From the NCBI GenBank assembly GCA_024137785.1, contig JAHRHZ010000026.1, positions 33,458,312-33,522,311 on the forward strand: a DNA stretch of 64,000 bases. The letters are read 5' to 3'. The stretch is from Ginglymostoma cirratum (Eukaryota). Of the stretch, positions 1 through 64,000 are shown one piece after another. The notes under the pieces were generated by a model. The model searched no databases. It saw only the letters and a program-made list of their open reading frames with translations, and was not told the DNA's origin. Position 1 is the first letter of the stretch. The number at the start of each line of letters is the position of its first letter. The position numbers were made by a program, and so were the translations under genes.

Positions 1-325
1 CCACCCCCATTTCCTACCTACTAACCTCATCCCGCCACCTTGACCCGTCCGTCCTCCCTGGACTGACTTATCTCCTCCCTACATCTCCACCTACACTCAC
101 CTGTACTGGCTCCATCCCCGCCTCTTTGACTTGTCTGTCTCCTCTCCACCTATCCTCTCCTCTATTCATCTTTTGTCCGCCTCCCCCCTCTCCCTATTTA
201 TTTCAGAACCCCCTTCCCCTCCCCCATTTCCGATGAAGGGTCTCGGCCCGAAACGTCAAGCTTTCCTGCTCCTCTGATGCTGCTTGGCCTGTTGTGTTCA
301 TCCAGCCCCACACCTTGTTATCTTG
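1..325 (+). mobile_element. Penelope-like element (family A) 3' end: C-rich 3' region, hammerhead motif and terminal segment; cut by window start
   Basis: Nearly identical to 42157-42465, whose inverted partner arm follows a GIY-YIG coding tail. Confidence 0.85.
228..260 (+). ncRNA. Minimal hammerhead ribozyme, core mutated (CCGATGA)
   Basis: TT-CCGATGA-A-GGGT CTCG GCCC-GAAA-CG-TC-AA. Confidence 0.6.
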
Positions 326-454
326 GGCTGAATTGCTTGTTTTTGCGCTGTAGCTTTCTATGCAGAGAGAAGGGAGGTGCAAAGGGTAAGCGAGATTAGT
401 TTGTAAGTGTAAGTCTGCCATTCAAGCATCTCTTCAACCATGAAGTTCAGTACC

Positions 455-590
455 ACCTCAACCTGGTTTAATCCTTGAACTCAGGGCAATGTCTATTCTA
501 AAAGACTTCCAACGATGCAACACTCCCTTAATACTGTGTTAAAGTGTAACCCTCAACTTATGCTCCATTCCGAGAGTTTGCACCTTAACC
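455..590 (-). mobile_element. Degenerate Deu-type SINE fragment
   Basis: Reverse complement resembles the cagtactgagggagtgctgca body of the copy at 61655-62100. Confidence 0.45.
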
Positions 591-594
591 CAGC

Positions 595-720
595 GGTTGC
601 TGAAATGAAGACAGAATATGGTTCAAACACTCAGCAGGTCAGGCAGCATCCATGGAGAGAACATACAGTTTACATTTAAAACTGACGGCCTCTCATAATA
701 AATATCAATCTTGAACAGCT
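595..720 (-). mobile_element. Degenerate PLE terminal fragment
   Basis: ctcagcaggtcaggcagcatccatggagaga motif shared with 57437-57630. Confidence 0.55.
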
Positions 721-1460
721 TCCAGTGCTGGTTAAGCACAAAGGGACTAAGGGGAAAGGGTTGGGTTTAGGGCAGGGCTAATGGAGCTGATGATAGTGGT
801 CTCGGGGAGGGGAGAGGCAAGCCAAGGGAGGCTCAATGCAGGTTCTGGGAGGGAACAATGGGTTTGTGCACACAAGATTTTTGCACCTGTGCACATATAC
901 CCAGGGAATTTAAATGACACAGATTTCATATCACGAAAGATACACTGTTTTGTTTCCAGTAGGATATCCTCACCTGATGCAGCAAGGCTTACATTATAAC
1001 ACGTGAAACTGGGCATGAATGAAACAATATTTAGACATCTAACTGACGTTTATTGCAGCTGATATTTTTACATACAAAATATCAACATTCACAAGCACAT
1101 CCAAATTAACCATAAGATATTGATCCATCAGCGTGCCATGCATCAAGTGATTTCAAGTAGGATGGTGTGGGAGACCTTTATACCCTCAAGACACCTCCGA
1201 AGATGCAATGATCAGATCATGAGCATGCCCCTTAAAGGCAAATCGGCAATCTGACTGTGTGAACCACAACAATGAATAACCTATAAGAAAAAAACAAACA
1301 CTCCGACAATCATAAACGAAAGATTACCAAATAGGAACATCACCTTTAAAAGTGACAAATCACAAATAAGGAATTGCTTTGTCAATAAATGTTTGTGCAG
1401 GATATTAGTGTTAATTAATAACCTTGATTTCAACTGTATCAGTTTATTTCCCTCCACCTT

Positions 1461-1745
1461 AAAGAAAAGACTTGTATTTCCATAGCACTTCTCAATCTTG
1501 TGACATCCAAAACAGTTCACAGCCAACGAAATACTTTTTGAAGTTGTCATGCAAGAAAACATGGCAACCTACTAAGCAAGATCCCACAAACAAAAAAATG
1601 GGATAATAACCAGATCATGATTTTAGCAATATTATTTCAGACAAAAATATTGGGCAGGCCATTGGGAAGAACTCTCTGATGTTTCTATTAATTTTAACAC
1701 GTTACCTCTCACATCCAACCAAGAGGAAAAACAGGGCTCCTGCCT
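1461..1745 (-). mobile_element. Deu-type SINE 3' half
   Basis: Reverse complement resembles 61840-62100 (cttcaaaa...cattggctgt...ttgggatgtc). Confidence 0.55.
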
Positions 1746-3059
1746 AACACCAATAGTTATTCATGTGTAGTCATCTGAAAAATCACTACCTGATCCTTCA
1801 GGTTTTCACTTATTTAGCAAAAATTGTGAAGATTTAAGATGAAGGGAAAGAGCAAAAATCACAATGTCGCCACGTTCTACTTGAGAGATATGGAGCAAGG
1901 TAGGATCAGAATTGATCAGGAAGCCTGTCTGTTATCTGACAGTGATTTTAAAATGCTTTTAAAAGGAGTTTTCTGAACAGACATTCAATGAAAGGACAAT
2001 GTCAGAGCTTCAGTTATTTCACCTTCTGTCAATTTATCGTCATCCCAGATGAGATGGACTTTAAAAGTCCTGACATATAAAAGCAGAGCATTACACAAGC
2101 TGCCACTTTTCATTCAATTATTTACAAGTTGATGCACACCACAGTTCTACCTACTTCTAGTTTCACACCCTCTTTACAAAGAAGGCATGCTATCAAGAAA
2201 AGCACTGCACCTTATTAAGGCACAGCAAAAAATAAATGAACATTTAAAAAAAAAATTACTTTAAAAAAAATCAGTAACTCAGTGTTTCATTTTTACATGC
2301 TCAAGAAAGTGAACATTTACTATTTGAACCGTGTCTTTGAATTGCTACAGGGCGAATCAGTTGCAGAGAGCACCAGAGGCAATATCCTGAATACAATTTT
2401 TTGAATGGGTTAACTCCTTCACAAAGGGATCAAACGAGCTTCAAATTAATTGACAGAAAATGGTTTCAAATGTTCAAAGCATTATTCTTGAATATTTGTG
2501 AGTGAAGGCTAAATTTTAGGCTAACATTCAATGCTTCAATTCTTGTTGAAACCATTAGCGGTCATTGGATCAAACCATCCCAGATGCAGGCCATCCACAA
2601 AGTAATTTGGGTGTTCAAATAGAATTGGGTTCTTTCAACTCCAGGACGACGCTGGCACCTGATCACTGTTTTACACTGAATGGGGTGTTTCCGTGTATCA
2701 ATTATTGTGATGTTAGTTTGATTGCTTAAAATGACCTTTTAAAATCTTCTGGATTGCTTTCAATACCTACTTGTTGCTAATTCCACGAGACTTCCAGACA
2801 TTCTGAAGGGATTACAAACTCTGAACTAAAAAAAATTCAATCTCTCCTTAACTTTCATGTTCACAAACGTGTACCTTCCTACCAAATCCAATGGATAGAG
2901 ACCAGGCAGAATTTTCCCTCTTTCATTGTAGGCCACTAGAGCATGTACCTTTACTTGAGACCATCGACCTTTAACAGGACTAAAATTGTGAGTTTACTTG
3001 CCTGTATAACAAAATTATGTTACATTCTTAATCAATGTGGAAATTGGGGAACCTAGATC

Positions 3060-3255
3060 TGTTTTCTGAAGAAATGGACTGGAAACCTTACAACCTTTAA
3101 AAAAACACTTGGATGAGTACTTCAAATATTATAACAGTCAAGGACGTGGGACAATTGCAGGAAATTGGGATTAGTGCACTCCTGGTGGTAGTTACGTCAG
3201 TGCAGACTCAATGGGCCAAAAGGCCTGTTCTGCACTACATGAATCTACAAATCTA
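3060..3255 (+). mobile_element. CR1 LINE 3' fragment
   Basis: End of ORF2 (tttaaaaaacacttggatgag) and tgggccaaaaggcctgttctgcact 3' tail. Confidence 0.65.
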
Positions 3256-4329
3256 GGATTGACCAACCAGGCTGCTGTCATCAAGGTCATCTGTCTAACA
3301 ATGAAACCAAAATCCTATATTAACTTTATGTAAATCACTCTTGGGCTGTTGGGAAAGATTACAGTGTAGTTAAAGAACCAGTTGATACAGAAATATTGCC
3401 CCTAAGACTGAAATACAACAAGTGCTGGTGAACAGCAGCCAGAAATGTATCATAATCTTGTGAGGAGACCAGAACCATTAAAATGAGCAGAGTTACAGAC
3501 TCATGCTTTCCCCCCGCCCAGTTTCCCTTGCCATTCCTTTTCCCATCCATCTACAGAAAGATTAAAAGTGCAAGACTGCAAAAAAGTGTCCTCAAAAAAG
3601 GTCAAGTTATTACCAAAAACTGTCTCATGGGTTTTACACCAACTCCCACTAGTTTTCTAAAAATGAGTGAATTAATTTTCTGTCATCAAGACTTAATATG
3701 GCATCTCTCTTCCCTTTACTGCCAGGGAATTCATAGGTGCAGCTTCATAACTTTTTAACCCAAGTGTACATACTCATTGCAATCTCTAAGCAATGCTACC
3801 AAGTGAAACAAAAGATAAAAAGAACAGGGAGAACAAAGAATACAATACAGGCAACAGCCCAAGATGAAATGAAGCTGGTTCTGAATGGTGGAGCTTGTTA
3901 GTGGCAAGCTGCCACAAGGTCAGTCAATGTTTTCCTCTGTAAGTTTAAAGCTGGGTCAATGTTTAAATCTAGGGTCGGTATACCATTGAGAGATTGCCAA
4001 AAAGAGGGTGACCCCAGGTAAATAGCGTGACTTGCACACAGGGAAGAATAAACTCAAAGCAGAGCGCATATACAGGGCTCCCAACACAAGATGCTCCATG
4101 CCAATTTTGTCTTTCCAAACCAATCATCACCCGCTGCTGCCATGCTAACACTGCTCGCCAGACAGGTTAATGAAGCAGCTTCCCTCAAGGTCCTCAATCC
4201 TGTTCCATTCTCCCTAAAGGGAAGTTTTGCCTCTAGCAAGGTCTGGTGCCCGATGTGGCAATTCTTACATCATCTCTCGTAAGAGAAGAAATGAAACTCA
4301 GATAATGTGACATTGAAGAATTCGATTGA

Positions 4330-4765
4330 GTTATAGGGATAGGCTGGAGCTTTTTATCACTGGAGCGTAGGAGGTTGAGGGGTGACCTTATTGACGGTTT
4401 TTAAATCATGAGGGACACAGATAAGGTGAATGGTAGGTATCTTTTCCCTAGGGTATGGAATTTCAAGACTAGGGGGCATATTTTTAAGGTGAAAGGGGAA
4501 AGATTTTAAAAATGACATGAGGGGTAACTTTTTTTTGACAGAGAATGGTTTGTGCATGGAATGAAATTCCAGAGGAAGTGGTGGATGTGGGTACAGTTAC
4601 AACATTTAAAAGAAATCTAGAAAATTACCTGACTAAGAAATGTTTGGAATGATAGGGGCCAAGGGCAGGCAGGTGGGACTAAGTTTAGTTTGGGAACATG
4701 GTTGGCATGGACTGGTTGGACCGAAGGGTCTGTTTCCATATTGTATAACTCTATGACTCCATGAC
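4330..4765 (+). mobile_element. CR1 (HER1-like) LINE 3' fragment
   Basis: LERRRLRGDL...MRGNFF..RMV..WN-like coding remnants; tail ctctatgactccatgact. Confidence 0.85.
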
Positions 4766-5029
4766 TTTTATTACAGCTCCCTAAAGTATGCCAATATTAC
4801 ACTCACAAGCTTATTCGTGACATTGTTCACATTAAGATATCCGGTTACAAAGAGCAGTATACTTTGAATGGCATGCCATGCTCTAAGTGATCAGAGTTAA
4901 GATGGAGTTTGTGACCTTTATACCGTCAGGTCACGTGCCATGAAACAGTGGTGATGTCATGACCATGTCTCTTAAACATATGGATTGTGAGACATAACGC
5001 ATGATCGATATCTCAGCAGTGGAAATCTC

Positions 5030-5092
5030 AGCAATTGTAACAAGGTCAGCCAGGTGGCTGTCACAGAATGAGTTCCCTGATTGGGACTGGTC
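5030..5092 (+). mobile_element. Partial LTR of the same family as the solo LTR at 27386-27621
   Basis: aaggtcagccaggtgg...gagttccctgattggg is similar to the reverse complement of 27560-27610. Confidence 0.6.
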
Positions 5093-6062
5093 CTCCTTCT
5101 CTTTCTGCAGATGCTGCCGGATCTGCTGAGTTTCTCCAGCAATCTCTGTGTTTCTTTCAGTTACACTGTTTGTTGACACTAGAAACTGCTCCATCAATGA
5201 TTCACATGCACACAGTACCCAAATTTCGTCAGAGGATAAGTGGGTGAGCAACAAGTGAAAGGCTAGCATTTCTTCCGGAGACAGGTCACAAAAAAAGGCC
5301 ATTCACTCATGGCAGGTCACAGCTTAGAACTGGAAGAGGCAAGAGTAATGAGGACTGCAGGGAGAGCTTCTAAGGCAAAAAGCAAAGGGAAATTTTTATC
5401 CAATCTGACCAGATTAGGAATCGACACAAGAGCATAGAATGCCTTGCAGAAACTGGTCAACAACACAATGATTTGTCTGGGATGGTTCCCTTTGCTTTAA
5501 TTGGGAGAAATCTGTCCACCTTGTTGTGTTGCCACTTGATCGGGGAATTTTTGGGCATCCCAGTGTCACCTTTACAAACCCATCAGAACAGGCTTAAGCA
5601 AACAGGTTTAAATAGCAGCCTATATTCCAAACTACAATCAAAGCTGCAGCTGAGGTGACTCTAAGTACAAGATGGAAATTTTGATTGCTTCAAAACAAAC
5701 AGAATAAATTGTCAGAAAACCATTAAAGAGAAACATTGAATAGCAAGAACAAGTATGTCCAGAAGCAATATGAAAGTCTAAACACCCACCACCACTTGAT
5801 AATCAAACAGCAAAGTAGAGCACTCAATGATCAAAAAAAACTTGATTTTCATCTCACCATCAAACAAAGGTTAAAATTCATGTGCACAAGCTATTGAAGT
5901 GACAGGCTCAATATCAATGTCTAGCACTTAATTAAAATTGTAATAAACTGAATCTAGATTGGCAATCATCCACATCAGGTGACTGATTGGACAAAAAAAT
6001 CCTAAAATAATATCAAAAGTTTAAAATATATGCTCAATAGAAAATAAGCAACAATATTTTGA

Positions 6063-6160
6063 GATAACAAGGCGTGGGGCTGGATGAACACAGCAGGCCA
6101 AGCAGCATCATAGGAGCAGGAAAGCTTGATGTTTCGGGCCTAGACCCTTCATCAGAAAAT
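6063..6160 (-). mobile_element. Short PLE-derived insert (family A) with hammerhead motif
   Basis: Matches the PLE terminus; TSD caatattttga at 6052-6062 and 6161-6171. Confidence 0.85.
6125..6157 (-). ncRNA. Minimal hammerhead ribozyme
   Basis: TT-CTGATGA-A-GGGT CTAG GCCC-GAAA-CA-TC-AA. Confidence 0.7.
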
Positions 6161-6319
6161 CAATATTTTGAATTTTCTTTGGTTAGTGTTTCTCACCTAC
6201 GCTCATTAGATCAAGAATTCCTTTTCATTCTTGAGTCAGAACTACTATTCACTGCATGTTTCTCATTCCTGTAGAGTCACAGGGTCATAGACCAAGGATA
6301 TAGGGTAGACTGTTCGAGA

Positions 6320-6545
6320 CCCAGAGAGTAGTGAGCCTGCAGAATTCTCTTCCACAGAAAGTGGGTCAAACAGAAACACTGAATGTTTTCAAGAAAGTGT
6401 TAGGTACAGTTGTTAGTTCAAAGGGTATGAGGAGAAAACAGGAACAGGGGACTGAGTTGGATGATCAGACATGATCATATTGAATGACACAGCAGGCTCA
6501 AAGAACCAATAACCAACTCTTGTTCCTATTTTCTTTGTTTCTATG
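6320..6545 (+). mobile_element. CR1 LINE 3' fragment
   Basis: cagagagtagtgagcctg..gaattct; gatcagacatgatcatattgaatg tail. Confidence 0.75.
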
Positions 6546-6629
6546 TTAGCTACGTAATATGGAACTGGGCTGGGTGGCAGGATGGGAGAGCTTCATCTAT
6601 AAAGGACATTAGTGAATTATTTCTGTTTA

Positions 6630-7078
6630 AATTCAAGATTATAAGAAAGGGTTGACTGAGTTGGGTTTGTTCTACTGGTGTACAGAACAATGAGAGGACA
6701 CCTTACTGAAACATGTGAGATTCCAAGTGAGCTTGTCAGGGTAGATGCAGAGAGGCTGTTTCCCCTTGTGGTGCCTAACTGTAGGACCGGAGGGCACAAT
6801 CTCAGAGGAAGGGGGTCACCCATTTAAGGCAGAGAGCAGGAGGGTTTTTCTTCTCTCACAGGGTAGTCAATTTGTGCAATTCTTTACTGCAGAGGGCTGT
6901 CAAGGTTTGGTCATTAAATATATTCGAGGCGGAGGTAGACAGATTTTGAAACAGCAAGGGAATCAAGGGTTTATAGGGAAAAGGCAGGAAAGTGGAGTTA
7001 AGGATTATCAGATTGCACTGAATGGTGGAGCAGATGGATGGGCAGAATGGCCTACTTCTGTTTCTATATCTTATGGTT
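6630..7078 (+). mobile_element. CR1 LINE 3' fragment
   Basis: ORF2 C-terminal remnants and 3' tail gaatggcctacttctgtttctatatcttatg. Confidence 0.75.
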
Positions 7079-8234
7079 TTATATTCACTTGGCTACCTGT
7101 GCAGCTCAGAAAGTTGCCATGAAGCTGGTGGAGGGGTTGGATTTGGAACGAGATATCTCTTCCAGTAAAGTATATTTACCAGGTGCAACAAGTTTATGTG
7201 ATCCCTTGTAATGTAAGAAATTGGGCATGGATATCACGGTATTAAAGAATCCAACAGACATGAATTGCAGAAAGCTGCTAGATACAAACATTACATTCAT
7301 CTGTCTTTGGGCTAGCGTCAGGCTGTTAGTTACAACAGAGAATGATGCTTTGAATAGTGTGTCATTCTTCAAAGGATCCCCGAGTAAAATGGTGAATGAG
7401 ACCTTCACAACGTGAGGTCATATGCTGCGAGATAGAGATAGTATCATGAGCATATCTCTTAAAGGTACACGTACAATCTGACAACACGACAGATACAGGA
7501 ACACGTCATCATTGTGGTTTTAAAGGCACACAAAGCACGGCCTTTAAAAATAAGAGAAGCACTGATTATTTATCAAATAATCCACATGATGGCCAAATTT
7601 TAATTGCATCATATTGTTATTTATGAGCCTTAATACATGGATAGTTCCCCTATCAGTCAGTGTAACTCACTGGAACTGCTATTCTGCCAACTGCTTCATG
7701 TTTATCTGCATCGAAATTGAACCTAACAAGAATAATAAAAATAAAATTTCTAACTTCTTCAGTATTAGTGACAGCTGGGCGATGGCACCTTGATGCTTCA
7801 TTGTAAACAACATTGTTCAACTCATCACAATTTATCTGCTGCTTAGAATTCCACTTGTAATTATTTACTATATTGTACGGGTATTCGCATATAAAGATGA
7901 AATGCTTTCTGTTTGAACAGTACTTGAAGCACAAACAAATGGGCTATATTTTGCACTTCGATGGCCTATCAAACAATGACTTGCAATTTCTGCACAAGTG
8001 CCTGCCCAATACACATAAGAGCCTTGATTATGGACAATAAACTAGAAGCAAGCTGAGACCAGCCTTGCCTTATCATCAGCTCAGGACTTTTAAAACAAAA
8101 TCATTGACAGGATGCTAGACTCACTGGAAAAACTGGCACTTCTCTCCCAAATGTAGAATTGAGGTCAGAGGTCAACCACACTGCTGAGAGTCTAGAGCCA
8201 CGTTGAAATCATTCATGGTAAAGATATCCAGTTT

Positions 8235-8985
8235 CTTCTGTTGTATTTTGCCCAAGCCTTTTACTACACTTAGTGGTAAGTGAAGCAGCTGCTTCTCATA
8301 AGAGGCGGAAACCAAAGGTGTATCCTTAATCCACAAAGGTTCCCAGTTATAGGCTCTCAGTCTAGCCGAGATCTTGTGCAAACTTATGGTTGGAGTCCAC
8401 AGCCAATTTTGCTAAAGACAGGTTCTGCGATCACTGAAACGGCTGCGCCAGTATCGATCTCAATTAGAAGCTGGTGACCATTTAGCCAAACGTTTAGTTT
8501 GGTTGGTTCTGATTTGGATGTTGCTAAGCAATTTAACTGTTTCAGGATGTGTTTTTCCTTGGCCTATGAGTTCTCTTACTCAGTTTAGCTCCAGTAGGAT
8601 TTCTTTGCGATCTCAAATCTGCATACTGGCAGCAACTACAATGGCTTGCTGGCCTGGATCCTGAAGAAAATTTTAACCGTTTGGTCAAAGCTTGGCTTTG
8701 TTTTGGGGTTTTGCTATGGGCTGACCTGGAGTCCCTCTGTTCAGGATATGTCTGAGTGAGGCTATGTAATTGCCTTCACTCAAATCATGGTCCCCAAGCT
8801 CAGTCAGCCTGGCAAAGATATCTACTGCCATCGGAATACACTCCAACTCATAGGCTCCACTTGCCACATTTCCCAAAGATAAAACCAGTTGTAGAACCTG
8901 TTTGAAGTCCAGTTTGGCTTCTGCTAGTAGGCACATTTGCATGGTCACATCATTAAGCCCACATACCAATGGTCTCTCAGCACCT
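8235..8985 (-). mobile_element. Ty3/Gypsy gag-protease relic
   Basis: Gag-like VCGLNDVTMQ..LLAEAKLDFKQVLQL; aspartic protease LNGHQLLIEIDTGAAVSVI (DTG at 8447-8455); LPLSVVKG; stops and frameshifts present. Confidence 0.85.
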
Positions 8986-9289
8986 CATTAAGTGGTAAAC
9001 CAAAGTCACATGCCTCCACCAGTCATCCTAACCTAGTCAAAAATCCCGATAGCAATTTAAGAACCCGGGGCAATTGTAAGTAAAAATGATAGCATCTCAG
9101 AATCAGAGGATGCTCAGGGCTGTAATATTCCTTAACTAAATCTGTTGACTCTTGAAAGGTCTTAGTATCTGGTGCCTCACTGAGTCACTGAGACAGTTAG
9201 CACTGACACATTTAAGGGGAAATTTGATAAACATAAGATAAAATGAAATTGGCAATAATAAAGATAGAATGAGTTGGGCCAAATACCTC

Positions 9290-9780
9290 ATCTCACATCT
9301 CCCCACAGCCTGTCCACCACTGACAACGTACAAGTGTGTTGGAATACTCTCCATTTGCCTGGATGAGTGCAGCTCTAATAACACTCAACACTTGTGAACA
9401 CCACCCAGGATAAAGAAGCTTGCTGGTTTGACACTCCATCCTCACCTCAAACATCTGCTTTGGTAAACTCCCAGAATGCACTGATGCATTCCAACAGCAA
9501 CTTCCAAACCTGTGACCTATAACATCCTGAAGGACAGGAACAGCAATTATTTGGAAATGTTACCATCTGAAAACCTCCCCCCAAGCCATGTCCCACCCTA
9601 ACTTCAAAATGTATCACCATTCTGTCATTGTCTCTGGATTGAAATCCTGGAACTCCCTTCCTGACAGTACAGTGGGTGTACCTGCACTTGTGCAAGAATA
9701 CTGCTCACCATCACCCTCTGAAGAAACATTACAAATAGGCAATCAAAGTTGGCTTATCCAGTGATATTCACATCCCAAGA
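9290..9780 (+). mobile_element. Second CR1-group LINE (provisionally Zenon-like), 3' part
   Basis: EYSPFAWMSAA..TL motif; tail homologous to 57650-57970 and 42710-43010. Confidence 0.65.
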
Positions 9781-12379
9781 CTGCTTCTGTGCAGTGTAAT
9801 CTGTAATTCTAAAACATCTGCAAAGCTACAACATCTATTCGAGAATTTCCCAGTTTCATACATCAACACCATCCTGCTGATGCAGGCGCAATGCACATAC
9901 AGAAACCCAGACAAGTTCAGGGTCAAAACTGCTCCATGTACAATATCAGTAATATGTGCACAGCGTTCACAGCAACCCAACCATACACTTTTACAAAAAC
10001 CCTTTCACCCATTTAGAATAAATGTCACCCAGTGTGTTTAGTAGGTCTTCAAGAAGCTGAATTTCCTTTCCTCATGAGTGCACTTTAAAGGACTCCACAT
10101 TCCAACAAACTGTAACACTTTCTGTCTCATTCACTGTGCTTCGTCCCCCACTGAACTGTTTTGCACCCCCTCTTAAAATGTGGTCACAATCAATTTAACC
10201 CCTCTCTCCTTTGCATGACCTTCCACAGTCAGTCCTCAGGAAGGGCAAGAATAGTGACTGGAGGGTGACATCTGTTGTGCAAGCATTGCGAGATGTCGTG
10301 CTACAGGAGGCACTACACTAAGTACATCTCCAAGACTTTGTTTCTCAAACAGCTGAGGATCAGGGACACAATATCACTTTGAACAGTAAGCAAACATTTT
10401 GAAACTGGGGAACAGTAAAGTGACATGTTCTCTCAACCATGACAACAATTTCCCTCCCTTCTTTCCCCACTGGATGCTCATTATTTACTTGACGGCCTTT
10501 TGTGTAATTTCTGGTTCCGATCGTGCTTTTCATTTGAAAAGGGCATTTAAACAGCGAGTGTTCGGGAATTCAGGGAGCAGGCTGGAAGCGGATGCTCAGC
10601 TTGACAGTGCAAGGAAGCTGAAATGGTGTGAGTATGGTTATTAACCACAGGAGTGTCTCGATAATGGTGTGTTTTAATTCAGCTCAAGTGCGTGGTTCTG
10701 CTCCCATTCCTCTCAATGAGGTTAAAACATGCATAAATTAAATAAAATACAAGTCAAAATTAAGAAGAGAGCAATGGAGAAACAAAGGAGGTTACTGTCA
10801 GGAATATTTGCCTAAAGCTGTTGAATGATATCCTACTGAAAGCTAGTCCTCCATCACAGTTTTCCGTACAGGGCTTTCGCTCCAGGTATAAAAGTCACCT
10901 GACCAATAGGTAGTGTTTATACAGGCACCCACCACCTCACAAATCTCAGCGCTTTCACACAAATGCAAAGCAAACTTCTATCAAAATTTAAACTTTTTAA
11001 CAAGTTCCCTGGGGTAGATAATACATTGAATCACCTTATTATGAAAAATGTAACAGCCGAGGGACTGAGTTAAGCCCTCCACAATACCTTACATTCAGAA
11101 GCAAGTGAACGGGGTTAAGAATGTATGCACACAGTTCTCCTCTTGGCTGCTCTGAGAGTTTTATTCACTGCATAACTTGGTGCTCGCTCCCCCAGCACTG
11201 CATCAGCAAGCACCACTCTCAAGATATTTCTGGAGCACAATGACACATTATCTAAGGTTGGTGCTCATCATAAATTCCACATCACCCTAATGCCTGAATC
11301 GGCTTTTAGAGCCTGTCTATAAACAGACAGACAATCCAATGATTTTTCAACAGCATTTCCCAGAAGTGTGCTTTAACAAGTTTCATCAGGCTGTGTCTTA
11401 AGAGACTGACCTCAATATATTAAAATGCACCAGCCCACCTCCTTAAATTCCGCATTGGGAACTGATCTTTCAAACACTGCTAGCTCCACTGGACATCATG
11501 AAAACTCAGGGAGCACAAGCAACCAGACTGTCTCCACTTTAATTACTCTCTTATCTGAACCCAGTGGCACATTTCATGCTTCAACCAGGAAGAATGCTTT
11601 CAAACGTGGAATGAGACGGGTGCGCAGGTACCATGGACAGCAGCCCAGCCTGTTGTGAAAATGTCTTCTGTCCATAAGAAGCTTCAGAGCATTACAGGTT
11701 AAAAAGAGGTCATGTTTGAGACAACGCTACAAATTGCGATAACGAATCTCAGAGTAGATCTGTCAGACAGCCCATGATTACTCCATTGTGATACACAATA
11801 GCTGGTATAGTGGTCAATGTCATTTATTTACTGAGGTGGTGATGAAAAATATAAAACAGAATCTATGAGGCAGTATTTAATCTTATCTCAACTAACTCTT
11901 TTAAAGCCAGCTGCATTCTGACCTTGGTGGGTCCTGTTCTCAGGAAACTGAATATTGCAGGAGCCGCTGTTGATCTCAAAGGGAACTGACCACCAGAAGT
12001 CTAGCATTTTTTTTACAAGACAGACTTCCCCTTCCCATCTTCATTATTATTTGTTTCTGGCACCACGTTGACTCAGCGACAGTGGTGTCAACAGCAAATT
12101 AAACACAATGATGTATTCTCACAAACGGCAAGCCAGGAAGGTGAAAGCAGCAAGTTCCTTTCACAGTCCTTTGTTAAAAATTGAAAATGTATAATTTTTC
12201 ATCCAAAAAGAGAAATTTGCCACCCCACAAATATAAAATTAACCTTTTTTTAGTGGCGGTTAAGTTCACCACTACAATAAAATCAGCTTGCATTTTAAAA
12301 AAAGTTTGTTATTCATTGAGCATGGTGCAACCTATTCAAGGATTTGTACACTGAGACCCTACAGGAAAGGTTAATGATA

Positions 12380-12690
12380 GGTGACTTTTCCCAAAGTTGG
12401 GGGTTTTCAAAACTAGGGTGTACATTTTTAAAGTGAAAGGAAAGGAATTTAAAAAAGATAGAAGAGGCATTTTTTTTTAACACAGAGGGTGGTTTGCGTT
12501 TGGAATGAACTTCCTGAGGAAGTGGGGGATGCAGGCAAAGTTACAACATCAAAAAGACACTTCGGTAAGTATACAGATAGGAAAGGTTTGGAGGGATATG
12601 GGCCAGTAGTAGGCAGGTGGGACTAGCTTAGTTTGGATTATGTTCAGACTGAAGGGTCAGTTTCTGTGCTGTACGACTCTATGACTCTCA
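12380..12690 (+). mobile_element. CR1 LINE 3' fragment
   Basis: cagagggtggtttgcgtttggaatgaacttcc; tail gactctatgact. Confidence 0.8.
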
Positions 12691-12989
12691 TCAGTTCCCA
12701 TTCACTGCAATCTAGGGACTGCGTTAACAGTGAAGAAAGGCACAGAGTGACCAGCAACACCCGGATTTCTGCATTTCCCTTTACACATGTAGATTCCAGA
12801 AATGCTGAACAAGTCACCATCATCACCGCACAAAATCCATTGTTTCTGGCTTAAAATGGGACACTTGAAAAGAGAGAAACACACCAATCACACAAACACA
12901 ATATTCATACATCAGTGCTGGTTTTAGAGTATAAAACATTCTGAAGTACTTCATAAAATTGGACAACAGACTACATTGTTGACATTATG

Positions 12990-13320
12990 CCAGGTGACCA
13001 CAAAACTTGTTGGCCTTAACAGCTGTTTAAAGGAGAGTAGGATAGAGAGTTACAGGGTAGGAATTCCATGTGTTGATGGGCAGAGAGCTGAAGGCCCAGC
13101 GATCAATGGTGGAGCAATGAAAATCAGAGGCAGGCGAGGTTTAAAATGGAGGAGTGCAGAGTTATCAAACAATTGTAAAGCTTGCAGATTCTTCAGAAAT
13201 CAGGAGCACAAAGGTTGGACACTGATTTGAAAATAAGAAAAGATTATTTAAACAGACTGGGAGACAAGTAGGATCTGGGACAATGGGTGAATAGAACTTT
13301 CTGTAAATGTGGCGAACAGT
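12990..13320 (-). mobile_element. Degenerate L2-like LINE fragment
   Basis: ggaattccat...gctgaaggcc..gatcaatggtggagc pattern recalled from shark L2 3' regions. Confidence 0.4.
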
Positions 13321-13464
13321 ATCAGATATAGATAGACACACAAAAAAACTACCAATCAATATGGTGCATGCATTATGGCTTTGCAGAATGCCTTCATCCT
13401 TTCGCAGTGAGCATGAAAGTCTGCAGCCTATGATAGAACTAGAGACTATTCCTAATTTTGTGAT

Positions 13465-13720
13465 TTGTGTATGCGTGTGTGCCAGTGCCAGTGTGTGTGT
13501 CTGTGTCTGTGTGTATGACAGTGAGTGAGGGAGTGAGTGAGGGAGAGTGGGAGGNNNNNNNNNNNNNNNNNNNNNNNNNNNNNNNNNNNNNNNNNNNNNN
13601 NNNNNNNNNNNNNNNNNNNNNNNNNNNNNNNNNNNNNNNNNNNNNNNNNNNNNNNNNNNNNNNNNNNNNNNNNNNNNNNNNNNNNNNNNNNNNAGGGTGT
13701 GTGAGAGAGTGCGAGAGGGG
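13465..13720. repeat. (GT)n/(GAGT)n microsatellite containing an assembly gap (N 13555-13693)
   Basis: Direct observation; the repeat resumes at 14455-14500 after the CR1 insert. Confidence 0.9.
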
Positions 13721-13721
13721 G

Positions 13722-14453
13722 TTAACGGAAAGATTCTTGGCAGTGTGGAGGAGCAGAGGAATCTTGGGGTTCATGTTCACAGTTCCCCGAGAGCTGCCAC
13801 CCAGGTGGATAGAGTTGTTAAGAAGGTGTATGGTGTGTTGGCTTTCATTAATAGAGGGATCGAGTTCAAGAGCCGTGAAGTTATGCTCCAGCTATACAAA
13901 AGCCTGGTTCGGCCATAACTGGACTATTGTGTCCAGTTCTGGTCACCTCATTACAGGAAAGATGTGGAAGCGTTGGAAAAGGTGCAGAGGAGATTTACCA
14001 GGATGTTGCCTGGAATGGAGGGAAGGTCTTACGAGGAAAGGTTGAGAGAGCTAGGGCTTTTCTCTTCAGAACGACGAAGGATGAGAGGTGACTTGATAGA
14101 GGTGTACAAAATGATCAGAGGTATAGATAGAGTAGACAGTCAGAGACTTTTTCCTAAGGTGGAGGTAGCTTTTATGAGGGGACATAGTTTTAAAGTGAAA
14201 GGAGGTAGATATAGGGGAGACATCAGAGGTATGTTCTTTACTCAGAGAGTGGTAGGGGAGTGGAATGCATTGCCGGAGAGGGTAGTGGAGTTGGCCTCAT
14301 TAGGGGCATTTCAGCAGCTAGTAGATAGGCATATGGATAAGGTATAAGGTAGCGGTGGAGGTTAGATAGATCTTAGGTTTAGGGTAAAAGTTCGGCACAA
14401 CATTGTGGACCGAAGGGCCTGTACTGTGCTGTACTGTTCTATGTTCAATGTTC
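13722..14453 (+). mobile_element. Young 5'-truncated CR1 LINE
   Basis: GKILGSVEEQRNLGVHVH...KVQRRFTRMLPG...FFTQRVVGEWN; tail tgttctatgttc. Confidence 0.95.
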
Positions 14454-14545
14454 TAGAGTGTGTGAGTGAGTGAGAGAGTGCCTGTTTGTGTGTGCGTATG
14501 TGTTGGGCGGTGGAATGTGAGGGTGGAGAACTGGTCGTTAACAAA

Positions 14546-14965
14546 TTGTGTGGCAACTGCTCTTCCCAAGACTGAAAGAAACTACAGAGAGTTGTGAAAA
14601 CAGCCCAGCCTGTAGTGTAAACCAGCCCCCTCTCCATTGACTTCATCTATACTTCCCACTACCTTGAGAAAGGAACCAACATAAGACCGTTTTCCACACC
14701 GGTAATACTCTCTTGCACCCTCTTCCTTTGGGGAGAAGATATAAAAGTTTGTATACATGTATGAACAGATTGAAGAACAGCTTCTTCCCTGCTGTTATCA
14801 GACTTTTGAATGGACCTTTTTAATGTTAATGTTGATGTCTCTCTGCACCTTCTTGGCAGCAGTAACACTGAACCCTGCACTCTGTTCTGCCTGTAAAGGA
14901 TGTAAGATAACACTTTTCACTGTAAATCAGTACACACGACAGTATTAAGTCAAATCAGACCAAAT
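14546..14965 (+). mobile_element. Rex1/Babar LINE 3' fragment
   Basis: GNCSSQD.KKLQRVV; homologous to 39330-39757. Confidence 0.8.
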
Positions 14966-15547
14966 TGAAAAGGTTCCAATTGAATAAAAGCATTCTGATC
15001 ATCTTCCATCTCCTGTACTATTCAGTCACATTTGGGCCCTTATCATTCACTAGAGACTAGAGAAAACAAATCAATTGCAAAGGAGACAAATAAAATGCTC
15101 CCACAGTCTTTCTCAAGGCTGAATAAAGGTGGTTAAAAGAGATTAACAACCTACTTTTTTTGTTTGGGGTGTAGTAAGGGAAAGGGGCCACACAGAAAGT
15201 GTACTTGGCACTTCACAATGACTCAATGCCTAACCATTAATAGTATTACTGTGATCCGGCTAATATCACACAGTATACAGGGAAACAAGCGGGTGTCTAG
15301 CTCTCATTGTTGATTGTCAGGTGATCATCAAACTGAAGCGAGGCCGGAGGAATTGGGAGCATCAACTGAATATTTAAAGCACATTAACCCACTGAACAGA
15401 GAAAAACTCCAGATATGAATCAGATTCCTACTATTTGCTCTCACAAATCTGACAATGCTATCCTGCCAGCAGTCTTGGAAAGGAAGAAGTAACTTGCATT
15501 TACACAGCAATTGCCATGTCCTCAAAATCCAACACAGTCCATGGACT

Positions 15548-15729
15548 CAAACAGAAGCAAAATATTGCAAGTGCTGGAAATCTGAAATAAAAGCCAAGTG
15601 CTGGAGAAACTCAGCAGGTCTAGCAGCATCTGTGGAATAAGAAACAAAGTTAATACTTCATATCCAATATTACTTTTCTTTGGAACTGCATTCAGCTCTG
15701 ACAGAGTTGAGTTGGACTCAAAAAGTTAA
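15548..15729. mobile_element. Old PLE-derived short insert
   Basis: ctcagcaggtctagcagcatctgtgg; TSD ccatggact at 15539-15547 and 15730-15738. Confidence 0.75.
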
Positions 15730-16017
15730 CCATGGACTGCCTTTTGATATACTGACTGTTGTAATGTGGAAAATGGGCCAGCCAATTGGCACTAAGTGGG
15801 CATAGAGGCAACAACGACATAAACGACTGAATAATCAGATTTTATTTTGAGAGGAAAGTGTTGGCTAGGGCAGGAGCTTGGGACCTTGATTGGAACCAGT
15901 TGAAAGCCAGCACTCCTGACAATGTGGCACTCCCTCAGCATTCCATTGTTAGACTGGAGAGATCAATTCTTGTCCTCAGCTTGGTAGCATACTGATTCTG
16001 AGGAGACAGCATAACTA

Positions 16018-16231
16018 CAAACAAAAACTGAAGTTGCTGGAAAAACTCAGCAGGTCTAGCAGCATCTGTGTAGAGAAACCAGAGTTAACATTTCGGGTCC
16101 AACGACCCTTCCTCAGAACTGGGCCCAAAACATTAACTCTGACTTCTCTTCACAGATGTTGCTGAGCTTTTCCAGCTACTCCTGTTTTAGTTTCTGATTT
16201 ACAGCATCCACAGTTCTTTCGGTTTTTATTT
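16018..16231. mobile_element. Palindromic PLE-derived insert (family B)
   Basis: Inverted arms meeting at ~16120; TSD agcataacta/agcgtaacta at 16008-16017 and 16232-16241. Confidence 0.85.
16083..16120 (-). ncRNA. Minimal hammerhead ribozyme (family B)
   Basis: AGTT-CTGAGGA-A-GGGTC GTTG GACCC-GAAA-TG-TT-AACT. Confidence 0.7.
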
Positions 16232-17384
16232 AGCGTAACTATGAAACTTGGCTGATAATGACTAAAACCAAATTAAGTTAGAACTGAAGCAATTTTAACC
16301 TTGCCTGCCAAACAGGAACTGATGGAGTTGGGTGAAACACTGGTCCTCATGCCCTGTTAGGGTAAAAGTATTTCCAATAGTCTTGGGGACTTGCTGCTGA
16401 AATGAGGAAGTGCAATGACTCTTCCAGCTACATACAGGAATTGTACAAACTAAAATTTACATGTGTGCAAAAGCAATCAACAGGGATTGGCTTCTATTTA
16501 ACTGGGTAACCTTGTATCATGCTATAACGTGAATTTCAGCATCCAACTGTTAAATGAGCTCTTTCTGCCTGTGATTTAAGTGTTTTAATTACATATTGCA
16601 GGCAGAATGATTTACAGCAGCACTGATGTGACAACTTCCTTATGCTTGACCCAAATGACATCAATTAGGGACAATAACCTCCTACAATAGGGAATGAGTC
16701 CTCGCTGATTACCCACAAAGCAAACAAGCTTTAACTAAATACTTGAAACCACAACTCAGCACATTACGTCACAGAGTTTACACAAAGTAAAATCCAAGAC
16801 CATTAAATAAGATGAAGCGAACTTTAGCTGTGTGACCTCAAACACTCCTCTTAGCAGCAGGAAATGTCTAGTATTCAAGATCAAATACGCTGAAACCACT
16901 GAGGAATTGTGGCTGTGAACTGTGTTACTTTGCTTACTAGAACACTCAATCCAAAATAATTAAACAATCCAGGAGTAAAACTCCTGCCAACGGCATAGAT
17001 CGCTTGCACTGTTTTACAAAGGAGTGCCAAAGTTTCTTAACAGGACGCATTGCAAAAGTGTTGAATTATTTTATACATCTCCGAAAGGCACTCTAAGACA
17101 GCTAGATAACATCACAACATGTGATAGCCTTCCATAAGAAGACTCTGTCTTCCTCTCTGCTCATTCAGTTAGCAAGCAGCCAGTCAGTCTGTTAGTCGAT
17201 GATATGTATTCTGAGAGTAATGGTTAGCGATTAAATTAATGATTTGAGCTCTAAGCCCTGACTTTTGACCTCTTACACAGCTTCAGCGGTTATTAGACAT
17301 GTTATCTTTGGGTAATTTTTAGACTCCTTGCCTAACGATAAGTTTTGTACTCTCACTCTCACCCTACCCCCCCCGTCACCCAAC

Positions 17385-19277
17385 CCATTATATCTCCCCT
17401 CTGCTGCCTCCAAGCTCTTAGTATCACAACCCTGCACAGCCCACTTCTACCTCCTTCCCAAAATCTACAAACACGACTGCCCAGGCAGATCCATTGTTTC
17501 TGCCTGCTCCTGCCCACATAGAACTCATCTCTTCCTACCCTCGAGTCAGTTTTTTTCTCCCCTTGACCAGTCCCTGCCCACTTACGTTCGCAATTTCTCT
17601 GATGTTTTCGTCAGTTTCAGAATTTCCAGTTTGCGGGCTCCAGCCGCCTCCTCTTTAGCGTGGATGTGCAATCCCTTTACACGTGCATCCCCCACCAGGA
17701 TGCTCTCAGGGCTCCCTGCTTCTTCCTGGAAAAAAGGCCTGAATCATCCCCGCTCACCACCAGCCTCTTGTGCTTGGCTGAGCTTGTCCTCACCCTTAAC
17801 CACTTTTCTTTTAACTCCTCTCACTTTTGTTAGGTCAAAGGGGTGGCCATGGGTACCTGCCCAGGCCCCAGTTATCCCTGTCTCTTTGTGGGGTACGTGG
17901 AACACTCCTTGTTCCAATCCTATTCCGGCCTCCTCCCACAACTCTTTCTTCGGTATATCGATGACATCCCTTATGCTGCTTCCCTCTCTGGAACTGGAAA
18001 AGTTTTTCAATTTTGCTTCCAATTTCTATCCTGCCCTCACTTTCACCTGGTTCATCTCTGATTCCTCCCTTCCCTTCCTCGACATCTCTGTTTCCATTTT
18101 TGGGGATAGGCTGGCCACCAATATCCACTACAAACCAACTAACTCCCACAGTTATCTTGGCTATATATCTTCACACCTTACTTCCTAGCAAAGGAAATTT
18201 CATTCTCCCAGTTCCTCCAACTCCATCACATCTGTTCTGATGATACCAACTTCAACAAGCAGACCTCTGAAATGTCCACCTTCTTCCTCAACCAAGGATT
18301 TCCTAGCATAGTCGTTGACAGGGCCCTCAGCCGAGTCCAGCCCATGTCCCGCACTTCAACCCTCACCCTCCTCTCTTTCCTCTCATAACAGTGATAGGGC
18401 CCCCCTTGTCTTCACTTACTATCTCACCAGCATCCAAATCCGGAGGATCACTAGCTACCATTTCCGCCACCTGCAGAGTGATGCCACGATCAGACGCATA
18501 TTCCTCTCCCCTCCCTTGTCAGCCTTCCACAAGGGCTGTTCCCTCCAGGACATCTGGACAACTCCTCCTTCACTCCCAGCAACCCACCTCAGTGGTACAG
18601 CACCTAACCCTACAACCGCAGAAAGTGTAACTCCTGCCAATTTACTTCCTCCGTCTTCAATATCCTTCCAGGTGAAGCAGTACTTCCCAGAATCTAGTCT
18701 ACTGCATTCACTGCTTACAATGTGGTCTCCCCTACATTGGGGAAACAAAGCGTCGACTGGGTGACCGCTTCGCAGAACATCCACGTTCTGTCCACAAAAA
18801 AATACCCTGAGCTACCAGTTGCCTGCCACTTCAACACACCACCCCGTTCCCTGGCCAACATCTCCGTCTCAGGGTTGGTGCAGTGCCCCAGCGAAGCTCA
18901 GTGCAAGCTGGAAGAACAACGCTTCATTTTCCACTTGGGAACTCTACAGTCTTTGGGACTCAATATTGAGTTCAATAATTTTAGGGCTTGAGGCACCTTC
19001 TCCTATGTCCTTATCCCAAACCCCATACACCAGCTCTTGTTATCACATGGTCTGCTACTACACATTACCCATTGTTAGCCACTAACAGTCCCCATTAGTA
19101 GTTATTCATTCTCCTAGTCTGACCATTATTCACTTTTTTGTCTGTCCAACTGCTCTTCTCTTTTGCATAAAAGCTACCATCAGTTCTGAGGAAGGGTGAC
19201 TGGACCCAACACATTAACGCTGATTTCTCTCCACAGGTGCTGCTGGACCTGCTGAGTTTTACAGCAATTTTGTTTTG
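17385..19277 (+). mobile_element. Penelope-like retroelement (Neptune-like, family B): decayed RT, GIY-YIG endonuclease and 3' hammerhead remnant
   Basis: FYLLPKIYK, MDVQSLYT, AMGT..GPSY.CLFVG, RYIDDI, LPFLDI, HYKPT; LVYCIHC..CG..YIGETK; HFNTP...LGTLQSLGLN; CTGAGGA motif at 19186. Confidence 0.92.
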
Positions 19278-19864
19278 CCACCACATTCGCACCACCATTT
19301 CTCTTTTCCCCCTGCTACTGAAGCGTTTCTTCAGATTTCTATCTGGTGATGCATTCTGCTTGAAATTGCACAAGTATTGATCGATCCATGTAAGGTTTCT
19401 GCTGCTCCTGCAGAAGTCACATTAATGAAACCTAATTCTGTGGTCATTCTGTGATGGAGATGATTTTGAACTTCCTTGTTTTGAGAGCACAACAAGGTGA
19501 GGGGAGTCACACACTGCACAACATTCAGATTCTGTCCTGATTCAAAGGTCGATTTGCTTTTGCTTCTGGCCAACAGTAACCCCTAGAGTGCTGTCTGGCT
19601 ATGGGGGGACACAGCAATGGTCACTGCTCTGTCAGTGAAGAGGCCACTGTTTGGTTTTTCTCCTCAAGGCTGTCAGTACTTGGCATTGGCTGGGATGTTA
19701 TTTACCATTCATTCCACCCCACAACCACCAAGCCCAAATGTTATCCTGACTTTGCTGCATAATAAACATGAACTATTTCATGATCGAAATAATAGACTGG
19801 ACTGTCTTCTGACATGGCCTAGCAACTCTTCAACTAGATCACAGCACTTCGTTATTCAAATTGG

Positions 19865-20262
19865 AAGAATGAGGGAGAATCTTATTGAAACACTTAAAAT
19901 GATGAAGGGAATAGGTAAGACAGAAGCAGGGAGGTTGTTTCCACTGGTAGGTGAAACAAGAACTGGGAGCTTAACCTCAAAATAAGGGGGACCAGATTTA
20001 GGACTGAGTTGAGGAGGAACTTCTTCACCCAAAGGGTTGTGAATCTGTGGAATTGCCTGCCCAGTGAAGCAGTTGTGGCTTCCTCGTTGAATGTTTTCCA
20101 GGAAAAGATAGACTTTTGGACAGTAAAGCGGTTAAGGGTTACAGTGAGTGGGTGGGTGAGCGGAGCGGAGTCCACGAAAAGATCAGCCATGATCTTATTG
20201 AACGGCAGAGCAGGCTCAAGGGGCCGAATGGCCGACTCCTGCTCCCGTTTCTCATGTTCTAA
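19865..20262 (+). mobile_element. CR1 LINE 3' fragment
   Basis: RRNFFTQRVVNLWN; gatcagccatgatcttattgaac tail. Confidence 0.88.
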
Positions 20263-20774
20263 TGCAAAAGGAAAAGCTAGATCAAAACCAGTTTGCAATG
20301 ATTTATGAGATTTAAAAAGTAAACAGGTACCCAGAATACTGGTGCCAGGGTTTGTATTACACACTAATTCCTTCCCAAATCTTTGCTGGTTCAACCCAAG
20401 TCCCATTTCAGGCAGAGAAGGCAATGAATCATTCCCCCTCAAGAATTCTCTCCTCCAGTGGGTGGTGACAGCTGGAACGGTGAATACATTCGAGGATGAG
20501 TTTGATAAGATTTTTGATCCACAAGAGAGTTAGGAGCAACACACACGAAAGCGAAGGCAACAATCAGAGCAGCCGTTAATACAAAAGCAAACTATGGCTG
20601 ACACTGGAAACAATAGGCCCAGATGGTCCTCTGGCCACCATGTGACATATCTGATAATGCAGGAGTTGCCTGGGAATTTGAAATATCTGCCAGGCATCTA
20701 GAAACCTCCAGCTTGTAGATAGTGTCAGAGAAATTTGGAGGATTCCAACTCATGTACCCAAATCACAGAATGCT

Positions 20775-21085
20775 TAAAATTTGGAAGCAGGCCATTCGGC
20801 CCATCAAGTCCACACTGATCCTCCAAAGAGCATCCCACTCAGATCCTATCACTGTAACCCTGCTTTTCCCATGGGACATCCCTGGAAGCTATGGGTAATT
20901 TAGCATGGCCAATCCACCTAACCTGCTCATCTTTGGACTGTGGGAGGAAACTGGAGCACCCATAGGGAACCCACAGAGACACAGGAAGAATGCGCAAACT
21001 CCACACAGACAGTGGCCCGAGGTTGGAATCAAACCTGGGTCCCTGGCGCTGTGAGGCAGCAGTGCTAACCACTGAGCCATCATGC
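20775..21085 (-). mobile_element. HE1-type tRNA-derived V-SINE
   Basis: Minus strand tggctcagtggttagcactgctgcctcacagcgccagggacccaggtttgattcc (A/B boxes); ctcccacagtccaaagatg core. Confidence 0.9.
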
Positions 21086-22069
21086 CACATGTTAAAATTT
21101 CTTCTGATTCTTGGTTGACTATAAAACTGACCTTGCATTCCCTGACTCATCATTTAGACCTCCAATACTCCCCACCGTGAGTCCCAATCCCCACTCACCC
21201 CCACCCACCACTAAAAAACATCCTCCTCCACACTCCGAACCTTTCAGCCCAACTCTCCACCCCGGTAATGCCTGACTCCCCCCACCTGCTGACATCCTTC
21301 ACCATTACCCTACGAAAGAAAATTAGAAATGGGCATTAAGTGCAGGCCTAGCCATTGATGCCCACATCCCATGAACAAATGAACAAAAATAGACTTAACT
21401 CTGAAATGATTCTGAGTTTATCAGAAGGTTGGTTGAGAAACAGTACACACACCTTTAAAATCAAAGTAGCTAGAGGAATCATATGGTCTATTCTTAACTC
21501 ATAATTAACAAATGATTTTCATTAGCAATCTCTGGGGTATGTGTGAACTAAAAAGGACATCTATGTTCAATCCTGATTAACTCTCATGCAATAAAACATA
21601 ACTTATCATGCACCAAAACACAATAAACTGAAAGTTGACTGCAGCAGAAAATTCCCAATTCTAGAAATATTCATATCGGAAGAGCCAAGTATCACCAAAA
21701 ATTAATAAGGTGTAATCATTATTCTTCAAACCTTTTAATTCAATGAGGAACTGCACCAAGATTCATCCCTAGTTTAAACTGCATGGCACATGCACATTTA
21801 AATTTAGCCAAATTCAAATATCTGTTTCTTTAAGGAGCAAACCATTGAATGAATTACTATTATAATGGATCGGATTAAAAAGATTTAGAATGGAAGTGAA
21901 CAAAATTGCTACTGAAACAAAACCACTGGAAACATATAGTGAACCCAAAAGAGAAAAACTGATTAATGTCCCAGGTACCAGTTGCCTTTAGCTTAACCAT
22001 TCATCCATGACTTGACCAGCTTGAGGTGACCAGCGTTATTTTTTATTAAAAAAGAATGACAACATTCAC

Positions 22070-22205
22070 CCTTCTCAGGAGGCTAATATAAACTCAGCAT
22101 GTCCATACAGACTCTTACCAACTTTTACAGATGCACCATAGAAAACATTCTATCTGGATGCATCACGTTACGGCAAGGTACACGTGGCAATGATAAATCA
22201 AATCA
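22070..22205 (+). mobile_element. Rex1/Babar internally deleted fragment
   Basis: MSIQTLTNFYRCTIENILSGCIT then aatcaaatca tail. Confidence 0.7.
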
Positions 22206-22579
22206 GAGCTTCCCCAAATACTACGCCACAAATATAATAGTCACATATCTCACACAATTCGCTGCTGACAGTGTGTTGGCCACCAAATGCATTGGAGACC
22301 TGAGCTTATTCCTGTTCTCACCTCACATCCACATCCTTGGCATTTCCAACATTACAATCTATTGACCCAATCATTGGCAAAGTCCATTACCTGTCAGTGC
22401 CCCGGTTTAAAACTAATGGAGCATCTCTGCTGTCAAGGCCTGTAAAAAGAATCATACGATTCAAAACAGACAGAAGATAAAACTCCAAGTCCTACAGATT
22501 GATCTAAGCTACAAGATGTTTTTCTCCGATTCAGTCACCTGGTTGCAGGGAGAGCAAGAAGAACCGAATTTTATTTTAT

Positions 22580-22880
22580 GTTATTTCTTACGATGTGGCA
22601 TCGCTGGCAAGACTGGCATTTACTGCCCATCCCTGATCGGTCAAGAAGCTGGTGGTAAGCTGCCTTCTTCAGGAAGGCCAGCTCCTGATGGGGCTCCTTG
22701 AGTGCTGTTAGATTTTGATGCAGCAACAACGTAAGAATAGCAACACATCACTGAGTCAGGCCGGGAGGGGAACCTGTAGGCTGTGATACTCCCACAGACC
22801 TCCTACCCTTGCCGTTCGAGGTGACTGAAGTTGAGAGTCTGGATGAAATTTGAATGAATGCTTGGAGTCAACATTGTAGA
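22580..22880 (-). mobile_element. Second CR1-group LINE 3' fragment, degenerate
   Basis: Reverse complement of the gggatgggca..aatgc..gccagcgatgccacatc tail. Confidence 0.55.
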
Positions 22881-23474
22881 TTTAATGTTTCTTCAGCATT
22901 ATATCCACAAATACAGCAGCTTTAAAACATGAAAAGACTTTGAATTAACGTGATTCATTTCTTGATTGTGCTTGAAGCAGCAACGACTGAGGAATCTGCA
23001 AAATCTGAAAAACCTGAAACATACCAGGGTGAACACACGTCCAGTTCAAACATTCCAATCAACATTTATTCCCTATAAACTACATTTAGAATCAGAGATG
23101 AAGAGGTCTTGCCTCTACCTCCTTCCAATTCCTTGGGATCTGACGATAATCATGACTTAACTCCCTATGCATATGTTGGGTCATTCTTATTAACATATTG
23201 GTACAGTTAACCCTTTACAGTAACAAAAAATAGTGACACATTTGTTCTATTTATCAGTAAGTAGGAAACAGTGGTGAGCTTATATAAACCTGAGCCCAAG
23301 TCTGAAGCTACACGTATTTCCAGAATGTATGGTTAATATCCATCTCACACATTTTGTTGGATAGAACCCCTGAATTTTAAAAAAAAGTTTGTTTTGACGA
23401 AAGGTGAACTATTTACCAATGTTAGTAACAAGGGAAGTGTAGCAGATGTCAGACTCACACTTCTGTTATAGCAT

Positions 23475-23690
23475 CATAGAGTCATACAGCATGGAAACAG
23501 ACCCTTCAGTCCAACTCGGTTCATGCTAGCCAAGTTTCCCAAATTAACCTAGCCCCATTTGCCTGCATTTGGCTCATATCCCTCTAAACCCTTCCTATTT
23601 GTGTACCTGTCCGAATGTCTTTTAAGTGTTGTAACTGTACCTGTATATACCACTTCCTCTGGCAGCTCATTCACATTCGAACCACCCTGT
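23475..23690 (-). mobile_element. CR1 LINE 3' fragment
   Basis: catagagtcatacagcatggaaacagaccc tail; reverse complement of 4330-4765 type. Confidence 0.8.
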
Positions 23691-23773
23691 TATTGCCTTA
23701 TTAACAACTTCTTATATTAAAAATAGTTGAAATTGTTAGCTAACTTCATTGAAATACATAAAACTATCTGTGC

Positions 23774-24323
23774 TAACAAGCATGGGGCTGGATGAACACA
23801 GCAGGTCAAGCAGCATCATAGGAGCAGGAAAACTTGACGTTTCGGGCCTAGACCCTTCATCAGAAATCAAGTTTTCCTGCTCCTATGATGCTGCTTGACC
23901 TGCTGTGTTNNNNNNNNNNNNNNNNNNNNNNNNNNNNNNNNNNNNNNNNNNNNNNNNNNNNNNNNNNNNNNNNNNNNNNNNNNNNNNNNNNNNNNNNNNN
24001 NNNNNNNNNNNNNNNNNNNNNNNNNNNNNNNNNNNNNNNNNNNNNNNNNNNNNNNNNNNNNNNNNNNNNNNNNNNNNNNNNNNNNNNNNNNNNNNNNNNN
24101 NNNNNNNNNNNNNNNNNNNNNNNNNNNNNNNNNNNNNNNNNNNNNNNNNNNNNNNNNNNNNNNNNNNNNNNNNNNNNNNNNNNNNNNNNNNNNNNNNNNN
24201 NNNNNNNNNNNNNNNNNNNNNNNNNNNNNNNNNNNNNNNNNNNNNNNNNNNNNNNNNNNNNNNNNNNNNNNNNNNNNNNNNNNNNNNNNNNNNNNNNNNN
24301 NNNNNNNNNACCTTTTATCTCTG
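23774..24323. mobile_element. Palindromic PLE-derived insert (family A) spanning a 400-N gap
   Basis: Inverted arms meet at ~23866; 13-bp TSD aaactatctgtgc at 23761-23773 and 24324-24336. Confidence 0.85.
23833..23866 (-). ncRNA. Minimal hammerhead ribozyme, intact core
   Basis: TT-CTGATGA-A-GGGT CTAG GCCC-GAAA-CG-TC-AA. Confidence 0.78.
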
Positions 24324-25271
24324 AAACTATCTGTGCGTTTGGTCAGCTTAACCTTTTGAAGAAGAACTGGTGACAGCCTTTTGGCTTTGTTGGCAACAAC
24401 AGCAGCTATTTTACAAATGGTTTTGGAAGGAGGTGTAGCCTAGATTCTATCAGCTGGGAACTCCGTATACAGGCTCTCAGAAGGTAACAGCTAATTATGC
24501 CAAATGACACCATGCAAGGCCCCTGCCCTCTCCATATCACACCATAAAACTACACCTTCAGCTAGTATGATGGGCCCACTTGAAAATGTTGCTCAGTATG
24601 GTACAGAGTTGCTCTCAACTGGCACAGCAGTGGGAAATTGTATTTAATGTGCAGCTTAGATATCGACCATTCATCCCAACTCATCCATCTTTCCCTACCC
24701 TTCCTTTTTGTTATCGCTGCCTAGGTAGGTGCAAAGGTGTGTGGAAGGAGCTCTAAGACTAAATAGTTAATAAACTCTACCCATAAAGAAAGGAGCCGCA
24801 GATATAGATCATCAGCACTTACCAAACAATTTATTTCTGATGCTACACGAGGAAAAATCATCTATCTCTAGTTCAACTTACATTTTTTTTTAGGAGTTCT
24901 TGCTCAGTATTGGCCATCCACAAAAGGATCAGTCTCACCCTCAGCTAGTGTCTTAAAGACTCTGGAGTAGGTTTCGAATTCATGATTGTCTGAGTAAGGA
25001 GCGAGAGCATTACCTCTGAGCCAAGGGAGAACTGAATTCATCACGAAGCGAAGCTTAAAGAAATGTACCTGAATAGCCACCTGAAATTTCAAAGGCTTCT
25101 TCATTCTGATTCTAAATCAATTTGGCTTTCAAATCGGGGGGGCGTGTTCATTAAAATACTCATCTTTAAAACTGCTTAAATCAGCAGTCAGCTCTCAGAA
25201 TTAAAATGAAGAGAAGATATCATCTCTAATAGGGGTTACAGCTTCTGCCGAGATAATGCCAGACAGAGGGA

Positions 25272-25397
25272 ACAAATGAAAACTGAAAGAACTGTGGATG
25301 CCGGAAATCAAGAAGAAAAACAGAAATTGCTGGAAAAGCTCAACAGGCTCGGCAGCATCTGTGGACAGAAATCAGAGTTAATGTTTCGGCTCAGAAC
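25272..25397 (-). mobile_element. Short PLE-derived insert (family B), hammerhead stem II deleted
   Basis: Homologous to 16018-16120 and 43456-43560. Confidence 0.75.
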
Positions 25398-27385
25398 AAC
25401 ACTTAACTCAAGCAGGTTTAGGCAGCTTAATGGAACAATTACTGAACCAGTAAAGGCATAAAAACAACAGTCTTCTTCTAAGCACAAAGGCTTAAAGATG
25501 ATTTGGGGTTTAAAATTATCAAGACAAGCTACTTATTGGAACGAGACAGCTACGGGGTACAGATGTTAAAGTCAACGAGAAGGCTGTGCTACTCAAAGAG
25601 AACTGTAGGCTACGAACCAACAAGTAGAATTGAAATTGTGGGATTTTTTTGCCTTTCAGAGAATGTACCGGAAATGTCCCACGATGGTTAAAGACAGCAA
25701 GATATTCTCAAGTTGCAATTTGTCAGTTTGAACTAAAGCTGATGGGAAAATGTACACTGCACTGGGGGGTGAAGTTGGATATGGTGAGGAGCTGAAGATT
25801 CCATGCCAGTGGTTTCAATTTAATATCAAGCATGATGTGTAAACTGGCAACGGCTTATAGTATGCCTTCATCATTCGCACTAAGTGTATTCACAAGCCAC
25901 GCATTAGATGCTTGTGAAAAAAACACACACAAAATAATAGAAAGGGCTTTAAGGAGCTTGTGGATTAGACTCAGCCTAAAAGAAAACTTCGATTTGAATC
26001 ATATCTAACAAGAAGAAGAACTTGACCACAAAACAGAACAGGAATGTAAAGAAAAATGATGACATTTGTGAGACATAAGCAACTGGTAACTAAGACCAAA
26101 GCTTTGATTGCTATGTGATCAGCAAAGTGGACTGGTACACAGTTGTGAGAGAGACAGCAGCAAGGACTGTGTATTTTAAACCTAAACTGAACGAGGCAGA
26201 AGGTCAAATGAAGGAACTAATTTTTGGCTTTGTACACATGAGAATCACAGACAAAATGTTGACACAGAGAACATAAGAGCTAGATACAACGCAGCTTTTC
26301 CACTGCAGTCAAGGAGAGAGAGACAATTCTTAGTCTAATGCAAGGATAGCATCTAAATATTAAAGAATTCCTACGAGCCCACAGGGAATGTGTTAATGAC
26401 CAGATAATCTGTTTTAGGAAATCTGCTTAGCCAATAAATATAGGCCAGGACACCTAATGAGGAGTACACAAGATTTTGACTATACAGAATCTATATCCAC
26501 TTGGATAGAGAACTTGGTTGGTGACTTGGTAGGTTACAGCATCCTGCTTTTGCCAGCACACCAATTAGAAAGTTTCCTGTCTCTAATATGGCACTTGAAA
26601 AGAGTTTCAACTCAGCTCACAGCATGGTCCCTGTTCATAATTCTCTTCTAAATGAACTGCCTGTGATTTTAGTCATTGCAATCAGCAAAGCCCAAGGGCT
26701 GCTGTAAGGAGAACTGAAACACTCATGTTGCAGCAGCAAGATGAATTCTTCTGGAGACTCAGGTCAAGACATGTTGAGAGACCTTGTGGAGGAATCTTTG
26801 CATTGTGGTTACACAATTCATCAGGCTCAGCTCAGCCTAGAATTCTCGATGCCAGGAATGGGTGCATGCAAACTGGATAAGTGATCTGCACTCTGCTTTG
26901 ACATACACAGTCGTTCAAAAAAGGATAATTGAAGTAGTTTTGAATTTGGAATACGCATAATTGGTCTGCCATTTTACATCAAGTTAAGGAAATAAGCAGT
27001 GCTTAAGTATGCTAGGCATGTGAGTCCTCACTCTAACGGCTGTGCACAAGTTATCTGGAGTTTTAAACATTGTGTATTCTTTACAATTTTTCCATTCTGG
27101 AAATTTTTTTTTTGCAAATATATTAACAGTGGAAACGCCATTGTATAATCAAAAATATCTCACTCCATCTCACATTTAGGTTTAGAGGCAAACTGGCTAA
27201 CATCATGATTGTACCTTAAAATTCAGACACATTCATCGTGAGAAGCTGCATTCTCAAGGAATGTTCCCCACAACAATTACTTCCTTTTCTCGCTACTCCA
27301 CTACAAGGTGCCAACAAGATCAGACATAGGCTGATGTTACAGATAAAAGTGTATCTGGAGAGATGACACAAAAGGAAAGGCTTTG

Positions 27386-27621
27386 TGAAGTAAACCCACA
27401 GAGGCCAGTATCCCATCACCAAGTCATCCTTTACTTACACGCGGAGAGTGCTCGATCCTGATCCAGCTCCCTCAGACCCAGCTCTCAGAGCGAACAGAAC
27501 CCCTGACACTCTTGTTTACATCTGTCAGCCAGGACTCCCTGATTGGACCAGGTTAACAGCCCCAATCAGGGAACTCACATTCTATGAGGTCCACTGGGCT
27601 GACCTCATTCCAGTCACTGTA
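27386..27621 (-). mobile_element. Solo LTR (236 bp), probably Gypsy
   Basis: 5-bp TSD CTTTG at 27381-27385 and 27622-27626; TG...TA termini; second partial copy at ~5030. Confidence 0.8.
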
Positions 27622-28709
27622 CTTTGGACTCCTGACATATTGGGCCTGGATGCATTCGAACTGTGCTGAATATCAGGGTTTGCAGGATTGTTGGTGGAGG
27701 GTTTAAACTAGCCTGGCAGCAGACTGGAACCCAAGCCTTGGTCCAGAAGGGAGAAATGCAATGCTGGAAAAGTAAGGCAGAAAATCGGTAACTGAGTATA
27801 GAAGGCAGAGAAAGAAAAGCAAGAAAATTACAGCAACAGAATTGTCCAGTTATATCTGGTATGTACTGGAACCTAACAAACAAGATAAATGAACACAAGG
27901 CAGGTGTAGTATGGTATAATGGGTATTAATGAGATACAGCTTAAATCAGGGCAGGAAAGCAAACCTACCAACAAGGTTTTCAGTTGGGACAGAGGGTGTT
28001 TCAAAAAATGAGGGTCACAGAAGTTCATTAAATAAATAATTACAACTAAGAGGAGGGATGATACGTTAGAAGGATTATTAAATGAAGCAGTGTGGATTCA
28101 AGTGTGAGGAGCCAGAAAAATGTAATGACATTGCCAGGAATATGTCATAGGAGTGCAAAGTGTCAGAATGAAGTAGACAAACTAATGTATAGACAAATGC
28201 TGAGAAGCACAGAACAATGATGCAATAATAGGAGGGCATTTCAACTACCCTGATATTAACTGGGGTCAATTCAGTTGCGAAAAGATATAGAGGATACAGA
28301 ATTCTTAAAATGCATTCAAAAACATTAGCAAGTCTAACAAGAAAATAAACAGTTCTGCACTTAATTTTAGGAAATCCAACTGAGTAAATGGAAAACAAGT
28401 CAGAAGATCCAGGTCGAGTTCCGCTTCAGTACTCAACAGACAAAGAAGGCAGAGTAAATATCACAGATAAACAGACTGAGTATCAACATGTACATCCTTC
28501 TATCATATACCGAAGCATGTCCTAAAAGTGACAGAGATTTAGCAATGAAATGAAAAGAAATTGGGGCCTCTGTATATTCATGATCTTAAGGTTACAACAT
28601 CAACATGAAAGTAATCCAACTCCATAGAATGCCAAAACAAACAAAAATTGAAATTATTGGACAAACCCAAGTGATTCAGAACATTTCCAAAGAAGGTTAA
28701 CTGGTCTCA

Positions 28710-29290
28710 GAGTCATATAGAATGGAAACAGACCCTTCGGTTTAACTAGTCAATGCCAACCTAAACTAGTCCCACCTGCCTGCACTTGGTCCATATCTCT
28801 CCAAACCTTTCCTATTCACGTACTCATCCAAATGCCTTTTAAACATTGTAACCGCACCTGCATCCATCATTTCCTTTGGAAGTTCATTCCACCCATGAAC
28901 CACTTTCTGTATGAAAAAGTTGCCCCTCATGTCTTTTTTAAAATCTTTCTCCTCTTGCCTTAAAAATATGTCCCCTTGTTTCAAAATCACCCATCCTAGG
29001 GAAAAGATACCTGCAATTCACCGTATTCATACCCCTCACGATTTTATAAACCTCAATAAGGTCACTCCTCAATCTCCTACACTCCAGCGAAGGAAGTCCC
29101 AACCTTTCCAGTCTCTCCCCATAACTCAAACTCTCCATTCCCGGCAACATCCTGGCAAATCTCTTCTGAACCCTCTCCAGCTTATTAATATCCTTCCTAT
29201 AATGGGGCAACCAGAACTGGCCACAGTGCTCCAAAGGGCCTCACCAAACAACCTGAATATAACATCCTAACTCCTTTACTCAAAGGTTTG
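28710..29290 (-). mobile_element. CR1 LINE 3' fragment inserted inside an older PLE-derived palindrome (28640-28705 / 29295-29425)
   Basis: ORFs EHCGQFWLPHYRKDINKLERVQKRF and MRGNFFIQKVVHGWN. Confidence 0.9.
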
Positions 29291-29711
29291 AGTCATAAAA
29301 TTCATCCAGAACTCAATATGTGAACTACGCTTTCTTTCTACAAATGCTTCCAGTCCTGCTGAGTTTCTCCATCAATTTGTTTTTACTTTTTTTCAGATCT
29401 TACTATCCACAGTTCACTGTTTTATTGTCCATAAGGTGCCAATTGGCACAGTTTACTGTGTGGCCAATGTGGAGCAAATTGGTGCCAACCACACTGGGTT
29501 TGATCCTCCTTGTGATGGAGATCATAATACTGTTAGTGAGAGCTGCAGTCAGGACAGAACTGAACAAGAAAAAGAGAAGATAGAAGAGATAACAATGGGA
29601 CAGCATGTTGGTGATCATAATTCAGTTCAAGTTAGGGTACGGAAGTGTTATGGGAAAGGAGACCAAAAATAAAAATTTTAAACTGGGAAAGGGCCAGTTA
29701 TATTAAGCTGA

Positions 29712-30067
29712 GGAGCCAATGGCCTAGTGGGATTAGCACTGGACTGTTAATCCAGAGACTCAAATAATCTTCTAGAGACCGAGGTTCAAATCCTGCCCTG
29801 ATAGATGGTAGAATTTGAATTCAATAAACATCTGGAATTGAGAGTCTAATGATGACCATGAAGCCATTGTTGATTGTCAGAAAGACCCATCTGGTTCGCG
29901 AACGTCCTTTAGGGAAGGAAACTGCCACCCTTATGTAGTCTGGCCTACACATGACTCCAGACCCACAGCAATGTAGTTGACTCTTAACTGCCCTCTGGGC
30001 AATTAGGGATGGGCAATAAATGCTGCCTAGCCAGCGACACCTTCATCCCGTGAATGAATAAAAAAAA
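29712..30067 (+). mobile_element. tRNA-derived SINE with a 3' tail shared with the second CR1-group LINE
   Basis: tggcctagtgg (A box), ggttcaaatcc (B box); tail gggcaattagggatgggcaataaatgctg...gaataaaaaaa; copies at 63180-63540 and 46440-46770. Confidence 0.85.
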
Positions 30068-30829
30068 TGCTGTGATGCGATTTGACAGAAGTGGACATGA
30101 AACAGCTACTTGAAAATAAATCAGTATCAGGATAGCAGGAGGCTTTCCCGAATGAGGTTGGAGAAGGTTCTGAACCAGTAAGTTGCTGCTAAGAGAAAGG
30201 GCGAGTGTCGAGGGCACACAAAACAGGAAGCATACAAAGTGCTGTGAGTTCAAATCTGCAGCAAACTGAGCAACATTTGGAAAGTGCAGGTGTGAAACTA
30301 AAAAGGGAAATGAGGAAAGCAAAACACATGAAAAAATATTGGCAAGTAAACTCGAGGAAAGCACAAAGATGTTTTGTAAGTACATGAACAGCAAGAAGAT
30401 TATGAAGGGGAGAGAAAGGGCTAATTAAAGACTTTGAAAGCAACTTGAGTACGAAGGCAGAAGATGCGAGCATGTTTCTTATTAATACTTTTGACTGAAC
30501 CTTACCTTTTTTGGCTAAGTGGGCGTTGCATTGAGTTTTTTAGGAGGGACTCTTGCTATAAGACCCAGCACGCTTTCTCACCATATCTTACCAATTCCAC
30601 CTCATTCAGTATCTACCCTGCCACTAAAGCCTTGCTCTATTCTGAATCTATCCCCCTTCCCCTGCCTTACCACTTGCTGTTCCCAGAACAACTCGCGACC
30701 AAGCGGGTATCTGCTGAAAGACTAGCATCCCGTGCACCCATAAATGTTTTTAAAAGCCCACTGTGCCCCTCGCAAGCAGAATCAGTGCACAGCTGCCCTG
30801 CGCAGTTTTGACATTTGCACCAGGCATGG

Positions 30830-31290
30830 CCCCATTTTGCAGAGTATGGATTTGAACGTCCCATTGGACAGGGTGGTACAGATGTAAATGTCCTCATCCC
30901 CCAGAACCAACAGAGATGACACCAGACCGTGCCAGTCTGGTCCAAGGTTGGCATCCAGGACAGCATGTCCTCAGCCGTCTACAGGAATACCCAGCGCTGA
31001 AGGAAGAAAGAGGATGGCCTTCTCAACTCCATCAAAGTAAGTGTCACCACCATCTTCTCTCCAATACTTCGTATTCACTCTCTGGTATCGTGCCCACCTC
31101 CCACTAATGATCATGCCTCAACCACATTCAATATTTTCTACAACATCTTCCTCACTCACTCTCAGCCACCCAAATCCCCGGCACCACTAACACTGCATGC
31201 CCTCTGAGCTGCCTACTCGTTCAGTCCGAACACCTCCCCATCTGCACCAACATTAACAGTGGTGCCACCCTCTTTCATCTCCCTTAATAA

Positions 31291-31328
<38 letters not shown>

Positions 31329-31440
31329 AAGAGGAAGAAACAGCCCCTTACAGGACAGAAAGAGTCAAGACATGAGGTGGATTGCCCACCCGTTTGGCTG
31401 CTCACCCCTAACATGAGCATCCTGACTCTGACTGCCCAGA
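30830..31440 (+). pseudogene. Decayed Myb/SANT-like DNA-binding ORF (Harbinger ORF2 type) with an intron at 31037-31333
   Basis: PHFA..DLNV.LD.V...VLIP...QTVPVWSKVG...RNTQR*RKKEDGLLNSIK | gtaagt...(CT)n..ag | EETAPYRTERVKT*GGLP. Confidence 0.65.
31290..31325. repeat. (CT)n microsatellite
   Basis: Direct observation. Confidence 0.95.
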
Positions 31441-33319
31441 GTGACTGTGCCCAAGCCCCTGAATTGCTAACAGGGGTGCCCTTGACTTCCTGGTCATGCC
31501 AGGAGCCCCTGAAAGAAAGAAGGCTATCTCTCCCTTACCCTGACTGAGTCCTGCTGAAGGTCCAAAATGCAAAGAGGCATCCATAAGGCTCAGAGTGAGT
31601 CAGCATGATAAGAGGATGCAAACAGGCCGAAGGTAGAGCTTGATCCAGTCGATGAGAACAGTGTCCTTGCTGCAGTATTACAATGAGAGATGTTAGTACA
31701 GCCCAAGATCAGGATTAAAAGAGCACAAGCATCGTGTAAGTCAACTGGATATGTGCCATGAATATTCTCACAGGCTGGCACATGTCAGATGCCAATTGCA
31801 GTTGACGTAGAGTGCATGTCGGTGTGCCCTGAAACACTGGCGGCCTTTGGAGCAAGTGGTGAGCTGAAATCACCAGTTACTACTCTGACTTCTATCTCAA
31901 CAATTTATAAAGTTCGGTGCATTTGTTAAGAGTGGGACATGATAAGAAATAGGAACATAAGTAGACCATTCAGCCCCTCGAGCCTGGTCCACCATTCAAT
32001 AGGATCGCGGTGGATCCAGCATTCCTCACATCGACTCTCCTGCCCTTTCCCCATAACCCTGGATTCCCCAATGGATACTAAAGTAGAAAGGTGCGGCATT
32101 AAGATATTGTTTAATAAACAATAATCCTCCAATAAATTGGCAACTCACCACTGCCTAGCCAGAAACTCATCCCTCCACTCGGCGAACACCCAGAAGACTC
32201 AGCGAGATGTTCCCAATGTTGTGACAGGCCTCTCTGGATTTCTCACCTGATTCTGGTACAAATCTCACCATCAACCACGTCACTCAGACACCTATAAGAT
32301 GGTGCTGTTTGTGTCTATTTCACAAAAGTGCTGAGTAATGTGGACATGTGAGGGAAGACTCAGTGGAAACTGTGTGTATCTAAGCTGACTACAGGCCAGG
32401 CTCTCAAGTTATTTAAAAAGTGTGGAATTGATAAAGTGTTGCAATTCCAGGTCAGTCAGCCCAACCTCACAGTGGACAAATTATTGGAAAGAACATCTGA
32501 GTGACTGTATAAATCGTCATTGAGAAGATCATGTATTAATCAAGGACAATTAGTGTGGATTTGTTAAGGGAAGGTCCTGTCTAGTTTTCTTGCAATTTTT
32601 AGCGGAATTTATCGTGGTACTGATTCAGGAGACTGGAAGACTCATTGGAGGAAGTGATGGCACATCTCACATGATCCAAGAGTTGTTGTTTATAGTTGGA
32701 GGTGTATAAATGTGCTTTTGTACTTGTGGCACATATAAATGCTGCATTTTCAATAAATAACTTATGTGTTCATTGGATATGCTTTGTATTCCTGTGATTC
32801 CAAAATCAGTCACACAGAAAGAGAGAAATAATGTAACTGAAGTCACAAGGAGGTTTACTGTAGGATAAATAGCAACCTTTTGACAAGGTACAACATGGCA
32901 GATTGATTGAAAAGTGAGAGTCCTTGGGATGCATGGTAAAGTTTGGATCTAAAATTGACTCAGTGAGAGAAAGCAAAGGGAAATGGTCAACAGATGTTTT
33001 TGAAACAGGGAAGCTGATACCAGTGGAGTTCCACAGGACCCACGCAAAAAACCAAGTCTCCTGTTCAATCATAACAAGCCTCCATTTTTGTAGATAACTG
33101 TGTTATGTTAGCACACGCCAACCTACAACCCACAACCTACCACTTGACTTATTTGAAGAAAACTATCAACACCTAGGACTACATCTGACAATAGTCCTTC
33201 TCCAGCTTAAACCAGAATTTGCACCAAATCCTATCCCTGTGCCATGGCTGTGTATTACCCCCAGAGGGCAGTTGAATACTTCTGCTCCCTCAATAAACTT
33301 ATGTCCCAGTAAGCAACTA

Positions 33320-33600
33320 TAGACATCATTGAATCTCTACAGTGCACTTGGAGGCCACTTGGCCCATCAAGTCTGTACCAACTCTCCGAAGAGTATCCTA
33401 CTCAGACCCACCCTCTACCTTGCCCTGCATTTCCCATGGCTAACCCACCTAGCTGAACATCCCTAGACACTGCAGGGCAATTTAGCATGGCCAATCCACC
33501 CTAACCTGCACATCTTTGGACTGTGGGAGGAAACCCACACAGACATGGGGATAACGTGAAAACTCCATACAGACAGGCACTCAAAGCTGAGATCCAGCCC
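33320..33600 (-). mobile_element. HE1-type SINE, head truncated
   Basis: ctgcacatctttggactgtgggagg core. Confidence 0.85.
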
Positions 33601-33619
33601 AATTCCTTACAGACTTGGA

Positions 33620-34130
33620 GATGACTCACCAGATCCACACAGGATCCATTGAGCTCCTCGAATCTTTGTGATCATGTCTGGACAGGCACTAAGGTGCCAG
33701 ACCCCTCGTCAGTTGTCCTCCCAACAAGCTCACTATGGCTGTCAAACCCTAGAGAGAGCTGGAGGCACAAAATCAGCTGTACCGTTGGAAGATCTTACCC
33801 AACTGTTGGATGGATTGGCATGTGGGAATGGATATCCCCAGGAAGCAGGCCCCAAAGAGATTACCTTCTCACACAGCAATGGAGCTGGACAGAGTGCTGT
33901 ATATTCACCTTCCGAAGTAGGGTTTCTACTCCCAAATGGTCAAAGAGTGGCTGAAGGAAATGCTTGAAAGATATCCTGGAAGCCAACTGGAAGACCAGCT
34001 TTGACCTTAACAGCTGGTAACAGAGTGCTCTGAATCACCCATGATGGCAGGTCCTGCTTCAACAAGGTTTAGCTGGCTTTTAAAGTCAGGTGGATGACCA
34101 GGCTTGAAGAGACAAGAGAAAGCAGCTCGT
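33620..34130 (+). mobile_element. Degenerate RTE-clade LINE 3' fragment
   Basis: WIG(H)VGM...PKEI...GQ...KDIL.A resembles RTE RW.GHV.RM..PK...GGQ.KR.KD.LK. Confidence 0.45.
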
Positions 34131-34949
34131 GAAGGCGCACAGTGCCTCATTGACCACCCTCCAACTAAGTGACCGACTAACAACTGATTTTATCCCCCAT
34201 CACCGCTATGCGGTTTCCCCCTTAGTCTTCAACCATCCTTAACTGCCTCGTTAATTATCTACTGGCTTCACCTCGTCATTTCACGCTGCAAAAGCACATT
34301 TACAGAACCTGCTGCATTACTTTCACAGAAATATCTGCTCCAAGACAGCAAGAGAGAGTTAGATCAGATGACGCTGTATCAGGTCTTGTGGTGATGTATA
34401 CTGAGACTTACTAGCATTGCATAGTCAGATTTAGCCCCTTACAATATATATATTAACTATTTAAGTGTTCTTGTGCAGTGATAGTGGGCAGGAAGACATG
34501 GGTTCAAGTCCCACCTACTCCAGAGGTGGATCGTAAGAATTCTGAACATGCTCTTTTGGCAATGTCTGTGTTAATGGTTTAAAACATAGGGGACTTGATT
34601 AAGATGTTAGCAGATAATATGAAAATTAGTCCTGTGGTTGATAGCATAGAAAAAGCTTTATAGCAAGACATCAAATGACTGGTCCAGTGAGCAGAAAAGT
34701 AGCTCGAGCAATGCAATCCAGAGAACACAGTTTCATTTGGGGAGGGTAAATAAGACGAGAAGATTTACAATGAATGGTGGGCTACTGAGAGGGGCAGAGG
34801 AACAGAAAGATCTTGGAGTCCACAGAATTGTGCAGGCAGACAAACAGATGGATAATTTAGGTAGTGAAGAAAATAAACAGCATTCTTCCCTTTGCTCAAA
34901 GATTAGAAGTTGAAAAACAAGCCTGAACAGAGTCACCATTTTATACAGC

Positions 34950-35580
34950 ATGAGAAGGTGGTACTGATTGGTTGGGCTATCATTAGCAGGGAGCTGAATA
35001 AAAACAATTAACTATCAATCTTAATTCTTAGACCAGGCAGATACATATTCTGATTGGTCAGGGTACTGCCATGGCGATGCAGCAAAGTTTGGCTGTCTCC
35101 ATGAGCCCTTTTAGGAAAATGTGCAATGCATGTACAAATTGCTTAGATAAAACCGGTTCTTGAGTATTTCGATATGTAGTTTTCAAGCCTGTGCAAATGC
35201 ATTACACTGTGTGCCCAGCTGATGATCTTAACTCCGTTTCTGATATAACACACAGCACAGTCTGGATTATTGAATGAATGATGTCCAATAGTGGAATCAC
35301 ATCTAATGTCAGATATACTTTTCTGATGTTTGCAGGGCTGATTGGGCACAAGCAACATGCTGTCTGTTCAGAATGGTCACTGGTTTGATACAGACCACCC
35401 ATCATTGGTATGCATGGCATACATACCTGGCATCACACTGGCACTGAAACTCACATTGCTCTTTTGTGTGGTATCTTTTTAGGTTGATGCCAACATCCTG
35501 TTAGTGGAGAAAAACACTTCGGTTTACAGCAAAGTAGCAGCATGAGACATTGGCTCCCCCGGTTCAAATGTTGACCCAAA
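34950..35580 (-). mobile_element. Third Penelope-like lineage: decayed GIY-YIG endonuclease
   Basis: SNV..EFQCQCDARYV; IRCDSTIGHHSFNNPDCA..Y....KIISWAHSVMHLHRLE.YI. Confidence 0.65.
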
Positions 35581-36764
35581 GAAACAGCATTTTGTTCTCA
35601 TTCTGCACAACGTGGTATCTCTTATTCAAGTCTGTTTCTTGCTTTCTCATTCAGTCAAGAGCAAAATGAAAAGTTTCAATTTCTAGTGTCCTTTTAGCAA
35701 TGTTTAAATTCGTCCCTTTATCAGTAAAGTTATCGAGTATAAGAGCATGGATGACATGGTAGAACTCTGTAAAACATTAGTTGGGTCACAGATAGAGTGC
35801 TCTGCACGGTCCTGGCCACAACACAGGAAGAATGTGATCTCTCTAGAGAGGGTATAGAGTAGGTTCCCAAATATGGAGAACTTTAGCTTTATGAAAAGAA
35901 TAGGCTGCGGTTTCTTTCAAAGAGGAAACTGAGGAACAATTTAATTGAGATGCTTAAAATTATGAGGGGTCTTGATAGATAGGATATTCATGATTTACTG
36001 CATTAACATGTAGATCAATAACAGATCGAACAGATTTCAGGTGATTGTTGGAAGGATCAGAAGGGAGTTGAAGGTAAGTTATTTGGCAAAGAGGGTGGTG
36101 TAGGTCAGGAGCTCACTGCCTGAGGAAGAAGGTAGAGGTAGAAACCCTCATTGACACTAAAAGGAACTTAGATGTGTACATGAAATGTCATGGCCCACAA
36201 GGCTATAGACTGACAGCTGATCGAAATAGGCTGGATTGCTCTTTTACACTGGACCAAATGGAATGGACTGAATGGCCTCGTTAGCCCTATATATTCTGTC
36301 TTTTTATAACATGTACCCCAATAACAAACTGCCTGCAAGCAAGTTACAGTTTTGGAAAGGGAAGTGGGTAAAGCCTCCGTACAGACAGACTATAGGCGAT
36401 AGTGATTCAAGGCAGTGACCCAACACCGTCTTCTCAACAGTGTAACTACAGCAAAAAGTTCCAGCCTAGCCGGTAACATCCACATTTGATGAAGAGACAT
36501 ACAAACAGTCATAACTCTACCTGCCTATTTCTCCATCCAACAACCAGCCCATTCCTAAAATTATCTTCACAAAAGTACACAAAACTAACCCACTTCATGA
36601 GCAATTCAGCATCCGTTGGTTACCTGGAATTTGCTGCTTCTTTCCCACTGTTTCTGCTTTCTTGAAAGGCTGATTGTTTCAGGAGCTCAGCCCCCGAGTT
36701 GTTGAGTCTCAGCCAAAACCATTGTGCCTTTCTGCCTCACCTCCCTCTCTGAAAAGCCTCTTGA

Positions 36765-36880
36765 GTGCCTGCTTGTGGTGCACTGGTGGTGTCCCTCCCC
36801 CTGGACCGGGAGATCAGGATTCAAGTCCCACCAACTCCAGAGGTGCGTGGCAACATCTCTGAACAGGCTGATTAGAAATA
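36765..36880 (+). mobile_element. Very short tRNA-like SINE (~115 bp); a degenerate second copy at ~34465-34550
   Basis: Shared ttcaagtcccacc.actccagaggtg...tctgaaca; A/B-box-like head. Confidence 0.55.
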
Positions 36881-36922
36881 AGGATTAATTTTAAAGAGGA
36901 AAAAAAACTTTCTCACAATCCT

Positions 36923-37018
36923 AGATAACAAGGTGTGGGGCTGGATGAACACTTCAGGCCAAGCAGCATCATAGGAGCAGGAAAACTTGACGTTTCGGGC
37001 CTAGACCCTTCATGAGAA
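36923..37018 (-). mobile_element. Short PLE-derived insert (family A), hammerhead core mutated (CTCATGA)
   Basis: Near identical to 6063-6160. Confidence 0.85.
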
Positions 37019-37884
37019 CTTCTCTTCCTGCTTACAAAATACACAAAACATTGTTCTCCAAAGGGAATACTTGACAAATTGTATCATTCTTGTCCACATT
37101 TATTGAAAGAAAGACTGAACTTCACTAATTTCAGACCAAATGAAGTGCAGTATAGTTTCAATTGGTTTGAAGTTCTCGTCCGAGAGGCTACAAAGTAAAG
37201 CAATGGCCTTTATGAGCCACAAACCTTGGCTGTTGAAAAACAGGACCTGGCCTTTACATTAATATATCAATTCTACAACCTCTCCTGCAATGGCCTCAAT
37301 CTTATTTTCTGTAGCTCTGATCTCTTTGGTGTATTTTTCATCAGTGCACTTCACTTCCTCTGACCTTTTCACATTATTTGTTTCTGCTTTTCCACCCACC
37401 TTTCCCATTTATTTTCTGCTTCAGCATTAGCCTTTTGCCACCTTTCCTCCTTGGAGTATCAGTTTCTAAACTCTTGATGTATCACAATCCTCCCATTTCT
37501 TGTGTAGAATTGCTTGAGGGCCCAGGAATTCCCACTTTCTTCTCAACAAGTTACACCAATGTAAAATTATGTTGTTTTCAATCCACTTTGTTTCTGAGGA
37601 TACGGTCACTGCTTCATGGAAGAATACACTGGACCTTGGTCAAGGAATTGAGAGTTGTACAATGAAGGTTAAAGAGGGTGGAAGAAAACGCCAGCCCAGG
37701 GTTCTTGCTTCAAATCATTAATCAGTGATAACTGATTAATGTATGTGCATGTATGTGCAATTCAATGTATGTGCATGTGGACATAGGCAAAGTCAAGGTC
37801 AGTCCGAATTGTGGTATCTAATTGATAAACCATTACATTGTTGGCTATGTTCAAGTATTCTTACTGTATTCTTTTTGGTTAGAA

Positions 37885-38220
37885 TTATAGAATCCCTGCA
37901 GTGTGGACACAGGCCATTTGGCCCATTGAGTACACACAGACCCTCTGAAAAGCATCCCGCCCAGACCCACCCCTCCCCCTAGCCTATCACCTGGCATTCC
38001 CCATGGCTATTCCATCTAGACTGCACATCCCTGGGCACTACGGGCAATTTAGCATGGCCAATCCAACTAACCTGCACATCTTTGGACTGTGGGATGAAAC
38101 CGGAGCACCCAGAGGAAACCCACACAGGCAGGAGGAAGCGGTGGAGTGCAAACTCCAAACAGAGGGTGGAACTGAACCCAGATCCCTGGTGTTATGAGGC
38201 TGCAGTGCTGGCAACGTTGT
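37885..38220 (-). mobile_element. HE1-type SINE
   Basis: Same head, core and tail as 20775-21085. Confidence 0.88.
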
Positions 38221-38274
38221 CACCTTCAAGTTTTCATAGAAGGATCAGGTTGTGATCTGTCTGAGAGTACACCA

Positions 38275-39757
38275 TTCCTGGGAGTCAACCCAATGAAAGC
38301 GACAGGCCCGGATGGTGTTCCCAGCCGAGCACTCAGATCCCATGGGGACCAACTGGCGGAGGTATTCACCAACATCTTCAACCTCTCCCTCCTACAAGCT
38401 GAAGTCCCAGCCTACTTCAAGAAGACCACCATCATCCCTGTACCCAAGAAAACACACACGATGTGCCTTAATGACTCTGACCAGTGGCTCTGACCTCAAT
38501 AATCATGAAGTGCTTTGAGATGCTGGTCATGGCCCAGATCAACTCCACTCTCCCAACCTGCCTCGCTCCTCTACAGTTTCCCTACTGACATAACAGGATC
38601 CACAGAGGATGCCATATCCCTAGTCCTGCACTCATCCCCGGAACATCTGGACATCAAAGACACCTACGTCAGACTCCCACTCATCAACCACAGTTCCACC
38701 ATTATCCCCTCCAGACTGATCTCAAAACTGGTCTCTGCTCCGCCCACTGCAACTGGATCCTCAGCTTTCTGACCCACAGGCTGTAATCAGTGAGGATAAG
38801 TAACTGCACCTCCAATAACACTCAACAATGGAGCCCCTCCAAGGATGCAGCCTCAGCCCCCTACTGTACTCCCTGTACACCCATGGCTGTGTTACCAAAT
38901 TCCGACTGAATGCCATCTACAAGTTTGCTGATGAAACCACCATAGTGGGATGGATATCTCACAACAACAAGCTAAAATACAGAAGGGAGCTAAAGGGCTT
39001 GGTGATTTGGTGCAATGAAAACAATCTGTCTCTTAACGTCAGTGAAACTAAAGAATTGATCGTTGACTTCAGAAAGAAAGGAGGAGAACACACTCCCATC
39101 TACATTAATGGAACTGAGGTTGAAAGGGTGGAGAGCATCAAGTTACTCAGAGTGATTATAACCAACAACCTGTCCTGGACTTCCCACGTAAATGCGACAG
39201 TCAAGAAGGCACAACAATGCCTCTTCTTCCTCAGGCGGCTAAGGAAAGTTGGCATGTCCATAAGGTCCCTCACCAACTTCCACAGATGCACCATTGAAAG
39301 TATACTGTCCGAGTGCAAAACGGCCTGGTACGGCAACTGCTCTGCCCAGGACTGTAAGAAACTACAAAAGATTGTGTGCACAGCCCAGACCATCACAGAA
39401 GCCAACCTTCCATCCATGGATTCTATTTACATGACTCACTGCCGCGGAAAGGTTGCCAACATCGTCAAAGACCCATTGCACTCTGGTAATGATCTCCTAC
39501 AAACTCTTTCATCAGCCTGAAGATAAAGAAGCCTGAAAACACAGACCAGCAGGTTCAGGAACAGCTTCTTTCTGGCTGTTATCAGACTGTTGAATGGACT
39601 CTAGTCTCAAATAATGTAACCTGCAATGTAACCTGTATGCCTCTGAGTCTTTTTGATCTGTACATCCTTTGCTTGCTGTGATCTGCCTGTACCACTCGTA
39701 AACAAAGCTTTTCACTGTATTTCAGTGCATGTTACAATAAAGTCAATCAATCAATCA
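38275..39757 (+). mobile_element. Rex1/Babar LINE, 5'-truncated, RT with frameshifts
   Basis: KATGPDGVP..DQLAEVFTNIFNLSL..FKKTTIIPVPKK; QGCSLSPLLYSLYT; KFADET; KKAQQCLFFLRRL; (TCAA)n tail. Confidence 0.93.
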
Positions 39758-40051
39758 TTAGACCTGATATCCAAATAATGAACACATTATGGCAAAATAA
39801 AACACAACCTTTCCCTTAACTGCCCATAGCTGGTATTGGGATCATTTGCTTAAGTAGGGTGACTCACCAGTCTTCAATGAATGGTTCAGCATTGCACCAC
39901 CAGACCTCACTTCAGTTTAAATTATTAAGTGAGTTGATTTGATGAAAGAAGAAGAAGCAAATAACGGTGACCTCGTGAATATTCAAAGTAGAAATCTTTC
40001 TGTCTCATCAAACCGTGCACAATAAACAGCAAAAATCGCAGACTGAGATAA

Positions 40052-40350
40052 GGGCAGTATGGTGGCTCAGTGGTTAGCATCACTGCCTCACTGTACCAGG
40101 GACTGAGGTTCAATTCTACCCTCAGACAACTGTGTGGACCTTGCACATCCTCCCCATGTCTGCATGGGTTTACTCTGTGTGCTCTGATTTCCTCCCACAG
40201 TCCAAAGATGCACTAGTTAGGTGTGTTAGCCATGGGAAATGCAAGGTTATAGGGTTATAGGGAAATGCAATGGGTCTGGGTGGGATGCTCTTCAGAGGGT
40301 TGGTATGGACTCAAGAGGCCAAATGGGTTCCTTCCACTCTGTAAGGATTC
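40052..40350 (+). mobile_element. HE1-type SINE
   Basis: ggtggctcagtggttagca head; ctcccacagtccaaagatg. Confidence 0.88.
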
Positions 40351-40589
40351 TGCTGCTTTGCTTCAATATCATTTTACATGCACAGGGTTTCTTACATTTC
40401 TCTCTGCTTTAGAACAAAGAAACACAATGAGTATTTCAGACGGCCACCCAAACCAACTCCATACTTTATTCAGCACAAATTTGAAACCTCAAATTTATAC
40501 AGCAGGGATTTTTAAACAATTTCACCCATTTTTCTGATTTCTCCACTGTCACAGGATTCAAGAATAAGCAGTTGTAAAGAGAATTGTGA

Positions 40590-40840
40590 TTGACCCTGTG
40601 GTAGTCCCCTCATGTCTGAGACAGCAGGCTGTGGGTTCAACTCCCAGCTTAGAGACTTGAACATCAAATTTGTACACACTCCAGTGCAGTGCTGAAGGGG
40701 ACCTGCATTCTTGAAGGTACCACCTTTTGAATGAGACACTAAAACCAGGAATCTGCTGATGGGTGTAAACAATCCCACGGCACTACATTTAAGAAAAGCA
40801 GAGGAATGCCCCTGGGTGTTCTTATCCAGTTCCATGAAAA
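40590..40840 (+). mobile_element. Deu-type SINE (SacSINE1-like) fragment
   Basis: gggttcaactccca B box; cactccagtgcagtgctgagggg; aatcccacggcacta. Confidence 0.7.
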
Positions 40841-41473
40841 CACAACGATTTCATTGAAAACTGTTGTCATATAAGCATCAGGCGCTTTTATCTTCCCTGT
40901 TCTACATATTTAACTGTAAAATCTTCCCTTTGTACTGCACCAGAACATCAGCTTAGATTCTGCACTCAGGAATAGAATTTGAGGCCACATCTTTGAACAG
41001 AATGCTGAAAGCTAACATTACTACTCACCCAGCCAATACACTAAAGTTTACTGCTTGGAGGTGGAACATGTGCGATGAAGTGGGTGTTCTCTTAACTTGC
41101 ATTTTAAAGCATCGTTCACAAGAAGACAGCATAAAAGGCTCCACACGGTAATCAGTGGAGTGCAGAGGGATTGGATAAACAGTCAGAGAGATGTCACCTT
41201 TTGGAGAAGATTTTATAGAGCTGCCCATCTTTCAGGTGGGCAGCAAATATCCCACAGCAGCTTTGCAAAGAGCAAGGATTAACTTTTGGTGACCTTGTCA
41301 AAGTTTAGTCAATCAAGCAACATCACTAAAACAGATCAGCCAATCATTAATGAAGTACAATTTGGCCATGTTTCCCAGGGAGCAGTGAATACCGTTCAAA
41401 AATAATATAAAATGTTTTGGATCATCTTGAACAGTGCTAACTAAACACAAATCTTTTCCTAGGAGCAGGAAAG

Positions 41474-41507
41474 CTTGACGTTTCGGGCCTAGATCCTTCA
41501 TCAGAAA
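41474..41507 (-). ncRNA. Minimal hammerhead ribozyme
   Basis: TT-CTGATGA-A-GGAT CTAG GCCC-GAAA-CG-TC-AA (one stem II mismatch). Confidence 0.7.
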
Positions 41508-42366
41508 TGGGGGAGGGGAAGAGGGTTCTGAAATAAATAGGGAGAGAGGGAGAGGCGGATAGAGGATGGATAGAGGAGAGGATAGGTGGAGAGGAGACAG
41601 ACAAGTCAAAGAGGTGGGGATGGAGCCAGTAAAGGTGAGTGTAGGTGGGGAGGTAGGGAGGAGATAGGTCAGTCCAGGGAGGACGGACAGGTCAAGGGGG
41701 CGGGATGAGGTTAGTAGGTCGGAAATGGGGGTGCGGCTTGAGGTGGGAGGAGGGGATAGGTGAGAGGAAGGACAGGTTAGGGAGGCGGGGACGAGCTGGG
41801 CTGGTTTTGGGATGCGGTAGGGGGAGGGGAGATTTTGAAGCTTGTGAAATCCACATTGATACCATTGGGCTGCAGGGTTCCCAGGCTGAATATGATTTGC
41901 TGTTCCTGCAGCCTTCGGGTGGCATCGTTGTGGCACTGCAGGAGGCCCAGGATGGACATGTCGTCTGAGGAATGGGTGGGGGAGTTGAAATGGTTCACAA
42001 CTGGGAGGTGCAGTTGTTTATTGCGAAACGAGCGCAGGTGGATTTCACAAGCTTTAAAATCTCCCCTCCCCCTACCGCATCCCAAAACCAGCGCGGCTCG
42101 TCCCCGCCTCCCTAACCTGTTCTTCCTCTCACCTATCCCCTCCTCCCACCTCAAGCCCCACCCCAATTTCCTACCTACTAACCTCATCCCGCCCCCTGGA
42201 CTGACCTATCTCCTCCCTACCTCCCCACCTACACTCACCTTTACTGGCTCCATCCGCGCCTTTTTGACTTGTCTATCTCCTCTCCACCTATCTTCTCCTC
42301 TATCCATCTTTTATCCGCCTCCCCCTCTCTCCCTATTTATTTCAGAACCCCCCTTCCCCTCCCCCA

Positions 42367-42400
42367 TTTCTGATGAAGGGTCTAGGCCCAAAACGTCAAG
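42367..42400 (+). ncRNA. Minimal hammerhead ribozyme, GAAA mutated to AAAA
   Basis: TT-CTGATGA-A-GGGT CTAG GCCC-AAAA-CG-TC-AA. Confidence 0.6.
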
Positions 42401-42709
42401 CTTTCCTGCTCCTATGATGCTGCTTGGCCTGCTGTGTTCATCCAACTCCACACCTTGTTATCTCGGATTCTCCAGCATCTGCAGTTCCTATTATCTCTGA
42501 TACAAATCTTTTCTTTCTTTCGGGACTTGGGAAAAAAAGGCATGATAACCCCATATTTCTGGGTGTGATTTATGATTAGCCATGAAGTCCGAGAGAACTT
42601 GCAGGTTCCTATTTTGCCTGCGAGATTAGAGGTCTGACTAAATTGGGTGGGCAAAATAATTCGTAAATCCCACTTTTAGACTTTTAGAATTTACAAATTC
42701 ACCAAGGGT

Positions 42710-43010
42710 CCTTCTAAACTCACTACCATCACCATCTATAACGACAAGAGTAGCAGTCATATCAGAAAGCCACCACCCGTAAGTTCCCCTCCAAGCTACT
42801 CACCAGCATTACCTAAAAATAGATAATTATTCCTTATTGTCTCACTGGGTCAACATCTTGGAACTCCCTCCCTCAAAGCATTGTGAGGCTTCCTACACCA
42901 AATGTACTGCAGTGGTTCAAGAAGGCAGGTCACCACCACCTTCTCAAGGGCAATTAGAGATGGGCAATGAATGGTGGCCTAGCCAGTGGTGTCTACATCC
43001 TGTGAATGCA
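42710..43010 (+). mobile_element. Second CR1-group LINE 3' end
   Basis: ggttcaagaaggcag..caccaccaccttctcaagggcaattag tail. Confidence 0.75.
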
Positions 43011-43455
43011 CTATAGAAGGAGTCTTCATACCCACATAATGTTAAAATGCAGACTGATCACATCCAGAACTCAAGCTTCTGATGCCCTGGACTGAACAAA
43101 TGTGATTCCGGGCTTTTTTCAAAGGCTTGTAAATTGCAGAGAGATGACAGACTGATGTATTTGATGATTTAACAGAGACATCAGCTGCCATATGCTCAAG
43201 CCTGAGAATGTAGAAGAATGGTCTGTGTCAGAGAGAGATGTACCTGCTTTAAAATTGCGTAAATAGAAGTGAATAGAGGCCAAAACCAACTACGGTCAGG
43301 CCATAGCCGCTCTTAGATACAGTCAGGCCAGAAACTACCCAGCAAGACATCCAAATAATACCCTAAACTGGAATCAAATCACAAAATCCGGCTTAAGGAG
43401 TGAGATGTCACCAACCTCACAACAGGTATTTTTATCCTGACTGAAGGGAATCTTA

Positions 43456-43674
43456 AATAAAAACCGAAAGAACTGCGGATGCTGTAAACCATAAACAAAA
43501 ACAGAAGTTGCTGGAAAAGCTCAGCAGGTCTGGCAGCATCTGTGAAGACAAATCAGAGTTAACCAGTTCTGAGGAAGGGTCACTCAACCCAAAACATTAA
43601 CTCTAATTTCTCTCCACAGATGCTGCTAGACCTGCTCTGCTTTTCCAGCAATTTCTGTTTTTGTTTCTATTAAA
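43456..43674. mobile_element. Palindromic PLE-derived insert (family B) with degenerate hammerhead at 43565-43602
   Basis: Inverted arms; possible TSD aatctta at 43449-43455 and 43675-43681. Confidence 0.82.
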
Positions 43675-45753
43675 AATCTTACATGACAATCCAGTTAAAC
43701 AACAGACCAAGGGGGTACGAGTCTCAATGCCAATCAAGAAAAAAATAACTCAGTTGTTCTAATCGCCGCATTTACCCAATCAGCTCATGAGAAGCCTTTA
43801 CTAACTCACAAGAAATGGACTTTGGGGTATGTCCAGACAGTAATTGCATCCTGTGTGATCTTTCGGTTCATAAATGTTGAATATCTACACAAGGACACAA
43901 CTAGATGCCACGGTTACAGTCAGCTTTGCTCTGTAACATCTGAATTGCTGGGGAGGAACAGCTGACTTGGCAATCCATGTTTTTTGAAGATCCCCATGAC
44001 TGAGTCAAGGTCATATTGTATCTGATTGTAGACTAAATGATACAGAATGATTAGTCACAAATGCCATGATCATTGTACCTCAGAACAGCAACCTTGTCCA
44101 TGCAACACCAGTGCTCCTATCACTGTTAATAACTGTATCTGTCTTATTCTGATAATTGAGCTCCAGCAAATTATTTTCGTCGCCATTCCCAGCGTTTTAG
44201 ATGAACAAAACAAATACCAGATTCTGGACCGAAAGTGAATTTATAGTCAATTATTAAGTGCACAGTTTTCATATTATCAACTTATTCCCTCATGAATCTA
44301 GGGGCCACCGGTGTCATTTCCTAACACAACAGCAGGCCCGAGAAAATCCAAAGGAGCTTTCTTTTTAATAATACACTATTCCCCACATTGCAACAGAGAC
44401 TGCACTTCAGAAATACTTCAACCACAGTAACACCTTTTGTGGAATGTCCCACGGACATGACTGGCGCTATATCAATGCAATTTTTATTCGGATTGTACTC
44501 TGCCCAGTTTGATACCTCAGTGGAGTAAGTCTCCTCCTGCAATGGTGTTTACCATGGTGGGACTGTGTGGGGGTCAGATGTGAGAGGTGAAATTGGCCTG
44601 GACTCTGGGGTCAGTGTCATACAGATCAGAACCTGCCTCTGGTATCACACCATTGCTTTTGCGTCCCTTGCAATGTAGCATTTTTAGTTGTTTATTCCCC
44701 CTGTAGGGATTAGTATCATAACCACCTCCAAATACTCAAAGCAACTAACTCCGCCTCTCCCTCCTCCTTTAAAGCATCTCTTAAAAGGCACCTCTAACAA
44801 GTTCGAGGTTATCAGTCCAAAATGCTAAGTATGCTGTTTGAGATCATATCTTTGTACTATTAGATTTCTGCGACATACTGGGGCTGTTTTGCAACATCCA
44901 AAGACACTATATAAATGAAAATGTTGTTGTGAAATAGTTACATTTTCCCAGCAATAGTTACTCATTTGAACAGAATTGCCCTTCTACAAATGCACATCCC
45001 CAGTCTACTCTGTTTGCCAGTCCAGGATCATTGCTGCAGCTCCTGTGATGATGTACTGCTCTTTCAGAAACAGTAAAACTGGCAAAATGGCACATACAGT
45101 TCCAACTCATCTTGTACATTTTGAAATGGAGCTACAGTATGACCAGTATGTTCATTTCTACTACTTTTTTGTAAACTATTTCTCCCCTCTGGGTTTTTGC
45201 AGTGGTTCATCCATTCAGGTAATCTTAGGCCAGACCTCCAGCTATTTTTTCAAACGTTACTTATCAACAATATATGTATGATGATATTTGCATTAGGTGT
45301 CTGGGCCCAGAGATGCGCTCGTTTCATCCTTCTAGCAGAGTCTCTCAGACATAACTACTGAGGTCACTGTCACATCACAGCATATTTTAGCAACTCCTCT
45401 GCATAGTCATTAAATCCTCTCTCTACACATAGTGCCCCAGATGGTGCAGCAACCCCCAGAAGATCAGCCACCAACTTTACAAGGATAGTACTGTGGGATG
45501 TGGCAAAATAGTCCCAAAAAGATGTATTAAAATCTTAGCACATCCTCTAGAAACTATATCTTATTTGTTAGCTTCTCGAAATCAAAATGCCATTGTCTGT
45601 CACTTAGAGCTTTTGAATTTCCAGTTCAAATTTGAAATTGGTATGAAGTTTTCTTTTTCTCAATAAATAGCATGTTTGGGAAAATTAGTTCAAGTTAAAA
45701 GATGTTTTGTTTCTTCGCATAATTCAGTGATTGAAATCCACGAAGAGTATATC

Positions 45754-45961
45754 GATAATAAAAACCGAGGGAACTGTAGATGCTGTAAATCAGGAAGAAA
45801 AACAGAAGTTGCTGGAAAAGCTCAGCAGGTCTGGCAGCATCTGTGAAGCAAAAATCAGTGTTAATGTTTCAGGTCACCGGACACGAAACATTAACACTGA
45901 TTTTTGCTTCACAGATGCTGCCAGACCTGCTGAGCTTTTCCAACAACTTCTGTTTTTGTTC
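45754..45961. mobile_element. Palindromic PLE-derived insert (family B)
   Basis: Near-perfect ~85-bp inverted arms; TSD aagagtatatc/aagagtacatc at 45743-45753 and 45962-45972. Confidence 0.85.
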
Positions 45962-46439
45962 AAGAGTACATCCTTGATGTCTGGCAGGCCTTAATAAAAC
46001 CCACTGAAAACAGACATGAAAACCATTCGGGAACTGGGAAGCATAGACCAGGAAGGCTCCTGATTTAATTATCAACCTGTACATATTAAGACTGATAGTT
46101 GCAGTAGCTCAATTCAGCTCAGTGCCTCCAGATTTTTGTGGGAAGAAAGAGCCAAACAGCCTCCTGCCACCTGCTCTTGCATCAATAATCGCGAGAGGTA
46201 CCAGAGGGCAGTTAGTGCCCCTGGAATGGTATCTCAGGAAGGAGTCAATATTTTGGGAGGGAGGAAATAGCTGAAGTACGGAACTGATAAACTGCAGCTG
46301 GGAATAACAGACTAGGAAGGCCTTGCATTCCTCCTTGGATCAGTGTCAGGTTCTTTAATCTCAAGCAGGGTAGCAACGGCAGAAGTGATACAACTGGACT
46401 CAGCAGCAGGGAGTCACCAATCAGACGTTTTTCTCTTGT

Positions 46440-46770
46440 ACACTATTTGAAAGGTGGGCACCGTTGGCAAGGCTCTGCATTTAATGCCCATTTTGAACTA
46501 ATCCTCGAGAAGATTGTGGATTTCCAGGCTACTGCAGAGGGTAGACCACATTGTAGATGGTCTGGAGTCTAACCTCAGGAAGGTTAGCCATTGAAAAAAA
46601 TCAGAGTCCAACCCAGTAAAGCAAATCAAGCCAGGACAGCAGATTACCTTTCTAAAGGGCATCAGTGAACATGTTGAGTTTTTTTTAATGACAATCATTT
46701 CAACACTATTTGTTTAATTATTAAGTAATTACCTCAGTTGCTGTGGTGGAATTTTGAACATTATTAACCC
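46440..46770 (-). mobile_element. Degenerate tRNA-SINE of the 29712-30067 family
   Basis: ccacattgtagatggtctggagtc...ccttcctaaagggcat..gtgaac-like similarity. Confidence 0.55.
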
Positions 46771-48564
46771 AGCTTTCAAACCAGCCCCCCAGACTCATAA
46801 TAATGGGTTACAGTCCGAGCTGCAAGGATAGAACTCAAATCCAGTCTCAATAGGCAGATGATTAATAATGCTCAAAATGAGAAAAACAGTCAAATGTCAC
46901 AGCGATGACGACAGAGAGACTGAGTTGAATGCGGTTACCGAATTTAGCATTAGTAGTTTTATCGCTATCTCAGGGGGAATTGCAGTGATGATTTCAACCT
47001 TACTGTCTGCCTATTATCCAGCTCCCTGGCAATATACATTCAACATCCTTCTCGTCACTTCTACCAATTACCAGTATTCAATTGTGCAAACAGCAATTCA
47101 AAAAGTCAATGAGTATTTCAACAATTTCTAAGAAAGGACACTGATTGTGAGCTCCTTTCAAGAAGGAAGCATGTTACAATTATACATGTTATTGCTGATG
47201 TCAATTGCTCTACTTTTCGACTCAGGTACATTAAACATCAGCAATGAAATTAGATTCACACATGCGAAGTTACTCAGAAAAACTTTTATTTCTCCTCCGC
47301 AGTTTGGTCTCCTCACGCTACTTTTTATCCACATGGCCACTGAGAGGCACAATCTTTGATGACAACGTCATTTGCCAATACAAGACTGCAGCTAGGTTCC
47401 ATCAAGTCCTGATTCAAAGTCATGTCACTTGGGAACCCCCAGCATCTAGCAGCGAGGACAGTAGTCAATACTTTATCAACCTCCTCCCCCAACCCCAACA
47501 GCAGCATCACCGGAGGCAAATGTCACACTCTCCGACTCGAATAACCAAACTCTGAGCGATTGACAGGACTATGGCGTGCACCAGCAGTTATTTCCAAGTC
47601 AGGCTTACATATTCCTTCATCTAGCAATAAAGCCAGGAATGGGGGATACAAGTCTGTCCCAAAATCCTACCTCACAATGATGGCACTGGTTAGTTGCCAA
47701 CAAACACACCAAATTCGAGAGTAAACTGGGATCTTTATACTGTAAAGTTGCCCTCATTCAGTGCTTTCAGAAACAACCTTGATGTTTGTAGGAGATAACT
47801 AAAATAATATTAATCAGAAACAGATAGAAATGGCATTAATATATGGTCTTGTTGCCCTTACATAGTTTCCTATTTTATGATCCTCTGGAACAAGCCCAGT
47901 AAAATAGCTACTAAATCAGTTTTTGGGAAGTGGCCAAGTATGCACTCTCCACTGCAAGAACTTTCCAGAACTTACTAGTGCTGTGTCATATCAAGCCAGC
48001 TGCTCTCCTACTATCACACAAAACAGATTGGTTTCAGAAACACATCCTGTCCTCCTGACGTTCACTGTGAAATTGCACCACGACCAGCCTACTCCCAACA
48101 ACATGTTGGAAGAAAGATGACTCTACAATTCTGCCAGATTCAGGCTGAAGCTGAACTGAAATGGAATCACAACATGCTGCAAATGAATGGGTTGTTGGGA
48201 GAGGGGAAGCTGGGAAAGAGGAAGACAGAGGGTCTGTCAACATTTAGAAGACCAAATTCCACATGAGGCAAACACTTACAATAAAAGTCCCACTGGTTAT
48301 CATTTAGATGTCAATTAACTTGTTTTGCAATCTACAGTTTTCCAATTTTACTTAAGATTCCTAACATTTATGGCTTTCCCTTTGATTTTAAGCATTAATT
48401 GCTTTCTCTGGTCGAATATGTCGCATCAGTGGTCCCTTCACTTAGAACCTAAAACTTTGGGTGCACATTTTCAACAACTGGTGATCAACAAATCTCCTGT
48501 AATGAATTCAAGATTACCCTCATTTTTAGTACACTTCCTTTTCTAACTGAAAGCTAAATGGCAC

Positions 48565-49525
48565 ACGAACAGGAGTAGGCCCATTGAGACTGCCCCACCA
48601 TTTGGTACAATTATGGCTTCACTTCCATGCTTTTTAGTCACCCAAACCCATAACCATGTACACCATTAGCGACAGAAAGCCGTCATTTCCTACCTTAAAC
48701 GTACTCAAAAACTGAACTTCCGTAGCCCTCTGATAGAGAATTCCAAATGTTCACAACCCCCTGAGTAAAAAAAATACTCCTCATCTCAAACCACAGTGAT
48801 CTCTTCCTTGTTATTAAGTTGTATCCCCTGGCTCTCGACTCCCCAATCAGGGGAACCATTATATCTACATCTACCCTATCTATGCCCTTTTAGTACTTTG
48901 TACATTTCAGTGAAATCACCTACCATTCTTCAAAAGCCTAGAGAATACAGAACCAGAAATTACTGGAGAAGCTCAGCAGGTCTGGCAGCATCTGTAGAGA
49001 GAAAGCAGAGTCAATGTTTCCAGTCCAGTGGCACTTCTTCACTTTGTGTTCTGAAGAAAGGTCACTGGCCTCAAAACGTTAACTTGCTCTCTCTCCACAG
49101 ATATTGTCAGACCTGCTGAGCTTCTCCAGCAATTTCTGTTTTTGTTTCAGATCTTGAGAATCTGTAGTTCTTCGTTTTATCCCAGAGAACACAGGCCCAG
49201 TTCGCCCAAAGTCTCTTCATAGAATTGTTATGCCATCTCAAAAAGAAGTCTGGTCAACCTTCCTCTACTATATTTCCTGAAATAAGGAGATCAAAATTGT
49301 ACAAATTACTCAAGGTACAGTCTAATCAAGTTCCTATACAATTGAAGCAGGACCGCTATATACAAATCCTCTTGTAATAAAAGCTGACATTCTACTAGCC
49401 TTCCTAATAGTTTGCTGCCATTTCTGTGTTGTCCTTAGGTGACTTATCAACAAGGACACCTATGTCCCTTTGTACATCTGCATTTTCCAACCTTTCAACA
49501 TTTCAGAAATACACTGCACATCTGT
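48565..49525 (-). mobile_element. Old CR1 LINE 3' part (continues at ~51240-51330, 51570-51860, 52790-53180)
   Basis: aggagtaggcc tail; minus-strand VANVTPLFKKG..GNYRPISL at 52861-53097. Confidence 0.7.
48951..49180. mobile_element. Palindromic PLE-derived insert nested in the old CR1
   Basis: Inverted arms; CTGAAGA motif at 49051; TSD cctagagaatacag/cccagagaacacag. Confidence 0.78.
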
Positions 49526-51238
49526 TTCGTCAGTATTCACAAAGGAAAAAGACAATTCGTCAGTATTCACAAAGGAAAAAGACAATGTTGTTGAGGAGAA
49601 TACTGAGATACAGGCTATTAGACTAGACGGGATTAAGGTTCATAAGGAGGAGGTGTTAGCAATTCTGGAAAATGTGAAAATAGATAAGTCCCCTGGGCCG
49701 GATGGGATCTATCCTAGGATTCTCTGGGACGCTAGGGAGGAGATTGCAGAGCCTTTGGCTTTGATCTTTATGTCGTCATTGTCTACAGGAATAGTGCCAG
49801 AAGACTGGAAGATAGCAAATGTTGTCCCCTTGTTCAAGAAGGGGAGTAGAGACAACCCTGGTAATTATAGACCAGTGAGCTTTACTTTGGTTGTGGGTAA
49901 AGTGTTAGAAAGGATTATAAGAGATAGGATTTATAATCATCTAGAAAGGAATAATTTGATTAGGGATAGTCAACATGGTTTTGTGAAGGGTAGGTCGTGC
50001 CTCACAATCCTTATTGAGTTCTTCGAGAAGGTGACTAAACAGGTGGATGAGGGTAAAGCAGTTGATGTGCTGTATATGGATTTCAGTAAAGCGTTTGATA
50101 AGGTTCCCCACGGTAGGCTATTGCAGAAAATACGGAGGTATGGGATTGAGGGTGATTTAGCAGTTTGGATCAGAAATTGGCTAGCTGGAAGAAGACAGAG
50201 GGTGGTGGTTGATGGGAAATGTTCATCCTGGAGTTCAGTTACTAGTGGTGTACCACAAGGATCTGTTTTGGGGCCACTGCTGTTTGTCATTTTTATAAAT
50301 GACCTGGATGAGGGCGTAGAAGGATGGGTTAGTAAATTTGCAGATGACACTAAAGTCGGTGGAGTTGTGGATAGTGCGAAAGAATGTTGCAGGTTACAGA
50401 GGGACATAGGTAAGCTGCAGAGCTGGGCTGAGAGGTGGCAAATGGAGTTTAATGCGGAAATGTGTGAGGTGATTCACTTTGGAAGGAGTAACAGGAATAC
50501 AGAGTACTGGGCTAATGGTAAGATTCTTGGTAGTGTGGACGAGCAGAGGGATCTCGGTGTCCATGTGCATAGATCCCTGAAAGTTGCCACCCAGGTTGAT
50601 AGGGTTGCTAAGAAGGCGTACAGTGTGCTAGGTTTTATCGGTAGAGGTATTGAGTTTGAGCCGTGAGGTCATGTTGCAGCTGTACAAAACTCTGGTGCGG
50701 CCGCACTTGGAGTATTGCGTACAGTTCTGGTCGTCGCATTATAGGAAGGATGTGGAAGCATTGGAAAGGATACAGAGGAGATTTACCAGGATGTTGCCTG
50801 GTATGAAGGGAAGGTCTTATGAGGAAAGGCTGACGGACTTGAGGCTGTTTTCGTTAGAGAGAAGAAGGTTACGAGGTGACTTAATAGAGACATACAAGAT
50901 GATCAGAGGATTAGATAGGGTGGACAGCGAGAGCCTTTTTCCTCGGATGGTGATGGCTAGCATGAGGGGACATAGCTTTAAATTGAGAGGTGATAGGTAT
51001 AGGACAGACGTCAGAGGTAGATTCTTTACTCAGAGAGTAGTAAGGGCGTAGAATGCCTTGCCTGCAACCGTAGTAGTAGATTCGCCAACTTTAAGGGCAT
51101 TTAAATGGTCGTCAGATAAATACATGGATGATGATGGAATAGTGTAGGTTAGATGGGCTTCAGATTGGTTTCACAGGTCGGCGCAACATCGAGGGCTGAA
51201 GGGCCTGTACCGCGCTGTAATGTTCTATGTTCTATGTT
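49526..51238 (+). mobile_element. Young 5'-truncated CR1 (HER1-like) LINE
   Basis: Long RT ORF followed by 3' UTR and (TTCTATG)n-like tail. Confidence 0.97.
49530..51051 (+). pseudogene. CR1 ORF2 reverse transcriptase (lacks endonuclease; one frameshift ~50655; premature TAG at 51049)
   Basis: KSPGPDGIYPR, NYRPVS, YMDFSKAFDKV, GVPQGSVLGPLLF, KFADD, RPHLEYCVQFW. Confidence 0.93.
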
Positions 51239-51329
51239 TCCACTACCAAAGTGGGATAACCTCACCACTTTTTCCACATTAGTTTGCGTCTGTCACCTTC
51301 TTTCCCATTCATTAGGCCTGTCCAAATAG

Positions 51330-51570
51330 TGTCACAGAGTCATACACCATGGAAACAGACCCTTCATCCCAACTCATCCAGGTTGACCAGATACCTCAGT
51401 TTGACCTAGTCCTGTTTGCCCACACTTGGCCCATATCCCTCTCAACCCTTCTTATTCATATACCCATCCAGATACCTTTTAAATGTTGTAATTATACCCA
51501 CCTCCACCACCTTCTCTGGCAGCTCATTCCATACACGCACCACCCTTTGCATGAAAATGTTACTCCCAAA
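51330..51570 (-). mobile_element. CR1 3' fragment
   Basis: agagtcatacaccatggaaacagaccc tail. Confidence 0.78.
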
Positions 51571-51864
51571 TCCTCAAGTTCAATTTACATCTTCCTCATA
51601 ACACACATTCCAGCTTAGCTTTGTATCATCATGCAAATTTTGCAATACCACATTTGGTTCTCATGTCTAAATGATTGCTCTATATTGTGAATAGCCGGGG
51701 ACCCAAGCACAAATCTTTACCATACCCCGCCCGTCACTGCCTACCAATGCAAGATTGATCCATTGATCACTTTCTTGATTCCGTCTGTTAGCCAACCTTA
51801 AATCCAGACCAGTACATTACTTCCTATCTCATGTTCGCTATTCTTTCTAATCAGCATCCTAGGA

Positions 51865-52790
51865 CATAGAACAGTTCAGCACAAGAACAGGCCCTTTGGT
51901 CCACAATGTCTGCGATGACCATGATGCTATCCTAAACTAATCCCACCTACCTTCACATGGTCTGTATCTCTCTATTCTCTGCCTGTTCATGTGTCTGTCT
52001 AAATGCCTCTTAAATGTTGCTACCGGATCTGCTTCTACTACCTACTCTTGCAGCGTATTCCAGGTAGTGTACCCAGCACCGTCAATGTAAAGAACTTTCT
52101 TCGTACATGTGCTTTAAACTTTTCCTCTCTTACATTAAACCATGCCCCCTAGTATTTGACATTTCCACCCTGAGAAAGAGATTCTGACTATCCATCCTAT
52201 CCATGCCTTATAACTTTTTGTACTTCTATCAAGTTGCCCCTCAACCTCTAGCAAAAACAATCCAAGTTTGTCAAACCTCTCCTTATGGCTAATATACTCC
52301 AATCCAGGAAACATCCTGGTAAACCTCTTTTGCATCGTCTCCAAAGCCTCCACTTCCTTCCTACATTGTGGCAATCAGAACTGTGCATAGTACCTCAAAT
52401 GTGGCTTGACCAAAGTCTTATACAGTTACAATGTGACTTGTTAACTTTTATACCCAATGCCCTGACCGAAGAAGGAAAGCATGCCATACGGCTTTTTTAC
52501 CACCTTATCCACATGTGTTGTCACAATCAGGGAGCTTTGGACCTGTATTCCAAGATCCCTCTACATCAATGTTCCTAAGGGTCCAGCCATTTACAGTATA
52601 CTTTCCTCTTGCATTTGGCCTCGCAAAAACATCACCTCACATTTGTCTGGATTAAACTCCATTTGCCATTTCTCTGCCCAAAGTTCCAGTTGATCTATAT
52701 TCCACCACATCCTTTGATATCTTTCCTCACTATTTACAACTCCACCAATTTTCATGTCATCCGCAAAGTTATTAATCAGTCCTCCTATGG
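51865..52790 (-). mobile_element. CR1 LINE, 5'-truncated
   Basis: NFADDMKIGGVV, WAEKWQMEFNPDKCEV, ETMQKRFTRM. Confidence 0.9.
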
Positions 52791-53204
52791 GGGACTTTAT
52801 CAAAAGCTTTCTGAATATCTAAATATACTATGTACATCTGGTCTACTTTATTAATTTTGCTCATGATATCTTCAAAAGCCTCAAAACAATTTTATCACAC
52901 AATTGCTCACATGCAAATCCAGACTGACCAAGCTCATTAAGACCATTATCAATCAGGAGTCTATTTAACCCATCCTTTAGAATAGATTCTGATATCTTCC
53001 CTACTATTGATGGAAGGCTAATGGGTCTATAGTTCCCTGTTTTCTTTCCCACTCCCTTCTTAAATAATGGTGTGACATTTGCTACCTTCGAAACCACAGA
53101 GATTACTCCAGAATTGATAGAACTTGGAACGTAATCAACAAAACATCAACTATCTCTATAACTACCTCCTTCAACATCTATTTTGTTTCACTGTTTGAAA
53201 ACTC

Positions 53205-53820
53205 CAAGTCATAGAGTCATACAGCACAGAAACAGACCTTTTGGTCCGACCAGATCATGCCGACCATAATCCTAAACTAGTCCCACCTGCCTGCACTTGG
53301 CCCATATTCCTCCAAACATTTCTTACTCATGTTCTCATCTAAATGTCTTTTAAACTTTGTAATTGTACCTGCATCGACCACTTCCTCATTCCACACATGA
53401 ACCACTCTCTGTGTAAAAAAAACTGCCCCTCATGTCTTTTTTAAATCTTTCTCCTTTCACCTTAAAAATATACCCCCTAGTCTTGAAATCCCCCACCCTA
53501 AGGAAAAGTCACCTGCCATTCACCTTATCTATCCCCTCATGATTTTATGAACTTCTACAAGGTCACCCCTCAACCTCCACACTCCAGAGAAAAGAGCCCC
53601 ACCCTATCCAGCCTCTCCTCATAACTCAAATCCTCCATTCCCAGCAATATCCTGGCAAATCTCTTCTGAACCCTCTCCATCTTAATGATATCCTTTCTAC
53701 AACAGGGCAACCACAACTGGACACACTGCTCCACAAGTGGTCTCACCAATGTTTTGTACAACCTCAACATAACGTCCCAGCTCCTATACTCAAAGGTCTG
53801 AGCAATTTGCAAGCACGCTA
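53205..53820 (-). mobile_element. CR1 LINE, 5'-truncated
   Basis: YKTLVRPLVEQCVQLW...ERVQKRF; tail agtcatagagtcat. Confidence 0.9.
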
Positions 53821-54539
53821 AATGGCAAACGTCCTTCATAAATCAATGGCACGTAGACTAGTTAGGAACATGGCAAAATCAGATGATGGCATTTTATTCT
53901 ACTTGGCTATGGTGAGAGTGAAAACTTTGCTCAATCTATATTCGTGATCTTATTTTCATATCAGACAAGGTCTATGAGCAAAACTTCTGTGTTTCACATG
54001 TGTCCTCTTCAGGTTAGCATGCCCAGAGTGAACAATACCCACTCCCTGTGTATTGCTCGGTGAATAATCCATGGGGCTCCCAGTACACTCATCCCTTTGT
54101 GAAACAGCAGATAGTCTTTGCAGGTTAAAGCACATACGAAGTTCAGAGATAAGCAATGTAATTAACCTTAAATAAATTAGGCTGAAATCAATCTATTAAG
54201 GGTTAAAGTGCACTTACTGTGGTGCTATTTTGTAAAGTCCAGTAATAAAACATTGAAAATCTCTCATGTTACTGAGAGGAGATATTGCATTTGAATAACA
54301 AACTCCCATGGAGTTCAGAGACTTTTACTCAAATTGCTGCATAATAGCTTGATCGATGCAATTGGATTTATTTTAGAGTTACACTTTTTGAATCTTGTGA
54401 TGAGAGGTTGTTAATATTTCAATGCTTCCAGTTTCTACATAAATCTGTCATTGACAGAGGTTATCCCTATAATGGTAACCTCAACATTAAGATTAATTCA
54501 CTCTAGTTAACTCAGTCTATCATTCTCTACTGGCCAGAG

Positions 54540-56435
54540 TCACACCAAGCACAAAGATAGATGATTATGGTCTGTAGAGGCTATCTCCAGGATATCCCTG
54601 CAGGTAGTTCTGAGGGTAGTGTCCTGGACTCAACCATCTTCAACTACTTCACCACTTCCCTTCCTTACATGGGGATGTTTGCTGATGATCGCACAATATT
54701 CAGCACCATTCATGACTCCTCGATACCGTGAAGCATACGTAGTAAGATCTGAACCACGTTCAGGTTTAACAACTATCCTTCATATCACACAAGTACCAGA
54801 CAATGGCCATCTCCAACAAGAGAGAACCTAATTGTCTCACTTTGACATTCACAGAAGCGCTATAGCGCAGAAGGTAGCCTTCGGACCAGCATATCTGCAG
54901 CAGCGCTCGAAATGAGATTCATGATTTACTGCCTGTTCCCCAAATCCTTGCATACTTTCTTTTATATAAATAATCATACAATGCCCTCTTGAATGCCTCA
55001 ATTGAATCAGCCTGCACCACAATTCCTGGAAGTGTATTCCAAACTTAAATTTTCATTTTGTGAAAATGTTTTTTTCATCTCTCATTTGCTTCTTTTGTAT
55101 ATCGAATTAAATCCATGTCCTATTGTTGATCTTTTATGAGCAAGAACAATTTCTCCCTACCTACTGTATCCAGCTCATTCATTATTTTGAAAGTCTCCAT
55201 CAGATCTCCTCTTTCTTTCTTCTCTCCAAAGGAGAACAATCTTAACCTCTCCAAATAATCTTCATTATTGAAGCTTTTCATCCCTGAAACCATTCTTATA
55301 AACTTCTTCTGTATCGTCTCCAACACGTGCATGTCTTGCCCGCAGTATGGCACCCAGAATTGTATGCAATACTCCCGCTGAAGTCTAACGAGAGTGTCCT
55401 ATACCAGTTTAACATCATCTTATAGACTATGCCTTTGTTAGTAAAGCCTATGATGCTGAATGTTTTATTAGCTGCTCTGTACACCTGTCCTGCCACCTCC
55501 AGTAATCTGTGCATGTATGCAACCCTCTCAACCCCCTTTAGAACACACCTCATGTGTTTATATATGTCTGTATATGTTCCTCCTACCAAAGTGCATCATC
55601 TCTCCACTTCTTTGCATTGAAGCACATGTGCAGCCTATCCACCCAATCCATCAGCTTGTCTTTTTGAAGTTCTACACAGTTCTCACAGTTTGTAATTCTT
55701 CTGAATTTTGTATCTAAAATTGTCCCCTGTACACCAAGATCTAGTTTGTTAACACATATCCTGAGAAACAAGTGTCCCAATATCTACCAATTGACTATTA
55801 CTGCCTAACATTACCATTACTGAATTCTCTCACCAACATCTTATTTGATAGAATAGAAACTTATCAGACGAAATAGATGAATGCTGTGGCTACAGCAGCT
55901 GTTTAGCAACTGGGAATCTTGCAGTCAGTAACTCAGCTCTACTCCTCAAAGCCTTCTGACCATTGAAAAGGCACAGGTCTGGAGTGTGATGGAATACGCC
56001 CCACTTGCCTGGAGCAGAGCAGCTCCAGTAACACTCAAGAAGCCCAACATCATCCAAGACTTAACCACTATCCCATCCACCACTTCCAACATTCACTTCC
56101 TCCAGCACCAACACAGGGTCTAACATCTACAAGATACGCTATAGCAACTCATCAAGGCTTCCTCAAGACTACTTTGCAAACTGTGACCTCCACCATCTAA
56201 AGGACAAGGAAAGAGTAGCAAATGCATGGCTCTACTACCAGCTACAAGTTCTCCTGCTGGCTGCGCAGAATCCTGACCACAGGTGCTGGGTGAAAATTCC
56301 TGGACTATCCCATCTGACAGCACTGTAGAAGCCCCGACAACACATGGACTGCACAAGCACCTTGTCAAGGACAATTAGTGATGGGTAATAAATGTTGACT
56401 TTGCCAGTGATGCCCACATCCTGTGAACAAGCTAA
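54540..56435 (+). mobile_element. Second CR1-group LINE split by a CR1 insertion (pieces 54540-54850 and 55805-56435)
   Basis: GSVLDSTIF...GMFADD in the first piece; KAQV.SVMEYAPLAW and shared tail in the second. Confidence 0.7.
54855..55790 (-). mobile_element. Old CR1 LINE
   Basis: LETIQKKFIRM...RGDLMETFKIM; DLGVQGTI. Confidence 0.8.
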
Positions 56436-57436
56436 GAAAACATACACTTACATTAACACACTCCAGCCAGCTTTGAATGTGTTGTGTGGCGAAGCAAAGC
56501 ATTCATTGATTTCTCAGAAGGAATGCTGTGGTTCTCCATTTTGACATGCTAAATAGGTAGATGGGCCTTACTCATGAAACATCACTCAGTATCTGCAATG
56601 CCTCTTAGTCTGTCAGATGGTGCTGCAATAGATAGTTTCGTCAAAGTGTGACATCTCTTGTTTGGGATAATCAAATGATACAATAGAGGCAATTGCATAG
56701 GTCATTCTGAGTTTGTACAATCTGGTCACTGTTAGAAATGCTGCCTGAAAATGTTTTAATCCACTACCATTTTCCTCAATGACTAAAATTTTAAAAATCC
56801 ATAATAAAAATGGAGAATTGTTTTAAACATTTTGAATTTTGCAATGATGCGGTGAATTTTTACAATAAATTGGATTTGTATGAAAATATTTATATAATAA
56901 CTACCATTTGAACATTAATATGGATTTATTTGCATTGGACTTGCCTAGGTTTGTGGTTCCGCAGAGGATCAACGTGACCTACTCAGATCTCAGTTTGTTG
57001 AGTGAATTGTACATGGTCCACCCAGGGCTCATTTTACCTCTATTTTAACCACCTTTGCTCCACACCCCTTGATACTTTACTCAATAAAACTCCTTCATCC
57101 TCCTGAAAATGTCAAATGGCCACCAGCATCGAGCGCATTTGAGAGGAGTGTTTTACAACACTTTGTGCATGTAAAACATGTTGCCTGATGTTATGTGAAT
57201 GACCTCACCAGTGCCTCATTTGAATTTCTTCTGCAGCAGTTTTTCCCATTTACAGTCGGTGAGCTGAACTCCGGCAGTCCAGCCTTAGTACATGCAGGTT
57301 TCCAAATGACCCAGGAAGAATCATGTATAATTCCCGGATATTTCTCCACACCTCTTGCATTAGCTCAATAGCTTTGCTTCAAACAACAGCAAGCGGACAA
57401 ATTTTAGTTTTATGATAAACAGGAGGAAATGAATGA

Positions 57437-57630
57437 GGGAGCAAATTACTGCAGATGCTGGAATCTGTACTGAAAACAAAAAGTGAAGATCACAGCAGGT
57501 CAGGCAGCATCCATGGAGGGAAAGCAAGCTAATATTTTGAGACTAGATGACACTCTATTTAGACTAGAAAGGTTAGCTTGCTTTCTCTCCATGGATGTTG
57601 CCTGACCCGCTAAGCATTTTTTGTATTCAG
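57437..57630. mobile_element. Palindromic PLE-derived insert (divergent family)
   Basis: Inverted arms; TSD aaatgaatga/aaataaatga at 57427-57436 and 57631-57640. Confidence 0.75.
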
Positions 57631-57649
57631 AAATAAATGACTTCTTATC

Positions 57650-57970
57650 ACCAAAGATCCTCAGACAGCACCTTCCAAACCCACAACCACTTTCATCTAG
57701 AAGGACAAGGGCAGTAGACATATGGGAAGACCACCACCTCCAAGTCACTCACCATCCTGACTTGTAAATATATCGCCATCCCTTCACTGTCGCTGGGTCA
57801 AAGTTCTGGAATTCCCTCCCTAATGGCATTGTGGGTCAACCCACAGCAGGAGGACTGCAGCGGTTCAAGAAGGCAGCTCACCCCCACCTTCTCAAGGGCA
57901 ACTAGGGATGGGCAAGAAATGCTGGCCAGCCAGTGACACCCACATCCCACAAAATGAACGGGAAAAAAAA
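57650..57970 (+). mobile_element. Second CR1-group LINE 3' end
   Basis: Well-preserved tail ...ctcaagggcaactagggatgggcaagaaatgctggcc...aaaaaaaa. Confidence 0.82.
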
Positions 57971-58361
57971 CCACACAGACACACATGGTATAATGATGGG
58001 TAATCAGACAGGGAGGTTTTAAACAAGAAATCAAGAGATACAGGGGGAAAGTACTGTTTTGCCTCATTATCACTTGAAGCCTTCTTGTTAATAGAACTAA
58101 AGTTGAATCTTGGAAGTCAGTCATGACTTGTTAAGGGAAACTTAGAATGGAAAAGTAAATGCAGGGATGGAGTAGATTGTGCAAAGATTGTTTGGGTTCA
58201 GACGGGAGTCGCTGACCTAATTAAAAATTAAGCTTGCAATCAACAAAATATAGTCTATTGTATCTCTGCAACAATATATTTAGTCCAAGGACAGTGATAG
58301 TATTTTTTTTTGAGACTATTAGGATCACCTCATCTTAGATCTTACGTCCTTGATCTACCTC

Positions 58362-58398
58362 AGCTCTGAGGAAGGGTCACTGGACCCGAAATGTTAAA
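58362..58398 (+). ncRNA. Minimal hammerhead ribozyme (family B)
   Basis: CTGAGGA-A-GGGTC ACTG GACCC-GAAA-TG-TT. Confidence 0.68.
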
Positions 58399-58490
58399 TC
58401 TGCTTTCTCTCCACAGATGCTGCCAAACCTGCTAAGTTTTTCCAGGAATTTCTTTTCTTCTTTCTGATTTCCAGCATCTGCAGTTTTTTT
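58362..58490 (+). mobile_element. Short PLE-derived insert (family B)
   Basis: Starts just before the CTGAGGA core; homologous to 19181-19277. Confidence 0.82.
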
Positions 58491-59629
58491 CTTTTTTTTC
58501 TACCTCCTTTAATTTCTTTAGTTATTCTCCCCACCAGTTCTGCCACATTGTCTGCCATAGGTACACCCATTGTGACAATCAATATTGACTCTTTCAGACC
58601 CATATATATACCTCTCCCCAAGTTTTCTTTTAAACTGTAACTATCAATGCTAAATATTTGTGTATATAATTTCATTTAGCATTATCATATCTTCCTCACC
58701 AGATCTCTGACTTTACATGTTCAGACACTCTCAAGATTTCACTATTCTGTCTAAATGTTTGATCTTCAGATTTGGAAGGACAATAGTTTGCTGGATAGAC
58801 ATTCTTCCTGATGGTCTGAGGTTCTCTCTGAACTAGAGAGCCCTTAATCTCTTGGATTTCATTAGCCAAGGATGTCATCCTTACTAGGCACTCAATTTTT
58901 ATCTTTGTGGTATCCTGAATCTTTAAACATTGAATATCTCTTCTTATTAGTGTCTTCCATGAAGTTGTACACACCAGATCTTCAACCTATGTCAGTGTAT
59001 TTTTGGTTTTAATCCATCTCTGGTATAGTCAATAGTGTTACTACTTCAATTTGATCTCCAGACTGGACTTGCCCATTCACCCTCAATAATCGAGCTCCTG
59101 GAGAAACTAACTCCATTCCCTCAACTCCATTAGTTGTAGATTCATTCTTGCTTGATGTGATCTCCATTGTTGTTAGTGGAGATTACCCTGAGGAAAACAG
59201 GGAGGGCAGATAATCTGCTTCAACTCATCTCTCCTTAGTAATCTCAGCACGTTGGCTCAGAATTGAATGTATGCCCAGTGAGCTCAATTATCTCAGTAAA
59301 GGTTGTACTGTTCACCGGCAGTCTCTTTACCTGTGTTTCCTTGCAACTCTTGTTGGCTTGCGAATCTGAAGACTGTACTGATAGAAGTGCAGAACATTTC
59401 CACCAAACTAATATAATCACAGCCTTCCATTTCACTGATGGTACGATACAAATTTCTTATTTTAACACAATTAACCTCCATGAATCGAGTCTTAGTTTAG
59501 GGTCCACCATATGTTTATAAAGTTCTATAAAATCTTCTACCAATTATTCCTCGATGTCTTATCTCCTCCACATTTTGAATATGATTGAGAAAAGTACATA
59601 GCTTTCTACCCAGGAGAGGGAATTCCTCA

Positions 59630-59810
59630 ATGATTTGATTTGATTTATTGTCATTACACGTACCTAAGTACAGTGAAAAGTTTTGTTTTGCCTGCAGTAC
59701 AGGTGGATTATAACATACAAGGACATACAGGGTGCTTGAACAAAGCGAGGCACACAAAGTTACGGCTGCACAGGAGGCATACCAAAGCAAGATCAACAAC
59801 AATGTGAAGA
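59630..59810 (-). mobile_element. Rex1/Babar 3' tail nested in the Gypsy relic
   Basis: Reverse complement of ttttcactgtactt.ggtac..gt.a..acaataaatcaaatcaaatca. Confidence 0.65.
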
Positions 59811-60399
59811 ACATATAGATTTTCTAGTACTTGGCATTCCGTATGTTACTGAGCTGCTGTAGCATATCTTAAGTGCTCTGCCTTCTGGGCCATGCAGTTG
59901 TATTTCTGTCAGCTCTACACAGTGTTTTCCCAACGAAAACTCACCATCTGATAATATTGTGACACTTGTTCCAGCGCCTAATTAGAAATTTGTGAGGTGT
60001 CCATTGAAGTATATACCTATTTACCAAGATAATAGGTCTGGGTCACCTATTCTTCCTGTGAAAACCTGGAGTTTGCCTTCTATTGTAGATTGTTCTACTT
60101 CATTAATTACGTCATATGGCAGTTCTTTATTCTTTTGCTTTTCTATGGACTTGTTTTAGCACATTTTTAAAAGTGATCTATTGTCTTACAATAAAAACAT
60201 TTGGTTCCAAATCTTGGTGCTGTTGATGCCTGTGAGGTTTATTTGTTTCACAGTATGGGGAAGGGCTTTCAGAGGCTGGTGTCTGTTCTATTGGCTTATC
60301 ATGTGTGGCTTTTGTGGTCTGTGTCTTAAGAGTCGAATGGATTTTGATGATCTCCTCTACGAAGCTTGATCTTCTTTTCTCAGGATTCATCTGTGTTGT

Positions 60400-60742
60400 T
60401 TCATAGAATCCCTACAGTGCGGAAAGAGACCATTCGGTCCACTGAATTTTCACTGACCCTCCCAAGAGCATCACACTCAGACCCAGCACCCTATCCCAGT
60501 AACCCTGCATTTCCCATGGCTAACCCACCCAGCCCGCACGTCCCTGGACACTATGGGCAATGTCGCACGGCCAATCCACCCGACCTGCACATCTTTGGAC
60601 TGTGGGAGGAAACCGGAGCACCCGGGGGAAACCCACACAGACTCGGGGAGAACGTGCAAACTTCAGACAGACAGTTGCTCAAGGGTGGAATCGAAGCTGG
60701 ATCCCTGGCGCTGTGAGGCAGCAATGCTAACCGTGCTGCCCG
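60400..60742 (-). mobile_element. HE1-type SINE nested in Gypsy gag
   Basis: Full head, core and tail. Confidence 0.9.
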
Positions 60743-61471
60743 TACCGTTGCTTCACTCACCATCTGAATTTCTGTCTTAAAAGTCAGGTCTTCTTTGGAC
60801 TGAAATAAATCTGGCAAAGATTTATCAATAATACTCACAACAACTGAATCTGTAATGAATTGTGACTTTAAGTTACCATGGCCACATCTCTCCTTGAGTC
60901 TGTAAGGCCATTAATGATACCTACGGATTCCCCTGAATGTTGAACTCCTACTTGTTTTAAGGTTGCAATAATTGTCAAAGGCTTTCAGTACATCTTCAAA
61001 TATATCTGTCGTTTCATTGTCCCCCTTGGTGAATTATATCCTCATCTGCTTTATTCCCATTTGTCTACAGATTATTTACTTGTTCAGCCTACGGATCATG
61101 AACAGCAATAAACCATTCAGATACGTGAGCCTATTCTGCCAGTCAATTAGACTATGAATTTTAACTCACTCAATCACTTTGTATGGCGATTTACCTTGAT
61201 TCTGTAACCCTTATAGTCCTTGAGACACTGAAAGTCTTGTTTCCACTATAGCCTCAAACACTCTAGTTTCTGGTCTTCATTGAGATGGGCACCTGCAGAT
61301 GCCAATCCAACATGGGACATATGCAGAGGGGGTGAGGTTAATTCACTCTACCTTTTCCAGCAAATTCATGCTAAAAATCTACTCTGCTTCCGTTTCCCCA
61401 CATCTCATCATAAACGACACAGCAGGGATCACAACGTGAAATCACAAAAGAGACAACTATTCAAGGTGTCC

Positions 61472-61585
61472 GAGATAAAAGGTACTGCAGATGCTGGAGA
61501 ATCCGAGATAACAAGCATGGGGCTGCAGCATCATAGGAGCAGGAAAACTTGACGTTTCGGGCCTAAACCCTTCATCAGAAATGAA
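61472..61585 (-). mobile_element. Short PLE-derived insert (family A)
   Basis: 14-bp TSD tattcaaggtgtcc at 61458-61471 and 61586-61599. Confidence 0.9.
61548..61581 (-). ncRNA. Minimal hammerhead ribozyme, intact core
   Basis: TT-CTGATGA-A-GGGT TTAG GCCC-GAAA-CG-TC-AA. Confidence 0.78.
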
Positions 61586-61654
61586 TATTCAAGGTGTCCA
61601 GTGCCCAAACAACTAACCAAACAGTGGGTAATGACTGTCCTGCTCTATCTCTCT

Positions 61655-62100
61655 GCTGTGTCTCACTTGAGGTGCACTTCACGTGAATCAGAAGATTGGG
61701 AGTTCAAGCCCCAGTCCAGGATCTTGAGTTCAGAAACTTGGGCTGACATTCCAGTGCAGTACTGAGGCAACACTGCGCAGTTGGAGGTACCATCTTACAA
61801 AAGAGAAGTTAAACAGGGGTTCAGTCTTTACTCGCAAGCCATACATAAAAGATTTCAGTGGAACCACTTTGAAGATGACCAGGTGAGTGCCTTGACCAAT
61901 ATCTATCCCTCAATCGACACCACTGAACCGATTGGCCCATCATTATTACATTGCTGTCTGTGGAGGTTTGTTGCGTGTAAATTGGCTCTAGAATGGTGAT
62001 TACACTTTGAATAAACTTCAAAAGCAGTTCATTGCCCACAAGACACTTTGCGAAATCATGAGATTGTGAAGGATACTGTACATTTGCAGGACTTCCTTTT
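61655..62100 (+). mobile_element. Deu-type SINE (SacSINE1-like)
   Basis: gagttcaagcccca B box; ggctgacattccagtgcagtactgagg; gaccaatatctatccctcaa. Confidence 0.75.
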
Positions 62101-62711
62101 TGTTGTCTATTTAACAGGATGATATAAAATCTCCGATTATGAACTCTACCTTGCAGCAGGGTCAATGCTAGGAGCTTTAGCCTTGATGATGGACATTCAA
62201 GTAACTCAAAGGGTAATGGTTGTTTGTATCTTGAATATGGAGGAGTTCACCTAAACCCCTAGTTTTCTCAAAATCAACCCAACAACAGCAGACCCAATCG
62301 TAACTTTAGGCTCCCATTATAAGCCAATTCCTTGGAAGTGTTCTGCAATGCAAGGCTGGCAAAAGCAATATCCAGCCAAATTATGAGCTGTAACAAGATA
62401 CAAAGGTTCACCATTAATGCAGTGTAATGATGCTGAAACATGTCAGCAATTTCATTTCATAATTCATTTTGTCCAAATGAAAATATTTCTTTTTAATCAA
62501 AAGTTTTAAATGGAATGCTAGCTTCTGTGGGGGTTGAGTGACATCTGACAACCAAATAACATAATCTGACAGTGTGTTAATAAATAGATGTGCAGTTTTG
62601 TGAGATGGAGCCTCGTGTAAAATCATTTCTGACCCATAAAAGCAAAGACTCGGGTTTATGTTACTAATTTACAACCTTAAATTTAAGTTTCAATTTCCAA
62701 TTTTCAATTGA

Positions 62712-63057
62712 TGGCACAGTAGTTAGCACTGCTGTCCCACAGCACCAGGGTCCTGGGTTCGATCCCAGCCTCAGGCGACTGTCTGCGTGGAGTTTGTACA
62801 TTCTCCCCGTCTCTGTGTGGGTTTCCGCCAGGTGCTCTGGTTTCCTCCTGCAATCCAAAGATGTGCAGTTTAGGTAGACTGGCCATGCTAAACTGCCCGT
62901 AGTGTCCAGGAATGTGCAGGCTAGATGGGTTAGACATGAGGTATGCAGGGTTATAGGGATCAGGTAAGGGAGTGGATCTAGGTGGGATACTCTTCTGATG
63001 AGTCAGTGTGGACTAGATGGGCTGAATGGCCTGCTTCCACACTGGAGGGATCCTATG
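62712..63057 (+). mobile_element. HE1-type SINE
   Basis: gttagcactgctg..cacagcaccaggg..ctgggttcgatccc; CR1-like tail. Confidence 0.9.
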
Positions 63058-63179
63058 AAATAATTGTGGGCTACATACTTTCAGAACAGTTCCAAAGAAG
63101 GCATGACTTTCAACTCTTCAAGTCCAATGAATGTTAAACTAACAAATTAAAGTAAGTTATTAAAGTAAGCATCATCATT

Positions 63180-63540
63180 GATTTTTCTTTTATTCTTTGA
63201 CAGGATGAGGATTTCACTGGCCAGGCCAGCATTTATTGCCCATTCCTAATTGCCCAGAGGGCAGTTAAGAGCCAACCACATTGCTGTGGGTTTGGTGTCA
63301 CATATAGGCCAGAACAGTTAAGGATGGCAGTTTCCTTCCCTAAAGGGCATTTGCGAACCAGATGGGTTTTTCCAACAATCGGCAATGGATTCATGGACAT
63401 CACTAGATTCTTAATTCCAGATATTAATTGAATTTAAATTCCACCATCTGCCAAAGTGGGGTTTGAACCCAGGTCTCCAGAATGTTATCTTGGTCTCTGA
63501 ATTAGCCGTCCAGCAAAAATGCCACTGGGCCATCGCCTCC
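63180..63540 (-). mobile_element. tRNA-derived SINE of the 29712-30067 family
   Basis: Reverse-complement homology over the full length. Confidence 0.85.
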
Positions 63541-64000
63541 CCTCTATTGACTCCCTCCTATCCTGATCTTTGAACTGAAAATTAAACTTACAGCATCCAA
63601 ACAATCATCAAATTAAAGTCAGAGATACTATCTGCCACACTTCGCGAAGTAAACTGAACTTGAGGTGTCAATGCCCAATTAAATCATTCCTGAGGGTAGC
63701 GTGATGGCACAACACATTGTAACACCAGAACACAGCAGAACTCCAGCCTGACCAACTGTGTCATTCTGTTCAGATGTAGCTGGGGAAGTTGTAAAGAAAC
63801 CAGTTGGCAACTCACACTCTCAGACCATGTAGGGTAGCACAGTAGCGCTGGCAAAGGGCAGGAGCAGGTGCATTCAGTAGCACTGTGACACAGATAGATC
63901 AGGCAGCAGCAATGAAGAGAGAAGCAAAGTCAACATTTGACCAGCTTGAGCGTTCTAATGAAAGCTTCAGTTCCATCAACTCCAAGTGCTCACTATTATT

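Follow-up and report, generated by a model that had tools for sequence, protein, structure and literature searches.

Short hammerhead-bearing inserts in a shark genome are stubs of ordinary Penelope-like elements

Inserts in the window and their parent element

The window, i.e., the whole 64-kb stretch of Ginglymostoma cirratum DNA analysed here, carries short inserts derived from Penelope-like elements (PLEs). A sequence-only reading had listed about 15 hammerhead-bearing inserts, and all of them exist, with hammerhead-region PLE sequence at 15/15 listed places. Their description as mostly tiny holds for 12; those at 1-325, 19181, and 41459 are instead the 3' ends of long copies. Head-to-head pairs account for 7 of the 12 tiny inserts (15548, 16018, 23774, 43456, 45754, 48951, and 57437), a pairing that was absent from the earlier description. 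Rather than the single family that had been implied, the window inserts represent at least three families of different age, with a young family A (~80-98% alike) and the older families B, C, and D, which have different stem II sequences. Counting arm positions relative to the hammerhead core, with the core's first C as 0, the inserts are as follows:

2..323, plus strand: family A long copy with mutated core, spanning -229 to +93, cut by the window edge
6063..6162, minus strand: family A single stub, -3 to ~+93, with 5 extra 5' bases, stem III CpG decay, and a TSD
15548..15729: old family D head-to-head pair, both cores decayed, with a 9-bp TSD (15539-15547 / 15730-15738)
16018..16231: head-to-head pair of family B, arms spanning -5 to +97 (minus) and +13 to +131 (plus)
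17406..19275, plus strand: family B long decayed copy of ~1.9 kb with RT (YIDD) and GIY-YIG remnants; the match listed at 19181 is its hammerhead end
23774..23909: head-to-head pair of family A; the minus arm (-4 to ~+93) retains a complete minimal hammerhead (23863-23836), and the plus arm extends from +26 into masked N
25274..25395, minus strand: family B single stub starting at +17, without the CUGANGA half of the core
36923..37018, minus strand: family A single stub, -2 to ~+93, mutated core
41459..42498: family A long head-to-head insertion of 1.04 kb, arms spanning -536 to +43 (minus) and -350 to +128 (plus), 14-bp TSD; both arms with GIY-YIG C-terminus and 3' UTR
43455..43670: head-to-head pair of family B, arms spanning +27 to +131 (minus) and -5 to +99 (plus), 7-bp TSD
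45757..45963: family B head-to-head pair, junction inside stem II (+17 / +9), 11-bp TSD
48945..49175: family B-like head-to-head pair, arms from +1 and -1, 11-bp TSD
57438..57632: old family C head-to-head pair, cores lost, 11-bp TSD
58361..58500, plus strand: family B single stub, -5 to ~+131, 8-bp TSD, stem III CpG decay
61470..61583, minus strand: family A single stub, -5 to +127 with internal deletion, intact minimal hammerhead (61578-61551), 16-bp TSD

A scripted search found TSDs at 9 of 13 testable window intervals (two intervals were untestable), as compared to 48 of 1000 random intervals, for which the slack was slightly tighter than for the inserts; these TSDs measure 7-16 bp, as compared to the 7-14 bp noted earlier. 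At 15548, the word found by the script overlaps the element, and the 9-mer listed above is the likelier TSD.

With regard to the ribozyme itself, a strict descriptor of the minimal type I hammerhead (CUGANGA, one base, stem II, GAAA, palindromic pair, UH, and a short stem I) matched twice in the window (23863-23836 and 61578-61551, both on the minus strand) and in none of 30 Markov-resampled windows; it also matched 30 times in a random genome sample and never in controls. Minimal type I hammerheads had been recognized correctly, but only two of them are intact; the others are mutated in the core or a stem, or are coreless. Stems I and II show compensated variation between families, with the older families represented by only one or two copies. 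A scan of the window with Rfam did not match the hammerhead model at E<=1; two weak Rfam miRNA matches fell on palindromes and were taken as chance.

The parent unit is ~3.6 kb long and consists, in order, of hammerhead, tail, ORF (RT, CxxC linker, and GIY-YIG), 3' UTR, hammerhead, and tail; copy L264 is near-full-length. Pfam identified RVT_1 (E 6.5e-7) and GIY-YIG (E 4.7e-5) in copy L266, both above the cut-off, YIDD of the RT is visible in translations of copies, and a C-x4-C-x-x-C linker occurs in translations of L112, L120, and L125. A CX2-5CxxC linker before GIY-YIG is a trait of Neptune elements that is common to Nematis (PMC8557442, in the text available). Judged by this linker motif, also known from Nematis, the parent is a Neptune-type PLE, and the PLE derivation proposed earlier is borne out. 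The hallmarks of endonuclease-bearing (EN+) PLEs were all found, including a single ORF with RT followed by GIY-YIG endonuclease, a terminal repeat with hammerhead, an inverted 5'-truncated copy, and a one-sided tail of ~33 nt.

Copy number, ends, and relationship to long copies

In a random genome sample of 132 arbitrarily placed 10-kb stretches (45% N), 164 insertion events were found in 730,519 unmasked bases, a count in which masked centres can split one pair into two. This is ~1 per 4.5 kb, in agreement with the one copy per 4-5 kb estimated from the window, and extrapolates to roughly 1 million insertions in the genome. The exact 25-mer core has 26,231 copies genome-wide, of which only 12,559 keep the native 8 upstream bases.

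Among those family A arms of this sample whose 5' flank could be read (25 of 129 were excluded for N or edge), 47/104 begin at -10..+10 of the core's first base. The stop rate is 0.028 per nt at -10..+10 as compared to 0.0043 at -31..-11 and 0.0048 at +11..+35, and falls to 0.0012-0.0017 per nt further upstream. The boundary is a cluster, mostly -6..+6, and not one single base; it recurs in family B and older families (42 of 72 arms). The 3' ends of the stubs are bimodal, at +88..99 or +125..128. Random 5' truncation alone, in which short copies would be just the most frequent outcome, could draw on the long smooth upstream tail formed by 33/104 arms and on truncation being the rule in PLEs (PMC8557442, in the text available), but it does not account for a stop rate that changes 6- to 24-fold over 21 nt, a step repeated in older families. 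It is refuted for the main 5' peak and, as a general account, we consider it highly improbable. The earlier view that the inserts are not random truncation debris therefore stands, because 47/104 5' ends lie within 10 nt of the core's first base.

By contrast, the accompanying proposal of a self-propagating, retrozyme- or SINE-like family is not supported. Of the two patterns that the sequence-only reading had itself named as contrary to this proposal, smooth truncation lengths were not seen, but interleaving of short copies with long PLEs was, with 21 label changes on a tree of 96 columns vs a shuffled mean of 21.7; a single clade of short copies was rejected (p-AU 1.75e-11). No diagnostic SNP private to short copies, as had been suggested for examination, was found, each scored variant occurring in both length classes, and short copies keep the parent's two 3' ends. 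Junctions are distinct in 22/23 head-to-head pairs. The short copies thus have no lineage, private variants, 5' end, or junction of their own, such as would mark an independent non-autonomous family. There is no tRNA-, 5S-, or 7SL-derived head as in SINEs, the stubs beginning with PLE sequence, and no tRNA was found in the window; nor does any of the 15 window inserts carry complete hammerheads in at least two consecutive tandem units, as in non-LTR retrozymes. Classification as MITEs was also rejected, as the arms are unequal at their outer ends, the junctions differ, and fixed TIRs with shared internal sequence are lacking. A non-native 5' 8-mer shared by 30/30 top matches, considered as a private 5' end, was attributed to query bias; it has 41 exact copies genome-wide.

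Transcription of such a family from its own short copies, with mobilization by a PLE protein, would agree with the defined length, the TSDs, and the density of the inserts, and non-autonomous PLE derivatives are on record (MRC1, PMC8557442; bioRxiv 10.64898/2026.07.22.740005; both as far as their text was available). Short copies predominate in one subfamily (18:4 vs 17:20, Fisher p 0.013), although it was chosen after seeing the data, and a stub contains the cis-required start sites, which means that some stubs could be re-copied. The 41-copy class might be read likewise, but it makes up only 0.16% of exact cores, mixes variants from several subfamilies, has pair junctions among its members, and continues into the ORF in 2/30 examined copies. 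Together with the interleaving, the differing junctions, the lack of long arrays, and the lack of a 5' pile-up at the cut site, this leaves the self-propagating family very unlikely and already largely refuted. Given that short and long copies are interleaved and that 22/23 pair junctions differ, the inserts do not form an independent, self-spreading family but are stubs of ordinary PLEs.

Origin of the 5' boundary

We consider it probable that the stubs are by-products of Neptune-type PLEs made afresh at each insertion, with RT beginning ~95 or 128 nt into the element's mRNA and then running off the RNA 5' end, which would lie ~4 nt before the core. The endonuclease would nick both strands ~10-15 bp apart, giving rise to the TSD, and one or both nicks would prime cDNA at two internal start sites, such that the cDNA would get to the RNA 5' end after ~100 or 135 nt. 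Run-off cDNA would yield a single stub if joined to the other target end, a head-to-head pair with the tail on one arm if joined to cDNA from the other nick, and short repeats, tandem units, or a stub plus ORF fragment if it jumped back onto RNA. Long copies would derive from downstream start sites of read-through RNA, and stubs would form without need for hammerhead cleavage.

The structure of the insertions is compatible with this scheme. All 23 pairs are head-to-head and none is tail-to-tail, the tail is on exactly one arm in 19/20 pairs with clean ends, TSDs were found in 14/20 pairs, and arm identity is 94.3% within pairs vs 90.6% between them. Less favourably, only 9/31 testable short single arms of the random sample gave a TSD. 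Among 30 loci picked for the 5' part of the ORF, all 16 copies that reach the hammerhead begin at -8..+8, with a direct upstream repeat in 0/16, and in 20/30 a second unit restarts at -3..-10 directly after the ORF fragment, with differing junctions. The first 7 bases are repeated at the 5' edge in 5/30 G-preceded loci, and four direct adjacencies occur at three loci among the 129 family A arms (tandem units were found in 0/15 window inserts, and long arrays were not found); both the 7-base repeats and the tandem units fit re-priming at an RNA end. G is in excess at -5 (1,120 G vs 718 A); this excess is real and would fit a cap-templated base, but such a base is indistinguishable from slippage, and many of the loci are accounted for by slippage, by inverted arms, or by overlap with the TSD. 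In four sequence runs from coded organisms, presumed to be RNA and consisting of contigs, which are uninformative for starts, strand, or level, no site was seen at which many molecules begin.

Three further candidates were discarded. If an intron acceptor set the boundary, there should be an AG before -4 and a common upstream exon, and neither was found. Transfer at the hammerhead from one RNA molecule to another, in the manner of LTR elements, would lower linkage, but mean r2 among 61 long copies is 0.31 across the hammerhead vs 0.27 upstream; transfer within one RNA is compatible with these linkage data. Finally, a cluster of jumps at +450..459 lies at the edge of a query that excluded earlier jumps, and its six junctions differ.

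The same parent and by-product status would hold if the boundary were a strong RT stop at the hammerhead, where RNA structure or a bound protein would halt the enzyme on a read-through RNA of greater length. The 5' strand of stem I does lie at the boundary, stems I and II contain many of the pair junctions, and an anole PLE protein helps hammerhead folding (PMC11167929, in the text available). Nevertheless, the stems would already be open when the enzyme reaches -4, the re-priming repeats end at the same base, and the boundary point is passed by 33/80 copies of the random sample but by 0/16 ORF-5' copies (binomial p 2e-4); we thus regard such a stop as unlikely.

That the stubs are copies of RNA fragments freed by hammerhead self-cleavage appears scarcely credible. 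While the 5' ends of 7/104 family A arms fall at +21..+35, close to the cut predicted to follow +27, and the plus arm at 23774 starts at +26, the 104 arms show no pile-up of 5' ends at the cut site, the stop rate at +11..+35 not being above that at -31..-11, and the main peak retains the whole uncleaved ribozyme. Folding, moreover, predicts the monomers as a non-catalytic extended hairpin (z -0.3 to -1.4 for family A), and published minimal hammerhead monomers did not cleave (PMC4209133, in the text available).

More tentatively, and less likely than not, priming close to the mRNA 5' end may produce by default a strong-stop-like cDNA of 100-135 nt, whose jumps onto RNA could build direct hammerhead repeats in one step; such repeats occur as 36-, 103-, and 133-nt tandems and as two-hammerhead units 350-800 nt apart. 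If so, both the mass of animal solo minimal hammerheads and the birth of non-LTR retrozymes out of PLEs would be explained. The value of the inserts is mechanistic, the family claim being ordinary: the extrapolated ~1 million insertions are a record of where PLE cDNA starts and stops, the sharp prediction is an mRNA 5' end ~4 nt before the hammerhead core, and a concrete path would lead from PLEs to tandem retrozymes.

Comparison with known systems

In mostly open-access texts, no earlier account of run-off was found by combining Penelope-like with strong-stop or template jump and hammerhead, and no literature on Neptune Penelope elements in elasmobranchs was found. The following comparisons refer to the cited sources as far as their text was available. 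Drosophila Penelope shows that the run-off layout is not general: its start site is ~120 nt upstream of helix I, a distance made up of 46 nt and an intron of 75 nt (PMC2377424, PMC4209133).

The architecture of the short copies (inverted arms, one-sided tail, and solo hammerheads) is already published. Insertion units of EN+ PLEs show 5' truncation, an adjacent inverted pLTR, a one-sided 30-40 bp tail, and a TSD (PMC3846280, PMC8557442); the shark insertions share the head-to-head arms, the one-arm tail, TSDs of 9-17 bp, and RT with CxxC linker and C-terminal GIY-YIG, but most of them are shortened to hammerhead-plus-tail with a sharp 5' boundary. Palindromes have been explained by self-priming on an antisense template (PMC3846280); two primings on sense RNA would fit the present pairs better. 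Solo minimal type I hammerheads of metazoan PLEs, mostly single with some on opposite strands 100-700 bp apart, number thousands per genome and have been called probably related to truncated PLEs (PMC4209133). They likewise have no helix III, palindromic positions 15.2-16.2, one base between 9 and 10.1, and a short helix I; that source covers neither a fixed 5' boundary nor sharks, and in the present genome one 25-mer alone reaches the copy number given above.

For a Poseidon PLE of Anolis carolinensis in vitro, the tail is set by two internal RT start sites located downstream of the hammerhead, cutting and extension take place on both DNA strands, and ribozyme cleavage is not required (PMC11167929). 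The bimodal stub 3' ends resemble two such start sites, while the clade differs and the mRNA 5' end, run-off stubs, and jumps are not covered there. Finally, non-LTR retrozymes are tandem repeats with a hammerhead per unit and circular RNA (PMC7229834; bioRxiv 10.64898/2026.07.22.740005); the inserts described here share the type I hammerhead, the absence of coding capacity, and kinship to PLE pLTRs, but occur dispersed, as monomers or inverted pairs, and have TSDs and parental 3' ends.

Inserts in the window and their parent element

Positions are counted from the initial C of the CUGANGA core (position 0), with the hammerhead cut predicted after +27. When the 15 places that the sequence-only reading had listed as tiny inserts derived from Penelope-like elements (PLEs) were read and compared by self-BLAST, the hammerhead-and-tail region of a PLE was present at 15/15; the derivation stands for all, but three of the places are ends of long copies rather than tiny inserts:

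1-325: end of a long PLE copy that runs off the window edge
19181: end of a decayed 1.9-kb copy, with RT and GIY-YIG remnants
41459-42498: head-to-head insertion (two inverted arms), of which 41459 is one arm; 14-bp target-site duplication (TSD)

The 12 tiny inserts comprise seven head-to-head pairs and five single arms, and the window inserts split into a young family, A, and the older families B, C, and D. The TSDs proposed for many inserts were recovered at 9 of 13 testable window intervals, as compared to 48/1000 random intervals. Hammerheads, some of them decayed, had been noted in most inserts; by a strict minimal hammerhead descriptor, only two motifs in the window are intact (0 in resampled windows, n=30; 30 in the random sample). 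This random sample consisted of 132 arbitrarily placed 10-kb stretches (730,519 of 1,320,000 bases unmasked), with the assembly searched totaling 4.36 Gb, and contained 129 family A arms and 73 arms of older families, family A alone occupying 5.1% of the unmasked bases. The 164 insertion events identified, one per 4.5 kb, agree with the proposed density of one per 4-5 kb and extrapolate to approximately a million insertions in the genome, although masked centres may inflate both figures.

A genome search with a long arm as query identified PLE copies 96-97% alike, which continue into an ORF whose product has the YIDD motif, a C-x4-C-x-x-C linker, and a GIY-YIG domain (domains assigned with Pfam); linkers of this type mark the Neptune and Nematis clades (PMC8557442). 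Locus L264 represents a near full-length parent of about 3.6 kb, organized as tail, ORF, C-rich 3' UTR, hammerhead, and tail, with the 5'-end tail directly adjoining the ORF N-terminal region, as is also the case in the anole PLE. This long N-terminal region (L264:558-1682) contains a variable-length Thr/Ala/Asp-rich repeat and has no Pfam match. At another locus (L058:1724-3591), a family A head-to-head insertion lies within a family B element, placing B before A. Additional decayed older-family fragments, absent from the original list, were observed at window positions 605-677, 5100-5158, 28637-28669, and 29318-29393; family B tails (e.g., 58401-58470) carry two pyrimidine tracts that end in CAG and resemble splice acceptors. 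Other interspersed repeats, abundant and with no relation to the PLE pieces, occupy 23544-23672, 28761-29233, 51401-53733, 20876-21070, and 60403-60732, among others.

Short and long copies

The sequence-only reading had suggested that the short inserts form a self-propagating family. When 39 short and 28 long copies were placed on a tree (96 columns), however, the two classes were interleaved, with 21 label changes versus a shuffled mean of 21.7, and a single clade of short copies was rejected (p-AU 1.75e-11). Every variant scored is found in short and long copies alike, and two groups of identical alignment rows each contain both; the claim of an independent family thus fails. Head-to-head pairs are instead assembled anew at each insertion, since 22 different junction positions were found among 23 pairs, arms are more alike within pairs (94.3%) than between pairs (90.6%), a TSD is present in 14/20 pairs, and the tail is on exactly one arm in 19/20. 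Three observations speak against this reading: one subfamily is mostly short (18:4 versus 17:20; p 0.013, post hoc), only 9/31 short single arms gave a TSD, and 41 exact copies have a common non-native 5' 8-mer; this last class, however, mixes subfamilies and includes pair junctions. A minor subset of stubs (hammerhead-plus-tail pieces) may have been re-copied.

Ends of the copies and the 5' boundary

Family A 3' ends are bimodal (+88..99 and +125..128), alike for short and long copies, and correspond to the two internal reverse transcription start sites reported in vitro for an anole PLE (PMC11167929). The 5' ends do not follow a smooth truncation-length distribution; they cluster at -10..+10 in 47/104 readable family A arms (25 of 129 were dropped), with a stop rate per nt of 0.028 in this interval, 0.0043 immediately upstream, 0.0048 near the cut site, and 0.0012-0.0017 at more distant upstream positions. 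In the older families, 42/72 copies start at the boundary, a proportion biased upward because upstream regions are poorly covered by the three references. Genome-wide, the native 8 bases upstream are kept in 12,559 of 26,231 exact cores; the first 30 core loci among the matches listed comprised 19 long copies, eight in which native sequence is lost within 8 nt, and three that were masked.

Among 30 loci selected for the 5' part of the PLE ORF, 16/16 copies reaching the hammerhead start at -8..+8, with no direct upstream repeat in these 16; the boundary was passed by 33/80 random copies versus 0/16 here (p 2e-4). At 20/30 loci, a second unit beginning at -3..-10 comes directly after the ORF fragment; in the cDNA direction, the enzyme would have arrived at the boundary, switched to the ORF region, and then arrived at the boundary a second time. 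The first 7 bases are repeated at the 5' edge in 5/30 G-preceded loci, and direct tandem hammerhead units of 36, 103, and 133 nt from the 5' boundary occur at L105:2945-3180, L076:4253-4455, and L319:1797-2080, respectively. Boundary, restarts, short repeats, and tandems fit an RNA that ends there, and we infer that the 5' boundary probably marks the transcription start; the contigs of sequencing runs that were searched showed no RNA end. Bases around -4 in families A and B match the initiator consensus, YYANWYY, a weak match as the ribozyme likewise constrains these bases; at -5, G outnumbers A (1,120 versus 718), where cap and slippage cannot be told apart. An internal promoter lacking a TATA box is known from Drosophila Penelope, although transcription there starts ~120 nt before helix I (PMC2377424).

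Composite inserts (L007:1501-1982, L017:1044-1603, L156-L185) carry two direct hammerheads ~350-800 nt apart, and up to 2.3 kb in a few, around a 5' ORF fragment, an arrangement that could allow cleavage as an intramolecular dimer. Some pair junctions (L062:4848-5091, L044:6623-6780, L073:881-1112, L154) hold short stretches of simple repeat (GAA, A/T, GATT), which suggest that the PLE reverse transcriptase adds repeats much as telomerase does.

Ribozyme and known systems

Stem I consists of 4 bp beginning at -4, and stems I and II vary between families in a compensated fashion, with few copies for the older families. Most genomic hammerhead copies are decayed, and the fold predicted for single stubs of family A is an extended, non-catalytic hairpin of unremarkable energy. 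Minimal hammerhead monomers did not cleave and dimers did so weakly (PMC4209133), and the anole motif required protein and was dispensable for insertion (PMC11167929); in vivo cleavage of the stubs appears unlikely.

No published description of a fixed 5' boundary or of run-off was found in the main texts of the available papers searched. The PLE insertion unit as described (PMC3846280, PMC8557442) has arms in inverted orientation, a tail on one side, and TSDs, all of which are seen here, and dispersed solo minimal hammerheads have been described as probably related to truncated PLEs (PMC4209133). Non-LTR retrozymes, by contrast, are tandem arrays with a proposed origin from PLE repeats (PMC7229834; bioRxiv 10.64898/2026.07.22.740005), and the window inserts, when tested, were not tandem arrays; the tandem units at L105, L076, and L319 are candidate seeds of such retrozymes, for which jump products offer a route. 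The stubs belong with the described PLE insertion units and solo minimal hammerheads, and their insertion record provides a testable mechanistic lead.
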